Positions 1-64,000 of a stretch of DNA of 64,000 nt are shown here, one piece after another. The stretch's first letter is position 1, and the number at the start of each line of letters is the position of its first letter. The DNA lies in IMG/VR virus record IMGVR_UViG_3300028654_000001, positions 124,001 to 188,000 of that record. The stretch is one strand, 5' to 3'. A program made the position numbers and the translations under genes. The notes beneath the pieces were generated by a model, which did not search any database, was not told the origin of the DNA, and saw only the letters and a list, made by a program, of their open reading frames with translations.

Positions 1-75
1 GTCGTATAATAAGTAGGATGTTGACCCACACCAGTGATTTTGGTTGAACTAGACTACCTTACCAGCTACATTCGA

Positions 76-207
76 ATGGATCTGCATCAGTTATGCGAGA
101 GGTTAGGTGCCACTAAAAGTAAGGCAACCTCTCGCATACTAGCTAGGTCTTTGAAAATTGATATTAATCAATTAGCTAGCAGCTACCAATTGCACGAGTT
201 TAACTGA
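76..207 (+). CDS. putative 43-aa HTH-like micro-protein
   Basis: Manual translation MDLHQLCERLGATKSKATSRILARSLKIDINQLASSYQLHEFN; below the ORF-track cutoff; TTGAAC-N17-TACATT at 44-72 lies upstream. Confidence 0.3.
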   Translation: MDLHQLCERLGATKSKATSRILARSLKIDINQLASSYQLHEFN

Positions 208-283
208 GTTACCTGAAGTTCGAAACGTAGTTCTCGAGATCAATCCTGTAACTGGTTGGACTCTCTAGTTCTATAGGTGACTA
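208..283 (+). promoter_or_regulatory. CRISPR leader (candidate)
   Basis: Non-coding stretch before the first consensus repeat; degenerate repeats are at the opposite end. Confidence 0.5.
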
Positions 284-2719
284 CTGGGGATCCTTGATTG
301 GATCCCCGTTCATTGAAACTCTCGATACAATGCTCCCAGAGGAAGCCTCTCGGTCAGCTGGGGATCCTTGATTGGATCCCCGTTCATTGAAACAGCTTCG
401 CCACGATGACCGTTTGCGCCTCCCCGTCTTCTGGGGATCCTTGATTGGATCCCCGTTCATTGAAACCCGTAAAGGCGTCAACGTCATCTCGATTCCCATT
501 CTTGCTGGGGATCCTTGATTGGATCCCCGTTCATTGAAACCTTTCAGTGCCGGTTCTCAGAGATGGGGAGAAGGACCTGGGGATCCTTGATTGGATCCCC
601 GTTCATTGAAACGATTGTGTGCAGAACGTCGTCGAGCGCGGTGCGTCCTGGGGATCCTTGATTGGATCCCCGTTCATTGAAACACGGAAACTTGCGGAAG
701 GTCGAATAAAGGGTGAGAACTGGGGATCCTTGATTGGATCCCCGTTCATTGAAACAATGTTGCTGTTTTCCCATCGCCACTCGCAGCGGTCTGGGGATCC
801 TTGATTGGATCCCCGTTCATTGAAACCATCTCGTTGACCATGGTCCCACCCACTACGAGTGGCTGGGGATCCTTGATTGGATCCCCGTTCATTGAAACCA
901 CGCTCTGAGAGGGGCATTCGTTACAGCAATGATGGCTGGGGATCCTTGATTGGATCCCCGTTCATTGAAACAAACGAGTCACGGCAATTGCACCGCGTAC
1001 TGGCCCGAGGTCTGGGGATCCTTGATTGGATCCCCGTTCATTGAAACAGGAGCTCTGCGTCTTGACGTAGGAGGCCTTCAGGCTGGGGATCCTTGATTGG
1101 ATCCCCGTTCATTGAAACCAAGTCCTCAAGTTCCTGCGATTCGCTCCGATCATTCTCTGGGGATCCTTGATTGGATCCCCGTTCATTGAAACGTCAATAA
1201 CCTAATGATTCGGTTCGCAGGCTCTGGGCCTGGGGATCCTTGATTGGATCCCCGTTCATTGAAACGAAGAGTATCATCGCTCGAAGTTTCACCTGTAGCA
1301 GGCTGGGGATCCTTGATTGGATCCCCGTTCATTGAAACGATCCACTGAAGACCCTGACTCCTCGGACTTAGGGCTGGGGATCCTTGATTGGATCCCCGTT
1401 CATTGAAACGGAGCCCTACCTAGTCTGTTCAAGAGCGAGGGAGAGCTGGGGATCCTTGATTGGATCCCCGTTCATTGAAACTGGAACCTTCTTCTGCTCT
1501 ACCGACAGACCGTTGAGCAGCTGGGGATCCTTGATTGGATCCCCGTTCATTGAAACGGCCCTCTTGGGCTGACACCCGGACCCATAAAGATCTGGGGATC
1601 CTTGATTGGATCCCCGTTCATTGAAACTTGGGTTTGATTTTGACTATCCGCTCTCCATAGCAGCTGGGGATCCTTGATTGGATCCCCGTTCATTGAAACG
1701 AGACCAAGACAAGGATTATTCCTCCTCGTCCAGTCTGGGGATCCTTGATTGGATCCCCGTTCATTGAAACACGTCCATGAGTCGCTTGGTCTGATTGGCG
1801 CAAAGTAGCTGGGGATCCTTGATTGGATCCCCGTTCATTGAAACTGGTTGAGGTGAAATCGGTTCGGGCAGCTCGTTGGCTGGGGATCCTTGATTGGATC
1901 CCCGTTCATTGAAACACTCAGCTCCCGAACTCGTTCGAGTCGCTCACGGACTGGGGATCCTTGATTGGATCCCCGTTCATTGAAACGACAGTAGCAACGC
2001 GTCCGAGGGCGGGAACTCTTGGCTGGGGATCCTTGATTGGATCCCCGTTCATTGAAACCTAATGATCGTGCCGAGCACCACGCTCGCTTGGATCTGGGGA
2101 TCCTTGATTGGATCCCCGTTCATTGAAACAAACGAGTCGGTCAACGATGTAGTACCAGTGACTGGGGATCCTTGATTGGATCCCCGTTCATTGAAACGAG
2201 TACCGCTATGATGCAACCGAGTGCGGCAGCCGACTGGGGATCCTTGATTGGATCCCCGTTCATTGAAACAAACCATCTCGCACCGTGACAACAGCCGAAC
2301 TGAACAACGGCTGGGGATCTCTCTGATGAGGTCCCCGATCATTGAAACAAACTACCCCCGCCTCACCCTTTGCGATTCGCCACAAGGCGCTGGGGACCCA
2401 TGATTGGGTCCCCGATCATTGAAACAAACTGGGATAACTACCTTCAAATTCTTGAAACCTTCAGGTCTGGGGACCCATGATTGGGTCCCCGATCATTGAA
2501 ACCTGCGAGTTCGGAACTCTACGGCTGTGGGTGGCGATCCCTGGGGACCCAATCATGGATCCCCGATCATTGAAATAAAATTGTGAATTCTATTAGGCTT
2601 ATCTCACAAAGTTTTGGGGGTCCCTAATGGGGGTCCCCGATCATTGAAATGATATTGCTCCGACCCTACCACCAGCAGAATTTCTTTGGGATCCATGATT
2701 GGGTCCCGTTCATTTAAAC
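284..2719 (+). CRISPR. CRISPR array, 34 repeats / 33 spacers, class-1-type hairpin repeat
   Basis: 28 identical 36-nt repeats CTGGGGATCCTTGATTGGATCCCCGTTCATTGAAAC (284-2269) plus 6 variant repeats (2311-2719); spacers about 32-41 nt; 8-bp stem GGGGATCC/GGATCCCC; the 3' ATTGAAAC end and right-hand degeneration indicate + orientation. Confidence 0.99.
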
Positions 2720-2742
2720 AACCATAATCAATGGATTACACT

Positions 2743-3459
2743 TCAGTAGTGAAGCTTCTCGTTGAGCTCGTTGATGAGCTCCTGCTCACGAGGTGAGATA
2801 GTTACCCGTAGTCGGATACCAACCCGCCTTGCTGTTTCGAGTATTGCTGCATCAGTCATGGTCATAAAGTTGGTGGCCTGATCTTCAATCAAGGTCCAGT
2901 TAGGGGTGTTGTTGAGGAACCTGAATGCTATCAGCGTACAGTACTCGGCCTTCTCAGTGGTACTGAGGCTACTTTGAGTCTCAGGGATCTCTTTTGTACC
3001 AGGCTCTCGAGAGGGTCTGATCTCATCCCAACACTCTTCAATTGGTTCGTCAGCCATCAGAAAACACCTCGAGTCACTTGAGCTATGGGATCTTTCAACA
3101 GTAGTCATTTTTTTGTATCCAGGTCGTGACATTTCTCTTACCAGAGCCTCGTCGGAGTACCTCAGCTTCTGAGTCCTCCACGAGTCCTCAACTACGCGTT
3201 GACCTGCAGGCCTCCACCGAGCAGGTGTGTCAGGGTCACCATGGATGTCTTCAACCTCTGGAGGGATCAGGCACTTGGTGAAGAGCCAGTCCAAACAGAA
3301 CTCACATACACTGAACTTGTACTTAGTACAATCATCAAGGGCACCCGCTCCGTTCCCAGGTGTCGAGTGAAAGCTCCCTTGGACCTCAGCGTCGACAAGT
3401 CCTACTCGTGGAGTGTTCGGTTCTAGTTGTAATGAGTGTCCACATACATTACAGGTCAC
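2743..3459 (-). CDS. hypothetical, CxxC zinc-finger N-terminus plus internal IESYW-type tag (possible fusion)
   Basis: ORF track; CNVC...CEFC; internal MADEPIEECWDEIRP from 3057. Confidence 0.75.
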   Translation of the reverse strand: MTCNVCGHSLQLEPNTPRVGLVDAEVQGSFHSTPGNGAGALDDCTKYKFSVCEFCLDWLFTKCLIPPEVEDIHGDPDTPARWRPAGQRVVEDSWRTQKLRYSDEALVREMSRPGYKKMTTVERSHSSSDSRCFLMADEPIEECWDEIRPSREPGTKEIPETQSSLSTTEKAEYCTLIAFRFLNNTPNWTLIEDQATNFMTMTDAAILETARRVGIRLRVTISPREQELINELNEKLHY

Positions 3460-3826
3460 TTAGTAGCCTTTCAAATCGGGTTGGTCGAGAACCTCTATAA
3501 GTCTCAGGACTCTCGTTTAGATAGGTATCGAGAATATCCAGAGCTAGATCACTCCAGTACTTCCTAGAGTTCAACTTCCTCATGGTCGGATCAGGGTTGG
3601 CCCTGTTGAACTTCACTCCAGTACTCTTGCACCCCCAGATACCAGTGTAGGTGACAATATTCGGGTCAGATTTCATATTGCGAAGATAGGCGACAAACCA
3701 AACTCTCTGAGGGTTTCGACCTAAGTCTACTACGATAGTCACCTTGTACAGCTTGGAGGCCTCAGAATCTCTGACGATAATATCCCGAACTTGTTGAATT
3801 CGTTGGTCTAGAACTTCAAGAGGCAT
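3449..3826 (-). CDS. hypothetical with C-terminal PTRFER tag
   Basis: Ends RPTRFERLLSDL; overlaps neighbours by a few nt. Confidence 0.85.
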   Translation of the reverse strand: MPLEVLDQRIQQVRDIIVRDSEASKLYKVTIVVDLGRNPQRVWFVAYLRNMKSDPNIVTYTGIWGCKSTGVKFNRANPDPTMRKLNSRKYWSDLALDILDTYLNESPETYRGSRPTRFERLLSDL

Positions 3827-4322
3827 CACTCTCGTCCTTGATGATCCGCTCGAATCGCGTGGGCCTGGACTCTACAGGTGGACTACCCGTAGCTCTAACT
3901 AAGTGAGCATGACGTAGATCCATATATAGATAGCTTGTTGGTCCACAGTTATCGCAATAACAAGGACCTATGGGTATAATGTAGTTCTCTGCACTCAAGG
4001 GAGTCTCAGTGAGGAATCCCATACCCATAAATGGTTGCAAGTCAGGTGACTCGCTAATCTCGTTCATCATGGTGGTAGACTCCGATTGGATACGCTCGAA
4101 GTCTTCATCAGTATACACTCCCGGATCAGTGGTATCTAATACGTTGGTGGTTACTTGGAAAGGTCCGCAGCGAGTAGTAACCTCCACACGACCCTCTTGA
4201 ACCGTTGAGACTCTTGTAGCCAATTGATTACAGATGCAGCAACGAACGGCGTACTTCTCAAGGAGTTCCTTGGTGGTGAGGATCATCAAGTCAATCATCC
4301 GGATATTGGTAGTAGCCGACAA
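3816..4322 (-). CDS. Cys-rich hypothetical with C-terminal PTRFER tag
   Basis: CCICN...CYCDNC; ends RPTRFERIIKDESDAS. Confidence 0.85.
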   Translation of the reverse strand: MSATTNIRMIDLMILTTKELLEKYAVRCCICNQLATRVSTVQEGRVEVTTRCGPFQVTTNVLDTTDPGVYTDEDFERIQSESTTMMNEISESPDLQPFMGMGFLTETPLSAENYIIPIGPCYCDNCGPTSYLYMDLRHAHLVRATGSPPVESRPTRFERIIKDESDAS

Positions 4323-4824
4323 TGTTGATCAACTTTTCAATGAACTTGTAGGCACCAACAATAACGTCATCACTTTGGCTCACACTCTCAGGGCCACTTA
4401 TCTGATGGTCATCGGTGAAAGTGGTGATCACCTTCTCAAGGGATCTGAGTTGAGCCAGGGTAAGAGACTTTCGCACTCGAGGAACATTAACCCCGAAGTC
4501 CATGGGTTCTAGATCAGAGTTAACAATCGGAATCCCGAGCTCACGAGCTCGTTTGACCTCCCTCTTGACCCCCGATGAGGATTCCCAGCCCGGGACAAGC
4601 ACTAGGAGGTCACAGGTCTCTAGTAGGTCCAGAGCTGCCTCCAACCAGAACTCGTAGTCCTGAGTGTCAGCAAAGGGGCTCCAGAACACGTTTGGACAGA
4701 CCGGTACCCAGCCCGCCTTAAGTACGTCGGAGATCACCAGTCGAGCCTTGGAGATGTTCTCCTCAATCTCATCAGCAGAGCCACTATAAGCACCGGAGAC
4801 GAAAGCACGTCCTTTTGTCTTCAT
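4291..4824 (-). CDS. DUF4406/DUF1937-like (nucleoside 2-deoxyribosyltransferase-fold) protein
   Basis: FVSGAYSG...CPN...W...CDLLVLVPGWESSSGVKREVKRARELGIPI, recognised from memory. Confidence 0.75.
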   Translation of the reverse strand: MKTKGRAFVSGAYSGSADEIEENISKARLVISDVLKAGWVPVCPNVFWSPFADTQDYEFWLEAALDLLETCDLLVLVPGWESSSGVKREVKRARELGIPIVNSDLEPMDFGVNVPRVRKSLTLAQLRSLEKVITTFTDDHQISGPESVSQSDDVIVGAYKFIEKLINIVGYYQYPDD

Positions 4825-4970
4825 AGATCACCGAGCTCCAATACTCATACATTCAGTCACTGAGACGTGTTCTATGGGCCAAAAGAGAATGACGGTAAGA
4901 GTAGCTCTATCACTCGCATTGTCAACTCCTGAGACGTAGGGGTTCGACTAGCTTAGCAGGGTACCCTACC

Positions 4971-5261
4971 TCAAGAAGCCTTGGCCCCTTCGAAGGGCTT
5001 CATCTCCTGGCACTTGGTAGCGATCGGGGGCAGGTTCGGAAGCTGAGTCTGACATGCTTGATAGAGAGTGTACGCAAGATTAGTGAGTTGAGCTAACGCA
5101 ATGACTTGCCCTTCACTCTCGGTTTTTCTGGATTGCCCTTTGATTAAACTTATGAGGTGTAGATAGTAGTTGATCGCATCATCCCCTCTGATGAAGACCC
5201 CACGCCAATCATCACCAAACCTCATGCCACCGGTCTCTGGTCGTTCCTGTTCATCATTCAT
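4971..5261 (-). CDS. hypothetical phage protein (MRFGDDWRGVFIRGDDA motif)
   Basis: 3' part of the track ORF; start chosen at the ATG coupled to the upstream stop. Confidence 0.7.
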   Translation of the reverse strand: MNDEQERPETGGMRFGDDWRGVFIRGDDAINYYLHLISLIKGQSRKTESEGQVIALAQLTNLAYTLYQACQTQLPNLPPIATKCQEMKPFEGAKAS

Positions 5262-5760
5262 TTTCATCATCCTCGAGTATGCGGTCAAAACGAGTAGGCC
5301 TGACCTGCTCGGTAGCAGAGAGTCCAACGTTGGTAGCCCTGCGAACCATAGGGGCAATCTCAAGCTCTTGGTACTGTAGTGCCTCGTAGACCCCAGTGTG
5401 GGTATCACAGAAGAAGGGACCTTGATCGAAGGACCAGGATTGAACCTCAGCCCCAAAACCCAAGTTTGGGATCTCCTCACCTATGGCGGCCAGCTCACGC
5501 TGAATCCAACTTACAGTACGTCTACCAATATCCTCCATAGTCAAGTGATCACTTCTGAAAATCTCTGAGGAGGTCATTCGCTGACGGCTTAGTGCGGCGG
5601 TCGGTGTCCAAGCAAACTTGGACAGCTCACCCATCTTGATTCGTAAAATCTGGATGTCGGGAGCGAGGTCTCGATACCTCCGAGTAGCCATGGCTCCGCA
5701 AACACTGCAATGAGGAGCTATATCAACGAGTAGGTTGTAGAGTGCAAAGGTGTCAGGCAT
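5254..5760 (-). CDS. Cys-rich hypothetical with C-terminal PTRFDR tag
   Basis: CSVCG; ends RPTRFDRILEDDENE; resembles the 3816-4322 architecture. Confidence 0.85.
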   Translation of the reverse strand: MPDTFALYNLLVDIAPHCSVCGAMATRRYRDLAPDIQILRIKMGELSKFAWTPTAALSRQRMTSSEIFRSDHLTMEDIGRRTVSWIQRELAAIGEEIPNLGFGAEVQSWSFDQGPFFCDTHTGVYEALQYQELEIAPMVRRATNVGLSATEQVRPTRFDRILEDDENE

Positions 5761-5778
5761 GTTCGAGTCTTGGGTGTA

Positions 5779-5994
5779 CTAGTCTGTTTTCTGACACTTG
5801 GGGCATTGAGGTACCACCCCCTGACCCGAGTAATTATGGAGCTTACACACCCAACTACGCCAGGGAGCCCTCGCATTGACAGAGTTGTTGATGAAGTAGA
5901 CTAGAGCACATGCTTGATCAGAGTGGTTGCAATTGGCAGCTAGTTTTTTGATCTCATCAAGAAGATCCCTATCACTTACTTCTTTGGTTGGCAT
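5779..5994 (-). CDS. small Cys-rich hypothetical
   Basis: 3' part of the track ORF; CxxxxC and CPKC motifs. Confidence 0.6.
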   Translation of the reverse strand: MPTKEVSDRDLLDEIKKLAANCNHSDQACALVYFINNSVNARAPWRSWVCKLHNYSGQGVVPQCPKCQKTD

Positions 5995-6280
5995 GATCAT
6001 TCTCGTCGGGTGAGGGGCATTTGTATCCTGGGTAGTTGGCGTTTGGTGGCTCATTGCTGAGCCTGAGTAGGTAGAGGGTCTCACTAACCACTTGCTCGAG
6101 ATCTATGGAATCGAAAGGGAATGCACCAGGCTTGGTTCCCTCTCTGTCGAGTCTAGCACCCCAGTCTGGGGCCATTAGTCCTCGCTCGTCTAGGTCATTG
6201 ATGAGCTGGACACCTAGCAAGCGTAGTTGGGACCTCAGGATGATTCGAGCCGTTTCCAAGTCAATTGGCGGTGCTTCCAC
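5972..6280 (-). CDS. hypothetical protein
   Basis: ORF track; fits the minus-strand gene train. Confidence 0.6.
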   Translation of the reverse strand: MEAPPIDLETARIILRSQLRLLGVQLINDLDERGLMAPDWGARLDREGTKPGAFPFDSIDLEQVVSETLYLLRLSNEPPNANYPGYKCPSPDENDHANQRSK

Positions 6281-6361
6281 ACGTGTACCTTACCTGGATT
6301 TGGGCGGGAGTTCAACGAGTAAGTACTTGCTGAGTACCAGAACTTCAGATAATCTTCCTTG

Positions 6362-6640
6362 ATGCTCACTGCTTGGCTGGCCAGACGCCGAAAAGAGAAG
6401 GCAGCTAAACTGGAGAAGGACTGGCTCCTCAAGCGAGATGGTTTTATCTGCTACTGTAGAGAGTGCGGAGCTACTTTGAATAATGCCTGTCAGGTCATCG
6501 ACGAGGATCGATGTCAGTTCAGATGCCCGTGCGGGATGACCAGCATATTCGGGTTCCTTAACTATCCGGTCCCCATACTGTTCTCCTGCTCCCCCGACGA
6601 CCAATTCCCACCCAAAGATGTTGCTCCGATTCTCCCGTGA
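6362..6640 (+). CDS. zinc-ribbon protein
   Basis: CRECG...CPCG; TTGCTG-N17-TAATCT lies 6 nt before the ATG. Confidence 0.7.
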   Translation: MLTAWLARRRKEKAAKLEKDWLLKRDGFICYCRECGATLNNACQVIDEDRCQFRCPCGMTSIFGFLNYPVPILFSCSPDDQFPPKDVAPILP

Positions 6641-6642
6641 GC

Positions 6643-7161
6643 TCACTCATCACTAGGGCCGTACAACCCCTCAATAACCTTCTGGACGTGTATTCCATTC
6701 TCAGTCCTAGGAATGAAGAGTACGATCCGTAACCTATTGAATTTGTATAGAGTATACTGCTCGAGAGTGGTGTCAGCCTTTACAATGTCAGCCTTTGGGT
6801 CAAGGTTCTCCAGGTGATTCACCCGGTCTATGTGGTAGAGTGCCTTGTTTAGGTCAATCACGCTTGCAAATTTGATGATTGTACCCTCGAAGTTACATCG
6901 AACTGGCAACCCAGTAGACGATCCCTTGTAGCACCCAAATAGTTCAGGACTTGTTGGGTAGAATCTCCATTGAGATTCGTGACTCCAAGATTCGAATGCC
7001 CAAGGAGTACCTTCCTGACAGTTGGTAGTTATCCCATTGCTTTGGAGGGTAGTGCAGATGTCCTTAGGTGTGACTTCTATAGTATTAGAGTACCAGCTAA
7101 ATCCTAGGTTGGATAGGCCAATCAGGACGACTGCTAGTAGACTGAGTGCTTTGGTTGCCAT
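6643..7161 (-). CDS. secreted or membrane-anchored hypothetical
   Basis: N-terminal hydrophobic segment ALSLLAVVLIGL; start placed by the promoter motif. Confidence 0.8.
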   Translation of the reverse strand: MATKALSLLAVVLIGLSNLGFSWYSNTIEVTPKDICTTLQSNGITTNCQEGTPWAFESWSHESQWRFYPTSPELFGCYKGSSTGLPVRCNFEGTIIKFASVIDLNKALYHIDRVNHLENLDPKADIVKADTTLEQYTLYKFNRLRIVLFIPRTENGIHVQKVIEGLYGPSDE

Positions 7162-7169
7162 GTCACTCA

Positions 7170-7198
7170 ATACTACATATCGGGGGTTAGGATCTCAC
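7170..7198 (-). promoter_or_regulatory. class-I promoter motif
   Basis: GTGAGA-N17-TAGTAT, ATG 8 nt downstream. Confidence 0.75.
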
Positions 7199-7211
7199 TA
7201 CTTATTCTGGA

Positions 7212-7505
7212 TTAGGCCTCCCCGACAACCGACTTCCCACCAAAGATGTTGTCCCAGTTCTCCCGGTAGGCTCGACTGTTGACCAGGGGAGGTCTACCGA
7301 CGGGCTCCTCTGATATGATCCTGTGAAGAGGACCTTCAACCCTCTCAAGGTGGAGCTTGGCATCAAAAATACCACCAGGGACTGACTCCAAGTCCCGATA
7401 GAGCCTACCTGACTGGACCCCGTTCTCGTCAATATGAAGGGCCTTGCACCCACCCTCAATTTCTGGGCCTAAGACAACATAACCCTTGTCATCGTCATCT
7501 TTCAT
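7212..7505 (-). CDS. hypothetical protein
   Basis: ORF track; ends AYRENWDNIFGGK. Confidence 0.7.
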   Translation of the reverse strand: MKDDDDKGYVVLGPEIEGGCKALHIDENGVQSGRLYRDLESVPGGIFDAKLHLERVEGPLHRIISEEPVGRPPLVNSRAYRENWDNIFGGKSVVGEA

Positions 7506-7552
7506 TGGGATCCGCCACAACAACCCTACGTGAAACAAACAGAGTTGTCAAA

Positions 7553-7876
7553 TTACTTGACGAGTCGAAGTTTACGAGGTTGCTTGACTTCATTTACCCT
7601 CATCCTTCTCGGTCCCTCGTAGTCAGTGCAAACCTCGGAAGACTTCAGATCCCGTCTGACCCAAAGTTGATCAGCGGTGTTGACAGTAATCGATAAGACA
7701 TCGGTTTTATGAAACTTCCCATAGAAGCACCTCACTATGTGGTCCCTGAAGCACTTGCTAACCCAATGGAGGGCAAATTGCTCCTCATCTGGCGACTTAT
7801 CGATGCTCTTCTTAAGATCTTCACCTATGTTGACTCTATAGGGGTGGGGTCGCCACTTGCAGTCGTTGCAATTCAT
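7553..7876 (-). CDS. Cys-rich hypothetical ending in KLRLVK
   Basis: CNDC N-terminus; C-terminal LRLVK. Confidence 0.75.
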   Translation of the reverse strand: MNCNDCKWRPHPYRVNIGEDLKKSIDKSPDEEQFALHWVSKCFRDHIVRCFYGKFHKTDVLSITVNTADQLWVRRDLKSSEVCTDYEGPRRMRVNEVKQPRKLRLVK

Positions 7877-7885
7877 TTGGGTGAC

Positions 7886-8131
7886 TCAGGGCTCCTCGAA
7901 GATGTGGAGCTTGCCAACAGGAACGTCCTCACAACGCACCGTAGCCATCGTCTGGAGACTGGTACCCCAACCAGAGGTAGCGAAGCATATAGGTGCCCCA
8001 GGGTACTTCATGAAGGTAATGCTGTTAGGAGTCGGATTCCTTGACCTGTAGCTCAGGTAGGCCACTAGAATGGAAAGTGTCCCAACAATTACCAAACCAA
8101 CTATCAACTTTACTCTGAACATACTGATCAC
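7886..8131 (-). CDS. small membrane-anchored protein
   Basis: N-terminal hydrophobic helix LIVGLVIVGTLSILVAYL. Confidence 0.75.
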   Translation of the reverse strand: MISMFRVKLIVGLVIVGTLSILVAYLSYRSRNPTPNSITFMKYPGAPICFATSGWGTSLQTMATVRCEDVPVGKLHIFEEP

Positions 8132-8496
8132 ATCCCTAGGTTCTCCAACTCGAGTAAGATCTGGTCAGGCTCATTGGTTAACCTAGTGGCAGTTATACGC
8201 CTACGACTAAGACTCTGAAAGTAACTCCATAACGGACCTGAAGGTGTTTTACTTGCATCCGATCGTTTGATCATGAACAACATACCACAAGAGCACTTGA
8301 ACCATATCTCTTGTTCCACTACGGTGATTTCTCCGTGGCCTTGAAAACTATGGTTAGCAGCTGCACGCAATAAAATAGGAATAGTGGTGAAGGTTGGTAT
8401 CCCAAGATTAGCCTCAGGCACCTTGGGGGATGCTGGTGGGAGTCGACCAGGACGGATCACCATCCACATAGATTCGATGTCATCGTCCTGAGTCAC
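8128..8496 (-). CDS. hypothetical with N-terminal IESYW-type tag
   Basis: MTQDDDIESMWMVIRP; H...CSC zinc-like motif. Confidence 0.85.
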   Translation of the reverse strand: MTQDDDIESMWMVIRPGRLPPASPKVPEANLGIPTFTTIPILLRAAANHSFQGHGEITVVEQEIWFKCSCGMLFMIKRSDASKTPSGPLWSYFQSLSRRRITATRLTNEPDQILLELENLGM

Positions 8497-8603
8497 TTAC
8501 CCCCCAAGTACTCGAGTACGCAGCATCTGTAGTGGTGCGGATCATACCCAGCTTGAAAGCTGAACTGCCTATGACAGTAAGTGTCCTGTACAAGATAGAT
8601 CAT
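8493..8603 (-). CDS. 36-aa micro-ORF
   Basis: Manual translation MIYLVQDTYCHRQFSFQAGYDPHHYRCCVLEYLGGK; stop overlaps the GTG of the next gene. Confidence 0.45.
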   Translation of the reverse strand: MIYLVQDTYCHRQFSFQAGYDPHHYRCCVLEYLGGK

Positions 8604-8653
8604 TAGGCCTATACCTATGCCTAGTATCAAGAATACAAAAGGGTAGTACTTTA

Positions 8654-9430
8654 TCATGGATCAACCCCAATCGCGTGCTTGTGCATCGGAGACAGGTTAT
8701 CTTCCTGCTTGCATCGGTTGCAAGATCCCATTGTGAGAACAGCTTTGGTCAACTCCTCGTTAGAGCTATCGACGGTTCCAATCGGGTAACAGAGTCGACT
8801 CTCACCCGCGACAACTACCCCCTCATGAGTCACTGACGGAGTACAGAACCCTGCTAGCCCAATACATGCTCTAGCCCTCAAGAGCTTGATTGCCATAGGC
8901 ATCGACTTGTACGAACGAGTGAGGGATCTGAGGTTGAAGCTACTGGGGGCCGAGCGAGGACTTAATCCCTTGGGGTCAAACGTGGGTCTTGAGGCTCGAC
9001 CGATGGTGGACAAGACTTGAAGTTTGTCCACGTAGGTTATCTTCGGGTGCTCTAACTTCAGAGGCTTGCGTGGGTAGTACCGATCGTCATTAGTGACTTG
9101 AAAAAGGACATGCTTCCAATCATCTCGAAGGAGAGCATCCCTGAGTTCCTTGTTCTCTAGCCAGAGCCCATGAGTCAGAATACTAAGGATCCAACCTCTC
9201 CTAACTACCTGTGAAGCCATCTCGACGAGAAGTGGGTTATCCGTGCACTCCCCTCCTGATAGCATCATCATCACCGGGATCCCAGCCTTGATAACCTCAC
9301 ACTCTGCTCGTTCGGTGAAATCGAGTGCTCGCATGAACGTGTTCATATCCATGTGCTCTCCGGAAGGGAGAGCATCCTCGAGACAGTGGGTGCAGCCCAT
9401 CGAGCAGGAATTTGTTATTTTGATGATCAT
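8654..9430 (-). CDS. radical SAM domain protein
   Basis: CSMGCTHC (CxxxCxxC), LSGGECT motif, C-terminal C...CNRC cluster. Confidence 0.9.
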   Translation of the reverse strand: MIIKITNSCSMGCTHCLEDALPSGEHMDMNTFMRALDFTERAECEVIKAGIPVMMMLSGGECTDNPLLVEMASQVVRRGWILSILTHGLWLENKELRDALLRDDWKHVLFQVTNDDRYYPRKPLKLEHPKITYVDKLQVLSTIGRASRPTFDPKGLSPRSAPSSFNLRSLTRSYKSMPMAIKLLRARACIGLAGFCTPSVTHEGVVVAGESRLCYPIGTVDSSNEELTKAVLTMGSCNRCKQEDNLSPMHKHAIGVDP

Positions 9431-9435
9431 TTAGT

Positions 9436-9464
9436 GGTTTACAGGATAACCCCACCCGTTTCAA
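9436..9464 (-). promoter_or_regulatory. sigma70-like promoter, leaderless variant
   Basis: TTGAAA-N17-TAAACC, ATG 5 nt downstream. Confidence 0.6.
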
Positions 9465-9473
9465 CAAGCAAGA

Positions 9474-9821
9474 TCATTCGGTTTTAGTGGTTGAACGCCT
9501 CTTAACCATATCGATTCTGGCCTGAAGATTGTCAACAAGGGACTTCAACTCTGGGAAGGGGTCAGCTGTCTGCTCTTCTTCGGGAACCGTGGCCATGAAT
9601 CGATTGTACTCTATCACGTGGCCTTCAGTAATGTAGCCTATATCCCCCCAACTCTTGCTCGTTTCCTCCAAGTAGTCACATGCCAATTTGACCGGATGGA
9701 TCATGCTTGCAGCTATCTTGTTGCGCCCCCTTGAAGTCTTTATATTTGACTTAAGAATCTCTAGTGTACGTGGGTTTTTGTACCTAGATAGAAAGGCCTG
9801 AATCGCGACTTCTTGATTCAT
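9474..9821 (-). CDS. hypothetical protein
   Basis: ORF track; CGGTG-TACTCA 8 nt upstream of the ATG. Confidence 0.75.
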   Translation of the reverse strand: MNQEVAIQAFLSRYKNPRTLEILKSNIKTSRGRNKIAASMIHPVKLACDYLEETSKSWGDIGYITEGHVIEYNRFMATVPEEEQTADPFPELKSLVDNLQARIDMVKRRSTTKTE

Positions 9822-9845
9822 GTTAGGGGTGAGTACACCGATTGA

Positions 9846-10370
9846 TTAGTCGTTCTCGAGTATCCGTTCAAAGCGAGTCGGCCTTGGTCCAGTATACGAT
9901 TCAGAAAGCCTATTCGCCGGCATGTTATCAATCAACCGTCTCAAGTACCCCATCATAAACCCTACGGGTACGGTCATCTCGGATCCATTGAATTGGGGAG
10001 TGAGTTCCATGAGCGAGTAGCTTAGTGAAAGTACCCAAGTCAGGATTAGGTCTCCGGTGGTCGGGTGTTCAACATAGGTTGGCAAGGTGTGTTGCACCAC
10101 ATAGAGGGTGCCGTCCTGAGCTCCTGGGTTGTTAGACCACAGGACTAGATCTGCTAACAGACTCTGAACTTGATCTGCTATCACAAACCTTCTACCCTCG
10201 AAGGTCAGGCGGGGTAGCCGAAGGATATTCCCAATAGCGATCTCATGAGTAGTGGATACAGTTAGGTTTCGATTGATCCAAAGCACCTCATGGACCGTAG
10301 ATTCACGGGTGAAGTCTGCCACTTCCGAGTTCTGGCCACTGAGCACCCATAAACGGAGATTGACGGGCAC
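9846..10370 (-). CDS. hypothetical with C-terminal PTRFER tag
   Basis: Ends RPTRFERILEND. Confidence 0.85.
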   Translation of the reverse strand: MPVNLRLWVLSGQNSEVADFTRESTVHEVLWINRNLTVSTTHEIAIGNILRLPRLTFEGRRFVIADQVQSLLADLVLWSNNPGAQDGTLYVVQHTLPTYVEHPTTGDLILTWVLSLSYSLMELTPQFNGSEMTVPVGFMMGYLRRLIDNMPANRLSESYTGPRPTRFERILEND

Positions 10371-10808
10371 TCAATTACTCTTCCCACCGTCAATGACTCT
10401 GAAGGTTCGATGACGGATCCATTCCCTCTTACTCCCGAGTGGAGCTCTCCTGAACTCCCCATTACAGACATGACACTTACTGAACCACGACCTGGTCTTC
10501 AGTGATAGGGTATTGGTCAGAACCCCTTTGCATCCAGGCGCCGGACAGGGAGGCCCCACGATCTCAAAGAGAGGGTAAGGAACCTTCTCGGTGAACTCCT
10601 CCCCGTTGATCGCCGTGTCCGTGTAGTAGAACTCTTGTCCGCACTGAATACACGCATCCAACCTAACTAGCTTGAAGCTCTTTGGGTCTCTTCGAACCAA
10701 CAGAAGTCCAGTTTTACACACTGGGCATACCGATCGAAAGGCACTATCCCCATCAGCTCTTTCGAGCTCAGCGTGGACAACTCTGATGTGAGTCTTGGAA
10801 GGGTTCAC
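10371..10808 (-). CDS. double zinc-ribbon protein ending in FRVIDGGK
   Basis: CPVC..CIQC and CPAPGC..CHVC. Confidence 0.8.
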   Translation of the reverse strand: MNPSKTHIRVVHAELERADGDSAFRSVCPVCKTGLLLVRRDPKSFKLVRLDACIQCGQEFYYTDTAINGEEFTEKVPYPLFEIVGPPCPAPGCKGVLTNTLSLKTRSWFSKCHVCNGEFRRAPLGSKREWIRHRTFRVIDGGKSN

Positions 10809-10922
10809 TTGAGGGACCTCAGGAACTCGTAGATCTTAGTCAACAAGTCCATCTTGACACGGAAGGGTGGTGTTCGGGTTCTGGATGGGCATTAAAGCCC
10901 ACTACACCGAAACCCAATCGGA

Positions 10923-11174
10923 TCAGTTGGGCTTAGCTTCCTCGAATTGAGCGAGGACGGTGGTCAGCTCTCGAAGAGTCCCGTGAGCTTCTTCTGGGGC
11001 CTCTGGGGTTATCCAGTCCTGTAGTGCGGACAGGTGAAGCTTAGCCTTTTCGACTAGGGCTTGCCTGCGGGAACCTTCAGCCTGCGAGGCTTCCATGAGG
11101 AGTTTACTAGCTACATCGGCGTGGACTTCGGCTCTAGCTTGGGCAGGATCAATTGGATTTCTTGTCTGGGTCAT
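10923..11174 (-). CDS. hypothetical helical protein
   Basis: ORF track; 8 nt from the upstream gene. Confidence 0.7.
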   Translation of the reverse strand: MTQTRNPIDPAQARAEVHADVASKLLMEASQAEGSRRQALVEKAKLHLSALQDWITPEAPEEAHGTLRELTTVLAQFEEAKPN

Positions 11175-11182
11175 GATCAGGA

Positions 11183-11635
11183 TTACGTAGCAGCTTCAGT
11201 TTCCTCACCATCTTCGTTTGGTTTTGGTAGTTGTTCCGAGGACACCAACTCCTCAGCAAGATCACTCATGACCTCTTCACCAGTGATATAGGGTCTTCCG
11301 GTGATGTGTCCGATCAGTTCGGCCACAACTACGGCATCAGGGGTTCTAAGACCTAGTTTCTCCCCTACATAGGCCCAATGTAAGAGTTGACCGTTGTTCG
11401 TTATCAAAGCCGAGGGGCGTGGTTCTTGATTCAGTGACGTCACCAACCAACACTTCTCCGAAACCCCCATCAAGTCCTTAGCCCCATCACTAAAACTCGT
11501 GAGTTCCGTGAACATCAAGTCATATTTTGTACCATTTCCCGGACAGTAACTAACAAATGTACAAGCCCCACTTACCTCCTTGCGCTTGATTCCAGACTCA
11601 ACAGTAGGCATAGTTCGAACATCTAATAGTGGCAT
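11183..11635 (-). CDS. hypothetical protein
   Basis: ORF track; TTGAGT-N17-TAAACT lies 8 nt upstream of the ATG. Confidence 0.8.
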   Translation of the reverse strand: MPLLDVRTMPTVESGIKRKEVSGACTFVSYCPGNGTKYDLMFTELTSFSDGAKDLMGVSEKCWLVTSLNQEPRPSALITNNGQLLHWAYVGEKLGLRTPDAVVVAELIGHITGRPYITGEEVMSDLAEELVSSEQLPKPNEDGEETEAAT

Positions 11636-11772
11636 AACTCAAAAGTTTAGCATAAGTCGGTACTTAACTCAAGATCTCTGTGAGTCTATGGTGTACAAGA
11701 TCAGCGGAAATCTTGTCATCCCATCTGAATCTGCCACAGGTGACATAAACCTTTTATAGAAATACACCGAGT

Positions 11773-12420
11773 ATGGATGACCTGAGGATCATCAGCCAAG
11801 TGGCCAAGCGAGTGTCAGCTGCGAGCGTGCCACCTGGAAAGGGCTTCTATACGGGCAAGGACAATACCTTCCACGTGTTCCGAAGTTCAACTCACCTGCA
11901 GGTCCGAGATCTGACCCTCGCCGGCAAACGCGGTAAGACCGTGCCGGAGGTTACGATCATCCTGAACGACAACTACTACAAGGGTGACACTGATGAGTGG
12001 TTCGAGACTGTGATGGAGCAACTGGCCAAGTGTGACACTTGGGCTGATGTCAAGAAGGTGGCCGCTGATGCCAAAGAGGCCGCCCCCGATCACGCAGTAG
12101 TCCTTCACGAGCAGAGTATCAAGGCTATTGAAGTGGCCCCCGCAGGTTCTGAAATCAAGTTCAAGACCCTAGCAGGTGAAGAGATCACAGCTAGTCCTGT
12201 TGAGTTCTACGTCCTACATCGATTTTGGTTTGGTCGAGTTGAGGGTGACCCGAAGAAGCCTGGGTTTGCCCAAGACACTGGCTACTGGTCGAACAACAAG
12301 CAGAGTGCAGCCATATTCTACGCCTACCTGAAGGATAATATGTCCAAGGTAATGAAGATGGGCATCCGCGAGTTACGAGAGCTTTGGAGTGAGCTGAAGG
12401 TCAGCTACCGTTACCACTGA
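11773..12420 (+). CDS. hypothetical with N-terminal MxDLxIIxxVxxRV tag
   Basis: MDDLRIISQVAKRVSAA; 215-aa ORF. Confidence 0.85.
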   Translation: MDDLRIISQVAKRVSAASVPPGKGFYTGKDNTFHVFRSSTHLQVRDLTLAGKRGKTVPEVTIILNDNYYKGDTDEWFETVMEQLAKCDTWADVKKVAADAKEAAPDHAVVLHEQSIKAIEVAPAGSEIKFKTLAGEEITASPVEFYVLHRFWFGRVEGDPKKPGFAQDTGYWSNNKQSAAIFYAYLKDNMSKVMKMGIRELRELWSELKVSYRYH

Positions 12421-12426
12421 GGCCCC

Positions 12427-12705
12427 ATGAACGATCTAACCCTCATTGCTCGAGTTGTGGAACGTGTGGCGGCCGCCAACATGTGGGGTGTTGATGTCCG
12501 AGCCATCAACACGTGGCTGAAGAAGAATGTCACCTTTCCTGCGAAGGTCCTCCAGAACCGGGCAAACGTGGTCGACATCGGGACCGATGTGAAGAACGAC
12601 CTTGGGCCATACTCGGAGGCTTTCCAGAAGGCTTTCCCGGGAACCAAGGTGACTCAACCTGGGATGAAGAACTACCTACGCGTCGTGTTCCCCGTCAACA
12701 GGTGA
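12427..12705 (+). CDS. hypothetical with N-terminal MxDLxIIxRVxxRV tag
   Basis: MNDLTLIARVVERVAAA. Confidence 0.8.
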   Translation: MNDLTLIARVVERVAAANMWGVDVRAINTWLKKNVTFPAKVLQNRANVVDIGTDVKNDLGPYSEAFQKAFPGTKVTQPGMKNYLRVVFPVNR

Positions 12706-12711
12706 GTCTGA

Positions 12712-13698
12712 TCACTTCCAACCCTTTATGTAGTCATGAAATTGTCTGCATAGAGATTGGTGCCACGTCCAGAAAGTGTAGCGTTTGAAGTGCTCAAAAC
12801 CCAGTGCCTTGAAATGAGGTACCACGACATCCTCAACAAGAGCAATCACGTGCCGTCGCCCGAGTGATTTGTAGTAGTTTGCTGACACCTGAATCAACAA
12901 TGACAAGGCCTCAGGGTCTTCTTGAACCATGAAAACACAGAAGGCATTAGTCAGTTCACTTAGATTCAGACCATGGGATGATACTTCCAGCACTGAGTAC
13001 CCAACCAAAGTACCAGAACGGTAAACCAAAAAGAACTCCTGACGACGTTCAAGGCCAATCTTTTTGTAGTCATCAGAGATACAGTTGAAGTACTCTTTGG
13101 TATCCTTCCCTAATAGGGGTAGGGTTTCAGATGAAGAGTGCCTCACCTCCAGACAAGTAGAGGTTGGGACCTCGAAAGTTGGCCCCGATAGTCTCATGCA
13201 GTTGAAGTACTGAACTATGGACAGCTCTGGACGTGATACACTGGCGGCCAATGCCTCGTACAAGCGAGAAACACGTTTGTTCTCATGCCGGTAGGTTGCT
13301 CGTATCCATTCAATATTTGAACTCTGCTCAAAGTACTCGAGCAAGGCTAAGTTCAGCATCAGTGCATGAGAGACCTTCTCCCTCTTATAGGGTCGACTCG
13401 CCATGTGCTGAACCATCCACACCTTGTCATAGACCCGTACTGCAGAGAGGTGAGCATAAATGGAGGATCCACGAGTTACCACCAAACCCTTGAACACATT
13501 GTTCGTGTTCATCAGCTTCGATAGCGTTTTCTTTGCAGATTCGAAGTCGATCGTCTGACGCTTCTGTGGGTAGATGAACCCGGAATTCTCTAAAAAGCTC
13601 CATAGCTTCTCAACAGACATACCACTTAGGTCTCTTATTACCGGTTGTTCAACCTCATTTAGTTGATCACACACTACAGGTTGGGTATTGGTCATCAC
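12712..13698 (-). CDS. tandem GNAT-like acyltransferase-fold protein
   Basis: 328 aa; AHLSAVRVYDKVWMVQHMA and YKSLGRRHVIALVED...HFKALGF resemble myxobacterial GNAT-like domains (from memory). Confidence 0.6.
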   Translation of the reverse strand: MMTNTQPVVCDQLNEVEQPVIRDLSGMSVEKLWSFLENSGFIYPQKRQTIDFESAKKTLSKLMNTNNVFKGLVVTRGSSIYAHLSAVRVYDKVWMVQHMASRPYKREKVSHALMLNLALLEYFEQSSNIEWIRATYRHENKRVSRLYEALAASVSRPELSIVQYFNCMRLSGPTFEVPTSTCLEVRHSSSETLPLLGKDTKEYFNCISDDYKKIGLERRQEFFLVYRSGTLVGYSVLEVSSHGLNLSELTNAFCVFMVQEDPEALSLLIQVSANYYKSLGRRHVIALVEDVVVPHFKALGFEHFKRYTFWTWHQSLCRQFHDYIKGWK

Positions 13699-14129
13699 AC
13701 TTTACCGCCGTTAGTCAGGTCAACATTTAGACTCTCAACCCTAGTGCGAAGCTCTTCAATGGTCGGAACCACTCGTTGTAGGTGCTTCGGCTTTTCAATT
13801 CCGAGTACGTCTCCTATTCGGAGAAGGATATCAAGATCGGCTTTGCAGCGACCCCTCCAATCGAACTGGTCAAGTACAGCTCTTCGGACTTGTTCTCGAT
13901 AGGCCTCCTCCTCGTACTGTTCGATAGTGTAGAGAAGGGCTGCCGTGGAATAGGCATTGTGTTCTACTCCCGGGATGTTGGTCACATCGAATTGCTTTCC
14001 ACCGTTGATGGTCACATACAATCGACCAACCTTGGTGATGGTTGTCTTGACCACGCGCCCTTTGGGATCGTTGGTGTACGTGTCCGTATAGAGGGCTGGC
14101 ATCCCTACTTTCCAATCAGAGAGGGACAT
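13695..14129 (-). CDS. hypothetical beta-barrel protein
   Basis: TITKVGRLYVTI motif common in phage proteins; coupled on both sides. Confidence 0.75.
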   Translation of the reverse strand: MSLSDWKVGMPALYTDTYTNDPKGRVVKTTITKVGRLYVTINGGKQFDVTNIPGVEHNAYSTAALLYTIEQYEEEAYREQVRRAVLDQFDWRGRCKADLDILLRIGDVLGIEKPKHLQRVVPTIEELRTRVESLNVDLTNGGKV

Positions 14130-14500
14130 CAGTTTTCCTTAGCCTCGAGGGCTGTAACGAGAGTGTTCCGAATCGCATCGAAATCCTTGAGTGGGTGAAC
14201 CTTCATGTGTGATTCGAGGATCATTTCGAACGGGGCGTGGTTTGGATCATTCACCCATTTGACGACTGCACTCACCTTGTAGTAAGCCGTCTTGTCCCCC
14301 AGCTTCGTGTATAGATCGATGGTGAGAGGCACCTTATCATGAGTGCCAGTAATGTGGACCACTTCTCGTTCGTCAACGGTAATCCAGAAGTTGTTCAGAA
14401 GTGGTTTGAAGCACTCTCTGGCGGCAATAAGGGTCACGTTAAGAAAGTAGTTCTTAACTATATCTAACAGTGGGAGAGAGTAATCAAGCGGCATTGCCAT
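14129..14500 (-). CDS. hypothetical protein
   Basis: ORF track; coupled. Confidence 0.75.
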   Translation of the reverse strand: MAMPLDYSLPLLDIVKNYFLNVTLIAARECFKPLLNNFWITVDEREVVHITGTHDKVPLTIDLYTKLGDKTAYYKVSAVVKWVNDPNHAPFEMILESHMKVHPLKDFDAIRNTLVTALEAKEN

Positions 14501-14508
14501 AGTAAGTC

Positions 14509-14907
14509 TCAGGGGTTTGGGTTAGTAGTGAGGAGGGCTCGGACATGACGGGCTCGTGTTTCCCAGGCTTCTTCACTCACCCACCTGTGGTGAATGACAG
14601 AAGCCCCAGAGGAAGGCCCGTGCTTGATCTTAGGAGCATCGGCTACTCGCGCTTGTTGCTCCTTTGCATACTTCCTCCACTTGGCCTCAAATAGGGCTAA
14701 GGTAACTTCAACGTCCTTACCCCGAGCTATGCAGGCGTAGGTATCGGCTAGCATACCGTGAATGGGGGCTTCGGCTACATCCGTTCCCGACCATGACTTG
14801 TAAGCAGCGGTCTCAGCATCCCGTTCATAACGAGCAACTTGTAGGAGATACTCAGCATTCGCGGGTGGGGTAACCTCAGGTAGTGCCTCATATTCAGCTT
14901 GATTCAT
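14509..14907 (-). CDS. hypothetical protein
   Basis: ORF track; AAGGAG SD upstream. Confidence 0.8.
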   Translation of the reverse strand: MNQAEYEALPEVTPPANAEYLLQVARYERDAETAAYKSWSGTDVAEAPIHGMLADTYACIARGKDVEVTLALFEAKWRKYAKEQQARVADAPKIKHGPSSGASVIHHRWVSEEAWETRARHVRALLTTNPNP

Positions 14908-14953
14908 GATAGCTCCTTGAGATTACAACCAGGTAATAAGTTCAGTAAGGAAG

Positions 14954-15034
14954 TTATGGGTTTTTGACCGCTTCGGTACCGGTCATTCCATCGAGGGAGA
15001 GCCTCGATTCCCAGCTGTCTTTCCAGCCCGTCAC
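14954..15034 (-). CDS. 26-aa micro-ORF under a class-I promoter
   Basis: GTG 6 nt after the -10 element; MTGWKDSWESRLSLDGMTGTEAVKNP. Confidence 0.35.
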   Translation of the reverse strand: MTGWKDSWESRLSLDGMTGTEAVKNP

Positions 15035-15040
15035 GCCTTA

Positions 15041-15069
15041 ATATTACGGATGAGAGCTCTGAGTCTCAG
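15041..15069 (-). promoter_or_regulatory. class-I promoter motif
   Basis: CTGAGA-N17-TAATAT. Confidence 0.65.
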
Positions 15070-15139
15070 CACTTATTTTGAGAATTAATTACTCTTTCCC
15101 GTCAGGTACTAAATTCAAGTGAGAGTATAAGGATGAGCC

Positions 15140-15415
15140 TCACGCCTCCGGATTTTCGTACAGTTTAGCTTCACCCCACCTGTAATAGCAACGGACTTTT
15201 TTTCCGTCGGAGCCAGCCGAGCACTGAGTTATCTCAGATACCCCAGCTCGTACCTTCTTGACATCACACGGCCCGAACACTTCTCCAGCTATGAACTGAA
15301 TCAAACTTGGGTCAGCCCAAATCGATGCTACACGCATTATCAGGTGCTGGTGCCTTTCACGAAAGGTTGCCATCTCCTTGTGTGTGGGTTTCCTGTACTC
15401 CTCTTCATTTGGCAT
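15140..15415 (-). CDS. hypothetical protein
   Basis: ORF track; AGGAG SD upstream. Confidence 0.75.
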   Translation of the reverse strand: MPNEEEYRKPTHKEMATFRERHQHLIMRVASIWADPSLIQFIAGEVFGPCDVKKVRAGVSEITQCSAGSDGKKVRCYYRWGEAKLYENPEA

Positions 15416-15446
15416 AGATTGTCTCCTAAGTTCAGATACTTGGGTC

Positions 15447-15776
15447 TCACCAACAAGAACTTGATAGTGCGTCCCCTTTCCACCATATCGGGCTCTGGTG
15501 ACGACGGTTGAATAGAATGCTGTCTTGCACTTTACCGTCGATCACTGTCGAATTCGGCCAGTACTCCTTGAGCACCGCTTCAGCCTCCTCAAGGGTGGTG
15601 TTCTGCAAGGGAATGTAGGCTACCACCGAGACGTGCCCCAACCCGTGAGCCTCCTCCCACCAAGGTCCAAGGGGTGGAGTCTTGACCGGACGGGAATCAT
15701 AACCCTTCACTTCAAGTTCGAAGCACACCCAGTTACGCCCAGGAATGCAACTCTCAGCAGTACTGCAGATGTTCAT
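15447..15776 (-). CDS. hypothetical protein
   Basis: ORF track; ATGA coupling. Confidence 0.75.
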   Translation of the reverse strand: MNICSTAESCIPGRNWVCFELEVKGYDSRPVKTPPLGPWWEEAHGLGHVSVVAYIPLQNTTLEEAEAVLKEYWPNSTVIDGKVQDSILFNRRHQSPIWWKGDALSSSCW

Positions 15777-16228
15777 TGTACCTCAAGTTTCTTACCTCGA
15801 AACCATAGATCATCGACCACTCGTTCTGAGTGCGGGTGCCTGCCAGAGATCAGCTTCAAGTGGTAGTAGAGCTCTTCACCCATGGTAGTGATGTCGACAA
15901 GCTCCCAGACTCGAGGTCCATCCTTCCACCGGGACTTCAGCTCAGGTTCAGGTATCGGTTGGACTTCCTCAACCCCTTGGATGAGAGGGGCCACTACCTT
16001 AAGTCGATGCTCCAGAGTCCTTTGGAGGTCTTGGAACGCTTTGGACTTCAGCTCTTGGTAGAGTTCACTGGCGGTGAAGGCCTCCTCACTCTCAAAGGCC
16101 TCCTCACTCTTGGTGTACCAGTTTGCGAAACCCGTCTCGCCATTCCAGTAAACTGCAACAGCAACCTCTGACTTACCAACGAATTGAGAGAAGGAGACCT
16201 CCTCGAGTCGAAGTTGGCGGAGGTTCAT
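15773..16228 (-). CDS. hypothetical protein
   Basis: ORF track; ATGA coupling. Confidence 0.75.
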   Translation of the reverse strand: MNLRQLRLEEVSFSQFVGKSEVAVAVYWNGETGFANWYTKSEEAFESEEAFTASELYQELKSKAFQDLQRTLEHRLKVVAPLIQGVEEVQPIPEPELKSRWKDGPRVWELVDITTMGEELYYHLKLISGRHPHSERVVDDLWFRGKKLEVQ

Positions 16229-16611
16229 GAGGCCACCGCCTTATCTGAAGAATCATACCACTCCTCTTCTTCATCCTCCCATTTGGTGAGTAGATCGTTT
16301 GGATCTTTCATCCAACCCAGTAGCTCAGCAATCTGTTTGAGAGTCTGAGGACCTGACTTGAAGTTCCCTCTGCGTGTGATTCCTTTCGTGAACCACCGGC
16401 CGATGAACTGATCTAGGGAGGATGCATTCTCCACTTCGTACAGAATGAAGTGAGCATAAGATCCATCCTCGAGCCGCCAACTGAGTGCTGACCGGGGAAG
16501 GGGTAACTTTGAGTAGAACTTACTCGCAGCTTCCTCGATAGTCTCGGCCTGTACTTCAACCCATGGGGAAGCACTCGGCTTGATACTGCGACATTTGAAT
16601 ACTTCAGACAT
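16225..16611 (-). CDS. hypothetical protein
   Basis: ORF track; coupled. Confidence 0.75.
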   Translation of the reverse strand: MSEVFKCRSIKPSASPWVEVQAETIEEAASKFYSKLPLPRSALSWRLEDGSYAHFILYEVENASSLDQFIGRWFTKGITRRGNFKSGPQTLKQIAELLGWMKDPNDLLTKWEDEEEEWYDSSDKAVAS

Positions 16612-16618
16612 GAGGTTT

Positions 16619-16936
16619 CTATTGAACGACAGCGGGTGCCTTCAAGAACTCGATTTCGATGTTCTCGGTGGGGTCCCCATTGTGAAAGCGAGTGAATGGA
16701 TCTGACAGCCGATTGATATGCCGAGCATTGAGGGAAAAGGTGTACTGACCGTAGAATCCACGACCTACCCGAACCTTGAAGGATACCCGAACCTGATGGC
16801 TGTAGTCGGCGCCTAGCGGCCTGACCTCGGTTACCTCAAGAGTGGTACCCTTGGTGATCCCAAAGGCCTTGCACCCCTTGCGGACGTAGACAATGCAACC
16901 AGGGATAATCGTAGGGGAGGTGGTTGAAGTGGTCAT
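16619..16936 (-). CDS. hypothetical SH3-like protein, leaderless
   Basis: ATG 5 nt after the class-I -10 element. Confidence 0.8.
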   Translation of the reverse strand: MTTSTTSPTIIPGCIVYVRKGCKAFGITKGTTLEVTEVRPLGADYSHQVRVSFKVRVGRGFYGQYTFSLNARHINRLSDPFTRFHNGDPTENIEIEFLKAPAVVQ

Positions 16937-16941
16937 GCTCA

Positions 16942-16970
16942 ATACTACGTGTGAGAGGTTAGGATCTCAC
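16942..16970 (-). promoter_or_regulatory. class-I promoter motif
   Basis: GTGAGA-N17-TAGTAT-N5-ATG. Confidence 0.8.
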
Positions 16971-16987
16971 CAATTTATTGATTAACG

Positions 16988-17350
16988 TTAGTGGATGTTG
17001 TACTTTCTGTTGTTTTCACGCCATTCTACCCAATCTCCGTAGGTGGTGACATAGAACTTGTTGGCCGGTATATCATAGATTACCGTGGAAACATAGGGAT
17101 CTCCCATGTTGACGTAGTAGGCAACAGCTTCCCGGTGCTCCCCACCGTTGATCGTCTCTACCCCATGTCCCATGAGCCGGTTGTTGGCGAGCTGCATGGT
17201 CTCATCAGCGGCCAGGTCCGTGTGAAGGTTTATAGCCTTCTGGAAAGCTTCAGCCAATCCTTCAAGGGTCACTCGATCATCATGCCGAATTGCTTCAGCA
17301 AAAGCAGTTTGAAGGTTCTTCCGGTTGGCTATTGGAGATGGGCTAGGCAT
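16988..17350 (-). CDS. hypothetical phage protein
   Basis: GVETI...YYVNMGDPYVSTVIYD; SD upstream. Confidence 0.8.
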   Translation of the reverse strand: MPSPSPIANRKNLQTAFAEAIRHDDRVTLEGLAEAFQKAINLHTDLAADETMQLANNRLMGHGVETINGGEHREAVAYYVNMGDPYVSTVIYDIPANKFYVTTYGDWVEWRENNRKYNIH

Positions 17351-17385
17351 TAGGTGCTTCCTTTGTCAGTGCTCAACAACTTCTG

Positions 17386-17763
17386 TTACCCGTCCCGATC
17401 CATGTCCTCAGCGAGGGACTCTACCCGCTGTGCTTGCAGATTTGACTCGAGGGTGACCAGCTTCTCATCGTCGACGGTGTGCCATCGGAAGTACTTGTGC
17501 TGCTCAGGGTCGAGGGTGACATTCTCGAGCCCACAGATCGGAGTGAGACGGTCACCGTGCTTCTTGAAGATACCCCCGCGGCCCCAGCTCTCCACCAATC
17601 GGTCACCTTGATTCATTCGCTCAACAACCCACAACCGTGCCCTAAAGGACGTCGGGAATGGGCCGACCATGGTGTACTGCTCCTCATCAGGTTGGGGAAC
17701 CTTCGAGATGAAGTACTTGTTGTCGATGGTGAATCCAAGGTAGTTGTTCATGACTGCAGACAC
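17386..17763 (-). CDS. hypothetical protein
   Basis: ORF track. Confidence 0.75.
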   Translation of the reverse strand: MSAVMNNYLGFTIDNKYFISKVPQPDEEQYTMVGPFPTSFRARLWVVERMNQGDRLVESWGRGGIFKKHGDRLTPICGLENVTLDPEQHKYFRWHTVDDEKLVTLESNLQAQRVESLAEDMDRDG

Positions 17764-18056
17764 TTCCGCTGGTACTCCTCAAAGAGGGGCTTCAGAGCTT
17801 CATTGGTTTGATTGATGGCTTCGATTCGATCTCGGTTTCGGTCCTCTGGGTAGCAGTTGACTAAGAACCACTCTGGATCGGCCCAGAACTTCCCACCCTC
17901 ACCAAGCAAACCCATGAACCTGAACTCAGTCGAGTTCCACTTCCGGTCACTCCTCGCCACTTGAGTGAAGTATTCGATGAAGTCCTCACGTCTACCAGGG
18001 GGAGCTTCCGCGAGCTTCTCTAGGACGTCGTAGACACGAGCAAAGAGGTCTTTCAT
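17748..18056 (-). CDS. hypothetical phage protein
   Basis: TEFRFMGLLGEGGKFW motif; coupled. Confidence 0.8.
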   Translation of the reverse strand: MKDLFARVYDVLEKLAEAPPGRREDFIEYFTQVARSDRKWNSTEFRFMGLLGEGGKFWADPEWFLVNCYPEDRNRDRIEAINQTNEALKPLFEEYQRKCLQS

Positions 18057-18367
18057 TGATTACCCTCAGCAGTAACTTTCTTGGGTTTGGCAAACCGATC
18101 AAAGGAATCGACTACGTTGCCATCAGAACCAGTTATCGAGTATCGGCTAAGTCTCGAGTGGGTTTTGAGGCCGTGCTCATCCATCCAAGAGGTTAGTTCT
18201 TCAACGGTGGACCCTCGAGCAATTATCTCTTCGGTGCCACCATAAATTCCGATCCACCCAATGGTCATGAACTCTGGTGCTCTCAGCACCATCTCGAGTT
18301 TGAAGGGGAGACTAGGATCATCCTCGTGATCACTTTCACCTGTGTGCTTGATGAGTTTTACGGTCAT
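18053..18367 (-). CDS. hypothetical protein
   Basis: ORF track; coupled. Confidence 0.75.
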   Translation of the reverse strand: MTVKLIKHTGESDHEDDPSLPFKLEMVLRAPEFMTIGWIGIYGGTEEIIARGSTVEELTSWMDEHGLKTHSRLSRYSITGSDGNVVDSFDRFAKPKKVTAEGNQ

Positions 18368-18369
18368 GA

Positions 18370-18627
18370 CTACAACGCCTCTTCCAGGTAGCCGTCCCCA
18401 GCATCAAACATCTTGGTGATGCGTCTTCCAGAGCCATCGGTTAGGTATATGGTCTCTCCTCGTTCCATGGCCTTCTCAGCATCTTCACATCGTTTGGAGA
18501 ACTCGGATCCATCAAGGACAATTCCCTTGCCCTTTTTGAAGTCGAGAAGGATCCCTTCGGTCCAAGCCATGAAGTATTCTCGGTTGAGCTCAAAAACTTC
18601 TGGTTCTTTGGTTTTGGTTTTAGGCAT
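18370..18627 (-). CDS. hypothetical protein
   Basis: 3' part of the track ORF; start after the upstream stop at 18632. Confidence 0.7.
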   Translation of the reverse strand: MPKTKTKEPEVFELNREYFMAWTEGILLDFKKGKGIVLDGSEFSKRCEDAEKAMERGETIYLTDGSGRRITKMFDAGDGYLEEAL

Positions 18628-18631
18628 GGTT

Positions 18632-18889
18632 CTACCAAGTTTTTGCTCGTACAACCCAGCTCTTGGAGTCGAGCCAGGCTCGAAGCGTGTCCCAGGAGCA
18701 ATTATCAGACTTTGGATTCTCTCTGAAGTAGAGAGCATAGACATCGTCGAAGGTCATGTCCTTATCTCTGACCTTGAGCGGTGGTTGGGGATCGGATAGA
18801 TCAAGGATGCCCTCGGGGGTACGCTTCTCCAGGATGACTTTCTGGTTACCGGTGAAGGGTTGGGCACCTAGGTTTGGGTTTAATGTCAT
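18632..18889 (-). CDS. hypothetical protein
   Basis: ORF track; coupled. Confidence 0.7.
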   Translation of the reverse strand: MTLNPNLGAQPFTGNQKVILEKRTPEGILDLSDPQPPLKVRDKDMTFDDVYALYFRENPKSDNCSWDTLRAWLDSKSWVVRAKTW

Positions 18890-19203
18890 ATAGAATCTAG
18901 CTCAAGGGATAGTAGTGTCATCCGACTTCTGGATGACAGCGGTTGGGGGTCAAACATTGGATCGGCAAGGACTATTGAAGCCTCAGAGGTTGTGCTCCAC
19001 TGGTCCTCAAGTTCACGGGCAACTTGAAGGTAAAGGTGAGCTTCTTGGGGTGCTTGAAGAGCATTATCATAGGCTGCCAAGCATTGTCGGCGAGCCTCGA
19101 TGACTGGATCCTGATCCTCAAAGGGTGTTGCCTCTACGTTCAAATCCCAAGCTTCGGAGCTAAGGCTACGAGCTCGGATGATTAGTTGACTTAGCGACCT
19201 CAT
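18886..19203 (-). CDS. hypothetical helical protein, leaderless
   Basis: ATG 5 nt after the class-I -10 element. Confidence 0.8.
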   Translation of the reverse strand: MRSLSQLIIRARSLSSEAWDLNVEATPFEDQDPVIEARRQCLAAYDNALQAPQEAHLYLQVARELEDQWSTTSEASIVLADPMFDPQPLSSRSRMTLLSLELDSI

Positions 19204-19208
19204 AACCA

Positions 19209-19237
19209 GTACTACAAGTGATAGGGTTGGATCTCAC
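19209..19237 (-). promoter_or_regulatory. class-I promoter motif
   Basis: GTGAGA-N17-TAGTAC-N5-ATG. Confidence 0.8.
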
Positions 19238-19249
19238 CAAAAACCTTGA

Positions 19250-19852
19250 TTATTTGGTCCTAGTAACTTCTACCACCTTGGAGGGGCTTACGGTGACAGT
19301 GAACTTCTTAGGTTTATAGGTTCCGAGGTGAATAGTGTAGCTACCGGGCACGAACTTGTCCGAGAACGTCTCATCGCATATGGACCGATTGGTATTGACG
19401 CGCATACCCTTCCCATGGGCCAGAACGAAGTCGACTGCTACACTCTCTTGAGCCCTCTTCTCACGGTCCTCAACCGTATCCCACAAGTGATAGACCTTCT
19501 TGTCCTGATGGGCAGTCTTGAACTGAGCAGCCGCCTCACAGCAGGCAAGAATGAACTTAATTCGGTTGGTTACTAGATCTAGGTCATCGGATGCTTGACT
19601 CTGGTGACTAACTGTCACCCTTAGGGTGGATTGAAGAAACTCATTCCCAGCCGCATCCTTGATTAGTACCTTCCCAGCACCAAAGGTGACCGTCCACTCA
19701 GCGGTGATAGTGCAATCGGTACCAAACTTTTTGAGAGTAATGTAGGTTGGATAGTCTCGAATCTTCTCAGCTCCATCGATCACTAGTGTTTGGAGTGAGG
19801 TGGCAAGATCAACGTTCGCTTTGGCGAGGTTGTCGAGTTCGAGGTGGGTCAT
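19250..19852 (-). CDS. hypothetical protein, leaderless
   Basis: ATG (MTHLELDN) 5 nt after the class-I -10 element. Confidence 0.8.
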   Translation of the reverse strand: MTHLELDNLAKANVDLATSLQTLVIDGAEKIRDYPTYITLKKFGTDCTITAEWTVTFGAGKVLIKDAAGNEFLQSTLRVTVSHQSQASDDLDLVTNRIKFILACCEAAAQFKTAHQDKKVYHLWDTVEDREKRAQESVAVDFVLAHGKGMRVNTNRSICDETFSDKFVPGSYTIHLGTYKPKKFTVTVSPSKVVEVTRTK

Positions 19853-19857
19853 GTCCT

Positions 19858-19886
19858 GTATTACGTGCAAGTAAGGTTGATCTCAT
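19858..19886 (-). promoter_or_regulatory. class-I promoter motif
   Basis: ATGAGA-N17-TAATAC-N5-ATG. Confidence 0.8.
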
Positions 19887-19972
19887 CAAGTTACCCAATA
19901 AATTAGAACTCCAAAGAAAGTATGTTACGTTTTGGTTATAAGCTGTCACTTTTTACGCGTCAACTCAAGCCC

Positions 19973-20123
19973 TGTCATGGGGTGCTGAGGGGTGTCATGG
20001 GGTGCTGTGAGGCCTGCACGAAATAATACTTTCGGCCTGATTTACTTGGCAACCAGATTTCTTAGGGGTCCTAAAAATCAATGTGCCAAGGTGTGCCGAC
20101 AGGTGCCTGAAATTACTAGGCAC
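19973..20123. repeat. helically phased direct repeats
   Basis: TGTCATGGGGTGCTG at 19973 and 19993; GTGCC at 20083, 20093 and 20103; inverted GGCAC at 20119. Confidence 0.7.
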
Positions 20124-20184
20124 TCTCGATAGCGGGCAACACACCCTAAACCTCTGTATTAACCTTCAACCAATGTAACGAAAC

Positions 20185-20270
20185 GGCCGGCCCTGGGTTA
20201 CAGTCAACGGGAAATCCAAGTACGGATCCTTGGGTACAATAACGAGAACCGCAGATACCCAGGACAGGCC
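20185..20270 (-). ncRNA. candidate structured RNA / long hairpin
   Basis: GGCCGGCCCTGGGT pairs with ACCCAGGACAGGCC; internal CCAAG/CTTGG stem; arms related to 35604-35645. Confidence 0.35.
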
Positions 20271-20371
20271 GCTCATCCTTTTGGCAAAGATCGTCCACCG
20301 ACGTTTGTTTCAATTCACGCCTGTTAGGCGACTATGATCCTATACCCTAAGTAGCCGCAGAGGTCATCATT

Positions 20372-20429
20372 AAAAGAGAACGACCCCTAAGTTCGTGGAT
20401 TTTACCCTGACTTAGAGGTCGTTCAACCT
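20372..20429 (-). terminator. intrinsic terminator, family member 1
   Basis: Minus-strand GAACGACC-U-CUAAGU...ACUUAG-G-GGUCGUUC followed by UCUUUU. Confidence 0.7.
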
Positions 20430-20507
20430 TGCGCTGGGAGCCCTCCCTAACAAGGTATGCTCTCTAACTACAAGAAATCCACAAGAATGGCAAGCGAATA
20501 TTTCTTG

Positions 20508-20536
20508 TTGAGATCCCTCCACTTGAAACGTAGTAT
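20508..20536 (+). promoter_or_regulatory. class-I promoter motif
   Basis: TTGAGA-N17-TAGTAT-N5-ATG. Confidence 0.8.
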
Positions 20537-20541
20537 TGGAC

Positions 20542-20874
20542 ATGAAAATCAAACGAAAGCCACGACAGGTTCTGAGCCCTAAAGAAGGCGACCTTCGGGT
20601 GTGGTGGTGGGTGCCTCAGGTACCTACTAAGTCTTTCACTGTACCTGTTGATTCCATCGAGATGGGTGTATGGATAATGGATATCCTCGCCCAGTATGAT
20701 CTCTTTCAGTACGAGAATCGAATCAAGCCTGACTACAGCAATGCCGGCGGTATTCAACAGTGGTCATTGGACACTGATGGAGAAGGTACCCCAGGATGGG
20801 AAGAGTGGGCAGATCCCGAGACAGGTGAGGATGATCCTCGTAAGTACCTGGAAGATAAGAAAAAGACCAAATAA
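20542..20874 (+). CDS. P22 gp17-like (superinfection-exclusion gene product 17 family) protein
   Basis: LRVWWVPQVP...ILAQYDLFQYENRIKPDYSNAGG matches this family from memory. Confidence 0.8.
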   Translation: MKIKRKPRQVLSPKEGDLRVWWWVPQVPTKSFTVPVDSIEMGVWIMDILAQYDLFQYENRIKPDYSNAGGIQQWSLDTDGEGTPGWEEWADPETGEDDPRKYLEDKKKTK

Positions 20875-20917
20875 CGAAAGGCCTCCTCGGTGTGCGCTGG
20901 CTGCGCGTCAAGGCCAC

Positions 20918-20967
20918 AAAAGGGAACGACCCCCGGAGAAAGGAAAATCCGGAGGTCGCTCGACCTA
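20918..20967 (-). terminator. intrinsic terminator, family member 2
   Basis: GAGCGACC-U-CCGGA...UCCGG-G-GGUCGUUC then CCUUUU; downstream of the 21015-24138 minus-strand train. Confidence 0.75.
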
Positions 20968-21014
20968 TGCCCAAACAACTAACTAACCGATCTTTTGGAG
21001 ATCCGAGTCCCAAC

Positions 21015-21506
21015 CTACTTCAAGTTCAACTGTAAGTCAAGTTCTATTGAGGGGATTGTTACGGGTGGTGGCTCGCCCCAACCAGCATCCACGAAGTCCT
21101 GAACAAAGCTTGAGTCTGGAATGATAGGCTTACCTTTCGTGTTCATGTAGTACTCGCCAGTAACAATTCGGGCTATCGATAACTTGACTGCCTCTTTCAG
21201 GTGTTCGGTAGTCTGTAGTGTAACCCATAAACCCCCGCCCCAAGGCTTCACAAGGCTTCTATGTTGATCAGGAGGATCATAGTCCCCTCGTAAGTCCCAC
21301 TTGGCAAAGTACAACTCGAGGGTTGGTAGATAGACAACCGTGAACATCAAGTACACAGGCTTGGTCTCCACCTTCCCGAACTTAGAGGGCTCTAGTAAGT
21401 CACACAACTTGATCTCACTCGCCAAGCATACCCGGCAGGGTATGTTCTCATCAAGTTTGATCCCTCCTGATCCGATCCCACTCATATGTAAGTCTGCTGT
21501 GTTCAT
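21015..21506 (-). CDS. hypothetical protein
   Basis: ORF track; coupled. Confidence 0.75.
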   Translation of the reverse strand: MNTADLHMSGIGSGGIKLDENIPCRVCLASEIKLCDLLEPSKFGKVETKPVYLMFTVVYLPTLELYFAKWDLRGDYDPPDQHRSLVKPWGGGLWVTLQTTEHLKEAVKLSIARIVTGEYYMNTKGKPIIPDSSFVQDFVDAGWGEPPPVTIPSIELDLQLNLK

Positions 21507-21799
21507 TTTCTACCCTTCTGTGCTTCTTGGAATAAATCGAGTAGGAAGCGCCTGAATCTAGCCCCTTCTTCGTCTGAGATCTCCTCTTGCTCTTGATAGG
21601 AGTCGATTAGTCTGATGAGGCCGGCAAGCAACGGCTCATTCTTCAGAGCTGCCCGCTTGATACTTACGGCTTCCTGAACCCATTGAATGTTGTGTACGGC
21701 AAGAACATTACCGTTTTCATGGGCTTTTAGGCCACGTTCCCAGTCATCAACAGCAACTTCAGCGGCCTTCACAATTTCAGCATCATGGTTGTGTAACAT
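21503..21799 (-). CDS. hypothetical protein
   Basis: ORF track; coupled. Confidence 0.75.
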   Translation of the reverse strand: MLHNHDAEIVKAAEVAVDDWERGLKAHENGNVLAVHNIQWVQEAVSIKRAALKNEPLLAGLIRLIDSYQEQEEISDEEGARFRRFLLDLFQEAQKGRK

Positions 21800-22055
21800 T
21801 TAAAGTCTCCACGAAAGGGATCTCTGGGAAGTAGTAGATCGTGTCACGCCCCAAAGAATCCTCTTTGACGCCTCTAACAGCCTCACAGATGTCTTCTGAG
21901 TTGAGTTCTGTCGTACAGGCCACAGCGGCCATCAACTCACCTAGCGGGGCTACTACGGCCAAGCAAGCCTTACCATACATGTTGCGGCCAGAGTAGGATC
22001 GACACTGAAGACCATCGGCCTCGAGGAGTTGTTGGAGTAGATGTTTTTCACCCAT
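21783..22055 (-). CDS. hypothetical phage protein
   Basis: RSYSGRNMYGKACLAV...DSLGRDTIYYFP motif. Confidence 0.8.
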   Translation of the reverse strand: MGEKHLLQQLLEADGLQCRSYSGRNMYGKACLAVVAPLGELMAAVACTTELNSEDICEAVRGVKEDSLGRDTIYYFPEIPFVETLNVTQP

Positions 22056-22603
22056 TAGGTTCTCCGCTTGTTGGTTTGTTCAAGTTCCCTAGTATCCCCC
22101 TCAAGATCTGGATCTTCCTGCTGGCTTAGTACGGCCTCCCGAGTACCCAAAGACCAAAGAGCTACAATCCCACTCAAGTACCACTCAACTTGATCCCTTG
22201 AATCGTCAAGAATGTCCCCGCAACCGCTTAGAAGGGGTCCTACATAGACACTGGAACAATATGAGGGTACTCTTCTACAGATCTCTTGAAGTTTATCTTC
22301 AAACCCAGCACTTACTTTCTCAGAGGTTAGTACTGTTATACGGCCCTCTCGTTCTCCAATGAATAGGACATTGTGTAGTAATAGTCTAACATATAACTGC
22401 TCGATAATCCAAATGATTTTCTGGTCGTGGTCCTTAGTCCAGATAACAGCGAAGTCATGAAAACTCATCAACGGAACCCAGACAAAAGCTCGAAGAATAG
22501 AGTAGTGAGCCCCACTAGCCAGACCCTCAACTGATGAACTCTCATCATACAGGGTGTTGAAAAACTCAGAGTACTTATGCATGTAGGTAGCGACCTTATA
22601 CAA
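22055..22603 (-). CDS. hypothetical protein
   Basis: ORF track; coupled. Confidence 0.75.
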   Translation of the reverse strand: MYKVATYMHKYSEFFNTLYDESSSVEGLASGAHYSILRAFVWVPLMSFHDFAVIWTKDHDQKIIWIIEQLYVRLLLHNVLFIGEREGRITVLTSEKVSAGFEDKLQEICRRVPSYCSSVYVGPLLSGCGDILDDSRDQVEWYLSGIVALWSLGTREAVLSQQEDPDLEGDTRELEQTNKRRT

Positions 22604-22825
22604 TCAGGTCTCTGCTCGTGGGATTGACCAACTCACCTGTAATTGCCCTTCTTCGGGCTCCCAAACTGTGAGGGTCAGGTTCACACTATCCGCACTCTTC
22701 ACTTGGTAGGCCCCACCGGGGCTGAGCTCAATCTTCGGTGCAAAACCTTGAACGATGAGTCTCTTGGCCGCGGCCGTTGCCTTTTCTTGAGCTTTTTGAG
22801 CCATAACTAGACTGCTGTATGCCAT
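22604..22825 (-). CDS. hypothetical protein
   Basis: ORF track; abuts neighbours. Confidence 0.7.
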   Translation of the reverse strand: MAYSSLVMAQKAQEKATAAAKRLIVQGFAPKIELSPGGAYQVKSADSVNLTLTVWEPEEGQLQVSWSIPRAET

Positions 22826-22827
22826 GA

Positions 22828-23139
22828 TTACCCTCTACCTGTAAGCTTCTTGTACTCAGCAACGCAGTGTGTACAGCAGTGGTCTAGGTGTTGGTTTGTG
22901 ATCTTAACGTTGACATCCCAGCCGCCAGTGGCCTTTCGTTCTGTTCCAAACGGCTTGACGCTTCCACAAAGGCTTGCAGTGTCAATCCCACCTGACCTAA
23001 ACAACTTGGTAGCGACCTTTCGGATGTGCCACCGAGCGTTAGCCCCAGCAACTGTACTCTCACAGAAGCTGTACTCCGGAGTTTCATCTGGAGCATAAGT
23101 TCCTGGTTGAATTCGCGGGTTTTTGGTGAACTTGAACAT
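22828..23139 (-). CDS. hypothetical zinc-binding protein
   Basis: WHIR...SLCG...CCTHC; class-I promoter upstream. Confidence 0.8.
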   Translation of the reverse strand: MFKFTKNPRIQPGTYAPDETPEYSFCESTVAGANARWHIRKVATKLFRSGGIDTASLCGSVKPFGTERKATGGWDVNVKITNQHLDHCCTHCVAEYKKLTGRG

Positions 23140-23147
23140 GATGCTTA

Positions 23148-23176
23148 GTACTACACTTGAGAGTGCTAGATCTCAC
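23148..23176 (-). promoter_or_regulatory. class-I promoter motif
   Basis: GTGAGA-N17-TAGTAC-N8-ATG. Confidence 0.8.
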
Positions 23177-23397
23177 TACTTTGATCTAACCAAGAATACA
23201 CCCCAGAATACACGGCATCCGGAGTCCTCGAGGGCCTTTCCGACCACTTCGGCCGCCCGCTGCCTACGTGATAGCGTGGGGACGTAGGGATCCTCCTTAC
23301 GAGTACACTTCTCCTTGAGCTCTTCGTACGAGTTGAAGGAGGTACAAGCCTTGGTGCACCGGTCTAACTCAGCGATGGGTGGTAGGTCGACTGCCAT
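23176..23397 (-). CDS. hypothetical protein
   Basis: ORF track. Confidence 0.7.
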   Translation of the reverse strand: MAVDLPPIAELDRCTKACTSFNSYEELKEKCTRKEDPYVPTLSRRQRAAEVVGKALEDSGCRVFWGVFLVRSK

Positions 23398-23405
23398 GTT
23401 AGTTC

Positions 23406-23708
23406 CTAGGGTAGTAGGGTTCGGGTCTCGTTCTTTAGTCTTACAAGTTGAGCTCTTCGAAGAACTTTCGGGGTGGCCGGATAAAAGCGAACTCGGTCAG
23501 CTAGTTTTCCGGGTCGGTGCCCAGTTTCCTTGCTGAGAGTAATTCCATTGTTCAAGGTGAGGGTGCGCTGAGTAGTTGAAACTACAGTGAACTCCCATAC
23601 CAAGCCGGGCTCGAATCGAAAGAAAATATCCCTAATCTTGACATTTTTGAAGGCGTATACTTGATCTGGTGTCATTCTGCTATCGTCTTGGGGTTTACAC
23701 TCAGGCAA
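23406..23708 (-). CDS. hypothetical protein
   Basis: ORF track; start uncertain. Confidence 0.6.
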   Translation of the reverse strand: MPECKPQDDSRMTPDQVYAFKNVKIRDIFFRFEPGLVWEFTVVSTTQRTLTLNNGITLSKETGHRPGKLADRVRFYPATPKVLRRAQLVRLKNETRTLLP

Positions 23709-23875
23709 CCATTGTTCGGCAACTTTGACTCAAAGCTGGGACCAATGTGCTCATGGGTCTCATAAATGCGGAGTCTAGCCTCTTCAGGTGATTCCGCCTC
23801 AACCTCAACCTCATGATCTGAGCCTACCCCAATAGCACCAATCGGACGCCCATGGAATCTTAGAATGAACTTCAT
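23672..23875 (-). CDS. hypothetical protein
   Basis: EVEVEAESPEEARLRIYETHEH motif; ATGA coupling. Confidence 0.7.
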   Translation of the reverse strand: MKFILRFHGRPIGAIGVGSDHEVEVEAESPEEARLRIYETHEHIGPSFESKLPNNGCLSVNPKTIAE

Positions 23876-24138
23876 GGTTTCATCTTCGCTGGTATCGAGG
23901 GAAGGGTCTTCCTAGTCTGCTGCTGATGTCGTCGGTGCTCCGACAGCCACCCGCGGGCAAATGCCTTATCGGGCTCTCGGAGGACTTCAGTAGTACTAGC
24001 CAACTTGACCATGGCGTCTAGGCTACCTGCTCGCTGCTGCTCGGACATATCCCAGAATCGCTCTCGGCCAAGAGCTTCGTGGTCGTAAGGACCCGTTGCT
24101 TTAAGAAGGGGTCCACATTGGACTGATGAACGTGCCAT
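23872..24138 (-). CDS. hypothetical protein, leaderless
   Basis: ATG 5 nt after the class-I -10 element. Confidence 0.75.
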   Translation of the reverse strand: MARSSVQCGPLLKATGPYDHEALGRERFWDMSEQQRAGSLDAMVKLASTTEVLREPDKAFARGWLSEHRRHQQQTRKTLPSIPAKMKP

Positions 24139-24143
24139 GACCT

Positions 24144-24172
24144 AGACTACACATGAGGTAGGTAGATCTCAC
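24144..24172 (-). promoter_or_regulatory. class-I promoter motif
   Basis: GTGAGA-N17-TAGTCT-N5-ATG. Confidence 0.75.
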
Positions 24173-24180
24173 CAAAAAAA

Positions 24181-24321
24181 TCAACAACCATCTCCCTCCT
24201 CTAGTTCTGGTTGCTCCATGATGTTTGGCGAGTACTCCGAATCATCTGGCTCTAAGACCAAACCCACCGTCGTGGTTAGGATGAGGGATACGGCCAACGG
24301 GAAGAATACATCAATCAGCAT
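24181..24321 (-). CDS. 46-aa membrane micro-protein
   Basis: Manual translation MLIDVFFPLAVSLILTTTVGLVLEPDDSEYSPNIMEQPELEEGDGC: hydrophobic helix plus acidic tail. Confidence 0.5.
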   Translation of the reverse strand: MLIDVFFPLAVSLILTTTVGLVLEPDDSEYSPNIMEQPELEEGDGC

Positions 24322-24376
24322 TTCAGTGGCTTTCTGTCGAGTTCCTGGTTAGAGTCGTTCAACTCGAGAGACCCTA

Positions 24377-24946
24377 ATGACTATCGTCTACAATAACACC
24401 GTCTCGGATTACCCAACCCACTTCTTGTCGGCAGTCCCCCTCATTGTAGAAGCTCGAGAGAAGTTTATAGTCCCCTCAGAGAACTATACATACCCCACCG
24501 ATTACCGCTTGGGTAGCCCAACCGACTTCTACTATGCTGAGGTGTGGGTCGACGGGATGAACTGGCAACAGAGCTTTTGGGTGATTGAGAGTGCTTCATT
24601 CAATACCCCGCAAGTCTTCCCCCTCGTAGTCTTCGAGGATGACAGTGTTCGAATCAATTACCAAGATCTAAGACATTTGATGCTAGCCCTCATCACGTAC
24701 CGCCGGAGCGTTCTGTGGACTCACCAGGATGACCAGAGTCGGTATAGGGACATCATATGGCCCTACCTAAAGACACTTGGGATCGCCCCTACCGGAGAAT
24801 GGGGCCAACTCTGTGAGTTCGAACACGGATCTCAACCACTGGTTAAGTTCTTAGCAAACAAGGAGTTCCTTCCACCCCATAAGATGCAACCAGTGCTCGA
24901 GTATCACGGAAAAGGCTTCATGAAGCTAAGTGGAGCCGCCACTTAG
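24377..24946 (+). CDS. hypothetical protein
   Basis: 189-aa ORF with no competing long frame. Confidence 0.8.
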   Translation: MTIVYNNTVSDYPTHFLSAVPLIVEAREKFIVPSENYTYPTDYRLGSPTDFYYAEVWVDGMNWQQSFWVIESASFNTPQVFPLVVFEDDSVRINYQDLRHLMLALITYRRSVLWTHQDDQSRYRDIIWPYLKTLGIAPTGEWGQLCEFEHGSQPLVKFLANKEFLPPHKMQPVLEYHGKGFMKLSGAAT

Positions 24947-24956
24947 CTTCACGTGA

Positions 24957-25229
24957 CTAGCCGTCAGAGCCTCCTGAGGCGATGATGAGGAAGTAGGGAG
25001 TTCCTTCTTTCATCCCACAGAATTGCTCCAGTGCCCCATCGACTAACCTACGCTTGACACTCACGATGGGTCTGAAGTCAGTATCTGGATGATTCTCGAC
25101 AAGGACTTCAAGGTTCCCATGTCTACCTCGTATCTTGGTGAGATGGGAGATCAGATCATCAATTTTGTCGAGCTTCACTTTCCTGCTCCTGCGGCCTGGA
25201 GGAGGACCAAAACTTCCATATGGTTCCAT
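24957..25229 (-). CDS. hypothetical protein
   Basis: ORF track. Confidence 0.65.
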   Translation of the reverse strand: MEPYGSFGPPPGRRSRKVKLDKIDDLISHLTKIRGRHGNLEVLVENHPDTDFRPIVSVKRRLVDGALEQFCGMKEGTPYFLIIASGGSDG

Positions 25230-25717
25230 CTGCTCCCTGGGTCGAGTATCGAAACATAATCATGTTCCGTGACACTGATCACCGGGGGTCTCTTGTTGAG
25301 CATGTACTTGACGAGTTCGGTACATCCATTCTCACAAGCTTGGATCATGGCTAGAGGGTAGTCAGCATCGGATCGATGTTCTAGGTCCTGGAACATCTGG
25401 TACTGACCGTCTCGAGCAGCCATCTCGAGTGGAGAAAGAGGAGTACCTTTCCCTCCACCAAATACTGGAACAAAACCTCCCATGCGAGAGACCAAGAGAA
25501 TCTCTTCAGGGGTCCTGATAGCAGGGGCATCCTTGAGACGGGTGACGAGGATCGGGAACCCACGGCTGATAGCCCAGGCTAAGAAGATCCCTTCAGCGTT
25601 CGGGTGCTTCAAAGCCCCCTGAACAGCTTTCTTCGTACCCTTTTTCTCCTTTTCCACGTAGGAGGCGACGATCTCTTGCCAGGTAAGGTCCCTCCAGTCC
25701 TTAGGGCCAGGGGTCAT
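25175..25717 (-). CDS. protein with ankyrin-like C-terminal repeats
   Basis: TPLSPLEMAARDG...AMIQACENGCTELVKYML...HMEVLVLL. Confidence 0.6.
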   Translation of the reverse strand: MTPGPKDWRDLTWQEIVASYVEKEKKGTKKAVQGALKHPNAEGIFLAWAISRGFPILVTRLKDAPAIRTPEEILLVSRMGGFVPVFGGGKGTPLSPLEMAARDGQYQMFQDLEHRSDADYPLAMIQACENGCTELVKYMLNKRPPVISVTEHDYVSILDPGSRWNHMEVLVLLQAAGAGK

Positions 25718-26562
25718 AGAGCGATCTCAGGCCTGAGTTGAAGCTGTCCCTTTTTCACCACTTCGAAGAAGACGTAAGGCTCCTTCTTTGCGTAAGGCCG
25801 AGACCTCTCCTCTTCGAGCTCTCCAAGGAAGGCATAGAGCACTTCGCGATCGGTGGTAACCCAATGCTCGAACGAGTCATAGTTCTCAGTATGCTCAGGG
25901 TAACCGTGCCCAGGTGCCTCCCTAGAACGTTGGTCTCCTGGCACAAGTATGCTGTTCCTTGAGTAGATGAGCACTGCGTAGTGATGTCCCTCAGGGACAT
26001 CACCTGGACCTTTCACCCGAATCATCCCTTCAGAAGGTGTAGACCTAAGGTTGTTTGTGATTGCTCTATCAATGGCTGGACTAAAGTGATAGTAGTCCAT
26101 GTTGATGTCCCAAGGATTCTCGTAAAGAACTGGAGCTGGTCCATCCGGATCATCAATTACCCAGGCACGACTTATGATTCCTGGTCTGCTGACTCTGAAA
26201 CTGAGTTGGTACCCCTGAGTGTGACTGACGATGATCGGCCCACCAAAGTCCATGCTGGCTACAGGGGTGTCATCCTCCGGATGTATGAATAGACTTAGTC
26301 CATCAACTGTTACTGATTCCTTAGGCAGGTAACACCCTCTGAAGACAACAAACTTACGAGTCCAGATGCTGTACTCACCTCGTAGGTTGCGCTCCCTGCA
26401 ACTGATAGGCTCTGGCACTTTGATGCAGAGCCTATCATGGGATTCTCCAGCAAAAGTCAACCCAGCCCAAACGTAGGACTTGGGTGGATCTGGGTCTCGT
26501 CGGGAGCTTCGGTCAGGCCTGACATCACTCCAATACTCTTCGATGGGATCTTCATTGCTCAT
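25714..26562 (-). CDS. hypothetical with N-terminal IESYW-type tag
   Basis: MSNEDPIEEYWSDVRP. Confidence 0.85.
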   Translation of the reverse strand: MSNEDPIEEYWSDVRPDRSSRRDPDPPKSYVWAGLTFAGESHDRLCIKVPEPISCRERNLRGEYSIWTRKFVVFRGCYLPKESVTVDGLSLFIHPEDDTPVASMDFGGPIIVSHTQGYQLSFRVSRPGIISRAWVIDDPDGPAPVLYENPWDINMDYYHFSPAIDRAITNNLRSTPSEGMIRVKGPGDVPEGHHYAVLIYSRNSILVPGDQRSREAPGHGYPEHTENYDSFEHWVTTDREVLYAFLGELEEERSRPYAKKEPYVFFEVVKKGQLQLRPEIAL

Positions 26563-26577
26563 ATGGGGCCACCCAGG

Positions 26578-27045
26578 TCAGGGATCTCTCGCTCCAAAGC
26601 TCTCTCTATCGTGCACTAGAGTTGGTATTGATTCTGAAGTCTTGGTAAGCCAACATGCATTGAGGTATCCAAAACCCGTGATACGAAACCAAAGGTTGAG
26701 AGGTTCGTGTTTGGAAACCGTTCTCCTATAGAGGATTAGTCTAGCTATCGGCTCGTTTCCAACTTCTGATAGGTACAGGTGGAGGGCTTCAACCTCGTGC
26801 GACTCATTAGGTGCATAGTTGAGCTGGAAGACTTGGATCTCTTGTTCCCTTTCAGTCTCCTCAATGATAACTCTCATCGGGGCAGGGATCGGGATCATGA
26901 TGCGAGTCCCAACAGTCTTCCTCCTGGATATGAACCCTACCCAAGCGAAACCCCTTCCCTCTTGTTCGACCTTGGCGATCTCCTCTGCTGAGCGCCGGTT
27001 GGGTCTTATTAGCCCCCAATCAGATTCAATGCTGTCGTCGACCAT
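26578..27045 (-). CDS. hypothetical with N-terminal IESYW-type tag
   Basis: MVDDSIESDWGLIRP; body partly resembles the N-terminal half of 25714-26562. Confidence 0.85.
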   Translation of the reverse strand: MVDDSIESDWGLIRPNRRSAEEIAKVEQEGRGFAWVGFISRRKTVGTRIMIPIPAPMRVIIEETEREQEIQVFQLNYAPNESHEVEALHLYLSEVGNEPIARLILYRRTVSKHEPLNLWFRITGFGYLNACWLTKTSESIPTLVHDRESFGARDP

Positions 27046-27298
27046 GGATGTAGTCTTTCGGATCCCCTACGAAACCAGGTCCATCTATTGCCTGGAACTT
27101 CCCGTGCTCATCATTTACCCCAATGAATAGCTGACCGTGTGGGAGGTGGGTTGAAGAGAAAGCCTCGAGAGCCGGATTTGGCTCATCTAGATCCCTATCA
27201 ATCTCAAAGGACAACTGACACTTGTAACATCTGAGAATAGGCGTCTTACCAGGCTCAACTTGGATAAAAGTAACTGAATCTGCATCTTTTTTCGTCAA
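27026..27298 (-). CDS. small zinc-finger hypothetical
   Basis: CYKC...HLPH. Confidence 0.65.
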   Translation of the reverse strand: MTKKDADSVTFIQVEPGKTPILRCYKCQLSFEIDRDLDEPNPALEAFSSTHLPHGQLFIGVNDEHGKFQAIDGPGFVGDPKDYIHGRRQH

Positions 27299-27443
27299 AT
27301 TATAAAACCTCTCAGATATTCAGTGGTTTTTACCATGTAACTTGGACTTTATACCACTTCTCAATTAGTTTGGAAGACATTTTGATGTACCTTGAGTGAC
27401 AACCTGGGTTTGTTAGCTGTTATTTGGCTGGAATTACTTGAGT

Positions 27444-27659
27444 ATGGCCTCCAAAGAGGAACTCCTGAGAAGGATGAAAGTCAACCGTTGCGGCTCCTGC
27501 ACCCACTACCTAGGGCACCTTGACTCCGAACAACACTGCTATCTCGAGAAGGACACTTGGCAGTACATCACAACATGGCAATCGGATGCCCCTCGATGCC
27601 CCAAGTGGGAACACGTCGGGGGAGTCCTAACTCGCTTAGAGAAAGTTAGCAGACGATAA
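27444..27659 (+). CDS. small Cys-rich hypothetical
   Basis: CGSCTHY...C...CPKW. Confidence 0.7.
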   Translation: MASKEELLRRMKVNRCGSCTHYLGHLDSEQHCYLEKDTWQYITTWQSDAPRCPKWEHVGGVLTRLEKVSRR

Positions 27660-27676
27660 TCTAGGTTTTCCTTGAC
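27658..27676 (+). promoter_or_regulatory. duplicated 19-bp upstream element containing -35 TTGAC
   Basis: AATCTAGGTTTTCCTTGAC, identical to 28993-29011. Confidence 0.7.
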
Positions 27677-27748
27677 CGATCATTAGGACTCTGATTAGAT
27701 ACTCATGAATTGCTGGAGTTCTAATGAATACAAAATGAAGGACATTTA

Positions 27749-28153
27749 ATGACGAGTAAAAACGCAACTACTCTCACGGTAAACATGACTAGGGAGCCTG
27801 GTGAGAGGGGGTACGTCAAGGAATTGATTGAAAAGACGTGGGATTGGTCTATCAGCGATACAATTGCCTTTGCAAAGTCTCAGGGGAAGACCTTGAAAAG
27901 AGGACATGTCTACAATATCCGAACCCTAGTGAAGCATAAAGGTAAACCCACTAAACCAGCCCGCCTGGTTAGCTCAAAACCTCTCCTCACAGAAGATGGT
28001 TCCAGGTTGATTCCTGGGTACTCAACCGAACTCTACATCAAACCAACTGCCAACCCTGAGCAGGCAATGATCAATATCGTAGTTGAACTCGGTGCGTTGG
28101 GGGCCATGCAACTACTATACAAGACCCTTAGCAAAACCCGAAGACTGGGTTAA
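27749..28153 (+). CDS. putative DNA-binding protein, paralog 1 of 4
   Basis: MTREPGERGYVKELIEKT...IAFAKSQG...VYNIR...ELGALGA. Confidence 0.8.
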   Translation: MTSKNATTLTVNMTREPGERGYVKELIEKTWDWSISDTIAFAKSQGKTLKRGHVYNIRTLVKHKGKPTKPARLVSSKPLLTEDGSRLIPGYSTELYIKPTANPEQAMINIVVELGALGAMQLLYKTLSKTRRLG

Positions 28154-28168
28154 GAGATTGAGAACTCT

Positions 28169-28975
28169 ATGAGTAAGATGACAGGAAAACCTCTGGTTAA
28201 CTTGCATGAAGCTGGATTCAAGAGCCAACTAGCAGCGGACTACTTCCACGAAAGCATCCCCAAAACTGTACGGCTATATAGAAGTCGGGGAATCAAGGAT
28301 GCTGATAAGAAAATGGTGGTTAGGGGTAAGTATCTTATCCGAAAGTACCTAGAGATCATCCAGAATAAGGCCCGTCGCGGCGTCGGGGTGAGCCCGTGGC
28401 AGTTCAGTTACGATACTTTGGATCTGTCTGAAGAAGAAGCTCTGACCAGATCTTCTAGGTTGGGGGTAAGTATTAGCAACCCCTCATTAGTACATCACCG
28501 GAAGTTCATCATTAGGATGAGTAACCTCCCAGCAAGTATGCTGAGATCTCTCCGGAATAAACCAGAGAAAATCCGGAATGGTAAGCCCAAGCCTCAGACC
28601 TCTGTGAATACCTCTTCTCAGATCCAACCCTGCAATCTCGAAAGTTACCCCATCCTCACATCGGAGGACAAGAAGCGGTTCGCTCGTGAAACCCTTGGTA
28701 TGAATAAAGAAGAGGCCTTTCAACTAGCCCTGGCTCGAGGGTGGAACACTACCAGAAGGTACTTCTCCAAGCGGCGATTAATAGCCAGTAAAGAAGAAAT
28801 AGGGTTACGGTTTGTACCTGCAAGGCACACTTCACCAGTGGCTGTTGCGCCAAACTCACAGAATCCGTTGAGTATTCTCAGAGACTTGTACCGGAACTAC
28901 GGAGTTCCTCAACTCAAGGCTTGGGTTGATGACCTGATCCACGAGGCGGATAACGAACTAAACATCTTGTCATGA
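28169..28975 (+). CDS. putative DNA-binding protein, divergent multi-repeat paralog 2
   Basis: KKRFARETLGMNKEEAFQLALARG...; C-terminal LRDLYRNYGVPQLKAWVD. Confidence 0.75.
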   Translation: MSKMTGKPLVNLHEAGFKSQLAADYFHESIPKTVRLYRSRGIKDADKKMVVRGKYLIRKYLEIIQNKARRGVGVSPWQFSYDTLDLSEEEALTRSSRLGVSISNPSLVHHRKFIIRMSNLPASMLRSLRNKPEKIRNGKPKPQTSVNTSSQIQPCNLESYPILTSEDKKRFARETLGMNKEEAFQLALARGWNTTRRYFSKRRLIASKEEIGLRFVPARHTSPVAVAPNSQNPLSILRDLYRNYGVPQLKAWVDDLIHEADNELNILS

Positions 28976-28992
28976 ACGGATCAATGGTCAAC

Positions 28993-29011
28993 AATCTAGG
29001 TTTTCCTTGAC
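28993..29011 (+). promoter_or_regulatory. duplicated 19-bp upstream element
   Basis: AATCTAGGTTTTCCTTGAC. Confidence 0.7.
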
Positions 29012-29087
29012 TTCTAATGAACCGTCTGATTGAATCCTTGGTGATCCCCGTTGGTTACGGGTACTAACCGATTGAAAAGGAAGTCAA

Positions 29088-29513
29088 ATGGCAAAGAAGA
29101 TTCAAGTTCAGATGACCAACAAGCCCACGGAATCGGGCTATCGAAAGGAGTTGATCCGGAAGACCACTGCTTACCCTATTGAGGACGTCATCGCCTATGC
29201 CAAGGAGCTCGGCATCGAGTTGACGAAGAAGTACGTCTATACGACCCGTTGGTCACTCAAACACCCAAAGAAGTCGAAGAGAGCTTCGACGAAACGAGCT
29301 TTGAAGAAGGCTCCCGTTGTAGCCATCATAAAGGCAGAATCTACATCGGAATTCAAGAAGTCAGGTCGACAAGCGATACCCCCTCAAGGTGGGACTAACC
29401 ACCTGGTCTCTGAAAGGGCTATGGCCAAACTCATCCTCCAGTTGGGCACCCTCAGAGCTCGAGAGTTGATCGATCGAACAGAAGAGACCTTTCATAAAAA
29501 CCTAGGGATCTGA
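29088..29513 (+). CDS. putative DNA-binding protein, paralog 3
   Basis: MTNKPTESGYRKELIRKT...IAYAKELGIELTKKYVYTTR...LQLGTLRARELID. Confidence 0.85.
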   Translation: MAKKIQVQMTNKPTESGYRKELIRKTTAYPIEDVIAYAKELGIELTKKYVYTTRWSLKHPKKSKRASTKRALKKAPVVAIIKAESTSEFKKSGRQAIPPQGGTNHLVSERAMAKLILQLGTLRARELIDRTEETFHKNLGI

Positions 29514-29518
29514 GTCTC

Positions 29519-29923
29519 ATGCCCAAGAGAAAAGTTCAGATCGACATCCAAATGACTCGAAGACCCGGGGAATCTGGGTACAAGACCGAATTCATTCGGA
29601 AAACCTATCACTTGCCTGTGAAGGATATCCTAATCTTCGCCAGAGCGAGACATATAAAAGTCACCCCGGCAGAGATCTATACTACTCGATCCAACGATAG
29701 GAAAAAGGCTGCAGAGGGAAGGAGTCCTCAGCTCTTACCACCTTCAGCTCTGAAGTTACTCCCTGCAAAGGGTGCTCCGAAGACGGTTGTGAGGTTTGAC
29801 GCTTTTGAGAGCCCTCAACCTGAACGTGACTTCTTAAAACTTGTGCTTAGACTTGGAATCGTTCGATCCAAGGAAATAACTGACAACGCTCGAGAGCTCA
29901 TTCGAAAAGAGTTTGGGATCTGA
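29519..29923 (+). CDS. putative DNA-binding protein, paralog 4
   Basis: MTRRPGESGYKTEFIRKT...IYTTR...LRLGIVRSKEI. Confidence 0.85.
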   Translation: MPKRKVQIDIQMTRRPGESGYKTEFIRKTYHLPVKDILIFARARHIKVTPAEIYTTRSNDRKKAAEGRSPQLLPPSALKLLPAKGAPKTVVRFDAFESPQPERDFLKLVLRLGIVRSKEITDNARELIRKEFGI

Positions 29924-30172
29924 TACCCACTTGAGGCCCAAGCTCTAGGTTTGAGCCTTCTGAGCTTCCCGATTCCCGGCGGCGACCCCTTTATGACAGC
30001 GGGTCCCGTCGGGCTTGTTGTGGTCATAAATGGGTTTGGGGCTCGTGTGGACTGATGGCTCCCACTATCCCATCTTCCTACAGTTACAGTAAGGGCACGC
30101 CCACCGGCTACGTGAGGGCGGCCTGAGATCGATGTGGTAGGTCGAATCAATAAGTTGGAAGCTCATCATGAT

Positions 30173-30424
30173 TCAGAATTTTCTCACGGTTCTCGGAAGA
30201 GACTTTTTGTACTCCTCAACGCGTGACTGTCCCTTTGAGGTCACCGAAAGCAGCCCTTCTTGGCAATCAATGCAACCAGTCAAGGCCAAGCCAAGAAGAG
30301 CGCTGTCAAGCTCCTCACCAGTGTAGTTGTCGAAGGCCCTATCAATGTCTGACCGCACGGTGTTCTCACCCATTGCAATGAAGTACAGCACCTCATTGTT
30401 GATCTCTGCTTGTCGTTCGCTCAT
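30173..30424 (-). CDS. small winged-helix-like hypothetical
   Basis: ELDSALLGLALTGCI...LSVTSKG. Confidence 0.65.
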   Translation of the reverse strand: MSERQAEINNEVLYFIAMGENTVRSDIDRAFDNYTGEELDSALLGLALTGCIDCQEGLLSVTSKGQSRVEEYKKSLPRTVRKF

Positions 30425-30717
30425 GGGTTGTTCAATATCCTGTCAGCTTTGCCCGAGATGTAGAGGCTCTTTATCGCGATCCTGAGAGCATCAGGGCTGA
30501 GTACCTGCTGGGTTCGCTTACTGAACTCTGTCATCTTGGAGAAGTCAACGTCTGGCCACGAAGTGCCTATTTGATTGAGGTGAGGGAAGTCATTCAGGAT
30601 CGGAACTCCCATGTGGAAGAGAGCCACAGCAACCTGCTCTGACACTCGAGCCTTCTCGGTGTTGTTCACCAGGCACCAGGTTCCTTCACGGTCATAGGGT
30701 TGAGTCACGAAGAGCAT
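30421..30717 (-). CDS. hypothetical protein
   Basis: Start at the TAATG overlap with the upstream stop. Confidence 0.7.
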   Translation of the reverse strand: MLFVTQPYDREGTWCLVNNTEKARVSEQVAVALFHMGVPILNDFPHLNQIGTSWPDVDFSKMTEFSKRTQQVLSPDALRIAIKSLYISGKADRILNNP

Positions 30718-31238
30718 TAGGCGGCCTTCTTTCGGCGAGTATTCTTCGCTGGCTTCCGTAGGTATTCTATTTCCTTGATCCGAGCAGACACTGACGTTAG
30801 CCATGCCCGCTGAGAGATGGACGTCTTCATTCGATTCGACTTGGCGTACCTCAAAGCTCTCCTGACGGCCTCGAGCCAATCAGGTTGGATGTCACCTGGT
30901 AGGTTGCAGATGTTGCTGCTGCTACCAAACATAGTGTCCATCCTTCTTCCAATGTGACCGGATCTCATCGGAAAGTAGACACACCCATAACCCGTGTACT
31001 TCGAGCACGACTCTCGGTCTTCCCTAAGTTCAAGGCGGGTTTTCCATGGATCTGCTCGCCTCTCCTCGAGCCCAGGACTCGGAGGATAGTTAAGATCAAT
31101 ATCAACCAACTGGCCATTTTTCCATTCATACCCGCAACCAACCGTGAAGAACATCTGGTCTAAGACATCGTCTTCATTCAGGTAAAGGCTTGGCCACTCT
31201 ATGAGGGATTGGACTAGGGTGTCTCGATAGGTTGCCAT
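30717..31238 (-). CDS. hypothetical protein, leaderless
   Basis: ATG 5 nt after the class-I -10 element. Confidence 0.85.
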   Translation of the reverse strand: MATYRDTLVQSLIEWPSLYLNEDDVLDQMFFTVGCGYEWKNGQLVDIDLNYPPSPGLEERRADPWKTRLELREDRESCSKYTGYGCVYFPMRSGHIGRRMDTMFGSSSNICNLPGDIQPDWLEAVRRALRYAKSNRMKTSISQRAWLTSVSARIKEIEYLRKPAKNTRRKKAA

Positions 31239-31243
31239 GATTA

Positions 31244-31272
31244 GTACTACGTGTGAAAGGTCCGGATCTCAC
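31244..31272 (-). promoter_or_regulatory. class-I promoter motif
   Basis: GTGAGA-N17-TAGTAC-N5-ATG. Confidence 0.8.
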
Positions 31273-31281
31273 CTTAGATAG

Positions 31282-32226
31282 TTAGCTTCGAGCCTTATCT
31301 ACGATGTACTGATAGAGACTTGATCCATAACAGCCGTAGTTCTTGGCCAACCAGGTTTGGGCTTCTTCGAGGGTGACCGGATTCTCCGCTAGTCTCTGTT
31401 CGTACAGGACGTTTAGAGCTTCGTCCGTTCCCCAAATGTAATCCCGTTGGTCATCGTACATCGAGATCATTTCAGGGTAAACAACCAATCCGCTCTCGAG
31501 TTCGATCTTGGTGATGTACACCATGTGACCAAAGCCGTTCTTGTAGGATCCAACCTGAGTGCGAGTTCCTTTGGGTGCCGAGAGGCTGTCACTCTTGGTC
31601 AGACCTTCCAAAGGGGCGCGTGCTGTATTCATTGCCGCTTCAAGAGCTTGCTTGGCTGCTTGAGCCGCGTTGTCCTTGGCTGCCTTCTTGGTCTCTTCTT
31701 CCGTTGCCAGATCTTTAGCTTCTTGCTCGGTGGCATCTCGGTACCACATCTGAGTGTAGTACCCTTCATCCATCGGCAGACCAAATGAAAGTCCGTCTTC
31801 TTTGCAGTAATCGGTTTCCCAGCCTACAACTACCACTGGGATTCGCTTGCCTTGACTCTTGAGGTAACAGACCCGACCAACCGTGTCACCCTCATCACCT
31901 TCACGAGAGGAGCAGTACTTGCCTTCTTTGACACCCTCATGTTTAGGCTCCCGTCGACTCCGCCGACGGCCGCCGCTACCGGAAGATGATCTGCGAGTGG
32001 TGTTGGTTGGAGTTGATTGGCTTGAACTCGAACGAGGAGCACCCGTAGTTACTATGGAAGCATAGCAAAGACCATTGGATCCACGCCACACGATAGCAGC
32101 TACAGTCTCACTCTTGGTCTCCCCAGACCTCTTCGTTACGGTAACGGTTTGGCCAACCGTAAGGTTGCGCCCTGAGATACCCCAACTAGCATCACTCAGC
32201 TTCTTGTATGAGATTTCGTCGGCCAT
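31282..32226 (-). CDS. multi-domain hypothetical, leaderless
   Basis: N-terminal GQTVTVTKRSGETK domain, S/R-rich linker. Confidence 0.85.
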   Translation of the reverse strand: MADEISYKKLSDASWGISGRNLTVGQTVTVTKRSGETKSETVAAIVWRGSNGLCYASIVTTGAPRSSSSQSTPTNTTRRSSSGSGGRRRSRREPKHEGVKEGKYCSSREGDEGDTVGRVCYLKSQGKRIPVVVVGWETDYCKEDGLSFGLPMDEGYYTQMWYRDATEQEAKDLATEEETKKAAKDNAAQAAKQALEAAMNTARAPLEGLTKSDSLSAPKGTRTQVGSYKNGFGHMVYITKIELESGLVVYPEMISMYDDQRDYIWGTDEALNVLYEQRLAENPVTLEEAQTWLAKNYGCYGSSLYQYIVDKARS

Positions 32227-32231
32227 GCTCA

Positions 32232-32260
32232 ATATTACGCGTGAGGGGTTAGAATCTCAA
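32232..32260 (-). promoter_or_regulatory. class-I promoter motif
   Basis: TTGAGA-N17-TAATAT-N5-ATG. Confidence 0.8.
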
Positions 32261-32314
32261 CTTTTTCTTCAAAATATATGACTAGGCCATCAAGTCGGTG
32301 TACCCCTAGGTATC

Positions 32315-32590
32315 ATGGATGACCTAGACGATGATGACGATGACGACTTGGATGAAGACGACTTGGATGAAGACGATGACGAGGAAGACGATGAGGTCGA
32401 AGACTATGAACAGGACGTCCTTACCTTGCAGAGTAAGTGCCGAGAGTGCGCTCCTAACTACCCAGAGTGGCTCAAGAGGGATGTAGTCAAGTACATTAAT
32501 TCCTCCAGGTCAGACCTCAATAGACTATCGGAATTCCTTGGGGTTCATATGGGGGACCTTGTTGTTTGGAAGCGGAAGTTCGGGGTTTGA
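32315..32590 (+). CDS. protein with poly-acidic N-terminus
   Basis: First ~30 aa almost entirely Asp/Glu. Confidence 0.75.
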   Translation: MDDLDDDDDDDLDEDDLDEDDDEEDDEVEDYEQDVLTLQSKCRECAPNYPEWLKRDVVKYINSSRSDLNRLSEFLGVHMGDLVVWKRKFGV

Positions 32591-32602
32591 CCTCAACCGT
32601 TG

Positions 32603-33235
32603 CTACTCAGGCTTCACTAGCCGGAGAATAGGAGGCCCACTGATCCGCGCTGGTTGCTTGAAACACGCTGAAAAGCAACCAGCATTCCTATCGTTGGCTA
32701 GTACCCCACGAGACAGGTCGTTCAATCTCTTCAGGTTGACTCGGTACACCTTGTTGTCAGGATCAAGGCGGGAGGCCTCTTCCCAGGCCTCCTTGGCTCT
32801 CAGAGGTTCGTCTCTGTACAGGGTTAGACCTAGCTCGAACAACTCCAAAGCCCTGCCTGTATCCAGCTGAGGGGTCCCTATCAACACCGGTCGTAAGGAG
32901 GCTACCTTGAGAGGCCGGATTGATCGCTTTATGGTCGGACTGAACCGTTTCCAGATGCCTGGGACCTCACTAATCCTCTTTCCATGCTGGGCATTAGCAA
33001 CTTTGGCGATAAGCTCTCGAATGTTTGGTTTACTCTCAACGTCAGCATAACTACGCTCTACTCGGTCAATGACCTGACCTTCGTAGAGAACACAGGTAAC
33101 AATCAGCTTCTTGGGCTTCACTTCTTCCGTCTGAACGTGGACCCTAACATCAGCTATGCTAACGTTAGTATTCAGAACTACTATGTCCACTCCTTGATCG
33201 CTCGGAATCTGTACAAGGTTACCTGGGTTTGACAT
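32603..33235 (-). CDS. HVQTE-motif domain plus TPR-like protein
   Basis: VHVQTEE...SYAD...QH; LFELGLTLY...AKEAWEEASRLDPDNKVYRVNL; ends ILRLVKPE. Confidence 0.8.
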   Translation of the reverse strand: MSNPGNLVQIPSDQGVDIVVLNTNVSIADVRVHVQTEEVKPKKLIVTCVLYEGQVIDRVERSYADVESKPNIRELIAKVANAQHGKRISEVPGIWKRFSPTIKRSIRPLKVASLRPVLIGTPQLDTGRALELFELGLTLYRDEPLRAKEAWEEASRLDPDNKVYRVNLKRLNDLSRGVLANDRNAGCFSACFKQPARISGPPILRLVKPE

Positions 33236-33253
33236 AGTCCCTTCTTCAATGTA

Positions 33254-33282
33254 GTATTACGTATGAAGGGTACAATTCTCAA
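33254..33282 (-). promoter_or_regulatory. class-I promoter motif (leadered)
   Basis: TTGAGA-N17-TAATAC, then SD-like AAGAAGGGA before the ATG. Confidence 0.7.
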
Positions 33283-33480
33283 CTAAATACTTCAGAATTC
33301 TGGTTTTTGGTGAGAGCTCAGAGCCAATTGGTGTACATTGTGAAGTTTCTGGGTAATGCACAAGCTCTAAGGCTTACCTCAAGCAGGCGGAGATCATCGA
33401 GGGTCAGATCGAGGTTATGAAGAACACCCTCTACGCTCTTTTCGACCGAACTGTAATTAACTCAATGCTTCAGGAAAATG

Positions 33481-33509
33481 GTGAGATCCAAACGGCTCAA
33501 GCGTAGTAC
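33481..33509 (+). promoter_or_regulatory. class-I promoter motif
   Basis: GTGAGA-N17-TAGTAC-N5-ATG. Confidence 0.8.
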
Positions 33510-33514
33510 TGATC

Positions 33515-33682
33515 ATGAGTGGTTCATTGGTTACCCCAGATCAGAGGTCAGTGACGGAACAACTCAAGGACTTGATTGTCCTGGCTAATCAACATGGCCT
33601 GTATGACGCCGCTGATTGGGTTAAAACCCAATTGGAATCCGTGAGCCAAGTAGTAGAAAGTAGAACCAAGAGCCTAACATGA
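33515..33682 (+). CDS. 55-aa protein missed by the ORF track
   Basis: MSGSLVTPDQRSVTEQLKDLIVLANQHGLYDAADWVKTQLES...; ATGA coupling to the next gene. Confidence 0.75.
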   Translation: MSGSLVTPDQRSVTEQLKDLIVLANQHGLYDAADWVKTQLESVSQVVESRTKSLT

Positions 33683-33933
33683 ACTCCAAACAAGTAGCCC
33701 TCAAAGCCGCCAAACATCTCATGGATCTGGCAAGTATCCAAGATCAGGTAGCCAGGATATCTATAGGCTCTGATGGAAGGATTGATTCCAAGCGGTACGA
33801 TCGGAACAAGTTGGAGCTCACCGAGGTCTTCACCGAGGTCATCTTAGGTGTTCTGGACTCCAAAACAAGGTCCGCCGCCCTAGAGGCTTCAAAGAAAAAG
33901 TCCAATGGCACTACGCGCAAAAGTAAAGACTGA
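33679..33933 (+). CDS. hypothetical protein
   Basis: ORF track; coupled. Confidence 0.7.
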   Translation: MNSKQVALKAAKHLMDLASIQDQVARISIGSDGRIDSKRYDRNKLELTEVFTEVILGVLDSKTRSAALEASKKKSNGTTRKSKD

Positions 33934-33934
33934 G

Positions 33935-34066
33935 ATGAAAGGCAAAACATCCCGCTGGGTTACCCGCGAGGAGGCAAAGGTCGGCTCCAAGAAGGCTCGC
34001 CGACTTAACAGCAAGATTGAGGTCAAGGAGCGGTTGAAGGAAACTGACAAGAAGTCACAGACCTAG
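33935..34066 (+). CDS. 43-aa basic micro-protein
   Basis: MKGKTSRWVTREEAKVGSKKARRLNSKIEVKERLKETDKKSQT; 1 nt after the upstream stop. Confidence 0.55.
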   Translation: MKGKTSRWVTREEAKVGSKKARRLNSKIEVKERLKETDKKSQT

Positions 34067-34095
34067 CTGAGGTAACTGGTTTCCATATCACTAAT

Positions 34096-34172
34096 CCTAG
34101 ATGACAAGTTTCAACGACCCAAGGATCTCTACTTGGATGTCCCACGTAGGTAGTTCGAATCTACCGGCTAGT
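34096..34172 (+). ncRNA. tRNA-like element (degenerate)
   Basis: Perfect T-arm GGTAG-TTCGAAT-CTACC, CCAAG/CTTGG stem with 8-nt loop, partial acceptor pairing; no clean D-arm. Confidence 0.25.
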
Positions 34173-34290
34173 TACCTCAGCTAAGTCTGTGACTTGAAGG
34201 CAACAAGATGTGGGAAACTCCACTCGAGAGCCCTCTGAGCCCTCCTCTGTGGGGTTACCTTGGGCCTATTGACTTGGTACGTGAAACTTG

Positions 34291-34319
34291 GTGAGATCTA
34301 AACACCTCAAACGTAGTAC
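34291..34319 (+). promoter_or_regulatory. class-I promoter motif
   Basis: GTGAGA-N17-TAGTAC-N5-ATG. Confidence 0.8.
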
Positions 34320-34324
34320 TGTGC

Positions 34325-34585
34325 ATGAAGGCCAACCACACCCCTGTCAAGTACCGCCTCCGGCAACGAATCGGCAAGCTGCAAGGCAGGTTGGACGGGT
34401 GCTTCATTCGTAAGAGGGGCCGATTCTACGAGTTCTGCCGTGAATGTGAGAGAACCAACATTGAAGTCAACATGCACGACGGTCGGCACCGGCAGGGATG
34501 CTCCTTTGATGGACTCGAAGCTCAGATCGCCTACTACACGAGGCTCCTGAACGAGGTCACCGGCGGTCACCCCTGGAACGATTGA
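34325..34585 (+). CDS. zinc-finger hypothetical, leaderless
   Basis: CRECE...HRQGC. Confidence 0.8.
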   Translation: MKANHTPVKYRLRQRIGKLQGRLDGCFIRKRGRFYEFCRECERTNIEVNMHDGRHRQGCSFDGLEAQIAYYTRLLNEVTGGHPWND

Positions 34586-34607
34586 ACCGCTTGTGCGAAG
34601 GTCAGGT

Positions 34608-34823
34608 ATGCCGAACAAGCAAGTTGACTTCCGTGATGCTCACTACCAATGTGTCTCTTGCAACTTCCGGTGGACCGGAAGTCCAGGGGCCGTTACGTGC
34701 ATCAAATGCAACCACCTCTATGTAGATTGGTTAAATTACAAGACTTGTGCAGAAGCTTACCCAGCATTATGCCATGGGCCTATTGAGATGAATGCTTTTG
34801 GAGGATCAGCAGACCTCGCTTAG
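34608..34823 (+). CDS. zinc-ribbon protein
   Basis: CVSC...CIKCNHLYVDW. Confidence 0.7.
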   Translation: MPNKQVDFRDAHYQCVSCNFRWTGSPGAVTCIKCNHLYVDWLNYKTCAEAYPALCHGPIEMNAFGGSADLA

Positions 34824-34951
34824 GGCAGATAGACACGGCCCCATAGAATGGCAAAAAACTACAGGGTCGTGTCCACCCCCCTATTACGATCAAGTAGGGG
34901 TTTTGGTCAAGCTGTCGCACATATGGCCCGGTTTTTGCTGTTAAACTGAAC

Positions 34952-35302
34952 ATGCCGTCAAAGTCCCAGTTAGTGCGACGTAGCAATTCCAGCCTGACTA
35001 CCTCGAAGAGACTCAATCCACTCTATGTGGTCCCAGTCCCGAGGCTCTCTCCAGTCCTCCGTATCTGGGTGAACCCGGAGAACACAAGTGACATCCTAAC
35101 CTTCTCCATTATCTTCGGAGAGGGTAATGTAATCCTTTTACCGTATCCCAGTAAGGGAGTCATCGCATTGGAGTCAGGATGTGAGTACCGATTAAACCCT
35201 CGTATTCCGGTAGGTTATGTGTACGTCTCGAGCTCAGACGCCGGTGATGAAGATCTAGAACCGGGGTTTATACCCCCTGAAGGAGACTTATTTAGTCTGT
35301 AG
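34952..35302 (+). CDS. hypothetical protein
   Basis: ORF track; start uncertain. Confidence 0.45.
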   Translation: MPSKSQLVRRSNSSLTTSKRLNPLYVVPVPRLSPVLRIWVNPENTSDILTFSIIFGEGNVILLPYPSKGVIALESGCEYRLNPRIPVGYVYVSSSDAGDEDLEPGFIPPEGDLFSL

Positions 35303-35603
35303 CTTGAATACAGACTTCCTATTTTGGATCAGTTGACTCACGACAAATAACTCGTAGCAACTGATCCAATACCCACTCTGTTTCTCTGATATCTCGCTTT
35401 CAATCCGGTGTGGCCGGGGGCGAGGCACTACTATTCTTCTTGGCTAAGTCAGGAAACCCCTTGAACTTTGTTTCAGTTCGGTGTATACATAATGACAAGA
35501 CTTTCTCAAAATGCCAAAAGTTGGTGAGGTGGACAGGCCTTGTGATAGGTAGATCTCTGGCAGAGTTCTGTTGAAGATTCAACTCTTCAACCTTCCTATC
35601 ACA

Positions 35604-35645
35604 GGCCCGTCCCCTCGTTTTGGGTTGGCCAACCCTGGACAGGCC
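35604..35645 (-). ncRNA. hairpin related to 20185-20270
   Basis: GGCCCGTCC...GGACAGGCC enclosing GGGTT-GGCC-AACCC. Confidence 0.35.
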
Positions 35646-35726
35646 ATTTACACCAACCGTGCTTGTGTGTCAAGGATTAAGCAGGTTGCCCTAAAAATGC
35701 TACATTGTGGCATTTCCCTACAGTGC

Positions 35727-36042
35727 TTAGGCCCTAGCTAGGATACCCCGAACGTAAGCTTCACAAGACTTTTTGGCTTCCTCGAGTTCGTTGGTTGGAG
35801 TCTTGTAGGTGTTGGTTAGGGGGATCGGCGGGATAGACTTGTCATCTGAGGCAAGGCTCCCGTAGACCGCAGTCCAGTACCACCCATTGTACTCATTCCA
35901 TCCAGATGAGTTTGCGTACACCCGTCCAACATCAAAGCCATTGACCTTGAGAATAGCACCTCGAGGGGATTGGGTAATGCGTGCCCAACCCTTGCTCATT
36001 GGGCTGCTTTCTCCAAGTGAGCCGGTACTTCTTCTTTGCCAT
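35727..36042 (-). pseudogene. frameshifted paralog of the 36549-37103 C-terminal domain
   Basis: ATG at 36042 gives MAKKKYRLTWRKQPNEQGL; removing one G in GGGTTGGGCACG joins it to ARITQSPRGAILKVNG..., aligning with LVWRPERHEEGLARVIEPPRGANLFANG. Confidence 0.7.
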
Positions 36043-36047
36043 GCTAG

Positions 36048-36076
36048 ATAGTACGCGTAAGTGGCTCTGATCTCAT
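36048..36076 (-). promoter_or_regulatory. class-I promoter motif
   Basis: ATGAGA-N17-TACTAT-N5-ATG. Confidence 0.75.
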
Positions 36077-36164
36077 AAACTTTTTGTACCCCTGGGGTAT
36101 TTTGACTACAATACCCACGAATCTTGCTTGACAGGGTGGGTTTTATTCTGGTAACTTCGGCGGC

Positions 36165-36299
36165 ATGAGAGACCCTCAGTCCTGCAACTGCTTACTCAGA
36201 AGCGGGATGGTCTGTGTTTCTCAATCCATACCGAAGGATCTTGACTGCAGGTACCCGTGGCAGTTAAGCGGTAGTAAGACTCGGTCTGGAAATCCGTAG
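36165..36299 (+). CDS. 44-aa Cys-rich micro-protein
   Basis: TTGACA-N18-TAACTT-N7-ATG; MRDPQSCNCLLRSGMVCVSQSIPKDLDCRYPWQ... Confidence 0.5.
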   Translation: MRDPQSCNCLLRSGMVCVSQSIPKDLDCRYPWQLSGSKTRSGNP

Positions 36300-36384
36300 A
36301 GGTGATCGCTCAATGGCGATTCGGTAGGCTGGAGTTGTCATGAGCTCCAGCCCCCACCTCCTATTTTGTCCGAAAGGATCTACT

Positions 36385-36552
36385 ATGAGAGGTGATTGCC
36401 CGCATTGTGGAGGATCTGGAATTGAACCACACCCAGAAGATCCCAACTACGTCCGACCCAACCCATCTCACGAGTGGGACCCTCAACAGCCGGCTTGCCG
36501 TATCTGTGAAGGTCATGGGGAGGAACCGGACCCGTGCGAGTGGGACCCTTAG
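36385..36552 (+). CDS. CxxCxGxG zinc-finger micro-protein
   Basis: CPHCGGSG...CRICEGHG. Confidence 0.7.
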   Translation: MRGDCPHCGGSGIEPHPEDPNYVRPNPSHEWDPQQPACRICEGHGEEPDPCEWDP

Positions 36553-37103
36553 ACTTCTGAGGTCTGACTCGTTGATGTAGCAGCGAGGGCAGGTTTCTGA
36601 ACTGAAGCTGCCCTCGCTTCTTCGAGCTTCTTCTTGACCCAAGCCTTGCACTTAGCCTTGGCAACCTCGAGGTCATCGACCGGGTTTCTACAGGTGTTTG
36701 CTCTGGGGATCCTGAAGGGGAGCTTCTCCGATGGTTCGTTGCCAGCACTCCAGACCCAACCCTTATACTGCGGTGGCTCATCGGCGCCAGACGGGGGCAA
36801 TCGGTAGGAGATGATATTGGCAACCTCCACGCCGTTGGCGAATAGGTTAGCCCCTCGAGGAGGTTCAATGACTCGGGCCAGCCCTTCTTCGTGTCTCTCG
36901 GGTCTCCAAACCAGGAGGATCTTGACGAAGGTAGGAGCCCCTACTCCCCGCTTGCAAGTCCCGCATAGGTCAGGGTCATCCAAGTCGACCTCATCCTTAC
37001 TCACGGGGTGCTCTACATTAACGAGTAATCTCCCACAGAAGGTTCGATTGGCTGTTCGTGGGACGTGCTTCAAGTTCGGGTTGAGGGTCTTCGGCTGGGT
37101 CAT
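36549..37103 (-). CDS. hypothetical two-domain protein
   Basis: N-terminal H...CG...CGTC; C-terminal domain paralogous to 35727-36042. Confidence 0.8.
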   Translation of the reverse strand: MTQPKTLNPNLKHVPRTANRTFCGRLLVNVEHPVSKDEVDLDDPDLCGTCKRGVGAPTFVKILLVWRPERHEEGLARVIEPPRGANLFANGVEVANIISYRLPPSGADEPPQYKGWVWSAGNEPSEKLPFRIPRANTCRNPVDDLEVAKAKCKAWVKKKLEEARAASVQKPALAATSTSQTSEV

Positions 37104-37456
37104 GGATCACTCGAGAGGTTCAAGCCTTGGGCAATAAGCAGGGGGCTTATCGTCGCATCAAGACCAAAGGCATGTCGGTAGGGGACTCCACTAGGGTCCG
37201 ATCTCAGATTCGACCCTAGTTGTTCTTGAATCGTTGCCCGAAGTGCCACAAAAGGACGCTGAATACTCCAGCTCTCGCGTCCCTTATTTTTAACCATCTC
37301 GACAAAAGCTAGAACGGCTTCGTTTACAGTCGGTCTCCACGGACCATGCATGTTGTACAGCTTACCAGCATCATTGAGTATTCCTGACTTTACGCTATAG
37401 ATGTTCTTTGACCTTGGTCCGAGGTGACGCTGGGGCATAACTTGACGAGGATCCAT
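37100..37456 (-). CDS. hypothetical protein, leaderless
   Basis: ATG (MDPRQV) 5 nt after the class-I -10 element. Confidence 0.8.
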   Translation of the reverse strand: MDPRQVMPQRHLGPRSKNIYSVKSGILNDAGKLYNMHGPWRPTVNEAVLAFVEMVKNKGRESWSIQRPFVALRATIQEQLGSNLRSDPSGVPYRHAFGLDATISPLLIAQGLNLSSDP

Positions 37457-37461
37457 ACTTA

Positions 37462-37490
37462 GTACTACCAATGAGACCCTCTAATATCAC
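37462..37490 (-). promoter_or_regulatory. class-I promoter motif
   Basis: GTGATA-N17-TAGTAC-N5-ATG. Confidence 0.75.
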
Positions 37491-37574
37491 CATAGTATAT
37501 GCGGATTGTCAAGTATCTTACAGGCAAAACCAAGGTTGATCTCTCGTTGTCCTACCTGGTAGTACACAGAGGTA

Positions 37575-37907
37575 TCAGCTATCAGATAACTGCTCTTTCT
37601 TACTTTGACGATATGCTCTCTTGTACGCCCTAGATCTAGTGTTTGAGTCAACTGAGCATCTCCAATTACCATTATCCCTCGAAGTTATCTTTACCACACC
37701 ACAGTTAGTACAAGTGGCAGTTCTAGCTTCAGTGTCTATGTTTGATAAACGATGCTTCCACCGCTTGGTTTGAGATCCAGACTTTAGAGTACCTCGGCGA
37801 AGATATCTATAGTAGCAAGCTACACAAAACCCTCGAGCTCGGACGATCTTACCACACCCTGGGGTTTGGCACACTTCACTGGTTAGTTCAGTTGGTTCTG
37901 ATGGCAC
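37575..37907 (-). pseudogene. truncated HNH-endonuclease-like zinc-binding protein
   Basis: CQTPGC...ARGFCVACY and HRLSNID..ARTATCTNCG...WRC modules typical of phage HNH N-termini; stops before any HNH core. Confidence 0.55.
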
Positions 37908-38061
37908 TCAGTCTTCTTCCTCGAAGTCAAACTTCGATCGGGGTGAGGACTTGAGCTCTTCGTTCTTCGTCCGCCCCTCTTCTTAGCCCTTCGTCTGGGC
38001 TCCCCCATCTCTGGTTCAGGTTCAAAGCTAGTGGGGCCCTGGACGGCCTATATAAACATCA
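37908..38061 (-). pseudogene. decayed copy of the 39016-39195 small gene
   Basis: PTSFEPEPEMGEPRRRAKKRG in one frame, EELKSSPRSKFDFEEED in another; in-frame TAG near the start. Confidence 0.75.
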
Positions 38062-38118
38062 TAGGCTGATCGCTTGCAGTGGACAACAAAGGTGAGCACT
38101 AGAGTAGATACATCAAGG

Positions 38119-38787
38119 TCATAACGGAAAGTCTAGTGGTTCGTCAAGCATCCCAATTGTTGGGGTCTCTGGTGTCACCTGGGTGTTTTGGATTACCTCA
38201 GCGTTACCAGAGACTTGAACCCAATTGATTGTACCATTAAAGTCCAGGTTATTTGATATAGCTTGTAGTCCGACTACCAGGAACATTGGCAGGAATAAAC
38301 CGGACTCAACTCCAGGGGAGATCGCCCAAGGTTGAGCTACCGAATCTCCGACTTGAAGAGCAGCGGTCAGAGCACCTTGAATAGGGCTCTTCAAATTGTA
38401 CGAAAGTCTGATCTTGAGTTGAGTTCCTTGTAGGTTAGCTGGTCCGGAGGGGAGACCCTCTCCAAGTACAGTCCCAGCCCCATCAACGGATAGGTAACCG
38501 AAAGGTCTGTTGATATCATCAAGTGCAATCCCAACAAACTTTGTAGGGTTTGGCCAACAATCCACTAGGAAAGCTACAGAACGGTTTGATCCTGTAGCCC
38601 CTAGAGTGAGTAGGACCTCGAGAGTACCGATGTCAGACAGGGCTAGAGACTGAATAGAGTTAGCTTCAAACACCCCACTGATGAGGAGTCCTGGATTAAC
38701 CAGTGGTCGTACTAGATCCATACTCGACCTAGCATAGTTTATTATGGATACCAGACCAGTTGGATAGTAAATCTTGAATTCAGTCAT
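38119..38787 (-). CDS. beta-rich hypothetical (possible virion protein)
   Basis: 222 aa, MTEFKIYYPTG..., G/S/L/V-rich. Confidence 0.8.
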   Translation of the reverse strand: MTEFKIYYPTGLVSIINYARSSMDLVRPLVNPGLLISGVFEANSIQSLALSDIGTLEVLLTLGATGSNRSVAFLVDCWPNPTKFVGIALDDINRPFGYLSVDGAGTVLGEGLPSGPANLQGTQLKIRLSYNLKSPIQGALTAALQVGDSVAQPWAISPGVESGLFLPMFLVVGLQAISNNLDFNGTINWVQVSGNAEVIQNTQVTPETPTIGMLDEPLDFPL

Positions 38788-38808
38788 GGGTTACTCCTGC
38801 ACCAAACA

Positions 38809-38931
38809 TTAATCACCAACTGGTTGAGTCGGAAAGTTGGTGACACTCTGAACCTAGATGCTAGAATCACCTAACCCAACTGGGGAAGCTAGGGTTGTTG
38901 AAGCTTGATTTGAAAACCGCTCCGTAGTCAT
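38809..38931 (-). pseudogene. N-terminal fragment of the 40453-41979 gene
   Basis: MTTERFSNQASTTLASPVGLGDSSI*VQSVTNFPTQP vs MTTERFSNQASTTLATSVGSGDLSISVQVTTHFPNQP. Confidence 0.85.
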
Positions 38932-38967
38932 ACTTGGAACGGTTCAATAAGAGATTCACCAGGAACT

Positions 38968-39022
38968 AAGTTGAAGGGGACTGATTTTTTTAGTACTCAC
39001 CTGGGAATCAAAAAATCAGTCC
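38968..39022. terminator. 13-bp inverted repeat
   Basis: GGACTGATTTTTT...AAAAAATCAGTCC. Confidence 0.5.
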
Positions 39023-39195
39023 TCTTCTTCGAAGTCTTCGAAGTCAAGCTTTGATCGGATGGATGACTTGAGCTCCCCATCCTCCGTCTCACCCTTTTTC
39101 GGCCGCCCTCGCTTCCTTGCCCTTCGTCTGGGCTCTCCAGTCTCGGGTTCAGGTTCAAAGCTAGTAGGGCACTCTGAAGAAAAGGTGATGCTCAT
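39016..39195 (-). CDS. 59-aa basic/acidic small protein
   Basis: MSITFSSECPTSFEPEPETGEPRRRARKRGRPKKGETEDGELKSSIRSKLDFEDFEEED; AGGAGG-like SD. Confidence 0.75.
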   Translation of the reverse strand: MSITFSSECPTSFEPEPETGEPRRRARKRGRPKKGETEDGELKSSIRSKLDFEDFEEED

Positions 39196-39230
39196 AAGAG
39201 CCTCCTTCTCCTATCTACACCTCATAAAAC

Positions 39231-39280
39231 AAAAAGGGAACGACCCCGGGTAATGCCAAAACCCAGGGTCGTTCAACCTA
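39231..39280 (-). terminator. intrinsic terminator, family member 3
   Basis: GAACGACCC-U-GGGU...ACCC-G-GGGUCGUUC then CCUUUUU. Confidence 0.75.
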
Positions 39281-39538
39281 CTTAGAACAGTCCGCAAGAA
39301 ATGTGACGAAATGACTAACAATCACCAAACAAGACTGTAGCCTACACCACCCTCCAAATCGTGTCAACAGTCAAATTGGATGGTTGACTACCCATGGGTT
39401 CCTCTGTAACTTTATGATCACTCTTTCTTACTTTTTGGATGAGTTCGACTGCAGAGAAGCCCGCCGGTAGTAGTTCCCTGGTGGGCTTCGCCTATTAGGG
39501 CTTTGCACTCCAGAAGCGAAGTAGGTTCTTCACCTCTG

Positions 39539-39634
39539 TCAGATCTGTTGGGGACATGTCGTTGACCAGCAGCTAGTCCAGTAGCTAACCATTGATATCA
39601 GACCCGTAGGGTAGTAGATTTTTAGTTCTGTCAT
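39539..39634 (-). pseudogene. N-terminal fragment of the 38119-38787 gene
   Basis: MTELKIYYPTGLISMVSY vs MTEFKIYYPTGLVSIINY. Confidence 0.8.
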
Positions 39635-39707
39635 GATCACCCTATAGTTTTTGAAAGAAAATTGCGGCCTAGAACAGAGTCTGTGGCTCGGGTGATTGGT
39701 TGTGCTC

Positions 39708-40451
39708 TCACAAACTCACAACACGTGACTTAATGTCAGACGCCACCAACCGAGCCTGTCTATCGAGATCATACTGGCTTAGGTGTATATTACTTGTTAC
39801 TGTGGTGACGTCTAGAGATCCACCGACAATCGATGCATGGGCATCAGCGGCAACCATAGATGCTTGTGCTGCCCGTGCAGCTGGTAGGTAGGTTACATCC
39901 GGTCCAGGTGTATAGCTGTTGCAGAGCTGAATCACAGTCAGATGCAGTGAGGGTATCCCAAGTGCAGATCTGATCGTGGCAACACTGGTAGCAGTATCCG
40001 CCTGCCAAGTACTGGGTGTCCCCTCGTAGAGCATCGCCTCCCCTTGTGACCACACTAGGGTTATACTGCGAGGAGAAATCATGGCCGTCATCCGAGCCGA
40101 GATATATGCTGCCCAGGTGCTTACGACTTCTGCACGAAGATCAGCTGCGTTTATCCCGGGTCGACTGATGGTGCAAATGGACGGCCGAAGCCCAGTATAT
40201 CTCATTTGCGCCGCCAATGACGTAGCCAAATAACCACAAGGGAGCCCGGCTCCAGAAAGTCCCGGTGGGTACTCTTGCCCAGTATGCCACGAGTCGTCTA
40301 TTGAGTAGTTTTGTTGTGACCAGTTCCTATCGTGCTGCTCTCGACTCGGCCACTTCGTTAGCAAATCCCCATAAGGTCCGCAGTTAGACTGACCCACAAC
40401 AAAAACAACGTCACGGTAGTGGTATAGCTCTGAAGCTAGTGCAGTCATCAA
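39708..40451 (-). CDS. SASA/SGNH-family (sialate O-acetylesterase-like) esterase
   Basis: VVGQSN nucleophile motif, LVWSQGE, C-terminal NIH. Confidence 0.8.
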   Translation of the reverse strand: MMTALASELYHYRDVVFVVGQSNCGPYGDLLTKWPSREQHDRNWSQQNYSIDDSWHTGQEYPPGLSGAGLPCGYLATSLAAQMRYTGLRPSICTISRPGINAADLRAEVVSTWAAYISARMTAMISPRSITLVWSQGEAMLYEGTPSTWQADTATSVATIRSALGIPSLHLTVIQLCNSYTPGPDVTYLPAARAAQASMVAADAHASIVGGSLDVTTVTSNIHLSQYDLDRQARLVASDIKSRVVSL

Positions 40452-40452
40452 A

Positions 40453-41979
40453 TCACCAAGCTATCCCTGACATTGTTAGCCAGTGCTGCATTTGTGTGTC
40501 ATCTCCAACTGAGGCCTGAACGCACCATCCGTGCAACACACAGTTGAGATAGTAGCTACCGAACCCAATACCCCACGGATTAGTCAAGATAGCTTGCGCT
40601 ACTCCAGTCACCAAGGACCCAGCCACACCATCGACATAAAGAATCACAGTTGAATTTGTACGACTGACGCGCAGCTCATAATTATGCTTTCCAACGACGC
40701 ATAAACCAACGGGACCCCCGCCAGGTGCAGCCTGCGAGTAACCAACGTTACTCCCGGCTGAGTTGAATCCTGTGGCACAATGAATGCCTACATATTGATT
40801 GGTCCCTGGGCATAAGAACAATAGCTCCCCGGCACCACTAGCCGAAGAAAGTGTCATTGTCCAACGCAAGGTGAAATCTGAAGTAGCTCCCGCTGCTCCC
40901 GCTGCCACACCAGTTACAGCTAAAGCTGTAGTACACGTAACACCTTTCAAAGCGGATGAGTAGGTCCCCTGATGACCAGCAGCAAAAGATAAGTTACGAC
41001 TAGCACCAGATGCATCAGGCCACGTCGGAACCAGGGCACCATCTGCCAGCCCCAGAGTGTCAGCGTAATACAGCTGTTCAGGGCTATCTGCTAGTATAGC
41101 AGCTCTAGCCACAAGCAGCCCGTCCGGTGTCTGGTCATCTGCGGACACGTCTGTCGTGTAAATACGAACATGACCTCGCACATTGAACTTGTATAGTGGG
41201 TCACCACTAATCTGTAGCTCAAGTGAGTTACCATTGGCGACCCATATAGGGTTCCACGTAATGTCCGTGACTTCAAGGGGTATGCCAAGAGATTGCGAGG
41301 TCACAATGAGAGAAGCAGACCCGATTCGATGAGCTGTACAAACCAGTGTGCCAGTCAAGAATTTTTGACCGGCGGCCGAGCACATAAGGTCCACCTCAGC
41401 TCTCACCACTGTGGACGGAGGCACCGGAAACGGAAGACCAGGATTTGACCCAACAACTGTTGTTATAGATACAGGGCCAGATCCGGCGGCGATAAAGGTC
41501 GTGGCCAATGACGCCCCTGAGGGGGTCTCCCAATCAGCAGCAGTCCCACTCGTAGCAGTCAGGACCTGTCCAGGGGTTGGAGCTGCTGCTGAAGAGACTG
41601 AGACTACTGTAGTGGCCGTTCTAATTCCAGAGGCTGTTCGATCATTGGAGAGACGAGAGTCACTGGTCTGAACCGTGTTCTGAGGGATCTCAGCTTCGAT
41701 CTCGGTCCTCAACTCATCGATACCACCTGCGGTCAGCACCCCAATTACTACCGATCCTGCCGCATGAGAGGAATCTGTTGTTCCCTCTACCCCTCTAAGC
41801 ACAGTCCAAGTTGTTCCTGAGATCCCAGTCACCAGCATTAGTTCCTGACCTATTCTGATCCGAAACTCTGGTTGATTAGGGAAATGAGTTGTGACTTGAA
41901 CCGAGATGCTCAAGTCACCAGATCCAACTGAGGTAGCTAATGTGGTTGAGGCTTGATTGGAGAATCTCTCAGTCGTCAT
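40453..41979 (-). CDS. virion-associated/adhesin-like protein with LamG/lectin-like C-terminus
   Basis: 508 aa; N-terminal FRIRIGQELMLVTG..TWTVLRG repeat-like module, T/S/A-rich linker, C-terminal beta-sandwich (VILYVDG). Confidence 0.7.
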   Translation of the reverse strand: MTTERFSNQASTTLATSVGSGDLSISVQVTTHFPNQPEFRIRIGQELMLVTGISGTTWTVLRGVEGTTDSSHAAGSVVIGVLTAGGIDELRTEIEAEIPQNTVQTSDSRLSNDRTASGIRTATTVVSVSSAAAPTPGQVLTATSGTAADWETPSGASLATTFIAAGSGPVSITTVVGSNPGLPFPVPPSTVVRAEVDLMCSAAGQKFLTGTLVCTAHRIGSASLIVTSQSLGIPLEVTDITWNPIWVANGNSLELQISGDPLYKFNVRGHVRIYTTDVSADDQTPDGLLVARAAILADSPEQLYYADTLGLADGALVPTWPDASGASRNLSFAAGHQGTYSSALKGVTCTTALAVTGVAAGAAGATSDFTLRWTMTLSSASGAGELLFLCPGTNQYVGIHCATGFNSAGSNVGYSQAAPGGGPVGLCVVGKHNYELRVSRTNSTVILYVDGVAGSLVTGVAQAILTNPWGIGFGSYYLNCVLHGWCVQASVGDDTQMQHWLTMSGIAW

Positions 41980-42061
41980 GCTGAAGATTCTTTCATAGGA
42001 ACATTATTAGTACTCATCCCTGTGTAAACCACTTCAGTAGTGGTCCGGTGTAGTAGCTTGA

Positions 42062-42316
42062 GTGTCACACTTAGAAGACTACCGCCGAGAGATGCTTGAG
42101 CTCCACCTGGCTCGTGTAGAAGCTGGTGGGACCCTCACTCAAGATAAAGAGTCCGAGTTCGTTGAACGATTGGATCATCATTGGATGGCCATGTCCGAAG
42201 AGGACCAGAGTACAATCGAAGAGGCATTGGCGGGGTTGAAGGTATCGGGAGAACCTAAACTATTAGATCGGGAAGTTTTCATTGGGAGTCAGACAACTCC
42301 ACGAACCTCCCTTTGA
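42062..42316 (+). CDS. hypothetical protein
   Basis: CCGGTG-TAGTAG-N5-GTG start. Confidence 0.7.
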   Translation: MSHLEDYRREMLELHLARVEAGGTLTQDKESEFVERLDHHWMAMSEEDQSTIEEALAGLKVSGEPKLLDREVFIGSQTTPRTSL

Positions 42317-42323
42317 GGACCCT

Positions 42324-42584
42324 ATGGAACCGAAGAGAGACTTCCCAGACACTGATGAATACGGGAACCGAAAGGCCGTCTGCAAGCGGTGCCATGTCCC
42401 AATGCCGGACTGTGAGCCGATGTCAAGACGTGGTGAGTTCTATCATCCACGGGAAGACAAGGAGGGGAAGCCTCACTGGTGTCGAAACTCTGGCAAGACA
42501 TTCACCATGGATGACATGGAAGTTGAGCCCTTCCAACGAAAGGGTAGACGTAGGGCACAAAAGAGGCTAGGGATCAGAGCGTGA
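42324..42584 (+). CDS. zinc-ribbon protein
   Basis: CKRC...H...C. Confidence 0.75.
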   Translation: MEPKRDFPDTDEYGNRKAVCKRCHVPMPDCEPMSRRGEFYHPREDKEGKPHWCRNSGKTFTMDDMEVEPFQRKGRRRAQKRLGIRA

Positions 42585-42904
42585 TCCGATTAGAACTGAA
42601 GGTTGATACCTCAACACACTACTTCCAACCTACTTGGGTTAGACACGGGATATTCCTGAAGCTCAAGGGGGCCGAACAGGAACCCTACCCGAGACTTTGG
42701 GTTCAATGCCTCAAGATGTATGGATCGGCTGAGACAACCAAGGTACGGCTCATTCAGGTTCCTCGAGGTCCGGCAATCGTCATGAGCATGGCTGAGCTAG
42801 AAGAGAAGTATGAGTCCGCTGGATCTCGTACTATCTATGATCCAATCCCTGAAGTAGAAGATACTTCAGTCTTCAATGCGACTGAGTTCTATCAAGGTAA
42901 GTAA
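42581..42904 (+). CDS. hypothetical protein
   Basis: GTGA coupling. Confidence 0.75.
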   Translation: MIRLELKVDTSTHYFQPTWVRHGIFLKLKGAEQEPYPRLWVQCLKMYGSAETTKVRLIQVPRGPAIVMSMAELEEKYESAGSRTIYDPIPEVEDTSVFNATEFYQGK

Positions 42905-42906
42905 GT

Positions 42907-42933
42907 TCAGGTGATTTGAATCACCTGACTTTT
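42907..42933 (+). terminator. intrinsic terminator
   Basis: TCAGGTGATT-TG-AATCACCTGA followed by CTTTT. Confidence 0.6.
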
Positions 42934-43030
42934 GAGTGCATGAGTTGTGGAGCAAGCCAATCAGATAGCTGGACTCGAGTTTGCAGATTAGTAGGACCAG
43001 GGGCCTGTTGTTAGTTTATGAATTATTTAG

Positions 43031-43059
43031 GTGAGAATCAGAGGTCCCACCCGTAGTAT
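43031..43059 (+). promoter_or_regulatory. class-I promoter motif (leadered)
   Basis: GTGAGA-N17-TAGTAT. Confidence 0.7.
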
Positions 43060-43118
43060 CAGGTGTTCAGAATGCTAAAAACCTGATATAGGATGGATTT
43101 ATGCAGAGGACCCACTAA

Positions 43119-43688
43119 ATGGAACTACCAAAAGGCTACTCAGAAGAGTCCATTGCGCATCGAGCTCATGATGCTATCGCCCTGATACAGGCCAAGCTCA
43201 CCGGAATGGGCATTGAATCGAGCGTGAGTATCAACTGGTACTGGTACACGCTGATGATCAGCACCCCAGAGACCTACAGGGCAATTGAGGTTCGTGAGCA
43301 GGCAGAACCCGGTCTGACCCCGTCGAAGTTGCTCTACATCTTTGAGACCATTCGCGTCAACCGAGATGGGGAGATACTCTACCGTGGCCCAACCATTGAG
43401 GAAGATCTCCCAAACTTGGAAGAAGAGCTCATAGTCGAAGTCGAGAGGCAACACGATTGGGTAAAGAGTTCCATCCAGAGAAGAGAGGCTCTCAAAGAAG
43501 AAGAGGACACTCGGCGCCAGACACTCGAAAAACTCAACGAGGACTTCCCAAGATACCGGAAAGGGATCAGCTGCTACAACAAGATTGGTAAGGGAACTCG
43601 CTTCGCGGTGACCATTCAAGATCTTACTGAGGAGCAACTTCGAATAGTCCTCCAGATGTTCCCAGGAGAATCTAGTGAAGAAGTCTAA
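43119..43688 (+). CDS. hypothetical with coiled-coil segment
   Basis: 189-aa ORF; SD upstream. Confidence 0.8.
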   Translation: MELPKGYSEESIAHRAHDAIALIQAKLTGMGIESSVSINWYWYTLMISTPETYRAIEVREQAEPGLTPSKLLYIFETIRVNRDGEILYRGPTIEEDLPNLEEELIVEVERQHDWVKSSIQRREALKEEEDTRRQTLEKLNEDFPRYRKGISCYNKIGKGTRFAVTIQDLTEEQLRIVLQMFPGESSEEV

Positions 43689-44019
43689 AAAACATAGGGC
43701 AGCAATCAACCCCATCAACTACTTCAAGGAAGCTCTCGAGTCCCTCACCGGCAAGAAGCTCCCCATGCGGGTTCCTCGCTTCAAGGCTAGCCGTATGAGT
43801 GATGAGAACCAGTACAAGCTTCAGGAGTGGTGCGTCGATAATGCCCAACCCCCTTGGGCTACTGGTCTCTCAATGATTGAAGCGGCCGAACTCATTGTCC
43901 AGGGTGCCATCGAGAACGGTAATATCGAAGGACCACCACGTAATGCTAAGTTCAGCGGTGGTGGGGTCCTAAGTGAGAGGGAAGATGGGACCTTCACGAA
44001 CTACAGCAAGAATCTATAG
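43675..44019 (+). CDS. hypothetical protein
   Basis: ORF track. Confidence 0.7.
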   Translation: MKKSKKHRAAINPINYFKEALESLTGKKLPMRVPRFKASRMSDENQYKLQEWCVDNAQPPWATGLSMIEAAELIVQGAIENGNIEGPPRNAKFSGGGVLSEREDGTFTNYSKNL

Positions 44020-44066
44020 TACTTAACTAACTTAACTTGTAACTGTAAAACCAACAGGAAGAGAAA

Positions 44067-44924
44067 ATGATATCTAAATTGGTAGCAATTCTGGCACTAT
44101 TAGCAATTTCATGCGGAGCAACACACTCAGAATCTGAAGGAACTTCAGAAAACCAAAGCCTGGGCGAAGTTAGGGCAAGTATACAACTTTCGCCTGGAAT
44201 AACCATCACCCAAATTTCCTATGCACTATCGTGCACTCCAATACCGGTGCCAAGTCAAGTAGCCACTGGTGTTTGGCAAGTAACTGCAGATTCCACTGGT
44301 CAAGCAAAAGTAGATGGATCTATTGGCGGGCTTGACCCAAGTGATACTTGTACTCTTGTACTTACAGCACAGGATTCATGGGGCGCAGCCAATGGCAACA
44401 TTCAAAATTGCCGGGTTAAAGCCGACGGGTTGCCAGTCGGTGGGGGTAAGGTTCAAGTTAACCTAGTGTGTACCGATAATGATGTAGTCGGTTCAAACTC
44501 AGGGAACATTACGGCGGCTGTCACAGTAACCCAAGGGGCGCCTTACCAATGTAGTAGGGTTGCATGGTATTCGAGTTCAGAGTATATGTCGCCAATTCAG
44601 TACGTGGGTGATGCATTTGCTTTGGACATGGCAGTTACTGTTCCAACATCGCCGCAGACTGTCACCTGGACCAGCAACGATGGTGCCGCCTATTGGTACC
44701 AAGGGGCTATATACTCGAACGTCTTTACGCTAACCGGGAATCCTGCAACGGACCCAGCCACCTCTGGAAATCCAGGGAGCCCAGCTCAGGTGATGTACTG
44801 CTACACAAGTGGCAACTTCACCCTCACCCTAACAGTTCAAGATACAACTCCAGGGCTGCTAATTAATGGTCAGCCTGGTTTTTGTCCGGCTTTCAGCAAT
44901 ACCTTCCAGATTACCTGTAATTAG
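44067..44924 (+). CDS. secreted lipoprotein-like, Cys-rich Ig-like protein
   Basis: Signal peptide MISKLVAILALLAISC (lipobox-like), T/S/G-rich beta repeats, paired Cys. Confidence 0.8.
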   Translation: MISKLVAILALLAISCGATHSESEGTSENQSLGEVRASIQLSPGITITQISYALSCTPIPVPSQVATGVWQVTADSTGQAKVDGSIGGLDPSDTCTLVLTAQDSWGAANGNIQNCRVKADGLPVGGGKVQVNLVCTDNDVVGSNSGNITAAVTVTQGAPYQCSRVAWYSSSEYMSPIQYVGDAFALDMAVTVPTSPQTVTWTSNDGAAYWYQGAIYSNVFTLTGNPATDPATSGNPGSPAQVMYCYTSGNFTLTLTVQDTTPGLLINGQPGFCPAFSNTFQITCN

Positions 44925-44940
44925 TCAATCTCCGGAACGA

Positions 44941-44981
44941 AAACGATGTTGGGTAATGAAGAGTTATCCAACATCGTTTTT
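44941..44981 (+). terminator. intrinsic terminator
   Basis: AAACGATGTTGG...CCAACATCGTTT plus T-tract. Confidence 0.75.
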
Positions 44982-45060
44982 GCGTTTCAATAATCTGATT
45001 CATACTCAAGTTAACTGTGCTACGAAGCCATAGTTAATCTTCTTTTGACCCTGCTTCTAT

Positions 45061-45399
45061 ATGAAGCTTTCGTCAGATCCGGCTCAAAGAGTAGTCCGAA
45101 GGGTACTCAATGCCAACAAGAGCCCCATGGTGTCTGTTCTCTACGGAACCATGGGGCTCAAAAATAGTTATCAGGGTCCATTCTCTGAGACTACTAAGTG
45201 TGTGAAGTGTGGTAAGACTGCCCGCATTGCGATGGTAGTCATGGAAGAGGGGACTGGTCAGGATGAGGGTCCCTATGTAGCGGACGTTCACCAAAACGAG
45301 CTAGGAAAGTTTTGGGTTCATGATGTGATATCCGCCGCCACTTACCTGTGTACTGACGGGGACTGTGCAACGGCCACGACGCTCTGGAACCAGAGTTAG
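45061..45399 (+). CDS. Cys-rich hypothetical with RVVRRV N-terminal segment
   Basis: PAQRVVRRVLNA; CVKC...C..GDC. Confidence 0.75.
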   Translation: MKLSSDPAQRVVRRVLNANKSPMVSVLYGTMGLKNSYQGPFSETTKCVKCGKTARIAMVVMEEGTGQDEGPYVADVHQNELGKFWVHDVISAATYLCTDGDCATATTLWNQS

Positions 45400-45405
45400 C
45401 TAGCA

Positions 45406-45864
45406 TTACCACTTGACATCTTCAAGTGCTGCTTCTGCCCAATACCCTCCTGGGCCTGCCCAAATAACCTTAGGTGGGTCTGGGCGGTGAAAAATAGAAC
45501 TACCCATAGCTTTCCAAGCTGTAGATCCTTCGTTAACGTGGTGAGCTATCACCTTGTAAGTCTTTCCAGCTGGTTTCTCAGGTTTACCAACCACCTTAAC
45601 GAGGGTTCCCTTAGGGATAAGGATCTCTTTCCCCTTAAGATTAGGGATAGGCTCTCCAACTCCATACTTAGGTGGTTTTACACCACGACGTCGATCTTCA
45701 TCCCCTACTAACCAACCTTCATTATAGTCAGAATCAACCCACTCAGATAACTTTGGGTCTGGATCTTTTCCTTGAAGGCCATCCATATACCCCTCGTGAG
45801 TCCAATTACTAGTTCTAGATACTACCCTTCGAACTACTCTGGTTATGATTCCTAGATCGTTCAT
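45406..45864 (-). CDS. hypothetical, tagged paralog of 59738-60172
   Basis: MNDLGIITRVVRRVVS plus IPKGT.VKVVGK..KPAG...GGYWAEA. Confidence 0.85.
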   Translation of the reverse strand: MNDLGIITRVVRRVVSRTSNWTHEGYMDGLQGKDPDPKLSEWVDSDYNEGWLVGDEDRRRGVKPPKYGVGEPIPNLKGKEILIPKGTLVKVVGKPEKPAGKTYKVIAHHVNEGSTAWKAMGSSIFHRPDPPKVIWAGPGGYWAEAALEDVKW

Positions 45865-45964
45865 ACTCGATACTAGTTCATAAGTAAGTTATACCCCTGA
45901 TTGTTTCATTGGAAAGGTACTACCATTCAGGGGTACTCCAAACCGAGACGCTCTGAAACCAGAG

Positions 45965-46687
45965 TTAGATCTTAGTATCCATCCAAACACAAGTCTTCCC
46001 AGGTACCATCCCCTGCTTGGTGAAGAACTGGACTGCTCCACTTGTAGGGCATGCCCAAGCATAGAGGTAGGTCACACCCTGCTTCTTGAGTTCGTCAACA
46101 ACGCCTCGATACAATCTGACTGCTAGACTCGAACCCCGCCACTTCTCAGCTACAGCAATGTACACAAGACAGGCTTGAGTTGGATCATCACAGTGATCAG
46201 GATCTCCAGTTTGACCCAAGCAGAAGCCTTGAATCTCACCTTCCTTATCACACGCCAAGAAAACAACAGCACAGGGATTCTCAAGTGTAACCCTGAGTTC
46301 ATCTTCGCTCATGAATTCCACTTGGGAGCTTACTTTTATCTCAGGGATAGTAATCCCAAAAGAGTGGATACTCTCAGCATCTTTCGCGGTTGCTCGATGA
46401 ATTGTAAGGTCGAAGTCGTCTTCTGATCTGATCCTAGTATTCTGAGCTAACCTGTCTTTTACTGTGCCCTTAGACCGATTCTTGTTATACTCGAGGATAT
46501 CCTCGTAGACCTCTCGTGGCATCATTAGGTGCACGACACCATTATCATCCGTGAGTGCTACAGCACCGTCAGGATCGTTCTCATCCATGAGTCGGGCCTG
46601 AATGCACTTACCCGAAAAGGCAAACGGGATGCGGTCGAGTTCCTCAAAGGCAGCCTTGACGGCGGCTAGGTCAATATCATCAGCCAT
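45965..46687 (-). CDS. GNAT N-acetyltransferase with extra N-terminal domain
   Basis: YIAVAEKWRGSSLA acetyl-CoA-binding motif; AVQFFTKQGM. Confidence 0.8.
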   Translation of the reverse strand: MADDIDLAAVKAAFEELDRIPFAFSGKCIQARLMDENDPDGAVALTDDNGVVHLMMPREVYEDILEYNKNRSKGTVKDRLAQNTRIRSEDDFDLTIHRATAKDAESIHSFGITIPEIKVSSQVEFMSEDELRVTLENPCAVVFLACDKEGEIQGFCLGQTGDPDHCDDPTQACLVYIAVAEKWRGSSLAVRLYRGVVDELKKQGVTYLYAWACPTSGAVQFFTKQGMVPGKTCVWMDTKI

Positions 46688-46709
46688 GAGCTAAGCTACA
46701 CCGGAGACG

Positions 46710-47192
46710 TCAGATCACTTCTTCTCGGTGAAACCTATCTGGGGGCCATTGCTTGGACTTGGTGTGGTCCTCCTCGCACTCCTCAAGAAGTAGATCCCTT
46801 ATGCGTGAATCAGCAAAGTACAGACTAGTATCCCAGGGTGGTGTTCCTTCCAGGTAATTAGTCCACTGAGATTTCGAGACTGGATCGAACTTTCCCTCAA
46901 TCCAATACTCCACCTCGTCCCCTTCGAAGCTGGTATGCTCCACCACCTGTCCAGTCCAGATATAGAGCCCGTCAGAGGGGATCTGAACCTCCATATCTTC
47001 TTCGAAGTGGTCCTGCATGTACCCATCTTCATAAAGGAAGTCGAGCCCTGGTCCGATATACAACAAAACCTTGGGCATCCCAAATACGATCACAACAAGG
47101 GCCTTCTCAGGAGGCAAATCTCTCCTACCCTTGTAAACCAAACCTCTCACCGAGATGAAAGGCTCTGTTTCATCAGAGGGGTAGAAACTCAA
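46710..47192 (-). CDS. hypothetical with variant C-terminal tag
   Basis: Ends PPDRFHREEVI. Confidence 0.8.
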   Translation of the reverse strand: MSFYPSDETEPFISVRGLVYKGRRDLPPEKALVVIVFGMPKVLLYIGPGLDFLYEDGYMQDHFEEDMEVQIPSDGLYIWTGQVVEHTSFEGDEVEYWIEGKFDPVSKSQWTNYLEGTPPWDTSLYFADSRIRDLLLEECEEDHTKSKQWPPDRFHREEVI

Positions 47193-47631
47193 TGGGTACG
47201 CTCAAATCCCTTCCGTGAGTAGTGAGCTCCACGCCCATGAAACCCATCTCGTGGATGGTCGCCAAAGGCAGCAATTTCTTCAAGTTGTCAAGGCTTTTTT
47301 GGATTGAGGTCCTAGTACTCTCTGTGAGTCCTTCAACCAAAGGGCTGATAATAGAGAACTCCATTATTGGAAAGGGGTGGTCATTGTCAGCTTCAACCCG
47401 AATCTTGTTCAAGACACCAATCTGATCACCCCCAACGAATACCCTAGCCTTGGGGACACATCGAGCAGGCTTACCCGAGGGTGTGTCAGTCAGTAAGCTT
47501 CCCTGTTGAACAAATACCAACAGGTCATCTTCGGATACCTCTACTACCTGTTGAAACACTTTTGATAACTGAGCTTCTGTACGTCGTACAACGAACACTT
47601 TATCAAACTCTCCGACTTCGATTGTTGGCAT
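47173..47631 (-). CDS. hypothetical protein
   Basis: ORF track. Confidence 0.75.
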   Translation of the reverse strand: MPTIEVGEFDKVFVVRRTEAQLSKVFQQVVEVSEDDLLVFVQQGSLLTDTPSGKPARCVPKARVFVGGDQIGVLNKIRVEADNDHPFPIMEFSIISPLVEGLTESTRTSIQKSLDNLKKLLPLATIHEMGFMGVELTTHGRDLSVPIEFLPL

Positions 47632-47659
47632 GGGTCTCCTTGAGGGTAGCTACACCAAA

Positions 47660-47953
47660 TCAGCTAGGTCGATCCATAATGGTTGCAATGTTTTCTGGCC
47701 CGAACTCTACAAGCTCTCCGCACTCAGGAGCCCCTACGAAGAATGAAACGTTATCCAGGGTACCTTTGAATCGAGGTCCTGGTAGAACTTCCATAACCTT
47801 AACCCACATCCGGTCACAGCTCCCCGATGGGTAGTGGAAGTGAAGCTTGACGTAATCCCCTACTTGTAGTGCCTCCCGTTCAGTACGCTGAACAATATGG
47901 AAGGTTGTAGGATACTTCTGATTCATCTCTTCAACATTGGCTAGCGTGTACAT
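47660..47953 (-). CDS. DUF2314-like protein
   Basis: GDYVKLHF...DRMWVKV...GTLDN...VEFGPENI (from memory). Confidence 0.65.
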   Translation of the reverse strand: MYTLANVEEMNQKYPTTFHIVQRTEREALQVGDYVKLHFHYPSGSCDRMWVKVMEVLPGPRFKGTLDNVSFFVGAPECGELVEFGPENIATIMDRPS

Positions 47954-48393
47954 TAGATCACTGGCTCCCTCTCGAATCGAGTTGGGTGGGTGATGTCAAG
48001 AGACTTCAAATTGACTGGAGATACGAGCTTGTATCTCGGGTTGAACTCTGGAAGGTTCATCTCCACGTGGTGTCCACGGAAGTAGATGGTAACGTGCCAT
48101 ATCAAATGAGAGTGGAGGTCATCACCCAGGATGATCTGAACATTATCCTCGAAGGGGAATTCCAATACCCAGGAAGTGGCCATCCGATTCCTTTTTGGAA
48201 TTAGACGGTACAGCCCTGGCTCTAACCGATCTACTCGGCGTCCCTCAATATACTCTTCCTTAATGTGGCACTTGACAACTGCGTAGTTTGGGACATCAAT
48301 GACCAGAGCCTCTTGGTACTTAAGAGGGTTGAACTCTAGCTTGAACTTCATGCATGTGATGTCCTTGCCAGTCCGGTTGAACTTGATGATCAT
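47953..48393 (-). CDS. hypothetical with C-terminal PTRFER tag
   Basis: Ends HPTRFEREPVI; TTGACA-N17-TATGGT 8 nt upstream. Confidence 0.8.
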   Translation of the reverse strand: MIIKFNRTGKDITCMKFKLEFNPLKYQEALVIDVPNYAVVKCHIKEEYIEGRRVDRLEPGLYRLIPKRNRMATSWVLEFPFEDNVQIILGDDLHSHLIWHVTIYFRGHHVEMNLPEFNPRYKLVSPVNLKSLDITHPTRFEREPVI

Positions 48394-48496
48394 CCACAAG
48401 AACCATAAACCACGGTAATCTAGCTGTCAACGAATAACCAGGTTGTATCGGCCGTATAGCCTATTGTGAACTCCTCAAGATACGTTGGGTAACCAT

Positions 48497-48847
48497 TCAG
48501 TCAAGCCATCCTCGCTTTCGGCGGTAGGCCTTCTGAACGCTTCCGTATACCACCGTAAAGGTCCACTCATATGAAGAGAAAATACCCCCTGTGATGAACA
48601 GCCACCAGACCCAGCGGTGCAGCTTGTACCACCTGGGTCTGAACACAACACAGGTCTCTCCCTCGTAGTCAGATGCAGAAGCTCCGTCGACTGGTTCCTC
48701 GAGCAAGTACAAGGCCTCTTCAGAGATAGAGTAACCTTCGATCTTGGTCGGATTGATGTGGTCACATACACCGCCCTTGGGTGGCTCCTTCCCTGGTTTA
48801 CGCGGCGGGCGGAGACCTTCCCAGTAGGACTCGATGTCATCAGTCAT
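48497..48847 (-). CDS. membrane protein with N-terminal IESYW tag
   Basis: MTDDIESYWEGLRP; hydrophobic WVWWLFITGGIFSSY. Confidence 0.85.
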   Translation of the reverse strand: MTDDIESYWEGLRPPRKPGKEPPKGGVCDHINPTKIEGYSISEEALYLLEEPVDGASASDYEGETCVVFRPRWYKLHRWVWWLFITGGIFSSYEWTFTVVYGSVQKAYRRKRGWLD

Positions 48848-49182
48848 CAAAGCACATCCGGCCACATACGGGAAATTTCGTCAAGACGATTGAGCACCTC
48901 CTTGTTTTCATGAGGTTTATCGAAGTCATAATCAGTCAAGATTCCCTGAAAGTGCTCTCTGATTGTCCCGAAGCTGACTTCAACTCCAAAAGTGTTAAAT
49001 ACCGTAGAGATGTACTCCCGGATCTTCAAGTCAGCCGCAAAGGTGGGTACCAAAACCCTTCGGCTAATCCTAATCAAAGCCTTCAGCAAGACCATGGAAT
49101 TGATAGACTTTTCGACTATCAACTGAGGACGAACCACCTCCCAATAGGACTCGATGCTATCAGTCCTTGATCCTGTAGCCAT
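48847..49182 (-). CDS. hypothetical with N-terminal IESYW tag
   Basis: MATGSRTDSIESYWEVVRP. Confidence 0.85.
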   Translation of the reverse strand: MATGSRTDSIESYWEVVRPQLIVEKSINSMVLLKALIRISRRVLVPTFAADLKIREYISTVFNTFGVEVSFGTIREHFQGILTDYDFDKPHENKEVLNRLDEISRMWPDVL

Positions 49183-49258
49183 CTAACCAACCTAAATCTT
49201 TGTAATTAGGGCGAACCACTTCCCAATAGGACTCGATGCTGTCTTCAGGTTTAGTCAC
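49160..49258 (-). CDS. 32-aa tag-only micro-protein
   Basis: GTG 1 nt after the upstream stop; MTKPEDSIESYWEVVRPNYKDLGWLDGYRIKD. Confidence 0.6.
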   Translation of the reverse strand: MTKPEDSIESYWEVVRPNYKDLGWLDGYRIKD

Positions 49259-49259
49259 T

Positions 49260-50735
49260 CTAGGCTGGATCCTCTAAAGAGAAGTCATCCTCAGAAGGCT
49301 CCTGGTTCCTACCCTCTATTGAATCCCTCGGAGGCTGGTAGGCACGTCTCTCGGTTGGGTAGAGCTCCTCTGGGCGAGGGAACGTGCCTGGGGCACTCAT
49401 AGGTAGGAACTCCACTCGGAAGTTAAGTAGTACTCTCCTACGCCAGTCATCCTCCCCATAGTGGTTGAAGGTTCTCCTTCCTAACTCATCAAGAGAGGTC
49501 TGTAGATTAGTGAGAACCCGCCTGTTGAGGGGTTCTGCCATGTTATCGGATGTCTCAATGATTCCATTGAGCAGTAGGGCAACTCGCCTGAGGTTGATAC
49601 GGGTGTCATACTCCCGCTCATCATCGGAACGTCTCTCAGGTAACTCTAGGTCTGCTGTATTATGGCCTAGAAACATGGTACCAGCAGCAGCCATTCGTCT
49701 CTCATGTTGGGGTACCTCGTTCCTATTGATCTCCGACAATCTTGTTAGAGCATGACCATCATTCTCGCTTGTGAAGTATCTGCGAATCTCATCCTGAGTT
49801 GGTAGGTGTCCTACCATCCCCATGTACTGCTCAGTGTACGCTAGGATCCTACGATCTGCAGCAGTACTGTCATGGGCATGAGTCCCCTGTCGATGAACAC
49901 TCCCTCGACGAATATGGTAGGTCACCTCAAAGGTGTTGAGGGTATCTTGCCACCAATTAGTACGCATGTTGTGGGCAGCACCTTGAGCTTCAACCCAAGT
50001 GAACAACTCGGTGATGATCGAATCAATGTGCTCATCGTCCCCAACCCTGTCGACGAGTTCTTGAAGGTTGCTCAGTAGTAGGGCCAATCTTCGCATATCA
50101 AGAATGGATTGGCTTTGGGACTCGCCCACTTCCTGAGGGGCTGCTACTTCTTGGGGTAAACTTGGAGACTGGATATCATCATCGAGACCCCCTACACGAA
50201 CAATCAAGTCTAGGATTCGTTCCTGAACCCTCATGCTCGAGATGAAGTGCCCACGCATAATGGATATCGGTGGGTATGAGCGGTTCTCCTTGCAGTACTC
50301 TAGAACGTAGTCACTGATCTGCTTATCTATCTCAGAAATGTTTTGAGTAGGAGTGTTTTGGTGCAGCCTTCTCAAGTACGCCCAGAGCTCACCCCCAGTC
50401 AGTGTTCGACTGTACAACTGACCCTGCACCACTCGGTCTAGCAGACTAACACACCCAGGTTTTGACCACTCTTCGAAGGTTATACGAATATCCTCGTAGT
50501 CAGGGTACTCATCCGTATTCCGGTGTTGCCGATTCAAATGAGTAATGATCTGGTTAGCATTCTCAGTCTGGGAAATGTACTCAGGGGGCGGATTTGCAAA
50601 CACTCGAGTCAGAATGTTGAGTATCTGTTGCCCACTAGGGTTCCATTGGTCCCGAGCCTCTTGGGGTACCCCTGGGGAGGATCGCAGTCCCTGTCGATGA
50701 TCCCAGTAGGATTCAACTTCATTATCGTCTGGCAT
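49260..50735 (-). CDS. large helical repeat protein with N-terminal IESYW-type tag
   Basis: MPDDNEVESYWD; internal repeat MRRLALLLSNL / LRRVALLLNGI. Confidence 0.85.
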   Translation of the reverse strand: MPDDNEVESYWDHRQGLRSSPGVPQEARDQWNPSGQQILNILTRVFANPPPEYISQTENANQIITHLNRQHRNTDEYPDYEDIRITFEEWSKPGCVSLLDRVVQGQLYSRTLTGGELWAYLRRLHQNTPTQNISEIDKQISDYVLEYCKENRSYPPISIMRGHFISSMRVQERILDLIVRVGGLDDDIQSPSLPQEVAAPQEVGESQSQSILDMRRLALLLSNLQELVDRVGDDEHIDSIITELFTWVEAQGAAHNMRTNWWQDTLNTFEVTYHIRRGSVHRQGTHAHDSTAADRRILAYTEQYMGMVGHLPTQDEIRRYFTSENDGHALTRLSEINRNEVPQHERRMAAAGTMFLGHNTADLELPERRSDDEREYDTRINLRRVALLLNGIIETSDNMAEPLNRRVLTNLQTSLDELGRRTFNHYGEDDWRRRVLLNFRVEFLPMSAPGTFPRPEELYPTERRAYQPPRDSIEGRNQEPSEDDFSLEDPA

Positions 50736-51213
50736 GATCATCCTCAGAATTAGACAAGAGATCACTCATCTCTTGAAAGTAACTCAAGCGTGGATCTTCA
50801 GGCCCAATGTTGAGGTCTTGGACTCTACTATCAATCACGTCTATCAACCTGGTGAAGTTGTAGCGGATCCCAGCTGAGTTCAAGAGATTACGTAATCGAA
50901 CCGTTGTATATACAAGCTCTCGAAAGAGAGACCCGTTTGATCTCTCTGTCCCGCTTAAGTGGTGCGAGTAGGGTGGGTCTGTAACGACGGAAGTGAAGGT
51001 TACGTTTGATTCTTCAACTTCAACAGGGGAGTCATCACCATAATCAATGGTGTAACGAGTCACGTAGGGGGTTGACTCCTCATCGGACTCAACTGGGTCT
51101 TCTAAAGCAACCACGTCGACAATAGGCACATTGGTTAGGGTACTCAGATCCCGCTGGGGTCGAAGTCCTTCCCAAAAGGACTCGATGTCATCAGTGTCAG
51201 TTGAGGTACCCAT
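50722..51213 (-). CDS. hypothetical with N-terminal IESYW tag
   Basis: MGTSTDTDDIESFWEGLRP. Confidence 0.85.
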   Translation of the reverse strand: MGTSTDTDDIESFWEGLRPQRDLSTLTNVPIVDVVALEDPVESDEESTPYVTRYTIDYGDDSPVEVEESNVTFTSVVTDPPYSHHLSGTERSNGSLFRELVYTTVRLRNLLNSAGIRYNFTRLIDVIDSRVQDLNIGPEDPRLSYFQEMSDLLSNSEDDHARR

Positions 51214-51297
51214 GCCTTCTTCTTGGCCGGCTTCGGGCCTACTGCATAGTACACCGGAAGATTGACTTTACAAGCCATTTTGGTGTAACTAAGGCCT

Positions 51298-51660
51298 ATG
51301 CCAACCGAGGAAAAGAATCTTGAGCTGACACTCTTAGGAATCAAGGTGGCTCGAAGGCCATTTGATCAGTCACGACCCGGGCTCTATTGGTACACAACCC
51401 GTGGCGGCTACAACATGAATATTTTCAAGAATCTGGCTAATATTGACAACCAGAAACCCTATGAGTGGTATTGCAGTACCGTTGGTTGCTCCTTCACAGC
51501 TAGTGGTAAAGAGTCATCGTTAGATGAAGCTATTAAAGAAGCTCATGTGCGTCTTGCTAACCACATTCTAGAGAAGTCCAATGTGGAGCAGACTGCCATA
51601 AACTTTCTCCCGAATAGTACCTCACGACCAACTCGATTTGAACGAGAACCGGTACTGTAG
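51298..51660 (+). CDS. hypothetical with C-terminal PTRFER tag
   Basis: Ends SRPTRFEREPVL; TTGACT-N18-TAACTA-N6-ATG. Confidence 0.85.
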   Translation: MPTEEKNLELTLLGIKVARRPFDQSRPGLYWYTTRGGYNMNIFKNLANIDNQKPYEWYCSTVGCSFTASGKESSLDEAIKEAHVRLANHILEKSNVEQTAINFLPNSTSRPTRFEREPVL

Positions 51661-51778
51661 TAGGCCCTACCTAGAAGTTCAGCTTATTGCAGTTGCAAGA
51701 TGACCCCTTAACAATCACCCCACTCCGTTGACCTCATCAACCTTTTTCTGAAGTTTCTTCAGTTTATTAACGGTTGAA

Positions 51779-52309
51779 CTAAAGGTACCGGATCATCTTC
51801 GTGAGAAGATCGAAGATCATCGGAGACTCAAAGGAAACCAGGATCACGTCATCCAAAGTTTCGTCCGTTTTCAGGAAAGCCTTGCACTCTCTTACTGCTA
51901 TCTCACAGGCTTTGTCTATTGGGTAACCGTAAGCTCCAGCACTGATGCTTGGGAAAGCAATCGAAGTACCGTACTGAGCTGCAAGCTTCAAACACTCTCG
52001 GTAACAAGAGGCTAAAAGATCAGCCTCTTGGTTAAACCCGCCCTTCCAGATGGGACCAACGGTATGAATCACGTGCCTGCAAGGCAGGCTGAAGGCTGGG
52101 GTGATGCGTGCTTCTCCGGTTGGGCACCTTACCCCAGGCTTCACTGGTATGACCGCCTTGCAAGCTTCTAGGAGCCTTGGACCTGCTGCAGCATGGATTG
52201 CATGGTCTACTCCACCACCTCCAAGCATTGCCTCATTGGCAGCATTGACAATAGTATCGACGTTAAGTTTTGTGATGTCAGCTTCGAGAGCCCTGAGTAT
52301 ACTAGGCAT
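51779..52309 (-). CDS. macro-domain O-acetyl-ADP-ribose deacetylase / ADP-ribosyl hydrolase (YmdB-like)
   Basis: DITKLNVDTIVNAANEAMLGGGGVDHAIHAAAGP...HVIHTVGP...FPSISAGAYGYP. Confidence 0.95.
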   Translation of the reverse strand: MPSILRALEADITKLNVDTIVNAANEAMLGGGGVDHAIHAAAGPRLLEACKAVIPVKPGVRCPTGEARITPAFSLPCRHVIHTVGPIWKGGFNQEADLLASCYRECLKLAAQYGTSIAFPSISAGAYGYPIDKACEIAVRECKAFLKTDETLDDVILVSFESPMIFDLLTKMIRYL

Positions 52310-52345
52310 TGAAACCTTCTAGGCATACTACCTAATGAAAGTCAA

Positions 52346-53242
52346 CTAGACCTTCTTCCATCTCGTTCCAGATGGGAAGAAAGACGGGTTTTTTGGATCA
52401 TTATCTGATTCAGTTAACTTGGTCTCGGATACAGGAGGGGGCTCCTCAACGACCTCATCCGTAGCTCTCCTCAGTACGTCAAAGATGTCCTCCTCTTCAG
52501 GTTCAGTGGTTTCAACTTCCACTACAGGAGGGGGCTCCTCAATCATCATCTCACTGATAATGTCGTCAACCTCTAGCTCTGTCGGCTCTGGTTGACGTAT
52601 AGAGACTACTTTGGAAAGTCGGTCGTAGGTAAACCTGCCAGATTGGGTCAGGAGTGACCTTAGTAGAGGCTTGGGGTCTTTGCCGCCTGGTACTTGATCT
52701 CGTACTCTAAGTATGGAGAACAACTCATCAAGACTCTTAGGCCCGGAAGTTAGGACCTTTTCAGCTTCTGTAATGATGCGAACGTGTTTTGACTCGTACT
52801 TGGCTCTTTCCTTTTTGGCAGCCTTCAGCCCAGGCTTAGCCGTTGGGTCGATCTTCGTGTAGACCCGAGTCCTTCGAGGTCTTTTAGCTTCATTCTTTGA
52901 ACCCTTTGGGCAATTTGCCAAGAACTCAAAGACAACAGCTTCGAATCGTAGTGGGTAGGTCAGGTCACGTCTGGTGGCATCGTTGACGCAGCACCCAGGT
53001 ACTAACTCCTGAAGGTCCTTTAACCTAGCAAGTTGACGTGTTGTGATGTGGAGTCTTACTCTGGTTTCCTCAATAACTTCTACGATACCAACAGCTAGAG
53101 CTGGGTGAAGACGTAGCTGCTCAGCTAAGAAGCCTCTAGCTAATCGTTCAGTTAGTTGTGTACGAGTTAGCCGTAAGTCTGCAGCTAAAACACTGAATTG
53201 TCTATGTTCTTGATCGCTTAGATTACCGCGGATGGTAGGCAT
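52346..53242 (-). CDS. putative DNA-binding protein (RHH-like N-terminus, winged-helix middle, acidic tail)
   Basis: HRQFSVLAADLRLTRTQL; KVLTSGPKSLDELFSIL...LLRSLL. Confidence 0.65.
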   Translation of the reverse strand: MPTIRGNLSDQEHRQFSVLAADLRLTRTQLTERLARGFLAEQLRLHPALAVGIVEVIEETRVRLHITTRQLARLKDLQELVPGCCVNDATRRDLTYPLRFEAVVFEFLANCPKGSKNEAKRPRRTRVYTKIDPTAKPGLKAAKKERAKYESKHVRIITEAEKVLTSGPKSLDELFSILRVRDQVPGGKDPKPLLRSLLTQSGRFTYDRLSKVVSIRQPEPTELEVDDIISEMMIEEPPPVVEVETTEPEEEDIFDVLRRATDEVVEEPPPVSETKLTESDNDPKNPSFFPSGTRWKKV

Positions 53243-53269
53243 AGGGGTAACTACACCAGCGCAATGACG

Positions 53270-53881
53270 CTACCCATACAAAACTCTACCACCGTGTTTT
53301 CCACGAAGGATTCTGTTGGTTAGCGTACTTGACGGGATGCCAAGTTTCCGCCCCCACCTTGCCGCTGTCATTCGGACCCCTTGGAAAGTAATCAAGCATG
53401 ACTTGCGACGGTTATTTGCGCTCTCTTCCATTGTTACCCATAAGGTATTTTTCTTAGTATACCCCTTAGTGACATTCTTGCGTCCCAGTCGCTTACCTTC
53501 GGGCCTTTTTCCCATGTCTTCGATGAAATTTTCGAATTGGTACCACCTCCTGCAGACAGTGATTCCAACCCCACCGTACCGAGGCCAGTTAGCATCGTTC
53601 TGGTTTCTGCACCGTGATAGCATCGAAGACCAGACTTTGTACTCAGGCGCCCTTTTACGTCGGGAGTACCCATGGCGTACTGGTCTACCTCTACCTTCTT
53701 TTAAAAGGCATCCGCATGACCGGCTACGGTTAGACTTGATCGAAGATTCCTGAACGTAACGGACAGTACCGCATTGGCACCGGCACCGAACAAACTTACG
53801 ATTCCGACCGCTCAGTGACTTGACACAAGTTGGCCCAATGACTTTCCAACGAGATATCGTCATTCCTCTTCTTTGTGGCAA
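53270..53881 (-). CDS. phage HNH-type homing-endonuclease-like protein
   Basis: VRCRCQCG...SRSCGC; EYKVWSSMLSRC...YGGVGITVC..W..FENFIEDMG.RP; C-terminal TxAxWxRKLGI HTH. Confidence 0.85.
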   Translation of the reverse strand: MPQRRGMTISRWKVIGPTCVKSLSGRNRKFVRCRCQCGTVRYVQESSIKSNRSRSCGCLLKEGRGRPVRHGYSRRKRAPEYKVWSSMLSRCRNQNDANWPRYGGVGITVCRRWYQFENFIEDMGKRPEGKRLGRKNVTKGYTKKNTLWVTMEESANNRRKSCLITFQGVRMTAARWGRKLGIPSSTLTNRILRGKHGGRVLYG

Positions 53882-54936
53882 GCTTGGTAAGCCAAGATAT
53901 TGAGCTTGTTAGTGACATTCTTCAGGTTAGTCTCAGCCTTTTTCCTGGCTAAGTGGCGCTTAGTAGCCTCCCCAACGAAGATCATATCCATCTCAGCAAA
54001 ATAGATCTTACAGGTCCAGGTGTCATCTTTTTGCTGTTCAGTCAGCCGTATGCCAACACCATCGAAGGTAGCCTTGTCGGCAACCGTCTGAACCATTTGG
54101 TAACCCAACCAGCTCAGGTAGATGGGTTTGATCACCAAAGGCTTCACCTTGACTGGTTTCTTAGCCTTGACTGGTTTCTTAGCCTTGACTGGCTTAATCT
54201 TGGCACTGCTTGGTTGGACCACCGCCGATGCGGGATTCTTCTTGGCTTTCTTCTTCTTTTCCTGCACAGGCTTCCAGGCTTGACCAAAGTACGGACTGTC
54301 CTCAGTCAAACTAACACTATCTCGGGTAGGTCTCTCAAACAACGGGCGGTGCTGAGATAGCTGAAACCTGATGTAGTGAACCTCATCATCGGATGCTGGC
54401 ATCAACCCAGCCTCCTTCAGTCTCGTATGGACCTCCACCAGTGACAGAGTTTCATTTCCGATCACTCGCTGAATATTCCGTATGAAGTTCGACGGACTTG
54501 CCGGATTGCCTCCAATGCTCTCCTCAGGTTTAGTAACAGGCAGCTCGGGTTCAATGTCCAGTACCCTAGGGTTATCCTCAACCTCTATGGTTACGGTGTC
54601 TTGTGGAGCAGAAACCAAAACAAGAGTTGGAGTCTGAGCTTGAAGCTCTTCTGTTTCGGGGTTTGAGTCCATTGAGTTGATCATCTGTTGAATCTCTTTC
54701 CGTCTTTTACGCTTGGCTTCGGCATCCTCGATCCGAAGCCGCTCAGCTTCCAAGCTAGCAGTTTCATGGTCTTCAAATAGGACATCTCTACTAGCAACGA
54801 AACAATAGCGCTCTTTGACCAACTCTACAACTACTGGATTACGTGGGACAACTTTCAGCTCTTCCCCATCCGTACCATCCCGGAGGATGTTCACCTGGTC
54901 GACTGTCCCTGGTCCCGCGAGGTAACAAGATTGCAT
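53860..54936 (-). CDS. multi-domain protein with winged-helix and K/A/P-rich linker
   Basis: LSLVEVHTRLKEAGL; KPVKAK x3. Confidence 0.8.
   Translation of the reverse strand: MQSCYLAGPGTVDQVNILRDGTDGEELKVVPRNPVVVELVKERYCFVASRDVLFEDHETASLEAERLRIEDAEAKRKRRKEIQQMINSMDSNPETEELQAQTPTLVLVSAPQDTVTIEVEDNPRVLDIEPELPVTKPEESIGGNPASPSNFIRNIQRVIGNETLSLVEVHTRLKEAGLMPASDDEVHYIRFQLSQHRPLFERPTRDSVSLTEDSPYFGQAWKPVQEKKKKAKKNPASAVVQPSSAKIKPVKAKKPVKAKKPVKVKPLVIKPIYLSWLGYQMVQTVADKATFDGVGIRLTEQQKDDTWTCKIYFAEMDMIFVGEATKRHLARKKAETNLKNVTNKLNILAYQACHKEEE
54147..54195 (-). repeat. 18-nt tandem coding repeat (KPVKAK)
   Basis: CCTTGACTGGTTTCTTAG x2.7 on the + strand. Confidence 0.9.
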
Positions 54937-54942
54937 GATGCA

Positions 54943-54971
54943 GTACTACGCATGGGAGCAGCAAAACTCAA
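54943..54971 (-). promoter_or_regulatory. class-I promoter motif
   Basis: TTGAGT-N17-TAGTAC-N6-ATG. Confidence 0.75.
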
Positions 54972-55153
54972 CTATTTTGTTGAAATAGTTTGTGGCCCCA
55001 ACCTACCTACAAGGGTTGAATTATACCCAGTTTTCTCAACATTGGGTACCCAAAATCGAACAAGTGGCCTACTAGGGTTATTCCAATCTTGTGGTGAAAA
55101 TTGAAATAAGGATCTATCAGGAAAGGTGTTGCTACAACGCCCTGAAATAAGAC

Positions 55154-55465
55154 CTACCGACCTGGTGGCCTGAGTCTTTTTGGACCCAAGGTACCAAGAA
55201 ACCCCTTGAGGTCTTCTCGCTCTGCTTCGGTTACCCTGAGTTGACCCGAACTGACTAGATTCGCCGCTCCAGGATCTAACCCTAGTCGTTTGTGGGTCCA
55301 CTCAGCCCAATCACGCTGCCTCTTCGTCAGCTTCTGGAACTTTCCTGCAAGGAGATCCCCCAACATCCGGGAGAAAGCTGCCTCTTCTTCCCCCTCAAGC
55401 TTTTCGCTCTCAACAAGGTCCTCCAACAGTTTCAAGTCCGGAAGGGTGACTTTGAACTCTAACAT
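55154..55465 (-). CDS. hypothetical protein
   Basis: GGTG-TATTAC-N6-ATG; LTKRQRDWAE motif. Confidence 0.75.
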   Translation of the reverse strand: MLEFKVTLPDLKLLEDLVESEKLEGEEEAAFSRMLGDLLAGKFQKLTKRQRDWAEWTHKRLGLDPGAANLVSSGQLRVTEAEREDLKGFLGTLGPKRLRPPGR

Positions 55466-55555
55466 CTGAAAGTAATACACCCCAACTCAAGTCTGGAATT
55501 CAATACTTAGTAGATTTTGGCAGGTTGTCCAACCATCCCCGGTGTACTGAGAGTC

Positions 55556-55756
55556 ATGCCATCAGATACCAAGAAAAACAAGCACGAGCATACGTTCAAA
55601 GATGGAGCAACCTTGAATTTAACTGCTAGTTCCAAGGGTCTGAAGATTGGTTGGCAGGAAGTTGGTAAGAGTAAGCATCCTGCAGTTACCTTGACTTGGA
55701 AGACAGTGAATCGTCTGAGTCGTCACCGCATGAAGCCAAAGACCGTTGTGGGGTGA
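55556..55756 (+). CDS. small basic hypothetical
   Basis: CCGGTG-TACTGA-N5-ATG. Confidence 0.7.
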   Translation: MPSDTKKNKHEHTFKDGATLNLTASSKGLKIGWQEVGKSKHPAVTLTWKTVNRLSRHRMKPKTVVG

Positions 55757-55757
55757 T

Positions 55758-56177
55758 ATGTCCGATATCATCTGGATGCCCGTCACCAGAATTCTATCAA
55801 CAGACCTTATGGTGTTGGGGGTAAAGTATCTCTTCGATTGGGATCGAAGGGTCTGGGTAGAGCATCAAGATGGTTGCTATGATGGTATACAATGGCACAC
55901 CATGTTCCTCTGTCGCGAAGTCGACGGTAAGAGTCAGTTCTGGCTTGAGGTTGTCCCAGCTACCGCCAAGTTACTGAGTGACTGTGGTCTTCGTGATGAG
56001 CATCTACTCAGAGCTATTGAACCAATACCACCTTGGCCGTCCAAGGTGGTGATGTTCTACATGGAGACCCAAGTAGCCGCTGCTCTGGTTGAATACCAAC
56101 CCGTGAAGAGTGTCTCGCCCTCTTGGTGGTTCAAGGATCTCCCTCCAACTCGGTTCGAGCGCGAAGATGTTATCTAG
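55758..56177 (+). CDS. hypothetical with C-terminal PTRFER tag
   Basis: Ends PPTRFEREDVI. Confidence 0.85.
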   Translation: MSDIIWMPVTRILSTDLMVLGVKYLFDWDRRVWVEHQDGCYDGIQWHTMFLCREVDGKSQFWLEVVPATAKLLSDCGLRDEHLLRAIEPIPPWPSKVVMFYMETQVAAALVEYQPVKSVSPSWWFKDLPPTRFEREDVI

Positions 56178-56791
56178 GCAGCAGTGGGGGGTGAGAACTC
56201 AGCCTTCCACCGAGTGAGTAACCTACTGCAGGCCTCACGATCTTCAGGGTCAGGCTTCTTGAAGAACTTGGTACTTGAGGTTACAGGCCACTCTTCAAGC
56301 TCGCAGCTGTCACTCAAGCGATATAGGAGGAGCTCACCTTTCCAGAACAGACCCTCATTTGATACATAGTAGCTACCATCACGAAGTGACAGACCCTCGT
56401 CAAGTGCAAAGGTCTCGTACCAACTTCGACTCAGCCTTCTGCAGATATCTGAATCTTCTTTCATCTCACGAACTTCTTGGAGTCGTTCGAACCCGAACGG
56501 GCCTTTATCCTTATCAACGAAGGCGATCTCTAGATTACCTCTAAAGATGACCCCACCCCTGGTAACGCTGTACCCCGAATCATACAGTCGATTTATAGCA
56601 CCAGTCCCGAATTTCTCCCTTGGTGGTAGGTCCTCGGGATCTTTGATGGTTTCCTTCTCCTTGGGTGGAGACGAGGGCTTATTGAAGGCCTCACTGAGCT
56701 CAATTCCCTTCTTATGACCAAGCCGGTAGACAAGGAGGTAAGATGCTAGTAGGAGTAACCCAACAGTAACTGATAGTGGAAACATAATCAC
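56174..56791 (-). CDS. membrane-anchored hypothetical
   Basis: N-terminal TM VTVGLLLLASYLLVY. Confidence 0.8.
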   Translation of the reverse strand: MIMFPLSVTVGLLLLASYLLVYRLGHKKGIELSEAFNKPSSPPKEKETIKDPEDLPPREKFGTGAINRLYDSGYSVTRGGVIFRGNLEIAFVDKDKGPFGFERLQEVREMKEDSDICRRLSRSWYETFALDEGLSLRDGSYYVSNEGLFWKGELLLYRLSDSCELEEWPVTSSTKFFKKPDPEDREACSRLLTRWKAEFSPPTAA

Positions 56792-57579
56792 TCCGGTAGT
56801 TCAAGCATCCAACTCTCCCAACCTGGGAGCGATAGGAACAAGTGGAGACCCAACAGCTCTTCGGCTGCTGGTACCTCCCAATCATGCACGCAAATGGGTT
56901 GGTTACGATCGAGATCGAACAGGGTTCGATTGCTCTTTGGGGACCTCTCCACCTTCGTTCGAGAGGTCAACAAGTAGCGACGGCCAGTGTCCTGGCCCAC
57001 GGTGACAAATTGGTTTGTCCTTCTAAAGTCTTCCAGCTGCCCCGGGTTCAAGAAGGTCTCTAGAACCTTCGTAGCTCGAATCTCAGCCTTGACGAATTCA
57101 GGGACGGGACAACCTCTATCAGGGACGGCTACGGTCGTAGCGGCTACAGCAAGGGCTGGCAACCTGATGGCATCCCAGTACTCTTCGATGCTCGCGGGTG
57201 AGGCACTAGGAGCCCTCGCGGGTAGTGGGTTGATCTTGTATTCTTGGAGGGTCCCGTTGGATAGCTTCACTACCGATACTTGATTTCTACCGGGCTTCAG
57301 TCTGGAAGTAAGGTGCTTAGCCACCTTGGTGATAGGTGCTTGCAGTTGGACAGTCACCCCCCTCTCTGTCCTACAGATTGACTCTAGAATCTGTGGGAAA
57401 GATTCAGGTGTTGCCCATGGTTTGAAGATCATCCCGCCCCTCAGAGCTCTTTTCCGGAAGGATTCCATAACCCTCAGCTCCTCGTTTGACAGGCTGTACA
57501 TGCGAAGGGAGGTCTCCGTTTGACTTACTGCTTCCAGTTGCAGATCTCCGTGAAAACTCGGAATGTACCACATCACCAT
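56788..57579 (-). CDS. hypothetical with internal IEEYW tag
   Basis: MWYIPSFHGD N-terminus; internal SIEEYWDAIRLP. Confidence 0.85.
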   Translation of the reverse strand: MVMWYIPSFHGDLQLEAVSQTETSLRMYSLSNEELRVMESFRKRALRGGMIFKPWATPESFPQILESICRTERGVTVQLQAPITKVAKHLTSRLKPGRNQVSVVKLSNGTLQEYKINPLPARAPSASPASIEEYWDAIRLPALAVAATTVAVPDRGCPVPEFVKAEIRATKVLETFLNPGQLEDFRRTNQFVTVGQDTGRRYLLTSRTKVERSPKSNRTLFDLDRNQPICVHDWEVPAAEELLGLHLFLSLPGWESWMLELPE

Positions 57580-58054
57580 CTTGATTTCTTTCCTCTAGGT
57601 TGCAAAATAACTTATCCACGCGGGCCTTGAGTATACCCTTTCTTTCAGGGAACTCAGTCAAATCCTGCAAAGCTATCAGGTCTTTCAGCTCCTGGGCTTC
57701 TGCTGCAGCTAACTGGGATCGTTGGGCTTCAAGGTGGATCTGGGATAGGGTGCTCATCTGAACATCCATATTCCGTTTTTGTTGTCTTGGATCTTGATAC
57801 TGGGTGACCCCGTTAAAGGTGATATCTCCAACAAACTCAACACCCCCATCATCACCCTCTTCAAAGCGAGCTCGCTTGATATCGTCCCTCGGAACACGCG
57901 GGGAGGCCTCGGCTCTCATAAGGGACTTTGCCACTTCACATAGACTGGCTACTGAAGCGAATCGAGTCCGCTTATCTGAGTTCAGCTTCTCAATCATCAG
58001 TTGACGGAGAGCATCGAGTGCGGTCTTCAAGTAACCACTTTCCTCAACTTCCAT
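57404..58054 (-). CDS. hypothetical helical protein
   Basis: ORF track; tail overlaps the next gene by 176 nt. Confidence 0.7.
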   Translation of the reverse strand: MEVEESGYLKTALDALRQLMIEKLNSDKRTRFASVASLCEVAKSLMRAEASPRVPRDDIKRARFEEGDDGGVEFVGDITFNGVTQYQDPRQQKRNMDVQMSTLSQIHLEAQRSQLAAAEAQELKDLIALQDLTEFPERKGILKARVDKLFCNLEERNQDGDVVHSEFSRRSATGSSKSNGDLPSHVQPVKRGAEGYGILPEKSSEGRDDLQTMGNT

Positions 58055-58160
58055 GAAGTCCAGCTCAGAATCAGCTTTTTTGTACACCGGTTACCCATTA
58101 CACCGAATGCCCCAAGAACGCAAGATATTGGGCTTCGGTGTAAACAGCCTGCTGTAAACA

Positions 58161-58751
58161 ATGGAGGACGACTTCGAAGAGTACTGGGCGGCTATCAGGC
58201 CTGAACGAAAACCGTCTATGAAGGATCTCCGGGACGAGCTCCTCAAGATTGCCAAACTTCGTGAAGAAGAGTGGGACTTGATGACCCATAGGAACTACCC
58301 TTCACCTCCCGAGAGCTTGTTCGAGGAGTCGCGTGAGGAACCCTTCTTCAATGGTCCAGGCGAGAGTATTCCGGCAGATTTACCACTGGTTGTCAATATT
58401 GGGAACCCTGATCTGGGAGATGTAGCAACCAGAGAGTACATCGAGTCTATTCTCCACACTTACTCTGAGGTGCATCAATTTCATATAGATGGAGGCGGAT
58501 CTGTTCGAGTTGACTACCCTCCATCAATTATTGGCGACGGTCCGATCTCTGGGGGTGGATCGCTTCTCATCACTACAGGTGAGGGTTTACAAGCTTCTAG
58601 CTGGGGTAGTACCAATGAGCTCAGGCTTGAACTACAGAATAACTCAGAATTCAGAGTTTTACAGGATCGAGTTACCAGACTCGAACAAGAAAATCGAGAA
58701 CTGCGATCTCGTGTGAATACCCTAGCATTAGCCATAAGGAATCGACGATGA
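58161..58751 (+). CDS. hypothetical with N-terminal IESYW-type tag and C-terminal coiled coil
   Basis: MEDDFEEYWAAIRP; LQDRVTRLEQENRELRSRV. Confidence 0.85.
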   Translation: MEDDFEEYWAAIRPERKPSMKDLRDELLKIAKLREEEWDLMTHRNYPSPPESLFEESREEPFFNGPGESIPADLPLVVNIGNPDLGDVATREYIESILHTYSEVHQFHIDGGGSVRVDYPPSIIGDGPISGGGSLLITTGEGLQASSWGSTNELRLELQNNSEFRVLQDRVTRLEQENRELRSRVNTLALAIRNRR

Positions 58752-58966
58752 CCAAACAAGTACTGTGGCCTGCTAAGCAGGATTTTGAATCACCCTACGG
58801 GTGCGACCTTCCTGAACGAGATGAACCGGGAGGCCTACGAAGAACCGGAGCTACGGTGTGCAAGCACGGAGTTTACCCGTGTGGTACCTGCGGAACTACC
58901 ACGCATCTGGATACCGTCCACACGACTGTCAAGGGGGAAGGGATAGTCGGAAGCATTCCCCGATAG
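58748..58966 (+). CDS. small Cys/His-rich hypothetical
   Basis: CKHGVYPCGTC; ATGA coupling. Confidence 0.7.
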   Translation: MTKQVLWPAKQDFESPYGCDLPERDEPGGLRRTGATVCKHGVYPCGTCGTTTHLDTVHTTVKGEGIVGSIPR

Positions 58967-59021
58967 ACCACCTCGATCTATCTCCAGCAGAAACCATCAG
59001 GGTGGTGGGCAACTGGTGGCA

Positions 59022-59741
59022 TCACATTCCCCAGAAGTTGATGTCCATGATTCCGCCACGTTTGCTGAGCTTAATGCCAAATGGCCTCTCACAAATGATG
59101 ATATTCTTGCTGTTCACCACGTAGAGAGCATAGGCTGACTTCAGGAACTTGACAGCTGCCGCTAGGATCTCCGAGTCGTGCTCGCTGTACTTGACCCCTT
59201 CGAGACCCTGGCAGAAGTGGTAGTGGGCAATGAAGGGCAGTGAGGACATCGCTGACAGGATGGACACCTTTGCTGAGTCACATAGCGGTCGGCACATCTC
59301 AAATGGCATGTCCGAGATCAGCAGAGGAGACATCCAATTAACCATTCTGCTCATGACCATTTGATGATTGGCAGCCCCAATTGCCTGAATGATTGCAGGT
59401 TCGACACTGATGGATAGCTTATTAGCTATGGTATCCGGAGTCCCCTGCACACTCTGATCTTTCATGGCTTCGTAAGCACTAAGTGGATTGGACTTCCAAG
59501 TGATCTGATACCCAGAGTCCAGAATGTCCCTCATGAGAACAACAGCCGCTTCCTCTGCTAGCTGGATGTCTTCGGTATCAAGAACCTCAGAGGTGGCGTA
59601 ACCCATGAACTCGGCTCTGACTACCTCCAAGCGTGCTTCCTCCGAAGCAGGTAGGTTGGGTCGGTAGTCTCCAATGACGTTTGGGTACTGCTGAGAGTAA
59701 GGGAGATTGTAGGGTTTCACTTTAATAGTAACGTTTTTCAT
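59022..59741 (-). CDS. hypothetical protein
   Basis: 239-aa ORF; coupled. Confidence 0.8.
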   Translation of the reverse strand: MKNVTIKVKPYNLPYSQQYPNVIGDYRPNLPASEEARLEVVRAEFMGYATSEVLDTEDIQLAEEAAVVLMRDILDSGYQITWKSNPLSAYEAMKDQSVQGTPDTIANKLSISVEPAIIQAIGAANHQMVMSRMVNWMSPLLISDMPFEMCRPLCDSAKVSILSAMSSLPFIAHYHFCQGLEGVKYSEHDSEILAAAVKFLKSAYALYVVNSKNIIICERPFGIKLSKRGGIMDINFWGM

Positions 59742-60172
59742 GAGTTTGCCTTCAGGATATCATTCAAGTCGGCTTCTGCCCAGTAGCCACCAGCACCTGG
59801 CCACACAACCTTCGGAGATGTGGGTCGGACGTAATCCTTCCGAAATGCACTCCCTTGAGTATAGAAGGTGCTTCCAGCGTTAACGTGATCTACCGTAATA
59901 CTGTAAGTCCTACCAGCGGGCTTCGGGTCTTTCCCTACCACCTTGACAATGGTCCCCTTGGGAATGACAATGGTCTGCCCCTTCTTGATTGGAAGGTCCT
60001 CTTCCCGGTAGTACCCTAGGAACTGAGGGGGCCGCGTGCCAACTTTGAGCTCGTCTCTGTCATACAAGCCTACGAGGTAACCCTCTTCATACTCAGGGCT
60101 GGTCTGCTCTGGGTCTTGATCTTTCCCGTAGAAGGCATCCATGTAACCTTGGTGAATTGGGCTTGTGTACAT
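59738..60172 (-). CDS. hypothetical, untagged leaderless paralog of 45406-45864
   Basis: IPKGTIVKVVGKDPKPAG...GGYWAEA. Confidence 0.85.
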   Translation of the reverse strand: MYTSPIHQGYMDAFYGKDQDPEQTSPEYEEGYLVGLYDRDELKVGTRPPQFLGYYREEDLPIKKGQTIVIPKGTIVKVVGKDPKPAGRTYSITVDHVNAGSTFYTQGSAFRKDYVRPTSPKVVWPGAGGYWAEADLNDILKANS

Positions 60173-60177
60173 GCCTA

Positions 60178-60206
60178 GTATTACGCACCAGAGTCCTGAT
60201 TCTCAC
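60178..60206 (-). promoter_or_regulatory. class-I promoter motif
   Basis: GTGAGA-N17-TAATAC-N5-ATG. Confidence 0.8.
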
Positions 60207-60213
60207 TTAACTC

Positions 60214-60462
60214 ATGAGTTTTCCTATCAATAACTCTCCAAAACTCTCCAAAATGATACCCGAGCCGGTAGGTTGGACTAGCATCCGGAGGGCATGGGAA
60301 GCCCATAGTGCTCCGATCTCGGCCCAGGCGGTAGATCGAGATAGCCCAGTTGGATTCAGGACACCCTGGGGAATGACTGTCTTCATGGTGACCAGGCCCG
60401 AATGTATTCGCGTTGACTCTGAGCTTCCAGCTCCTCTAGTTTTAACCGATGAGGGCATGTGA
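60214..60462 (+). CDS. hypothetical protein
   Basis: ORF track. Confidence 0.5.
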   Translation: MSFPINNSPKLSKMIPEPVGWTSIRRAWEAHSAPISAQAVDRDSPVGFRTPWGMTVFMVTRPECIRVDSELPAPLVLTDEGM

Positions 60463-60568
60463 GTCTCTCTCCTTCGGTACAGTTCGTCTTTCTGCAGTCG
60501 AACTCGCAGTACCGTATATCTTCAGGTACCTCTTGGGTCGTGAACCACCTTTTGAACCATTGGAACAT
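60383..60568 (-). CDS. small Cys-rich hypothetical
   Basis: EVPEDIRYCEFDCRKTNC...CPHRL. Confidence 0.55.
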   Translation of the reverse strand: MFQWFKRWFTTQEVPEDIRYCEFDCRKTNCTEGERLTCPHRLKLEELEAQSQREYIRAWSP

Positions 60569-61155
60569 AATGATCTCCAATCTCGGGTGAGGTAACGTTC
60601 GAGACCCTCTACCCTACCAGGGTGGTTTTCATAAACACCCTCTTCACCGGCTAACTTATACCGGAAGAACACTTCATAACGAGAGTTCAAGATCCCTACC
60701 AACCAATGGGGAACGGGTTTCCAGGTGGGCTCTGGACCTAGCTCGAGAAGATAAAGTTGAGTCTCTTTCCGAACTCGGTTCCGAGACTTATCCGATAATC
60801 CAGAGGGGTTGAGAAGCCGATCAACTGCACCCCTGTGAGCTAGGTCATGGGATTCTTTTGTGAGCCGCATTTTCCACGTAAGGGGTGTTGGCTGCACTCC
60901 TGGAACCCCACACCATCTCCATACTGATGGGATTATAGGTAGGATTTCGTAGTCCAAACCCAAGTTTCTATCAGTCTGGTGCGGAACCTTGTAGAAGTGC
61001 CGATAGTACATCATTCCGGTGGTGAAGTCGACCAACCATCGCTCGAGACCCTCGTTTACGATGAACACAGCTGACCGACGGCTGGTATCAATCCTGTGCT
61101 TCCAGACCCTAAGTCCAGCAAGCAGCACCCCACCGAGGATGCAGGCAGTGATCAT
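60442..61155 (-). CDS. membrane-anchored hypothetical
   Basis: MITACILGGVLLAGL; ATGA coupling with the upstream gene. Confidence 0.7.
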   Translation of the reverse strand: MITACILGGVLLAGLRVWKHRIDTSRRSAVFIVNEGLERWLVDFTTGMMYYRHFYKVPHQTDRNLGLDYEILPIIPSVWRWCGVPGVQPTPLTWKMRLTKESHDLAHRGAVDRLLNPSGLSDKSRNRVRKETQLYLLELGPEPTWKPVPHWLVGILNSRYEVFFRYKLAGEEGVYENHPGRVEGLERYLTRDWRSLCSNGSKGGSRPKRYLKIYGTASSTAERRTVPKERDSHALIG

Positions 61156-61421
61156 GCGGCGACCGTTCCCGGATGATCCTTGAGCCACTCATTGGCTTCA
61201 CCCTCGTCACAGAAGTTGGCGTAGGCAAACCCGCTCTGGTCACCAAAGACACAGAAAGTCTCGTATCCTTCGTCCCACTCCACATACCGGCCCTCGCCGG
61301 CAATGGGCTTCAAGTCCTTCAGCTTCGATTCCTCACGAAGTTCTTGGATGCTCTCCCCGGCCTTTTTGTAGGAACGCCCTCTCCAAGCTCTCTTTTCAGG
61401 GTTGTGGGTTCTACTTGCCAT
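61152..61421 (-). CDS. hypothetical protein
   Basis: VFGDQSGFAYANF motif. Confidence 0.75.
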   Translation of the reverse strand: MASRTHNPEKRAWRGRSYKKAGESIQELREESKLKDLKPIAGEGRYVEWDEGYETFCVFGDQSGFAYANFCDEGEANEWLKDHPGTVAA

Positions 61422-61761
61422 GATGATTCCTTGACACTTTCTTGTAATTTGCTACTAAACGAAGATGAAGTCTAGTCATCCTATCCCCGTTGCTACAGCC
61501 AAACCGCTTGGCCGTATACTGAGCGGCGATACTTGAAGGACACCCGCTAGCAGAGATCAGGTGGCACTCGCACCCTGACGTCCAAGCTATCGGGGTCGGG
61601 ATTTCACACTTGGGGTCTCCGTCAAAGACAACCCCACTGAAAGCCAGACCAGGCCTTCCGTCGTCCAGTATCCACTGTTTTCCAGTCCAACGCTCAACTC
61701 GTTGCGCATTAGCTGGGGGGCGGCCGATCCAGTGACTTTGATTGATTTTCAGTGCGTGCAT
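61411..61761 (-). CDS. hypothetical protein
   Basis: AGAGGA SD before the ATG. Confidence 0.65.
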   Translation of the reverse strand: MHALKINQSHWIGRPPANAQRVERWTGKQWILDDGRPGLAFSGVVFDGDPKCEIPTPIAWTSGCECHLISASGCPSSIAAQYTAKRFGCSNGDRMTRLHLRLVANYKKVSRNHHGK

Positions 61762-61798
61762 GGATCCTCTAGAGGTCAAACTTATGAGGTTCTGTTAG

Positions 61799-61827
61799 GT
61801 ATTACAAGCCACTCACACGAAACTCAC
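61799..61827 (-). promoter_or_regulatory. class-I promoter motif (leadered)
   Basis: GTGAGT-N17-TAATAC. Confidence 0.7.
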
Positions 61828-61907
61828 CAAAGTATTTAGGATCACAAACCAGAGTCAATCCTACTGAAGTTACTTGTAAGAATTGTATTACTTAGAAGGT
61901 GTTTATC

Positions 61908-62327
61908 ATGCCTCAAGGAAGATCTTCCTATAAAAGGCGGGGGCGGTCAGTCCCCCTTAGAGCTCGAGTTATCGACTTAGATCCAGCCGGCTGTGGTGAG
62001 GTTCAGGTGGGTAGTGTGGTGATCCATCAGGATAATCGGGGGGAGCATATCGCGATCCTACTCGACCTGGATGCTCAGTACGCGATGGCACTATTCTTCA
62101 GCTCAGTGGCCTATGGGCTTTGCTCCCGTGAGGCCGCTCTTGAAGAATTAGCTTTAGCCGGATTCGTTTATACCAAGCAGACCTTCTTGTGCTTGGTTCA
62201 CCGCCAGGCCAATGAGTTCTACCCTCACCAGGGGCTTGAGTTCCCAGCTCATAGAGTTCAAGCTCTCCGAAAGGAATTCGGGATTGACCGAGAGGCAATC
62301 AGTGGGGTTAGGCCTCTTCAGCCTTGA
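61908..62327 (+). CDS. hypothetical protein
   Basis: ORF track; SD upstream. Confidence 0.75.
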   Translation: MPQGRSSYKRRGRSVPLRARVIDLDPAGCGEVQVGSVVIHQDNRGEHIAILLDLDAQYAMALFFSSVAYGLCSREAALEELALAGFVYTKQTFLCLVHRQANEFYPHQGLEFPAHRVQALRKEFGIDREAISGVRPLQP

Positions 62328-62850
62328 TGCGTGCTAAGTAGGCCGCGGCATTCTCAGGGGGTTCAGCTTCGTGGCTCTCGGAGATTACCTTCTTAGCCAT
62401 AATGAGGGCCTCATTTTGGGTATCATATGGGATATCATCCCATAATGAGGTTCCGTCAATCTCATCAACGGTCTGAATGTAGATCTTACCTTGGTCATCG
62501 TGGACAAGCCGTACTTCAACGTCAATGGCCGCTGGGTGTCCCTGATCTATCTGTTCTTGGTTGCAAGCATAAACGTAAGACCCAACTGTCGACCATTCAC
62601 TCTCGATGATGACGGGTTCAGAGCCCTCTTCCTCAATAGTCTCCTCTTGGTACTCTAGGCTGGACTCTGGGACGAACAGACCCCGTTGCGGGCCGTTGTC
62701 GGTCTCTATGGTTTCCTCCAGTTCAACAACATAGAACCAGAGGGGTACCAGGAACTGGATACCGAGAACGGTTCCAGGAAATAGTTGCCCTCCGTTGATA
62801 ACATTCACGGGCTCATCAATTTCAAACTTTGGGTCGGCCATTAAATCCAT
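62308..62850 (-). CDS. acidic two-domain hypothetical (SH3-like N-terminus)
   Basis: PKFEIDEPV...PGTV...YVVELE. Confidence 0.75.
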   Translation of the reverse strand: MDLMADPKFEIDEPVNVINGGQLFPGTVLGIQFLVPLWFYVVELEETIETDNGPQRGLFVPESSLEYQEETIEEEGSEPVIIESEWSTVGSYVYACNQEQIDQGHPAAIDVEVRLVHDDQGKIYIQTVDEIDGTSLWDDIPYDTQNEALIMAKKVISESHEAEPPENAAAYLARIKAEEA

Positions 62851-63070
62851 ATTACGAATGAGGAGGAAGCATCTCAACCACTTTTTGATCTTTGATCGCG
62901 TTTTCGTCTCCAAGGACTAATGTCAATGAAGGGCCAAAGTGGTATGGCCCCCTCTTCAATACCAACCCTCTCCGCGAATATGCAAGCATTCTCAGAGTAT
63001 ACTTCGTTCACAACCCTTGAAAACTTAGTGTTATCACTGCGTTGGAAGTTAATCTTGAAGGTTCTTATCC

Positions 63071-63292
63071 TCAACATTTGACAATCCTAGAGAATACAAA
63101 TCCGTCGGTTGATTCTGACAGTAGGAGCTTTTGACCAACAACCAGCTCAGGGTACTTCCGAACATCATCCTCAGTTATGGTGAAACTATATACATTATCC
63201 TCTTGGTTATCGGCTAAGCCCTGAAGGGCTCTGTCCCAAAATTCTGGGACATACCCTGGCTCACCTTCGAACTTACCTGACTCGCTACTCAT
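63071..63292 (-). CDS. hypothetical phage protein
   Basis: GKFEGEPGYVPEFWD...STDGFV motif; AGGAG SD. Confidence 0.8.
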   Translation of the reverse strand: MSSESGKFEGEPGYVPEFWDRALQGLADNQEDNVYSFTITEDDVRKYPELVVGQKLLLSESTDGFVFSRIVKC

Positions 63293-63309
63293 TTCTAGCT
63301 CCTACCCAA

Positions 63310-63338
63310 GTATTACGTGTAGAAGATACTTTTCTCAA
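63310..63338 (-). promoter_or_regulatory. class-I promoter motif (leadered)
   Basis: TTGAGA-N17-TAATAC. Confidence 0.7.
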
Positions 63339-63372
63339 CATTTTTCTCAACTTACCGGTGTTATGAGACACC

Positions 63373-63603
63373 ATGGCTGACCTAGACGATGACGAAGATG
63401 TGGTACTCAAGGTTGGTGATCGGGTAAACCTCAACACAGAGGAGGGTCCCGATATGGTGGTCTCCAAAATAGAGATTGTTAATGGAGTATCAGCAGTATC
63501 CTGTATTTGGTTTGAAGATCATAGACCTGGCGGGAATGAGAGCCCAATCTGGGTTCTAAAAAAAGAAGTCTTCCCTCTTGAGGTATTGAGTATCCTAGAT
63601 TAG
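63373..63603 (+). CDS. YodC/DUF2158-like protein
   Basis: LKVGDRVNL..GPDMVV...CIWF...KEVFPLEVL. Confidence 0.8.
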   Translation: MADLDDDEDVVLKVGDRVNLNTEEGPDMVVSKIEIVNGVSAVSCIWFEDHRPGGNESPIWVLKKEVFPLEVLSILD

Positions 63604-63945
63604 TTAGGGTTTCCATCCTTTCGGCGGTTTCCACCCGGCGGCGAGCGCTGTCTTAGCTACAGCCTTGATCCTTGTGAGAGCTGTTCGAGCCCCTGATTGA
63701 CTCTCCCACCAGAAACCGGTAGAATCATGGCCTTGAGTGTCCTGATCTCCTTCTTTGATGACCTGGAAACCGGCCTTCTCATAGGCCCAGTATTCACGGG
63801 AGTCTTGATCCTTCGGGACCTTATTAGAGGGCTCCCTCTTTGATTGACCAAGAAAACCTCCTGTATCAAATATATCATCATCCAATTGCCATTGGATTCG
63901 GAACTCTGCCTGTCGGTCCTCAACAACAACTAACTTATCAGCCAT
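63604..63945 (-). CDS. hypothetical protein, leaderless
   Basis: ATG 5 nt after the -10 element; ends AGWKPPKGWKP. Confidence 0.8.
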   Translation of the reverse strand: MADKLVVVEDRQAEFRIQWQLDDDIFDTGGFLGQSKREPSNKVPKDQDSREYWAYEKAGFQVIKEGDQDTQGHDSTGFWWESQSGARTALTRIKAVAKTALAAGWKPPKGWKP

Positions 63946-63950
63946 AACCA

Positions 63951-63979
63951 GTATTACACGCTAGAAGCACGATCCCCAC
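63951..63979 (-). promoter_or_regulatory. class-I promoter motif (variant -35)
   Basis: GTGGGG-N17-TAATAC-N5-ATG. Confidence 0.7.
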
Positions 63980-64000
63980 CAAAGTTTGCCAATAAAGTGT

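What the first reader, a model, noticed from the sequence alone, without database searches (positions are those of the whole stretch)
7161..63979. A 21-site promoter motif defines a largely leaderless regulon
Seen: (G/T/A)TGAG(A/T)-N17-TARTAY, with a conserved G just before the -10 element, occurs 21 times on both strands with exact 17-nt spacing. The start codon follows 5 nt later in 13 cases, 6 nt in 2 and 8 nt in 2, with no room for a Shine-Dalgarno; the other 4 are leadered. Established: transcription starts about 6-8 nt after the -10 hexamer, and leaderless mRNAs use a distinct 70S initiation route (e.g. lambda cI; common in Actinobacteria). Inference: a strong early regulon, read by a host or phage sigma factor with a GTGAGA -35, whose first cistrons are translated without SD or canonical initiation and may resist host translation shut-off.
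Basis: partly seen in the sequence, partly recalled or inferred. Interest (0 to 1): 0.8.

Follow-up and report, generated by a model that had tools for sequence, protein, structure and literature searches.

The report
Leaderless promoter regulon in a megaphage
A 512-kb uncultivated phage carries dozens of copies of a conserved promoter placed so close to the ATG that most first genes must be made from mRNAs with no leader; the pattern is real, but it runs through the whole genome and is a new example of a known way of expressing genes.

Summary
The strict pattern occurs 17 times against 0.14 expected. A weight-matrix scan separates 22 sites (scores 23.7-43.5) from noise (12.5 or less). Spacing is exactly 17 nt. 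The start codon follows the second hexamer by 5 nt in 13 sites, 6 in 2, 7 in 1 and 8 in 2; four sites have leaders. The window is bases 124001-188000 of a 512,571-bp phage contig.

In 136 kb of that genome I found 38 sites, and 17 more in three related huge phages. In the relatives both hexamers and the gap to ATG are kept while the spacer drifts. The motif is tripartite: an A/T-rich upstream stretch, (G/T)TGAGAT, CTCA, then CGTArTAy. Its -10 part is not TAnnnT, because the last base is C in 23 of 38 sites.

Leaderless geometry is not special to this motif. A second class, yyGGTGTA with no -35, also sits 4-8 nt from start codons (23 of 80 occurrences against 4% in controls). Shine-Dalgarno sequences are rare and overlapping stop/start junctions are common.

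One class-1 operon outside the window encodes an IF-1 homologue. No sigma factor or RNA polymerase gene appeared in about 150 kb. The reading factor, the timing and the host remain unknown. Best reading: a sigma-70-type promoter class driving leaderless transcripts.

The parts
7170..7198 (-). Class-1 promoter. ATG at 7161 (gap 8); gene 6643-7161.
11180..11208 (-). Degenerate class-1 site (GTGAGG-N17-TAATCC). ATG at 11174 (gap 5); gene 10923-11174.
   Evidence: score 11.3, near the noise level; kept because of the ATG spacing
15041..15069 (-). Class-1 promoter (CTGAGA). GTG at 15034 (gap 6). It opens a 26-codon ORF that coincides with the conserved 68-nt RNA element. The next gene, 14509-14907, has a Shine-Dalgarno sequence.
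14965..15032 (-). 68-nt three-hairpin element at the 5' end of the transcript from site 15041.
   Evidence: Nearly identical in four genomes. A second copy in the same genome has two compensatory pairs. No Rfam match.
16942..16970 (-). Class-1 promoter. ATG at 16936 (gap 5); gene 16619-16936.
19209..19237 (-). Class-1 promoter. ATG at 19203 (gap 5); gene 18886-19203.
19858..19886 (-). Class-1 promoter. ATG at 19852 (gap 5); gene 19250-19852. Divergent from the 20508 site.
20508..20536 (+). Class-1 promoter. ATG at 20542 (gap 5); gene 20542-20874, superinfection-exclusion gp17-like.
23148..23176 (-). Class-1 promoter. ATG at 23139 (gap 8); gene 22828-23139.
24144..24172 (-). Class-1 promoter (-10 TAGTCT). 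ATG at 24138 (gap 5); gene 23872-24138.
31244..31272 (-). Class-1 promoter. ATG at 31238 (gap 5); gene 30717-31238.
32232..32260 (-). Class-1 promoter. ATG at 32226 (gap 5); gene 31282-32226.
33254..33282 (-). Class-1 promoter with an 18-nt leader (GAAGGG). ATG at 33235; gene 32603-33235.
33481..33509 (+). Class-1 promoter. ATG at 33515 (gap 5); gene 33515-33682.
34291..34319 (+). Class-1 promoter. ATG at 34325 (gap 5); gene 34325-34585. The public gene call on the opposite strand is probably wrong.
36048..36076 (-). Class-1 promoter (-10 TACTAT). ATG at 36042 (gap 5). The ORF is only 36 codons here and shifts frame relative to the 103-aa orthologue.
37462..37490 (-). Class-1 promoter (-35 GTGATA). 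ATG at 37456 (gap 5); gene 37100-37456.
43031..43059 (+). Class-1 promoter with a 59-nt leader containing a conserved hairpin. ATG at 43119; gene 43119-43688.
54943..54971 (-). Class-1 promoter. ATG at 54936 (gap 6); gene 53860-54936.
60178..60206 (-). Class-1 promoter. ATG at 60172 (gap 5); gene 59738-60172.
61799..61827 (-). Class-1 promoter, leadered (ATG at 61761, 37 nt; or TTG at 61779). ORF 61411-61779, not called in public annotations.
62849..62877 (-). Class-1 promoter. ATG at 62841 (gap 7); gene 62308-62841.
63310..63338 (-). Class-1 promoter with a 17-nt leader carrying GGAG. ATG at 63292; gene 63071-63292.
63951..63979 (-). Class-1 promoter (-35 GTGGGG). ATG at 63945 (gap 5); gene 63604-63945.
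9830..9839 (-). Class-2 motif GGTG-TAnnnn. ATG at 9821 (gap 8).
32297..32306 (+). Class-2 motif. ATG at 32315 (gap 8). Conserved in L004.
39212..39221 (-). Class-2 motif with a 16-nt leader carrying a Shine-Dalgarno sequence. ATG at 39195.
42047..42056 (+). Class-2 motif. GTG at 42062 (gap 5). The GTG is conserved in the relative.
46693..46702 (-). Class-2 motif. ATG at 46687 (gap 5); GNAT acetyltransferase gene.
47647..47656 (-). Class-2 motif with a 15-nt leader carrying a Shine-Dalgarno sequence (ATG at 47631). The orthologue in the relative is leaderless (gap 6).
51282..51291 (+). Class-2 motif. ATG at 51298 (gap 6).
53248..53257 (-). Class-2 motif. ATG at 53242 (gap 5).
55472..55481 (-). 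Class-2 motif. ATG at 55465 (gap 6).
55541..55550 (+). Class-2 motif. ATG at 55556 (gap 5).
58095..58104 (-). Class-2 motif. GTG at 58087 (gap 7).
58137..58146 (+). Class-2 motif with a 14-nt leader (ATG at 58161). Gap 8 in the relative.

Best explanation
The motif is a promoter class of a roughly 512-kb uncultivated phage. Its architecture is that of promoters read by a bacterial multisubunit RNA polymerase carrying a sigma-70-family factor. It has an A/T-rich UP-like stretch, a -35-like (G/T)TGAGAT, a conserved CTCA at about -19 to -16, and a -10-like CGTArTAy exactly 17 nt after the -35 hexamer.

In about four fifths of the sites the ATG lies 4-8 nt (mostly 5) after the -10. Transcription should therefore start on or within about 3 nt of the A of ATG, and the first cistron would be translated from a leaderless mRNA. 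Downstream cistrons would be translated mostly by stop/start coupling without a Shine-Dalgarno sequence.

The class is concentrated in a roughly 130-kb arm of the genome full of small unknown genes, which is compatible with an early or early-middle class. It coexists with a second leaderless promoter class (yyGGTGTA, -10-only). Leaderless initiation is thus the general expression mode of this phage, and by inference of its unknown host.

The -10 part lacks the T at -7 that primary sigma factors need. I therefore think a phage-encoded or phage-modified specificity factor is somewhat more likely than the unmodified host primary sigma.

Shown: the motif, its statistics, geometry, orientation and conservation. 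Inferred: promoter function, start sites, leaderless translation, timing and the reading factor.
For: - Enrichment: 17 exact hits against 0.14 expected.
- Separation: clean bimodal weight-matrix scores.
- Spacing: exactly 17 nt; N16 and N18 are empty.
- Logo: an A/T-rich upstream stretch, G at -13 in 22 of 22 sites, and a CTCA element.
- Orientation: every site faces the adjacent gene. Divergent pairs sit at strand switches, 19858/20508 and 33254/33481.
- Abundance: 38 strong sites in 136 kb of the same genome, 32 of them with a start codon 4-8 nt after the -10. There are 17 more in three relatives, 14 with that geometry.
- Conservation: ten orthologous pairs keep the -35 (92% identity) and the -10 (78%, with changes staying inside the consensus), while the spacer (62%) and upstream sequence (51%) drift. 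The ATG distance is kept.
- Coding start: differences just after the ATG are synonymous in the frame set by that ATG (34325 gene, 36042 gene).
- Leaders: the motif also occurs with 17-59-nt leaders, some carrying GGAG, so it acts independently of the ATG.
- Genome-wide style: GGAG/GAGG upstream of only 28 of 120 genes (about 10 by chance). 34 of 92 co-directional junctions overlap.
- 'GTA' begins 12 nt upstream of the start codon in 13 of 59 first genes and 0 of 61 internal genes.
- Class 2: 23 of 80 occurrences against 4.1% in controls.
- Precedent: a -10 element adjacent to ORFs is an experimentally validated leaderless expression pattern in Deinococcus-Thermus (PMC12340547) and is common in mycobacteria (PMC4633059).
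Against: - There are no transcription start data of any kind, so promoter function and leaderlessness rest on geometry and conservation.
- The -10 part is not TAnnnT. Its last base is C in 23 of 38 sites and its third and fourth bases differ from TATAAT. This is atypical for a primary sigma.
- No sigma-70-family or RNA-polymerase gene was seen among the called genes of about 150 kb of the genome. About 360 kb was not examined.
- No excess of intrinsic terminators marks operon ends.
- TGAG...CTCA is an inverted repeat, so part of the conservation could belong to a regulator site and not to polymerase contacts.
- At site 15041 the 'start codon' is probably the 5' end of a structured RNA.
- The host is unknown. 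A CRISPR-repeat search gave nothing.
Confidence: 0.7

Rival explanations
1. These are host-read early promoters. The motif is simply the phage's optimised version of the host primary-sigma promoter, as T4 early promoters are for E. coli. No phage factor is involved.
For: - TTGAGA is one base from TTGACA, the spacer is the canonical 17 nt, and there is a UP-like A/T stretch.
- The genes served are small unknown ORFs plus a superinfection-exclusion-like gene, which is typical early content.
- No phage sigma was found in about 150 kb.
- Phage early promoters are known to be more uniform than host promoters (own knowledge of T4 and T5).
Against: - The last -10 base is C in 23 of 38 sites. Positions 3-4 are (G/A)T, not TA. 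The T at -7 is nearly invariant for group-1 sigma factors (established knowledge).
- The preferred first -35 base is G (25 of 38).
- A simple sigma-70 consensus scan finds no excess of canonical promoters.
Confidence: 0.3
2. The motif is read by a phage-encoded RNA polymerase of the kind jumbo phages carry, not by a sigma-70-family holoenzyme.
For: - The consensus is very uniform and lineage-specific, as for phiKZ and AR9 polymerase promoters (PMC5312081, PMC8244752).
- The -10 is non-canonical.
- The second class (yyGGTGTA) is a short single-block motif like the AR9 and phiKZ late promoters (PMC5312081).
Against: - A bipartite layout with an exact 17-nt, sequence-free spacer and a UP-like stretch is the signature of sigma region 4, sigma region 2 and the alpha C-terminal domain contacts. 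Known phage polymerases do not read promoters of this layout (own knowledge).
- No RNA-polymerase subunit Pfam hit in about 150 kb.
- phiKZ and AR9 transcripts have 26-491-nt leaders (PMC5312081, PMC8244752).
Confidence: 0.12
3. The conserved block is mainly an operator. A dimeric phage regulator binds the inverted repeat TGAGA-N8-TCTCA that overlaps the -35 and spacer. This would coordinate repression or activation of all these units, like the phiC31 repressor sites or the stoperators of cluster A mycobacteriophages.
For: - Positions 15-20 (tCTCAc) are the reverse complement of positions 1-6 (GTGAGA), and CTCA is conserved at a fixed place in window and non-window sites.
- There is no base-pair covariation between the arms, as expected for protein recognition and not for a hairpin (sites listed).
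Against: - The right arm is much weaker than the left (0.7-1.3 against 1.5-2 bits).
- CTCA lies where sigma region 3 contacts an extended -10, so it needs no separate protein.
- The -10 part and the exact spacing are as conserved as the repeat, so promoter function is needed anyway. This reading adds to the main one; it does not replace it.
- No helix-turn-helix regulator was identified in the window.
Confidence: 0.15
4. The motif works at the RNA level as a 'start-associated sequence'. It would be a processing or ribosome-recruitment signal inside long polycistronic transcripts, placed at a fixed distance before the ATG. The closest analogy is the start-associated sequences of cluster K mycobacteriophages.
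For: - The distance to the ATG is fixed in most sites.
- Sites lie between co-directional genes with no terminators, so read-through RNA would contain them.
- GUGAGA/UCUCAC could form a 6-bp stem.
Against: - There is no compensatory covariation in the putative stem (site list).
- The spacer sequence is free but its length is exact, which fits protein-DNA recognition.
- About one site in six has a leader of 17-59 nt or more, where a fixed-distance RNA signal would be useless.
- Sites at divergent strand switches have no upstream transcript to sit in (19858/20508, 33254/33481).
Confidence: 0.05

Closest known systems
Leaderless genes with a -10 element adjacent to the ORF in Deinococcus-Thermus and Actinobacteria (PMC12340547; PMC4633059)
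   Same: A -10 element lies a few nucleotides before the ATG. There is no room for a Shine-Dalgarno sequence. An optional -35 sits at 17 nt. Leaderless genes coexist with GGAG-leadered genes.
   Different: There the -10 is TANNNT, read by the host primary sigma, and promoters are diverse. Here it is GTArTAy, with C as often as T at the last base, and it sits inside a 30-bit uniform motif in a phage.
Phage temporal-class promoter consensuses (T4 early/middle/late, SPO1 gp28 and gp33/34, phiEco32 gp36; own knowledge)
   Same: Dozens of near-identical, phage-specific promoters define a gene class. A bipartite class and a -10-only class coexist in one genome.
   Different: Those transcripts are leadered and use Shine-Dalgarno sequences. 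The factor reading the present motif is unidentified.
Thermus phage phiYS40 leaderless middle and late transcripts, and lambda cI from PRM (own knowledge, not checked in the library)
   Same: Phage mRNAs start at the A of AUG. The host phylum is leaderless-proficient in the phiYS40 case.
   Different: The consensus is different. phiYS40 is 152 kb with a known host. Lambda has a single leaderless gene.
Jumbo-phage promoters of phiKZ and AR9 (PMC8244752, PMC5312081)
   Same: A large phage with highly uniform class-specific promoter motifs found first by over-representation.
   Different: phiKZ and AR9 motifs are single-block, read by phage polymerases, and give 5' UTRs of 26-491 nt. No leaderless phiKZ transcript was detected.
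Start-associated sequences of cluster K mycobacteriophages (own knowledge)
   Same: A conserved motif at a short fixed distance upstream of many start codons.
   Different: Start-associated sequences contain a Shine-Dalgarno-like core and are thought to act in translation. The present motif has promoter anatomy and leaves no leader.

Membership tests
Sigma-70-family bipartite promoter | Two hexamers separated by 17 +/- 1 bp of free sequence | tested here: met
   All sites have exactly 17 nt. N16 gives one chance hit and N18 none. The spacer is mostly unconserved.
Sigma-70-family bipartite promoter | A -35 hexamer resembling TTGACA | tested here: met
   (G/T)TGAGA matches 4-5 of 6 positions, and TGA is invariant.
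Sigma-70-family bipartite promoter | A -10 hexamer TAnnnT with A at -11 and T at -7 (the primary-sigma type) | tested here: not met
   TA is invariant, but the last base is C in 23 of 38 own-genome sites. Positions 3-4 are (G/A)T. No alternative register gives TAnnnT.
Sigma-70-family bipartite promoter | Transcription by a sigma-bearing holoenzyme starting 5-9 nt after the -10 | not testable with these tools
   There are no 5'-end data.
ECF-sigma promoter | A -35 with a GAAC/AAC core and a -10 with a CGT core, about 16-17 nt apart | tested here: not met
   CGTA is present at the -10, but the -35 is TGAGA (no AAC). The distance from the hexamer to CGTA is 14-15 nt.
Leaderless mRNA | The transcript 5' end lies at or within a few nucleotides of the start codon | not testable with these tools
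   The geometry is compatible: the start codon is 4-8 nt after the -10 in 32 of 38 sites.
Leaderless mRNA | The ATG next to the promoter is the real translation start of a conserved ORF | tested here: met
   The ATG position is conserved in orthologues. Substitutions right after it are synonymous in its frame. The exception is site 15041, where an RNA element is more likely.
Leaderless mRNA | AUG (rarely GUG) as the 5'-terminal codon | tested here: met
   17 ATG and 1 GTG among the 18 window sites. ATG is 89% of all starts in the window, so this does not discriminate.
Bacteroidota promoter (-33 TTTG / -7 TAnnTTTG) | A TAnnTTTG block close to the start site | tested here: not met
   Only partial resemblance (TAGTATTG in a few sites). 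Position 5 is A in 21 of 22 sites and class 2 has no TTTG.
Early temporal class | Expression immediately after infection, independent of phage protein synthesis | not testable with these tools
   Only the gene content is suggestive: small unknown ORFs, a gp17-like gene and an IF-1 homologue.

The most novel reading that the evidence does not exclude
A lineage of huge phages has built its whole expression programme on leaderless mRNAs. These would be read from two phage-specific promoter classes by a so far unrecognised phage specificity factor. The class-1 regulon itself supplies a diverged IF-1 that biases ribosomes toward 5'-AUG phage messages, a combined transcription-translation takeover route not yet described for jumbo phages or megaphages.
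Probability: 0.15. Interest if true: 0.8.

Novelty: new member of a known kind. Interest (0 to 1): 0.55.

Why it matters
Huge phages are known almost only from metagenomes, and nothing is known about how they are transcribed.

- **Annotation.** A motif that marks about 40 transcription units, with a second class marking at least 20 more, gives an operon map. It corrects gene starts and strands. For example, 34325-34585 lies on the strand opposite the public call, and several public starts are extended into the promoter.
- **Host.** Systematic leaderless starts, rare Shine-Dalgarno sequences and frequent stop/start overlaps say something about the unknown host's translation apparatus.
- **Translation genes.** An IF-1 homologue sits in a class-1 operon and is conserved in a 303-kb relative. 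This makes the proposed role of phage translation genes in huge phages testable against a defined set of leaderless messages.

Tried and rejected
- **Identity by DNA.** Megablast of 20 kb against GenBank phages found nothing. tblastn found only a weak tail-fibre-like N-terminal match to a 595-kb uncultured phage.
- **Function.** Pfam and PHROGs on about 50 proteins, plus precomputed Pfam for all called genes, left nearly all as unknowns.
- **Canonical signals.** There is no excess of consensus sigma-70 promoters or intrinsic terminators. There are no tRNAs and no Rfam families.
- **Motif in other phages.** The exact 15-base pattern hit six unrelated viral contigs once each. All fail the weight matrix, so they are chance matches.
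- **Host.**
  - The 3' 20-mer of the CRISPR repeat hit only a coding region of a Verrucomicrobiota genome assembled from a metagenome, by chance.
  - ESM Atlas neighbours of the GNAT and Cas7 proteins span many phyla.
  - The IF-1 homologue has only metagenomic, huge-phage relatives.
- **Sigma or polymerase.** I walked about 90 kb beyond the window with precomputed Pfam and found none. One look-up was wasted on an uncalled ORF, and one relative had no DNA available.
- **The 'faint Sigma70_r3' protein.** L031:4116-4892 is a helix-turn-helix-repeat (HNH_repeat) protein with a conserved C-terminal domain. It has no sigma region 2, so I rejected it as a sigma.
- **Hairpin reading of GTGAGA/TCTCAC.** Rejected, because the arms do not co-vary.
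- **Alternative -10 registers.** No register restores TAnnnT.

Full report
**What the window is.** The window is positions 124001-188000, same orientation, of IMGVR_UViG_3300028654_000001, a 512,571-bp viral contig. An independent ENA assembly of 512,069 bp carries the same genes, so the genome is probably complete at about 512 kb. G+C is about 50% throughout.

Almost every protein is unknown. Across all called genes of the window the only family hits are:
- DUF4406
- a ProQ_C-like domain
- a superinfection-exclusion gp17-like protein
- a Macro domain
- a GNAT acetyltransferase
- an HNH endonuclease
- weak tail-fibre-like matches

. GenBank phages hold nothing similar at the DNA level.

Three related genomes were reached. 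One is a 145-kb contig from a Southern Ontario landfill leachate well, about 80% amino-acid identity (sample identified in bioRxiv 10.1101/2024.05.30.596742). The second is a 34-kb contig from the same sample. The third is a 303-kb contig from another study.

**The observation.** The strict pattern occurs 17 times against 0.14 expected. With one mismatch there are 24 hits against 4.8 expected. A weight matrix separates 22 sites (23.7-43.5) from all other positions and from shuffles (12.5 or less). Changing the spacer to 16 or 18 nt leaves one chance hit and none.

I add the sites at 15041 and, weakly, 11180.

**Anatomy.** The logo is longer than reported. In order it contains:
- an A/T-rich stretch
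- TTG
- (G/T)TGAGAT
- a loosely C-rich spacer
- CTCA at motif positions 16-19
- CG
- TA(G/A)TA(C/T)
- T
- about four bases, then ATG

If transcription starts at the A of ATG, the elements lie at about -34 to -29, -19 to -16 and -13 to -6.

Two points deserve emphasis. First, tCTCAc is the reverse complement of GTGAGA, so the -35 and the middle element form an inverted repeat. The arms do not co-vary, which argues against a hairpin. It leaves two options: a dimeric regulator site, or an extended -10-type contact.

Second, the -10 part is not TAnnnT. Its last base is C in 23 of 38 sites and its middle is (G/A)T. No other register repairs this.

**Evidence for function.** Every site faces the gene next to it, and divergent pairs sit at strand switches. 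In ten orthologous pairs between the window and the 145-kb relative, identity falls from the hexamers to the flanks:

| Region | Identity |
|---|---|
| -35 hexamer | 92% |
| -10 hexamer (changes stay within the consensus) | 78% |
| spacer | 62% |
| upstream sequence | 51% |

The distance to the ATG is preserved. Substitutions just after the ATG are synonymous in the frame it sets. This also shows that the public gene call at 34307-34618 is on the wrong strand.

Outside the window the same genome has at least 16 more strong sites. The total is 38 in 136 kb sampled:

| Gap from -10 to start codon | Sites |
|---|---|
| 5 nt | 21 |
| 4 nt | 3 |
| 6 nt | 4 |
| 7 nt | 1 |
| 8 nt | 3 |
| leadered | 6 |

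The relatives add 17 more sites.

Exact matches to one stringent version of the motif lie only between contig positions 54 and 163 kb. The 10 kb to the right of the window has a single site. The class therefore occupies one arm of the genome. Six single hits in unrelated viral contigs fail the matrix and are chance.

**Leaderlessness is genome-wide.** Only 28 of 120 called genes have GGAG or GAGG at -17 to -5 (about 10 expected by chance), and 8 have a five-base Shine-Dalgarno sequence. Of 92 co-directional junctions, 34 overlap, 21 of them as ATGA.

A second motif, yyGGTGTA, has no -35 and nothing conserved after the TA. It precedes ATG or GTG by 4-8 nt after the notional hexamer in 23 of 80 occurrences. 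Composition-matched hexamers do so in 4.1% of cases.

This class-2 motif is conserved at orthologous genes in the 145-kb and 303-kb relatives. It serves the GNAT gene and, outside the window, the OMP decarboxylase gene and other genes of that nucleotide-metabolism-rich stretch.

The gene at 47173-47631 has a 15-nt leader with a Shine-Dalgarno sequence in the window. Its orthologue starts 6 nt after the motif. This is a natural swap between the two initiation modes.

Both classes share GTA beginning 12 nt before the start codon. That placement is seen in 13 of 59 first genes and 0 of 61 internal genes.

**What reads the motif.** I walked about 90 kb beyond the window using precomputed Pfam tables and found no sigma factor or RNA polymerase subunit. 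One protein flagged 'Sigma70_r3 (faint)' is a helix-turn-helix-repeat protein without sigma region 2. About 360 kb of the genome could not be examined.

The bipartite layout, the exact spacer and the UP-like stretch argue for a bacterial-type polymerase with a sigma-family factor. The non-canonical -10 argues against the unmodified primary sigma.

My rough split:
- host primary sigma: about 0.3
- phage-encoded or phage-modified specificity factor: about 0.4
- phage polymerase: about 0.12
- other: the remainder

These shares are judgement, not computation.

**A link to translation.** One class-1 unit at about 57 kb of the contig consists of a leaderless 101-codon ORF followed one base later by a 74-aa IF-1 homologue. 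It scores 61.3 bits against TIGR00008 (cut-off 61.15). The same promoter, ORF and IF-1 arrangement is present in the 303-kb relative. All close relatives of this IF-1 are metagenomic, several on contigs of 300-435 kb. Whether it favours 5'-AUG messages is speculation.

**A caveat on 'start codons'.** At 15041 the GTG (ATG in the relatives) opens only 26 codons. The 68 nt that follow are almost identical in four genomes, while the flanks diverge. They fold into three hairpins. A second copy elsewhere in the same contig differs by five bases, four of which form two compensatory pairs; every stem substitution in the alignment keeps its pair, the fifth base lying in a hairpin loop. A covariance model finds no further copies in the DNA held, and Rfam has no match. 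With only five sequences the covariation is suggestive, not proven (24 of 500 shuffles reach it). This unit probably begins with a structured RNA.

**Comparison with what is known.** A -10 element next to the ORF as the signature of leaderless genes is experimentally established in Deinococcus-Thermus (PMC12340547). Leaderless transcripts are common in mycobacteria (PMC4633059). Phage-specific promoter consensuses that define temporal classes are classical.

The two jumbo phages with mapped transcriptomes, phiKZ and AR9, have leaders of 26 nt or more, and no leaderless phiKZ transcript was detected (PMC8244752, PMC5312081). Full-text searches found no report linking huge phages and leaderless expression.

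I therefore file this as a new member of a known kind. It has a distinctive consensus and an unusually systematic use of leaderless starts.

**Verdict.**
Promoter function and leaderless geometry hold. Specificity of leaderlessness to this regulon does not hold.
- Early timing, the sigma identity and shut-off resistance are untested.
- Interest is 0.55.

Noticed in passing
window 284-2269 (degenerate repeats to 2719); cas genes at L028:13555-19358, just left of the window: A CRISPR array of 28 identical 36-nt repeats ending in ATTGAAAC, with spacers of about 35-40 nt and degenerate trailer repeats. Next to it is a type I-C set (Cas5d, Csd1/Cas8c, Cas7, a ResIII helicase). cas5d has a canonical AGGAGG Shine-Dalgarno sequence and no class-1 or class-2 motif. 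The small '-' strand ORFs at 1183-2263 are artefacts of the repeats.
   Followed up: partly
window 14965-15032 (-); second copy L035:3618-3699 (-), contig about 26 kb; also L013, L033, L034: A 68-nt three-hairpin element at the 5' end of a class-1 transcript. It is nearly invariant in four genomes, with two compensatory pairs in the paralogous copy. No Rfam match. Candidate small RNA or regulatory leader.
   Followed up: yes
class-2 sites listed under parts (e.g. window 46693-46702, 53248-53257, 55541-55550); L032:4155, 6455, 7092, 8210: A second promoter-like class, yyGGTGTA, with no -35. It is also followed by ATG or GTG 4-8 nt after the notional hexamer and is conserved in relatives.
   Followed up: yes
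L029:7342-7906 (contig about 56.7-57.3 kb); L033:9626-10225: A class-1 operon made of a leaderless ORF followed by a 74-aa translation initiation factor IF-1 homologue. The arrangement is conserved in a 303-kb relative.
   Followed up: partly
window 47631-47656 (-) versus L002:12515 (+): The same gene has a 15-nt leader with a Shine-Dalgarno sequence in the window but starts 6 nt after the class-2 motif in the relative.
   Followed up: partly
window 35727-36042 (-): The leaderless ORF at 36042 stops after 36 codons. Its 103-aa orthologue (L004:5862-6173) continues in what is a different frame here (called ORF 35727-35999). This is a frameshift about 20 codons in, seen in three assemblies of this population. 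Function unknown.
   Followed up: partly
window 34307-34618: The public gene call is on the '-' strand. Promoter orientation and 6 of 6 synonymous differences from the relative indicate that the real gene is 34325-34585 on the '+' strand.
   Followed up: yes
window 19871-20541: A 671-nt gene-free region between divergent class-1 promoters. It contains a direct repeat, GTCATGGGGTGCTG, twice at about 19975-20010. Function unknown (regulatory region or origin?).
   Followed up: no
window 43060-43118 (+): The 59-nt leader of the 43031 class-1 unit holds a hairpin (ATCAGGT...ACCTGAT) that is conserved in the relative while the promoter spacer diverged.
   Followed up: no
window 33229-33257 (+): A near-consensus TTGACA-N17-TAGTAT site overlaps the 33254 class-1 site on the opposite strand. 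An ATG follows at 5 nt but opens only 7 codons. It could be chance or an antisense start.
   Followed up: no
window 53270-53863 (-): An HNH endonuclease-like gene (PHROG 374, E = 4.5e-46) overlaps the end of the class-1-driven 358-aa gene by 4 nt.
   Followed up: no
L031:4116-4892: A 258-aa protein with helix-turn-helix repeats (HNH_repeat, with a faint Sigma70_r3 hit) and a conserved C-terminal domain. It sits under a class-2 motif inside the class-1 arm. It is a DNA-binding candidate and not a sigma factor.
   Followed up: partly

What the first reader, a model, noticed from the sequence alone, without database searches (positions are those of the whole stretch)
11773..60172. Third tag, M(N/D)DLxIIxRVxxRV, with a natural tagged/untagged paralog pair
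Seen: 11773 (MDDLRIISQVAKRV), 12427 (MNDLTLIARVVERV) and 45864 (MNDLGIITRVVRRV) share this N-terminus, and 45061 has a partial RVVRRV. ATGAACGATCTA is shared at the DNA level by 12427 and 45864. The body of 45406-45864 is a clear paralog of 59738-60172, which lacks the tag and sits under a class-I leaderless promoter. None of the tagged genes has the class-I promoter. Inference: a basic amphipathic tag on late-expressed copies, possibly a capsid-loading or prohead-protease signal; the same domain would then be deployed both from the virion and by early expression.
Basis: partly seen in the sequence, partly recalled or inferred. Interest (0 to 1): 0.7.

Follow-up and report, generated by a model that had tools for sequence, protein, structure and literature searches.

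The report
Shared peptide tag on huge-phage effectors
Three small genes in this 512-kb soil phage start with the same 17-residue peptide, one of about 30 such tags in the genome, placed on unrelated enzymes and most likely an address label that sends them to one shared phage machine.

Summary
The strict motif occurs exactly three times in the six-frame translation of the 512,571-bp genome, each time at an ATG just after a stop. A profile finds about 26 to 28 such N-termini in this genome and 10 to 14 in each of three relatives. The core is [LI]-[IAV]-x-[RN]-V-[AV]-x-R-[YFV], predicted helical, and conserved as peptide, not as DNA.

Carriers are unrelated. They include five of the genome's ten HExxH peptidases, a type IB topoisomerase sited between terminase and portal, a DRAT-like ADP-ribosyltransferase and a J-domain protein. 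In some relatives the topoisomerase is a domain of a giant polyprotein, with the motif at domain junctions.

The tag is modular: more distant homologues of the 45406-45864 protein lack it. No tagged gene has the GGTGTA promoter. Five carry ACTTATAG 11-14 nt before the start codon; no untagged gene does.

New lead: an intein-containing phage ClpX, with no phage ClpP, sits among six tagged genes. In seven of eight related genomes the gene just downstream of ClpX is tagged, and these genes are mostly unrelated to each other.

Best reading: a sorting tag for virion cargo (confidence 0.4). Main rival: a ClpX recognition tag (0.3). Neither is demonstrated.

The parts
11773..11826 (+). Tag (residues 1-18, MDDLRIISQVAKRVSAAS) of the 215-aa protein 11773-12420
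   Evidence: 18.7 bits with the independent profile. An 86%-identical orthologue in another contig keeps the core residues.
11773..12420 (+). Tagged gene, 215 aa, no known domain
11751..11759 (+). CTTTTATAG, a degenerate copy of the ACTTATAG promoter-like box, 13 nt before the ATG
12427..12480 (+). Tag (MNDLTLIARVVERVAAAN) of the 92-aa protein 12427-12705. The gene starts 6 nt after the stop of 11773-12420, so it is probably co-transcribed with it.
   Evidence: 26.8 bits
12427..12705 (+). Tagged gene, 92 aa, no known domain
45811..45864 (-). Tag (MNDLGIITRVVRRVVSRT) of the 152-aa protein 45406-45864
   Evidence: 24.3 bits. In the AF2 model residues 1-17 have pLDDT below 50 and lie apart from a confident body.
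45406..45864 (-). Tagged paralogue: two helices plus a small beta-domain, with only weak SH3b-like structural matches. One closer homologue keeps the tag; more distant ones lack it.
45878..45885 (-). ACTTATGA, a one-mismatch copy of the ACTTATAG box, 13 nt before the ATG
45061..45399 (+). Weak or partial member: 112-aa Cys-rich protein with QRVVRRVLNAN at residues 9-19
   Evidence: 13.6 bits; 13.7 bits
59738..60172 (-). Untagged paralogue, 144 aa, 54% identical to 45406-45864
60173..60195 (-). Upstream region of the untagged paralogue, with GGTGCGTAAT, a variant of the GGTGTA class-I box

Best explanation
The three N-termini belong to a clade-wide family of detachable peptide tags of about 17 residues. 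The core is [LI]-[IAV]-x-[RN]-V-[AV]-x-R-[YFV]-x-x-A, predicted to be a single helix with an acidic start and a basic end. The tag sits at the extreme N-terminus of about 26-28 otherwise unrelated proteins in this genome. It is rarely at the C-terminus or behind a small first domain, and in relatives it lies between domains of polyproteins. Most likely it is an address label read by one common partner, marking the phage's cargo set: effector enzymes co-assembled into the prohead and delivered with the DNA. That would work like the capsid targeting sequence of T4 internal proteins and Alt. The label may then be trimmed by the head maturation protease. Shown here: the family, its positional specificity, its modularity, selection on the peptide rather than the DNA, the kinds of carriers, their placement in the head operon, and a private promoter motif. 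Candidate readers are the scaffold or capsid interior, the conserved tagged 130-aa head-operon protein, and the phage ClpX.
For: The family is real and position-specific. There are 28 six-frame hits of at least 12 bits against 4 in the reversed control, nearly all with a start codon at -2..+1 of the motif. An independent profile gives 33 against 6, and 28 of the 33 have a start codon at -4..+3. Relatives G001, G004 and G005 have 12-14 hits against 0-2 in controls. Selection acts on the peptide: codon sharing is 1.03 times expectation. The tag is modular. The more distant homologues of 45406-45864 lack it, and it is detached and low-confidence in that protein's model. In the 130-aa family it is a confident helix at residues 2-17. 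It also lies outside the Pfam catalytic domains of its carriers. The carriers fit injected-effector repertoires: topoisomerase IB at 4e-27, a DRAT-like ADP-ribosyltransferase, a J-domain protein, and 5 of the genome's 10 HExxH proteins. T4 Alt, an ADP-ribosyltransferase, is packaged by an N-terminal targeting peptide (PMC5694885; PMC5512222). In relatives the same topoisomerase is a domain of polyproteins of 960-2,800 aa, with the motif at junctions; such phage proteins are proposed to be packaged and injected (PMC5512222). Location also fits: the tagged topoisomerase overlaps the end of the large terminase gene and lies between it and the portal gene. A tagged 130-aa protein with 363 homologues sits just upstream of the putative small-terminase gene, which precedes the large terminase gene. 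ACTTATAG lies 11-14 nt before the start of 5 of 26 tagged genes and 0 of 630 others, p 7e-8. A candidate protease site, [KR][TVI]AS, is enriched: 34 observed against 15.2 +/- 3.9 expected. It occurs 4 times in the Q-rich scaffold-like protein, with 3 of those sites conserved in relatives, and it follows the tag within about 10 residues in at least two carriers.
Against: There is no virion proteomics, no expression data and no cultured relative with the tag; Tunturi_5 has none. None of the scaffold-like, protease, capsid and portal proteins scanned carries the tag. The T4-type (S77) and HK97-type (S78) protease families are absent, so the T4 analogy is functional only. The cleavage motif is an inference from enrichment. 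The conserved clustering of tagged genes around ClpX is not predicted by a plain co-assembly model. The three window genes lie in a small-gene accessory region, not in the head module.
Confidence: 0.4

Rival explanations
1. The tag is a recognition or tethering signal for the phage's own ClpX unfoldase. It would bind the zinc-finger N-domain like the tail of the SspB adaptor, or act as a terminal degron. Tagged enzymes would then be unfolded or, with host ClpP, destroyed on schedule. This would keep dangerous peptidases, the ADP-ribosyltransferase and the topoisomerase in check, independently of the virion.
For: A ClpX gene (C4 zinc finger, AAA_2 domain and D2-small domain, with an intein in the P-loop, a GYVG pore loop and an MGF loop where E. 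coli has IGF) lies inside a run of six tagged genes. In 7 of 8 related genomes the gene immediately downstream of ClpX starts with the tag, and these downstream genes are mostly not homologous to each other. Tags sit at chain termini, as ClpX signals do. E. coli SspB ends in ALRVVK, the segment that binds the ClpX N-domain (PMC9963277), and this resembles the R-V-[VA] core. The two more distant phages without ClpX have few or no tags: LR745208.1 has 9 weak hits and Tunturi_5 has none.
Against: The complex prediction of two N-domains with the tagged protein gave no answer, score 0.02. The resemblance to the SspB tail is three residues, and the SspB tail is C-terminal. The tag does not look like the known N-terminal ClpX degron classes (my knowledge of Flynn et al. 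2003; not tested here). There is no phage ClpP. The co-occurrence rests on two negative lineages and is confounded by relatedness; the 130-aa tagged family is absent from those same two phages. This reading gives no reason for tagged genes to sit inside the terminase-portal operon.
Confidence: 0.3
2. The tag is a homotypic or hub-binding assembly helix. Tagged proteins bundle with each other or with the universally conserved tagged 130-aa protein to form one multi-enzyme body. The site of action is unspecified.
For: The tag is a confident single helix in the 130-aa family. Some family members carry doubled tags. The 130-aa family co-occurs with abundant tags and is absent from the two phages with few or no tags.
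Against: The invariant V, R and aromatic residues point to a specific pocket rather than a generic coiled coil. The hydrophobic moment is not above shuffles. No test of self-association was possible.
Confidence: 0.12
3. The tag is a membrane-targeting amphipathic helix or a secretion signal.
For: It is N-terminal and helical, with hydrophobic positions at i, i+3/4 and i+7.
Against: There is no hydrophobic stretch. Arg is near-invariant at core position 12 and common at position 8, and the start is acidic. Mean helical moment is 0.37 against 0.28 +/- 0.14 for shuffles. The carriers are nucleic-acid and protein-modifying enzymes.
Confidence: 0.05
4. There is no function of the peptide itself: the similarity comes from common descent of whole genes, chance, or a conserved RNA or translation-start element.
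For: Twelve nucleotides are shared by two copies. Some tagged neighbours are paralogues, such as the pair at genome 503662 and 504600.
Against: The bodies are unrelated, with different Pfam families or none, and the all-against-all matches are confined to the N-termini. Synonymous sites are randomised. The motif is found by an independent profile and in genomes with 49-59% GC.
Confidence: 0.03

Closest known systems
Capsid targeting sequence (CTS) of phage T4 internal proteins IPI-III and Alt
   Same: A 10-20-residue N-terminal peptide shared by unrelated proteins, including an ADP-ribosyltransferase. It is separable from the body. In T4 it directs incorporation into the prohead and is then cut off by the head protease (PMC5694885).
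   Different: No sequence resemblance is evident. This genome has no T4-type S77 protease. There are about 30 carriers instead of a handful. The tag occasionally sits at the C-terminus or between domains. Incorporation and cleavage are unproven here.
ClpX N-domain-binding tail of the SspB adaptor (ALRVVK)
   Same: A short terminal peptide with an R-V-V core. A ClpX with the zinc-finger N-domain is encoded next to tagged genes.
   Different: The SspB tail is C-terminal, sits on one adaptor protein, and tethers rather than marks substrates. Here the peptide is longer, helical by prediction, N-terminal and present on about 30 proteins. Binding is untested.
Polyvalent proteins of phages and conjugative elements (Iyer et al. 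2017, PMC5512222)
   Same: The same kinds of domains: zincin metallopeptidases, ADP-ribosyltransferase and nucleic-acid enzymes. In relatives the topoisomerase really is one domain of such a giant protein, with the motif at domain junctions.
   Different: In this genome the domains are separate genes, each with its own copy of the tag. No shared tag or junction motif came up in my term searches of that paper.
Cargo-loading peptides of encapsulins
   Same: A short peptide that attaches diverse enzymes to the inside of an HK97-fold shell; the capsid protein here is HK97-like.
   Different: Encapsulin peptides are usually C-terminal, extended and of a different motif (my knowledge; not tested here).

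Membership tests
T4-type capsid targeting sequence | Short N-terminal peptide shared by otherwise unrelated proteins | tested here: met
T4-type capsid targeting sequence | Peptide is a separable module, not part of the fold | tested here: met
   More distant homologues lack it. It is low-pLDDT and detached in the model. It lies outside the Pfam domains.
T4-type capsid targeting sequence | Peptide ends at a prohead-protease cleavage site and is removed | tested here: inconclusive
   [KR][TVI]AS is enriched (34 against 15.2 +/- 3.9), occurs 4 times in the scaffold-like protein and follows some tags. There is no biochemical evidence.
T4-type capsid targeting sequence | T4 gp21-type (Peptidase_S77) head protease | tested here: not met
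   No S77 or S78 match. The head protease matches phrog_18299 instead.
T4-type capsid targeting sequence | Carriers are found inside the virion | not testable with these tools
   The phage is uncultured and known only from rhizosphere metagenomes.
ClpX recognition or tethering signal | A ClpX with a C4 zinc-finger N-domain is available | tested here: met
   PF06689, PF07724 and PF10431 on genome 277071-279446. It is conserved in G001-G005 and G009.
ClpX recognition or tethering signal | Signal at a chain terminus | tested here: met
   A start codon lies at -2..+1 of the motif in nearly all cases. Two copies are C-terminal.
ClpX recognition or tethering signal | Sequence match to a known ClpX-binding motif | tested here: inconclusive
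   Only the R-V-[VA] core is shared with the SspB tail ALRVVK.
ClpX recognition or tethering signal | Physical binding to ClpX | tested here: inconclusive
   The complex prediction scored 0.02, which the tool reports as 'no answer'.
ClpX recognition or tethering signal | ClpP partner for degradation | tested here: not met
   No CLP_protease in the phage genome. An MGF loop suggests docking to a host ClpP is possible.
Polyvalent proteins | Many effector domains in one polypeptide | tested here: not met
   They are separate genes in this genome. The feature is met in related contigs L038, L045, L049, L050 and L052.
Polyvalent proteins | Domain repertoire with zincin metallopeptidase, ADP-ribosyltransferase and nucleic-acid enzymes | tested here: met
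Signal peptide or membrane anchor | Uninterrupted hydrophobic core | tested here: not met
   Arg is near-invariant at core position 12 and the commonest residue at position 8, and the N-terminus is acidic.

The most novel reading that the evidence does not exclude
The phage ClpX, which has no ClpP of its own, is the reader of the tag and works as a protein-handling motor for the virion. It would recognise the terminal tag on about 30 effector enzymes and unfold or thread them into, or hand them to, the assembling prohead. The tagged J-domain protein would help them refold after injection. That would be an ATP-driven protein-loading pathway in a tailed phage. It would also explain why fused polyvalent proteins could be split into many individually tagged genes.
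Probability: 0.12. Interest if true: 0.95.

Novelty: new variant of a known kind. Interest (0 to 1): 0.72.

Why it matters
Huge phages carry hundreds of genes of unknown role. A recognisable peptide label that picks out about 30 of them per genome, and does so across a whole clade of soil phages of roughly 290-510 kb, gives a sequence-only way to list a functional set. That set is probably the proteins delivered with the DNA. The label also links the set to a private promoter and to a phage-encoded unfoldase. If it is a loading signal, it is a ready-made handle for packaging foreign proteins into large capsids, as the T4 signal has been used. It would also make the old suggestion that phage AAA+ chaperones help load virions directly testable. 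If it is a ClpX signal, it would be a case of a virus bringing its own substrate-selection system for proteolysis. I found no description of either in the papers searched.

Tried and rejected
1. DNA or RNA element: rejected, because synonymous codon sharing among tags is 1.03 times expectation.
2. Whole-gene paralogy: rejected, because the similarity is confined to the N-termini and the Pfam domains differ.
3. Complex prediction of two ClpX N-domains plus zinc with the 45406-45864 protein: score 0.02, no answer. Only one job was allowed, so the capsid protein, scaffold, protease and portal were not tried as partners.
4. Fold searches led nowhere. The body of 45406-45864 gives only weak SH3b-like matches and unnamed proteins. 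The 130-aa protein finds nothing in the viral structure library and nothing in the PDB by profile. The Atlas gave only weak leads: zincin peptidases for the 738-aa tagged protein and nothing useful for the 130-aa protein.
5. Pfam and PHROGs on the three window proteins: no family.
6. Expression evidence: DNA runs from rhizosphere samples hold the phage, but no RNA run does.
7. Cultured model: Tunturiibacter phage Tunturi_5 (29% terminase identity) has no tags, no ClpX and no 130-aa homologue.
8. Megablast of the window against the phage collection: no match.
9. T4-type and HK97-type protease families: absent.
10. RTAS alone as a cleavage motif was too rare to judge, 6 against 2.7 expected. The broader [KR][TVI]AS is enriched, but it remains an inference.
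Full report
WHAT THE WINDOW IS. The window is bases 124,001-188,000 of a 512,571-bp virus record with direct terminal repeats, judged complete, at 49% GC. It was assembled from rhizosphere metagenomes. A rough gene call gives 655 genes. Large structural genes lie at about 280-460 kb on the minus strand, and the window lies in a region of small genes on both strands. The head module is at 403-421 kb. It holds an HK97-type major capsid protein, a Q-rich scaffold-like protein, a head maturation protease matching phrog_18299, the portal and the large terminase. The nearest named records by terminase are an uncultured 485-kb phage, LR745208.1 (46% identity), and the cultured Tunturiibacter phage Tunturi_5 (29%), whose host is an acidobacterium.

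THE OBSERVATION. The four N-termini are exactly as described. The strict pattern occurs three times in all six frames of the whole genome, each time at an ATG 2-8 codons after a stop. The bodies of 45406-45864 and 59738-60172 are paralogues: 54% identity, E 4e-35.

The shared 12 nucleotides are a coincidence. After the fourth codon the three copies use different synonymous codons. Over 26 tags, identical residues share a codon 550 times against 535 expected. So the conservation is on the peptide.

THE FAMILY IS MUCH LARGER. An all-against-all comparison of the first 30 residues of every called protein linked the three copies to many other N-termini of the form x-D-L-x-[LI]-[IAV]-x-[RN]-V-[AV]-x-R-[YF]. 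A 17-column matrix finds 28 places of at least 12 bits in the six-frame translation, against 4 in the reversed sequence. In nearly all of them a start codon lies at -2 to +1 of the motif.

Eight of the 28 were not seeds, and six of those eight are again at N-termini. One hit is at the C-terminus of a protein that also has the tag at its N-terminus. A second C-terminal copy appeared later.

A matrix built only from three other genomes recovers 33 places in this genome against 6 in the control, 28 of them with a start codon at -4 to +3. It scores the window's copies at 26.8, 24.3 and 18.7 bits, and 45061 at 13.7 bits.

In the pooled alignment of 43 tags, V at column 9 and R at column 12 are each present in 42. 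Column 13 is Y or F in 36 and V in 5, and the window's three copies are among the five. The start is acidic and the rest basic. The helical hydrophobic moment is not significantly above shuffles.

AlphaFold2 on the deep 130-aa family puts residues 2-17 in one helix with pLDDT about 80-85. In the 45406-45864 protein the tag is unconfident and detached from a well-predicted body.

WHO CARRIES IT. The carriers include a type IB topoisomerase (PF01028, 4e-27), a DRAT-like ADP-ribosyltransferase, a J-domain protein and several weak zincin matches. Five tagged proteins hold six HExxH motifs, out of only ten HExxH proteins among the 655. The Atlas also points to zincin peptidases for the 738-aa carrier. 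In each case the tag lies ahead of the catalytic domain. The remaining carriers, including the three window proteins, have no recognisable family.

WHERE THE GENES ARE. The tagged topoisomerase gene overlaps the end of the large terminase gene and lies between it and the portal gene. A tagged 130-aa gene sits between a 678-aa protein and the putative small terminase. That 130-aa family has 363 homologues in metagenomes, on contigs up to 470 kb, and nearly all begin with the tag. Other tagged genes lie in small groups at 470-473 kb and 503-505 kb, and as the pair at window 11773 and 12427. The largest group is six genes at 273-282 kb.

THE TAG IS MODULAR AND CLADE-WIDE. Relatives with 52-59% GC carry 12-14 hits each, against 0-2 in reversed controls, mostly at N-termini. 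An 86%-identical orthologue pair of the two genes at window 11773 and 12427 keeps the core residues while the other tag positions change.

For the 45406-45864 family, one 69%-identical homologue has the tag. The more distant ones, including the copy in the 407-kb relative, begin right at the body. The tag has therefore been gained or lost on an otherwise conserved protein.

In about thirty related contigs the topoisomerase keeps the motif ahead of its domain. In several of them it is one domain of a polyprotein of 960-2,800 residues. Other regions of these polyproteins have sequence motifs that I read, untested, as a nucleotidyltransferase, a 2H phosphoesterase and a PAP2 phosphatase. The motif sits at junctions on both sides of the topoisomerase and once at the very C-terminus. 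These look like the polyvalent proteins of Iyer et al., which are proposed to be packaged and injected (PMC5512222).

PROMOTERS. GGTGTA lies 15-18 nt before the start codon of 55 genes, most often at 15-16 nt, and within 80 nt of about 90.

Instead, the exact octamer ACTTATAG lies 11-14 nt before the start codon of 5 of 26 tagged genes and of none of 630 others (p 7e-8). Degenerate copies precede further tagged genes, including 11773 (CTTTTATAG) and 45864 (ACTTATGA), each 13 nt from the ATG. The untagged paralogue has GGTGCGTA, a variant rather than a canonical class-I box. The timing of either class cannot be read from sequence, and no RNA run holds the phage.

A POSSIBLE CLEAVAGE MOTIF. Polyprotein junctions repeatedly carry (G/V)RTAS. 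In this genome [KR][TVI]AS occurs 34 times against 15.2 +/- 3.9 in shuffles. Four copies are in the scaffold-like protein, flanking its Q-rich middle, and three of those are conserved in three relatives. In at least two carriers the motif follows the tag within about ten residues. In some members of the 130-aa family that carry an N-terminal fusion, K[VI]AS directly precedes the tag. This is what a maturation-protease site would look like, but it remains an inference.

THE ClpX LEAD. The 791-aa gene in the middle of the six-gene group is a ClpX. It has a C4 zinc finger, an AAA_2 domain and a D2-small domain, with an intein in the P-loop, a GYVG pore loop and an MGF loop where E. coli ClpX has IGF. 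The genome has no ClpP.

In seven of the eight clade genomes examined, this genome included, the gene immediately downstream of ClpX begins with the tag. These are G000, G001, G002, the L115 genome, G003, G004 and G009; the exception is G005. The upstream gene is a conserved tagged zincin peptidase. The downstream genes belong to at least five unrelated families, one of them the J-domain protein. So the association is with the tag, not with one gene.

E. coli SspB ends in ALRVVK, the segment that binds the ClpX N-domain (PMC9963277). The resemblance to the tag core is short. The two more distant phages that lack ClpX have few or no tags, but they also lack the 130-aa family. Two lineages cannot separate function from ancestry.

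The one complex prediction allowed was two N-domains with zinc and the 45406-45864 protein. It gave no answer, score 0.02. Iyer et al. 2021 had already suggested that ClpX or ClpA of jumbo phages might translocate unfolded proteins or aid virion assembly (PMC7824862).

VERDICT. The tag is a genuine, selected, transferable peptide signal that defines a set of about 30 proteins per genome in a clade of huge soil phages. I rank virion-cargo targeting first (0.4). The reasons are the kinds of carriers, the polyprotein relatives, the head-operon members and the T4 precedent (PMC5694885). ClpX recognition without a virion role is second (0.3). A plain assembly helix, a membrane helix, and chance or an RNA element rank lower; the last is effectively refuted.

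I found no description of this motif in the papers searched. I rate it a new variant of a known kind of system, namely short terminal targeting peptides.

Noticed in passing
window 8128-8496, 25714-26562, 26578-27045, 48497-48865, 48847-49182, 50722-51213, 58161-58751, and 13 more genes elsewhere in the genome: A second, unrelated N-terminal tag, D-[IL]-E-x-[YF]-W-x-x-[IV]-R-P, usually followed by a Pro-rich stretch, heads at least 20 small proteins. All lie in the accessory regions, and several sit under the GGTGTA promoter.
   Followed up: partly
window 40453-41979 (minus strand) and five other genes in the genome: Six proteins of 235-992 aa start with MTTERFxNQASTxL, and the identity runs on for about 30 residues. 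This looks like a shared attachment domain of tail-fibre-like proteins.
   Followed up: no
genome-wide; in the window e.g. upstream of 45965-46687 and 50722-51213: (C/T)GGTGTA lies 15-18 nt before the start codon of 55 genes, most often at 15-16 nt, with no Shine-Dalgarno sequence in between. This implies leaderless or near-leaderless transcripts. Several copies are arranged back to back as TACACC...GGTGTA between divergent genes.
   Followed up: partly
genome 277071-279446 (outside the window; locus L092): The phage ClpX has a Hint plus LAGLIDADG intein splitting its Walker A loop (GPSG | intein | TGKT). The intein is present in G001 and G002 but absent from the L115, G003, G004, G005 and G009 copies.
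   Followed up: partly
genome 405231-406670 (locus L154): The scaffold-like protein has a central region of about 300 residues made almost entirely of Q, E and A. It is flanked by conserved KTAS and RTAS sites.
   Followed up: partly
genome 400110-403485, next to the capsid gene: Two large ORFs directly downstream of the 289-aa capsid gene share an N-terminal T-E-A-E-L-R...Y-L motif. A third, 409117-409809 within the head module, has it too. They may be homing-endonuclease-like or regulatory insertions in the head module.
   Followed up: no
genome about 390170-390800: A 126-bp unit is repeated at least five times inside the 761-aa gene 389275-391560, which starts with GNQG-type collagen-like repeats.
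   Followed up: no
locus L038 (related contig, 2,813-aa ORF): One polyprotein of a relative seems to carry an intein inside a nucleotidyltransferase-like domain, and it ends in the topoisomerase domain preceded by the tag motif. I judged the intein and the nucleotidyltransferase by eye and did not test them.
   Followed up: no
window 45965-46687 (minus strand): A GNAT acetyltransferase with a canonical class-I box lies immediately upstream of the tagged gene 45406-45864 on the same strand.
   Followed up: no

What the first reader, a model, noticed from the sequence alone, without database searches (positions are those of the whole stretch)
27658..29923. Cluster of four paralogous nucleoid-like DNA-binding proteins in two duplicated transcription units
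Seen: four + strand ORFs share an HTH-like block (most clearly MTxxPxExGYxxE(L/F)IxKT...AxAxxxG...YxxR in three; 28169 is divergent), a K/R/P/A linker and a C-terminal LxLGxxxAxE helix pair. Each gene pair is preceded by an identical 19-mer ending in TTGAC, followed by a shared CTGATT. From memory the architecture matches an uncharacterised multi-copy family in Polyangiaceae/Planctomycetes. Inference: phage histone- or H-NS-like silencers, anti-silencers or genome-protecting proteins.
Basis: partly seen in the sequence, partly recalled or inferred. Interest (0 to 1): 0.6.

Follow-up and report, generated by a model that had tools for sequence, protein, structure and literature searches.

The report
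Basic HTH-like protein cluster in megaphage
A 512-kb soil megaphage carries four related, very basic small proteins of an unnamed family shared with other soil phages and Polyangiales bacteria; they are driven by two copies of a promoter found nowhere else in the genome and most likely bind DNA, though this is untested.

Summary
Four + strand genes lie at the stated coordinates: A 27749-28153, B 28169-28975, C 29088-29513 and D 29519-29923. A, C and D are clear paralogs. B is a divergent member, best read as three N-domains plus one C-domain.

Both units are preceded by an exact 19-mer. It has only these two copies in the whole 512,571-bp virus genome. It belongs to a roughly 45-bp promoter-like module conserved in four related phages.

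The proteins match no Pfam, NCBIfam, PHROG or PADLOC model. They do belong to a real unnamed family of 417 representative clusters. Its architecture is one to five N-domains, basic linkers and a single C-terminal helical domain. Members occur on phage-like contigs and, in several copies, in Polyangiales genomes.

The AlphaFold model shows a confident three-helix N-domain with only weak similarity to transposase and repressor HTH domains. A disordered +10 linker and a C-terminal helix follow. pI is 10.0-10.5, and orthologs evolve under purifying selection.

Best reading: DNA-binding architectural or regulatory proteins with a dedicated, possibly autoregulated, promoter. DNA binding and oligomerisation are inferred, not shown. 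No homology to H-NS, histones or HU was found.

The parts
27438..27659 (+). Small Cys-rich ORF ('zf', 73 aa, four Cys). It lies directly upstream and its stop codon overlaps the first 19-mer. It is an associated gene, not a family member.
   Evidence: The L007 ortholog is 66% identical with dN/dS 0.22. A relic of its 3' end precedes the promoter in L016 and in the second window copy. Pfam gives only a weak sub-threshold hit.
27658..27700 (+). Promoter-like module, copy 1: 19-mer 27658-27676 (T-tract plus TTGAC at 27672-27676), 13-nt spacer, conserved 11-mer 27690-27700 (TG plus a -10-like hexamer).
27749..28153 (+). Gene A (134 aa, pI 10.0): N-domain, linker, C-domain. A-type orthogroup.
28169..28975 (+). 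Gene B (268 aa, pI 10.2). Divergent member read as three N-domain repeats (aa 11-49, 73-111, 163-205) plus a C-domain (aa 229-265).
   Evidence: hhalign with two-sequence profiles. One search shows orthology to L007 7047-7861. One search gives a collinear but weak match. Searches show it is not detected directly.
28993..29035 (+). Promoter-like module, copy 2: 19-mer 28993-29011 (TTGAC at 29007-29011), 13-nt spacer, conserved 11-mer 29025-29035.
29088..29513 (+). Gene C (141 aa, pI 10.2). N-domain helices at aa 18-25, 31-40 and 47-58, basic disordered linker aa 59-104 (net +10), C-terminal helix aa 105-139.
29519..29923 (+). Gene D (134 aa, pI 10.5). Starts 6 nt after C. D-type orthogroup.
   Evidence: It is 82% identical to the L007 D ortholog with dN/dS 0.18.

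Best explanation
A, B, C and D are phage versions of an unnamed family of small, strongly basic, modular nucleic-acid-binding proteins.

Proposed mechanism (inferred, not shown):
- Each N-domain is a three-helix HTH-like unit. Its third helix carries the conserved Y-x-Y-x-x-R stretch and a near-invariant Arg, and would contact DNA.
- The K/R-rich disordered linker adds non-specific backbone contacts.
- The single C-terminal helical domain, which holds the family's one invariant Gly, would mediate self-association or association between paralogs. Complexes would then carry several DNA-binding units. B supplies three such units in one chain.
- On this view they act as architectural, nucleoid-associated-like proteins on phage and/or host DNA.

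Regulation: the genes are expressed from two copies of a dedicated promoter with a sigma-70-like -35, a TG and a -10-like hexamer. This promoter occurs nowhere else in the 512-kb genome. Its extra conserved upstream bases may serve as an operator for feedback control by the same proteins.

Shown here: paralogy, family membership, architecture, basic charge, purifying selection, and the uniqueness and conservation of the promoter module.

Inferred: DNA binding, oligomerisation, promoter activity and autoregulation.
For: - Family and architecture: the profile search gave 417 clusters, many with 2-5 N-domain stretches and one C-domain. There were no fusions to other domains in the proteins inspected.
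- Structure: AlphaFold pLDDT is 93-96 over the three-helix N-domain and about 90 over the C-helix, with a disordered linker.
- Fold matches: the best matches for the N-domain are DNA-binding HTH domains. These include SETMAR/mariner, Tc3 and ISCth4 transposases, ArgR, sigma-N, TrpR and StbA, at Z 4.1-5.2 and rmsd 1.3-3.1 A over 39-52 residues. Atlas shape neighbours carry transposase HTH Pfam families. The helix 2-turn-helix 3 stretch has the classic Ala-5/Gly-9 HTH spacing with a slightly longer turn (read from A5).
- Charge: pI is 10.0-10.5, net charge +11 to +20, and the C linker is +10.
- Real genes: dN/dS is 0.16-0.18 against orthologs. Three orthogroups (A, C, D) are retained in related phages, with a 98/98-supported phage clade.
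- Promoter: paralog synonymous sites are saturated (pS 0.81-0.88), yet the 19-mer is identical. The module is conserved in six upstream regions of four phages and is unique in the genome.
Against: - No significant sequence or structure match to any characterised DNA-binding family. Foldseek E is at least 1, and VIA Z of at most 5.4 is within the tool's stated noise range for small helical models.
- The PDB profile search found nothing. Rho_N hits are below Pfam's cutoff.
- The homodimer test of the C-domain gave no verdict.
- There are no expression data. All 16 runs that hold the DNA are DNA-type soil or rhizosphere metagenomes.
- The -10-like hexamer has T rather than A at position 2, so the promoter call is by pattern only and the consensus scan did not list it.
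- The phage already encodes a canonical HU homolog.
Confidence: 0.5

Rival explanations
1. They are sequence-specific transcription factors of the phage's temporal programme rather than general architectural proteins. They would bind defined operators, including the 19-mer at their own promoters, through the HTH-like helix 3.
For: The HTH-like N-domain. The 19-mer module is unique to their own two promoters and conserved across phages. The phage has three sigma-70-like ORFs, which suggests layered transcription control.
Against: No other copy of the motif exists in 512 kb, so there would be no regulon beyond themselves. Tandem arrays of up to five N-domains with low-complexity basic linkers, and up to 7 matches per bacterial genome, fit multivalent low-specificity binding better.
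Confidence: 0.2
2. They bind RNA or the transcription/translation machinery (Rho-N/SAP-like or GcrA-like adaptors). The C-terminal domain would dock on RNA polymerase, sigma factor or the ribosome, and the basic linker would bind RNA.
For: Weak Rho_N matches over helix 2 and the turn: 14.6 bits in C and 21.5 bits in P0018, against a cutoff of 24.9. There is a weak ribosomal-protein match, and a weak GcrA match in the viral fold search. A single conserved C-domain per protein would suit a partner-docking module.
Against: All these matches are below threshold. No OB or other RNA-binding domain follows the N-domain. No partner was identified.
Confidence: 0.12
3. They are DNA-condensing internal proteins packaged in the virion with the 512-kb genome, neutralising charge in the capsid.
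For: Small size, very high pI and several paralogs in a very large phage.
Against: The cluster lies among small unknown genes rather than next to recognisable structural genes. It has its own sigma-70-like promoters. The same family is multi-copy in bacterial chromosomes.
Confidence: 0.08

Closest known systems
Unnamed family of hypothetical proteins in Polyangiales MAGs and soil phage contigs (e.g. MBK8258248.1, Polyangiaceae bacterium)
   Same: The same N-domain, basic linker and C-domain. Profile E-values reach 1e-28 for non-identical members. Tandem gene copies and multi-repeat proteins also occur there.
   Different: The phage clade is a separate, well-supported branch (98/98). It has its own N-terminal extension (M-T-x-K-P-x-E-x-G-Y) and less Ala/Pro-rich linkers. 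No member has a tested function.
Bacterial histone H1-like / basic-tail DNA binders (Chlamydia Hc2, Pseudomonas AlgP, Myxococcus CarD C-terminal region, Streptomyces DdbA)
   Same: They share a lysine-rich low-complexity region used for non-specific DNA binding. This rests on established knowledge and the abstracts listed. NCBIfam H1-like models give weak hits on the linkers of bacterial members.
   Different: There is no homology outside the low-complexity region (E 0.004-0.9, far below cutoffs). Here the basic region is a linker between two folded modules, not a tail.
H-NS / MvaT / Lsr2-type silencers and their phage-encoded homologs
   Same: Small proteins with two modules joined by a flexible linker, one module for DNA and one presumably for self-association. 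Paralogs that could form mixed oligomers.
   Different: No sequence match. The module order is reversed. The putative DNA-binding module is a three-helix HTH-like domain and can be repeated. Oligomerisation is not shown.
Phage histone-like proteins (SPO1 TF1 of the HU family; phi29 p6)
   Same: Phage-encoded small proteins that coat or bend phage DNA and influence transcription. This is the functional analogy proposed, and it rests on established knowledge.
   Different: There is no HU fold in A-D. The phage's HU homolog is a different gene (G000 399164-399442). No relation to p6 was detected.
Tri-helical HTH domains of Tc1/mariner and IS transposases, and the ArgR N-terminal domain
   Same: They are the best structural superpositions of the N-domain, at rmsd 1.3-2.7 A over 39-49 residues.
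   Different: Z is only 4-5, sequence identity 2-17%, and there is no transposase or effector domain. The similarity may reflect only a common three-helix arrangement.

Membership tests
Unnamed Polyangiales/soil-phage family (N-domain, basic linker, C-domain) | Significant profile match over both the N-domain and the C-domain | tested here: met
   A, C and D match at E 2e-38 to 4e-33 against the A5 HMM and match each sub-domain HMM separately. The library search gave 417 hits. For B this holds only through two-sequence profiles: N-domains at E 2e-7 to 9e-5 and the C-domain at 2.6e-3.
H-NS family | Histone_HNS C-terminal DNA-binding domain (PF00816) with an N-terminal coiled-coil oligomerisation domain | tested here: not met
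   No Pfam hit at E<=1. The predicted helical domain is C-terminal and the HTH-like domain is N-terminal.
Linker histone H1 / bacterial H1-like (Hc2, Burkholderia-type) | Winged-helix globular domain (PF00538), or a match to the NCBIfam H1-like models | tested here: not met
   No Pfam hit. NCBIfam H1-like models hit only bacterial members' linkers, at 9.7-17.5 bits against cutoffs of 80-135.
HU/IHF (Bac_DNA_binding, PF00216) | Match to PF00216 | tested here: not met
   No hit in A-D. The one PF00216 match in the genome is a different gene.
Helix-turn-helix superfamily (tri-helical) | Three-helix bundle with helix 2-turn-helix 3 geometry that superposes on solved DNA-bound HTH domains | tested here: inconclusive
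   The model is confident (pLDDT 93-96). Matches are only Z 4.1-5.2, with Foldseek E>=1.
Rho_N / SAP-type helix-extended-helix | Match to PF07498 above the gathering score | tested here: not met
   14.6 bits in C and 21.5 bits in P0018, against a cutoff of 24.9. Only half of the model is matched.
Small terminase | N-terminal HTH plus an oligomerisation core, next to a large terminase gene, one per phage | tested here: not met
   The top VIA row (4xvn) has rmsd 9.3 A. There are five paralogs per genome and several copies in bacteria. There is no PHROG terminase hit.
Nucleoid-associated proteins (functional class) | Demonstrated DNA binding and abundance on the chromosome | not testable with these tools
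   Only composition (pI 10.0-10.5) and fold hints are available. No RNA or protein data exist.

The most novel reading that the evidence does not exclude
This would be a previously undescribed family of modular chromatin-like proteins, built from one to five HTH-like units, basic linkers and one association domain. It has radiated in soil phages, including a 512-kb megaphage that keeps four or five specialised paralogs, and has spread into Polyangiales genomes. The phage paralogs would form mixed assemblies that organise or shield the giant genome and feed back on their own unique promoter.
Probability: 0.3. Interest if true: 0.6.

Novelty: new variant of a known kind. Interest (0 to 1): 0.42.

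Why it matters
Very large phages must compact, organise and time the expression of half a megabase of DNA, and few of their DNA-organising proteins are known. If this family binds DNA, it adds a new protein type to phage and bacterial chromatin. It is modular, with variable repeat number, and is shared between soil phages and myxobacteria. It also comes with a compact, testable regulatory element: a 45-bp promoter/operator unique in the genome. If it does not bind DNA, it is still a widespread unnamed family with 417 representative clusters that merits a name and a structure.

Tried and rejected
- Family libraries: Pfam, PHROGs, NCBIfam and PADLOC scans of A-D and of family members gave nothing above threshold.
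- RNA families: the Rfam scan of 27000-30400 gave nothing.
- Phage DNA: blastn against GenBank phages found no match.
- Solved structures by sequence: the PDB profile search gave only chance-level hits.
- Structure searches: Foldseek against PDB and BFVD gave no E<=0.001.
- C-domain homodimer (complex prediction, residues 96-141 x2): no verdict, score 0.12 against a mark of 0.42. This is not evidence for or against binding.
- AlphaFold of B as a single sequence: mean pLDDT 40.8, unusable.
- Word-index homolog search with B: only itself.
A3 in viral contigs and P0035 in genome contigs gave no confirmed relatives.
- General promoter class: rejected. The composite motif and its cores occur only at the two sites, and the other TTGAC-N13-TCTG sites share nothing further.
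- Domain fusions: the long open frames around bacterial matches (742 and 355 aa) are artefacts of high-GC frames or long linkers and contain no extra domains.
- Literature: two searches found no description of this family.
- Operators' notes: read laying was not used, because all holders are DNA contigs and cannot show expression. No alternative genetic code was invoked.

Full report
**Context.** The window is bases 124001-188000 of a 512,571-bp IMG/VR virus record with direct terminal repeats, so this is a megaphage. Near-identical DNA occurs only in rhizosphere and soil metagenome runs, and none of them is RNA. GC content is about 49%. The region is a + strand island in a long run of small - strand genes without known families.

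**Observation.**
- A: 27749-28153, 134 aa
- B: 28169-28975, 268 aa
- C: 29088-29513, 141 aa
- D: 29519-29923, 134 aa

A, C and D are full-length paralogs. BLASTP gives C-D 1e-21 and A-C 2e-17.

B is not significant by BLASTP and is missed by the family HMMs. B is, however, orthologous to L007 7047-7861 in a related 65-kb contig. Two-sequence profiles of B segments with that ortholog match the family N-domain three times. The values are 93%, 60% and 94% probability, with E 3e-7, 9e-5 and 2e-7. They also match the C-domain once, weakly (E 2.6e-3). Cross-controls score much worse. B is therefore best read as N-N-N-C, an architecture common in the wider family.

**The 19-mer.** It is exact at 27658-27676 and 28993-29011. 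No third copy exists within 3 mismatches in the whole genome.

**The promoter-like module.**
- Upstream regions from four phages were aligned: window x2, L004, L007 x2 and L016.
- They share a T-tract plus TTGAC, an invariant 13-nt spacing, and a conserved 11-mer of the form TCTG-R-Y-T-R-R-A-T. This reads as a -35, a TG and a -10-like hexamer 17 nt after the -35.
- The composite pattern occurs only at these two sites in the genome.
- The paralogs are saturated at synonymous sites (pS 0.81-0.88). An identical 19-mer therefore needs constraint or gene conversion.
- The module is also conserved upstream of a gene only 40% identical to C (L016). This points to function.
- The simple sigma-70 scan did not list it, because position 2 of the hexamer is T. 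The promoter call is an inference.

**Are they real genes?** Yes. dN/dS against orthologs is 0.16-0.18, and the small upstream Cys-rich ORF gives 0.22. A maximum-likelihood tree puts all phage versions on one side of a 98/98-supported split. It resolves three orthogroups (A, C and D types), each with members in other phages. Relatives show different stages: C alone (L004), C-D (L016), and zf-A-B plus C-D (L007 and this window).

**Family.**
- No Pfam, PHROG, NCBIfam or PADLOC model matches.
- A profile search of 1.84 billion representatives found 417 clusters at E<=1e-3. Many are 180-490 aa long with 2-5 N-domain stretches, K/A/P-rich linkers and one C-terminal domain.
- Named members are hypothetical proteins of Polyangiaceae or Polyangiales MAGs.
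- One such 11.5-Mb genome has three copies, two of them adjacent.
- 14 of 41 sampled genomes of that family carry matches (up to 7 each), against 3 of 81 sampled across the phylum.
- Several other members lie on phage-like contigs that carry DNA polymerase A, an endolysin-type peptidase, a Dam methylase or a resolvase.
- ESM Atlas neighbours are unnamed clusters labelled Uroviricota, Myxococcota and Planctomycetota.
- The phage has a fifth N-domain gene outside the window.

**Structure.**
- AlphaFold on a 36-sequence alignment gives mean pLDDT 80.7. There is a confident three-helix N-domain (aa 18-58, pLDDT 93-96), a disordered linker (aa 59-104) and a C-terminal helix (aa 105-139, about 90).
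- Foldseek finds nothing significant.
- The exhaustive aligner's best N-domain matches are DNA-binding HTH domains at Z 4.1-5.2. These include SETMAR/mariner, Tc3 and ISCth4 transposases, ArgR, sigma-N, TrpR and StbA. The C-helix matches generic coiled coils. The tool states that such Z values can arise from common helical arrangements.
- The near-invariant Ala and the Gly four residues later fit the classic HTH pattern with a slightly longer turn. The only invariant column is the Gly in the C-domain.
- All four proteins have pI 10.0-10.5, and the C linker carries +10.

**Interpretation.** The best-supported reading (confidence 0.5) is a family of modular, basic, HTH-like nucleic-acid-binding proteins acting as architectural or regulatory factors. 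A dedicated promoter, possibly under feedback control, drives the phage copies.

| Status | Items |
|---|---|
| Shown | paralogy, family membership, architecture, charge, selection, promoter-module uniqueness and conservation |
| Inferred | DNA binding, C-domain association, promoter activity, autoregulation |

The homodimer test gave no verdict. Rivals are:
- sequence-specific regulators (0.2)
- RNA- or RNA-polymerase-associated adaptors (0.12), based on sub-threshold Rho_N hits
- packaged DNA-condensing proteins (0.08)

**Comparison with known systems.** The proteins work most like bacterial H1-like or basic-tail DNA binders and phage histone-like proteins. They are not members of the H-NS, H1, HU or Rho_N families, and each membership test failed. 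The phage encodes a separate HU homolog and three sigma-70-like ORFs.

**Verdict.** This is an uncharacterised family of a broadly known kind, of moderate interest until DNA binding is tested.

Noticed in passing
G000:C1:24919-25410 (- strand), outside the window: A fifth protein with the family N-domain (HMM E 2e-12). It has a K/A/V/P-rich repeat linker and an unrelated C-terminus. Its N-domain is closer to the bacterial consensus than those of A-D, and it lacks the 19-mer promoter.
   Followed up: partly
window 27307-27359: A roughly 50-nt non-coding block in the divergent intergenic region is almost identical in L004 and L007 and recognisable in L016. On the - strand it contains an extended -10-like TGGTATAAA just upstream of the leftward 90-aa gene. 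It is unique in the genome and is probably the promoter or leader of the leftward operon.
   Followed up: partly
window 27438-27659: A conserved 73-aa ORF with four Cys lies directly upstream of the first promoter copy. Relics of its 3' end precede the promoter in L016 and in the second window copy, so the ancestral duplicated unit included its tail.
   Followed up: partly
L007:8283-8285 and L007:7047-7861: In the related 65-kb contig the C ortholog has an in-frame TGA where the window has CGA. The B ortholog is spread over three frames. This means either decay of the cluster in that phage or assembly errors. No recoding was assumed.
   Followed up: partly
window 29046-29064: A small hairpin in the leader of C-type genes is kept in four phages. 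It has 7 pairs, 2 of them with compensatory changes. Support is weak.
   Followed up: partly
G000:C1:399164-399442; 255886-256089; 77304-77516; 485246-485353: The megaphage encodes a canonical HU/IHF-family protein and three ORFs with sigma-70 region 2.
   Followed up: no
window 25175-25717 (- strand): A 180-aa ORF has sub-threshold ankyrin-repeat matches (best E 2.5e-4, just under Pfam cutoffs).
   Followed up: no
L008:5001-6233 (Polyangiaceae MAG GCA_016712345.1): Two family genes sit in tandem in a bacterial chromosome, mirroring the tandem arrangement in the phage.
   Followed up: partly
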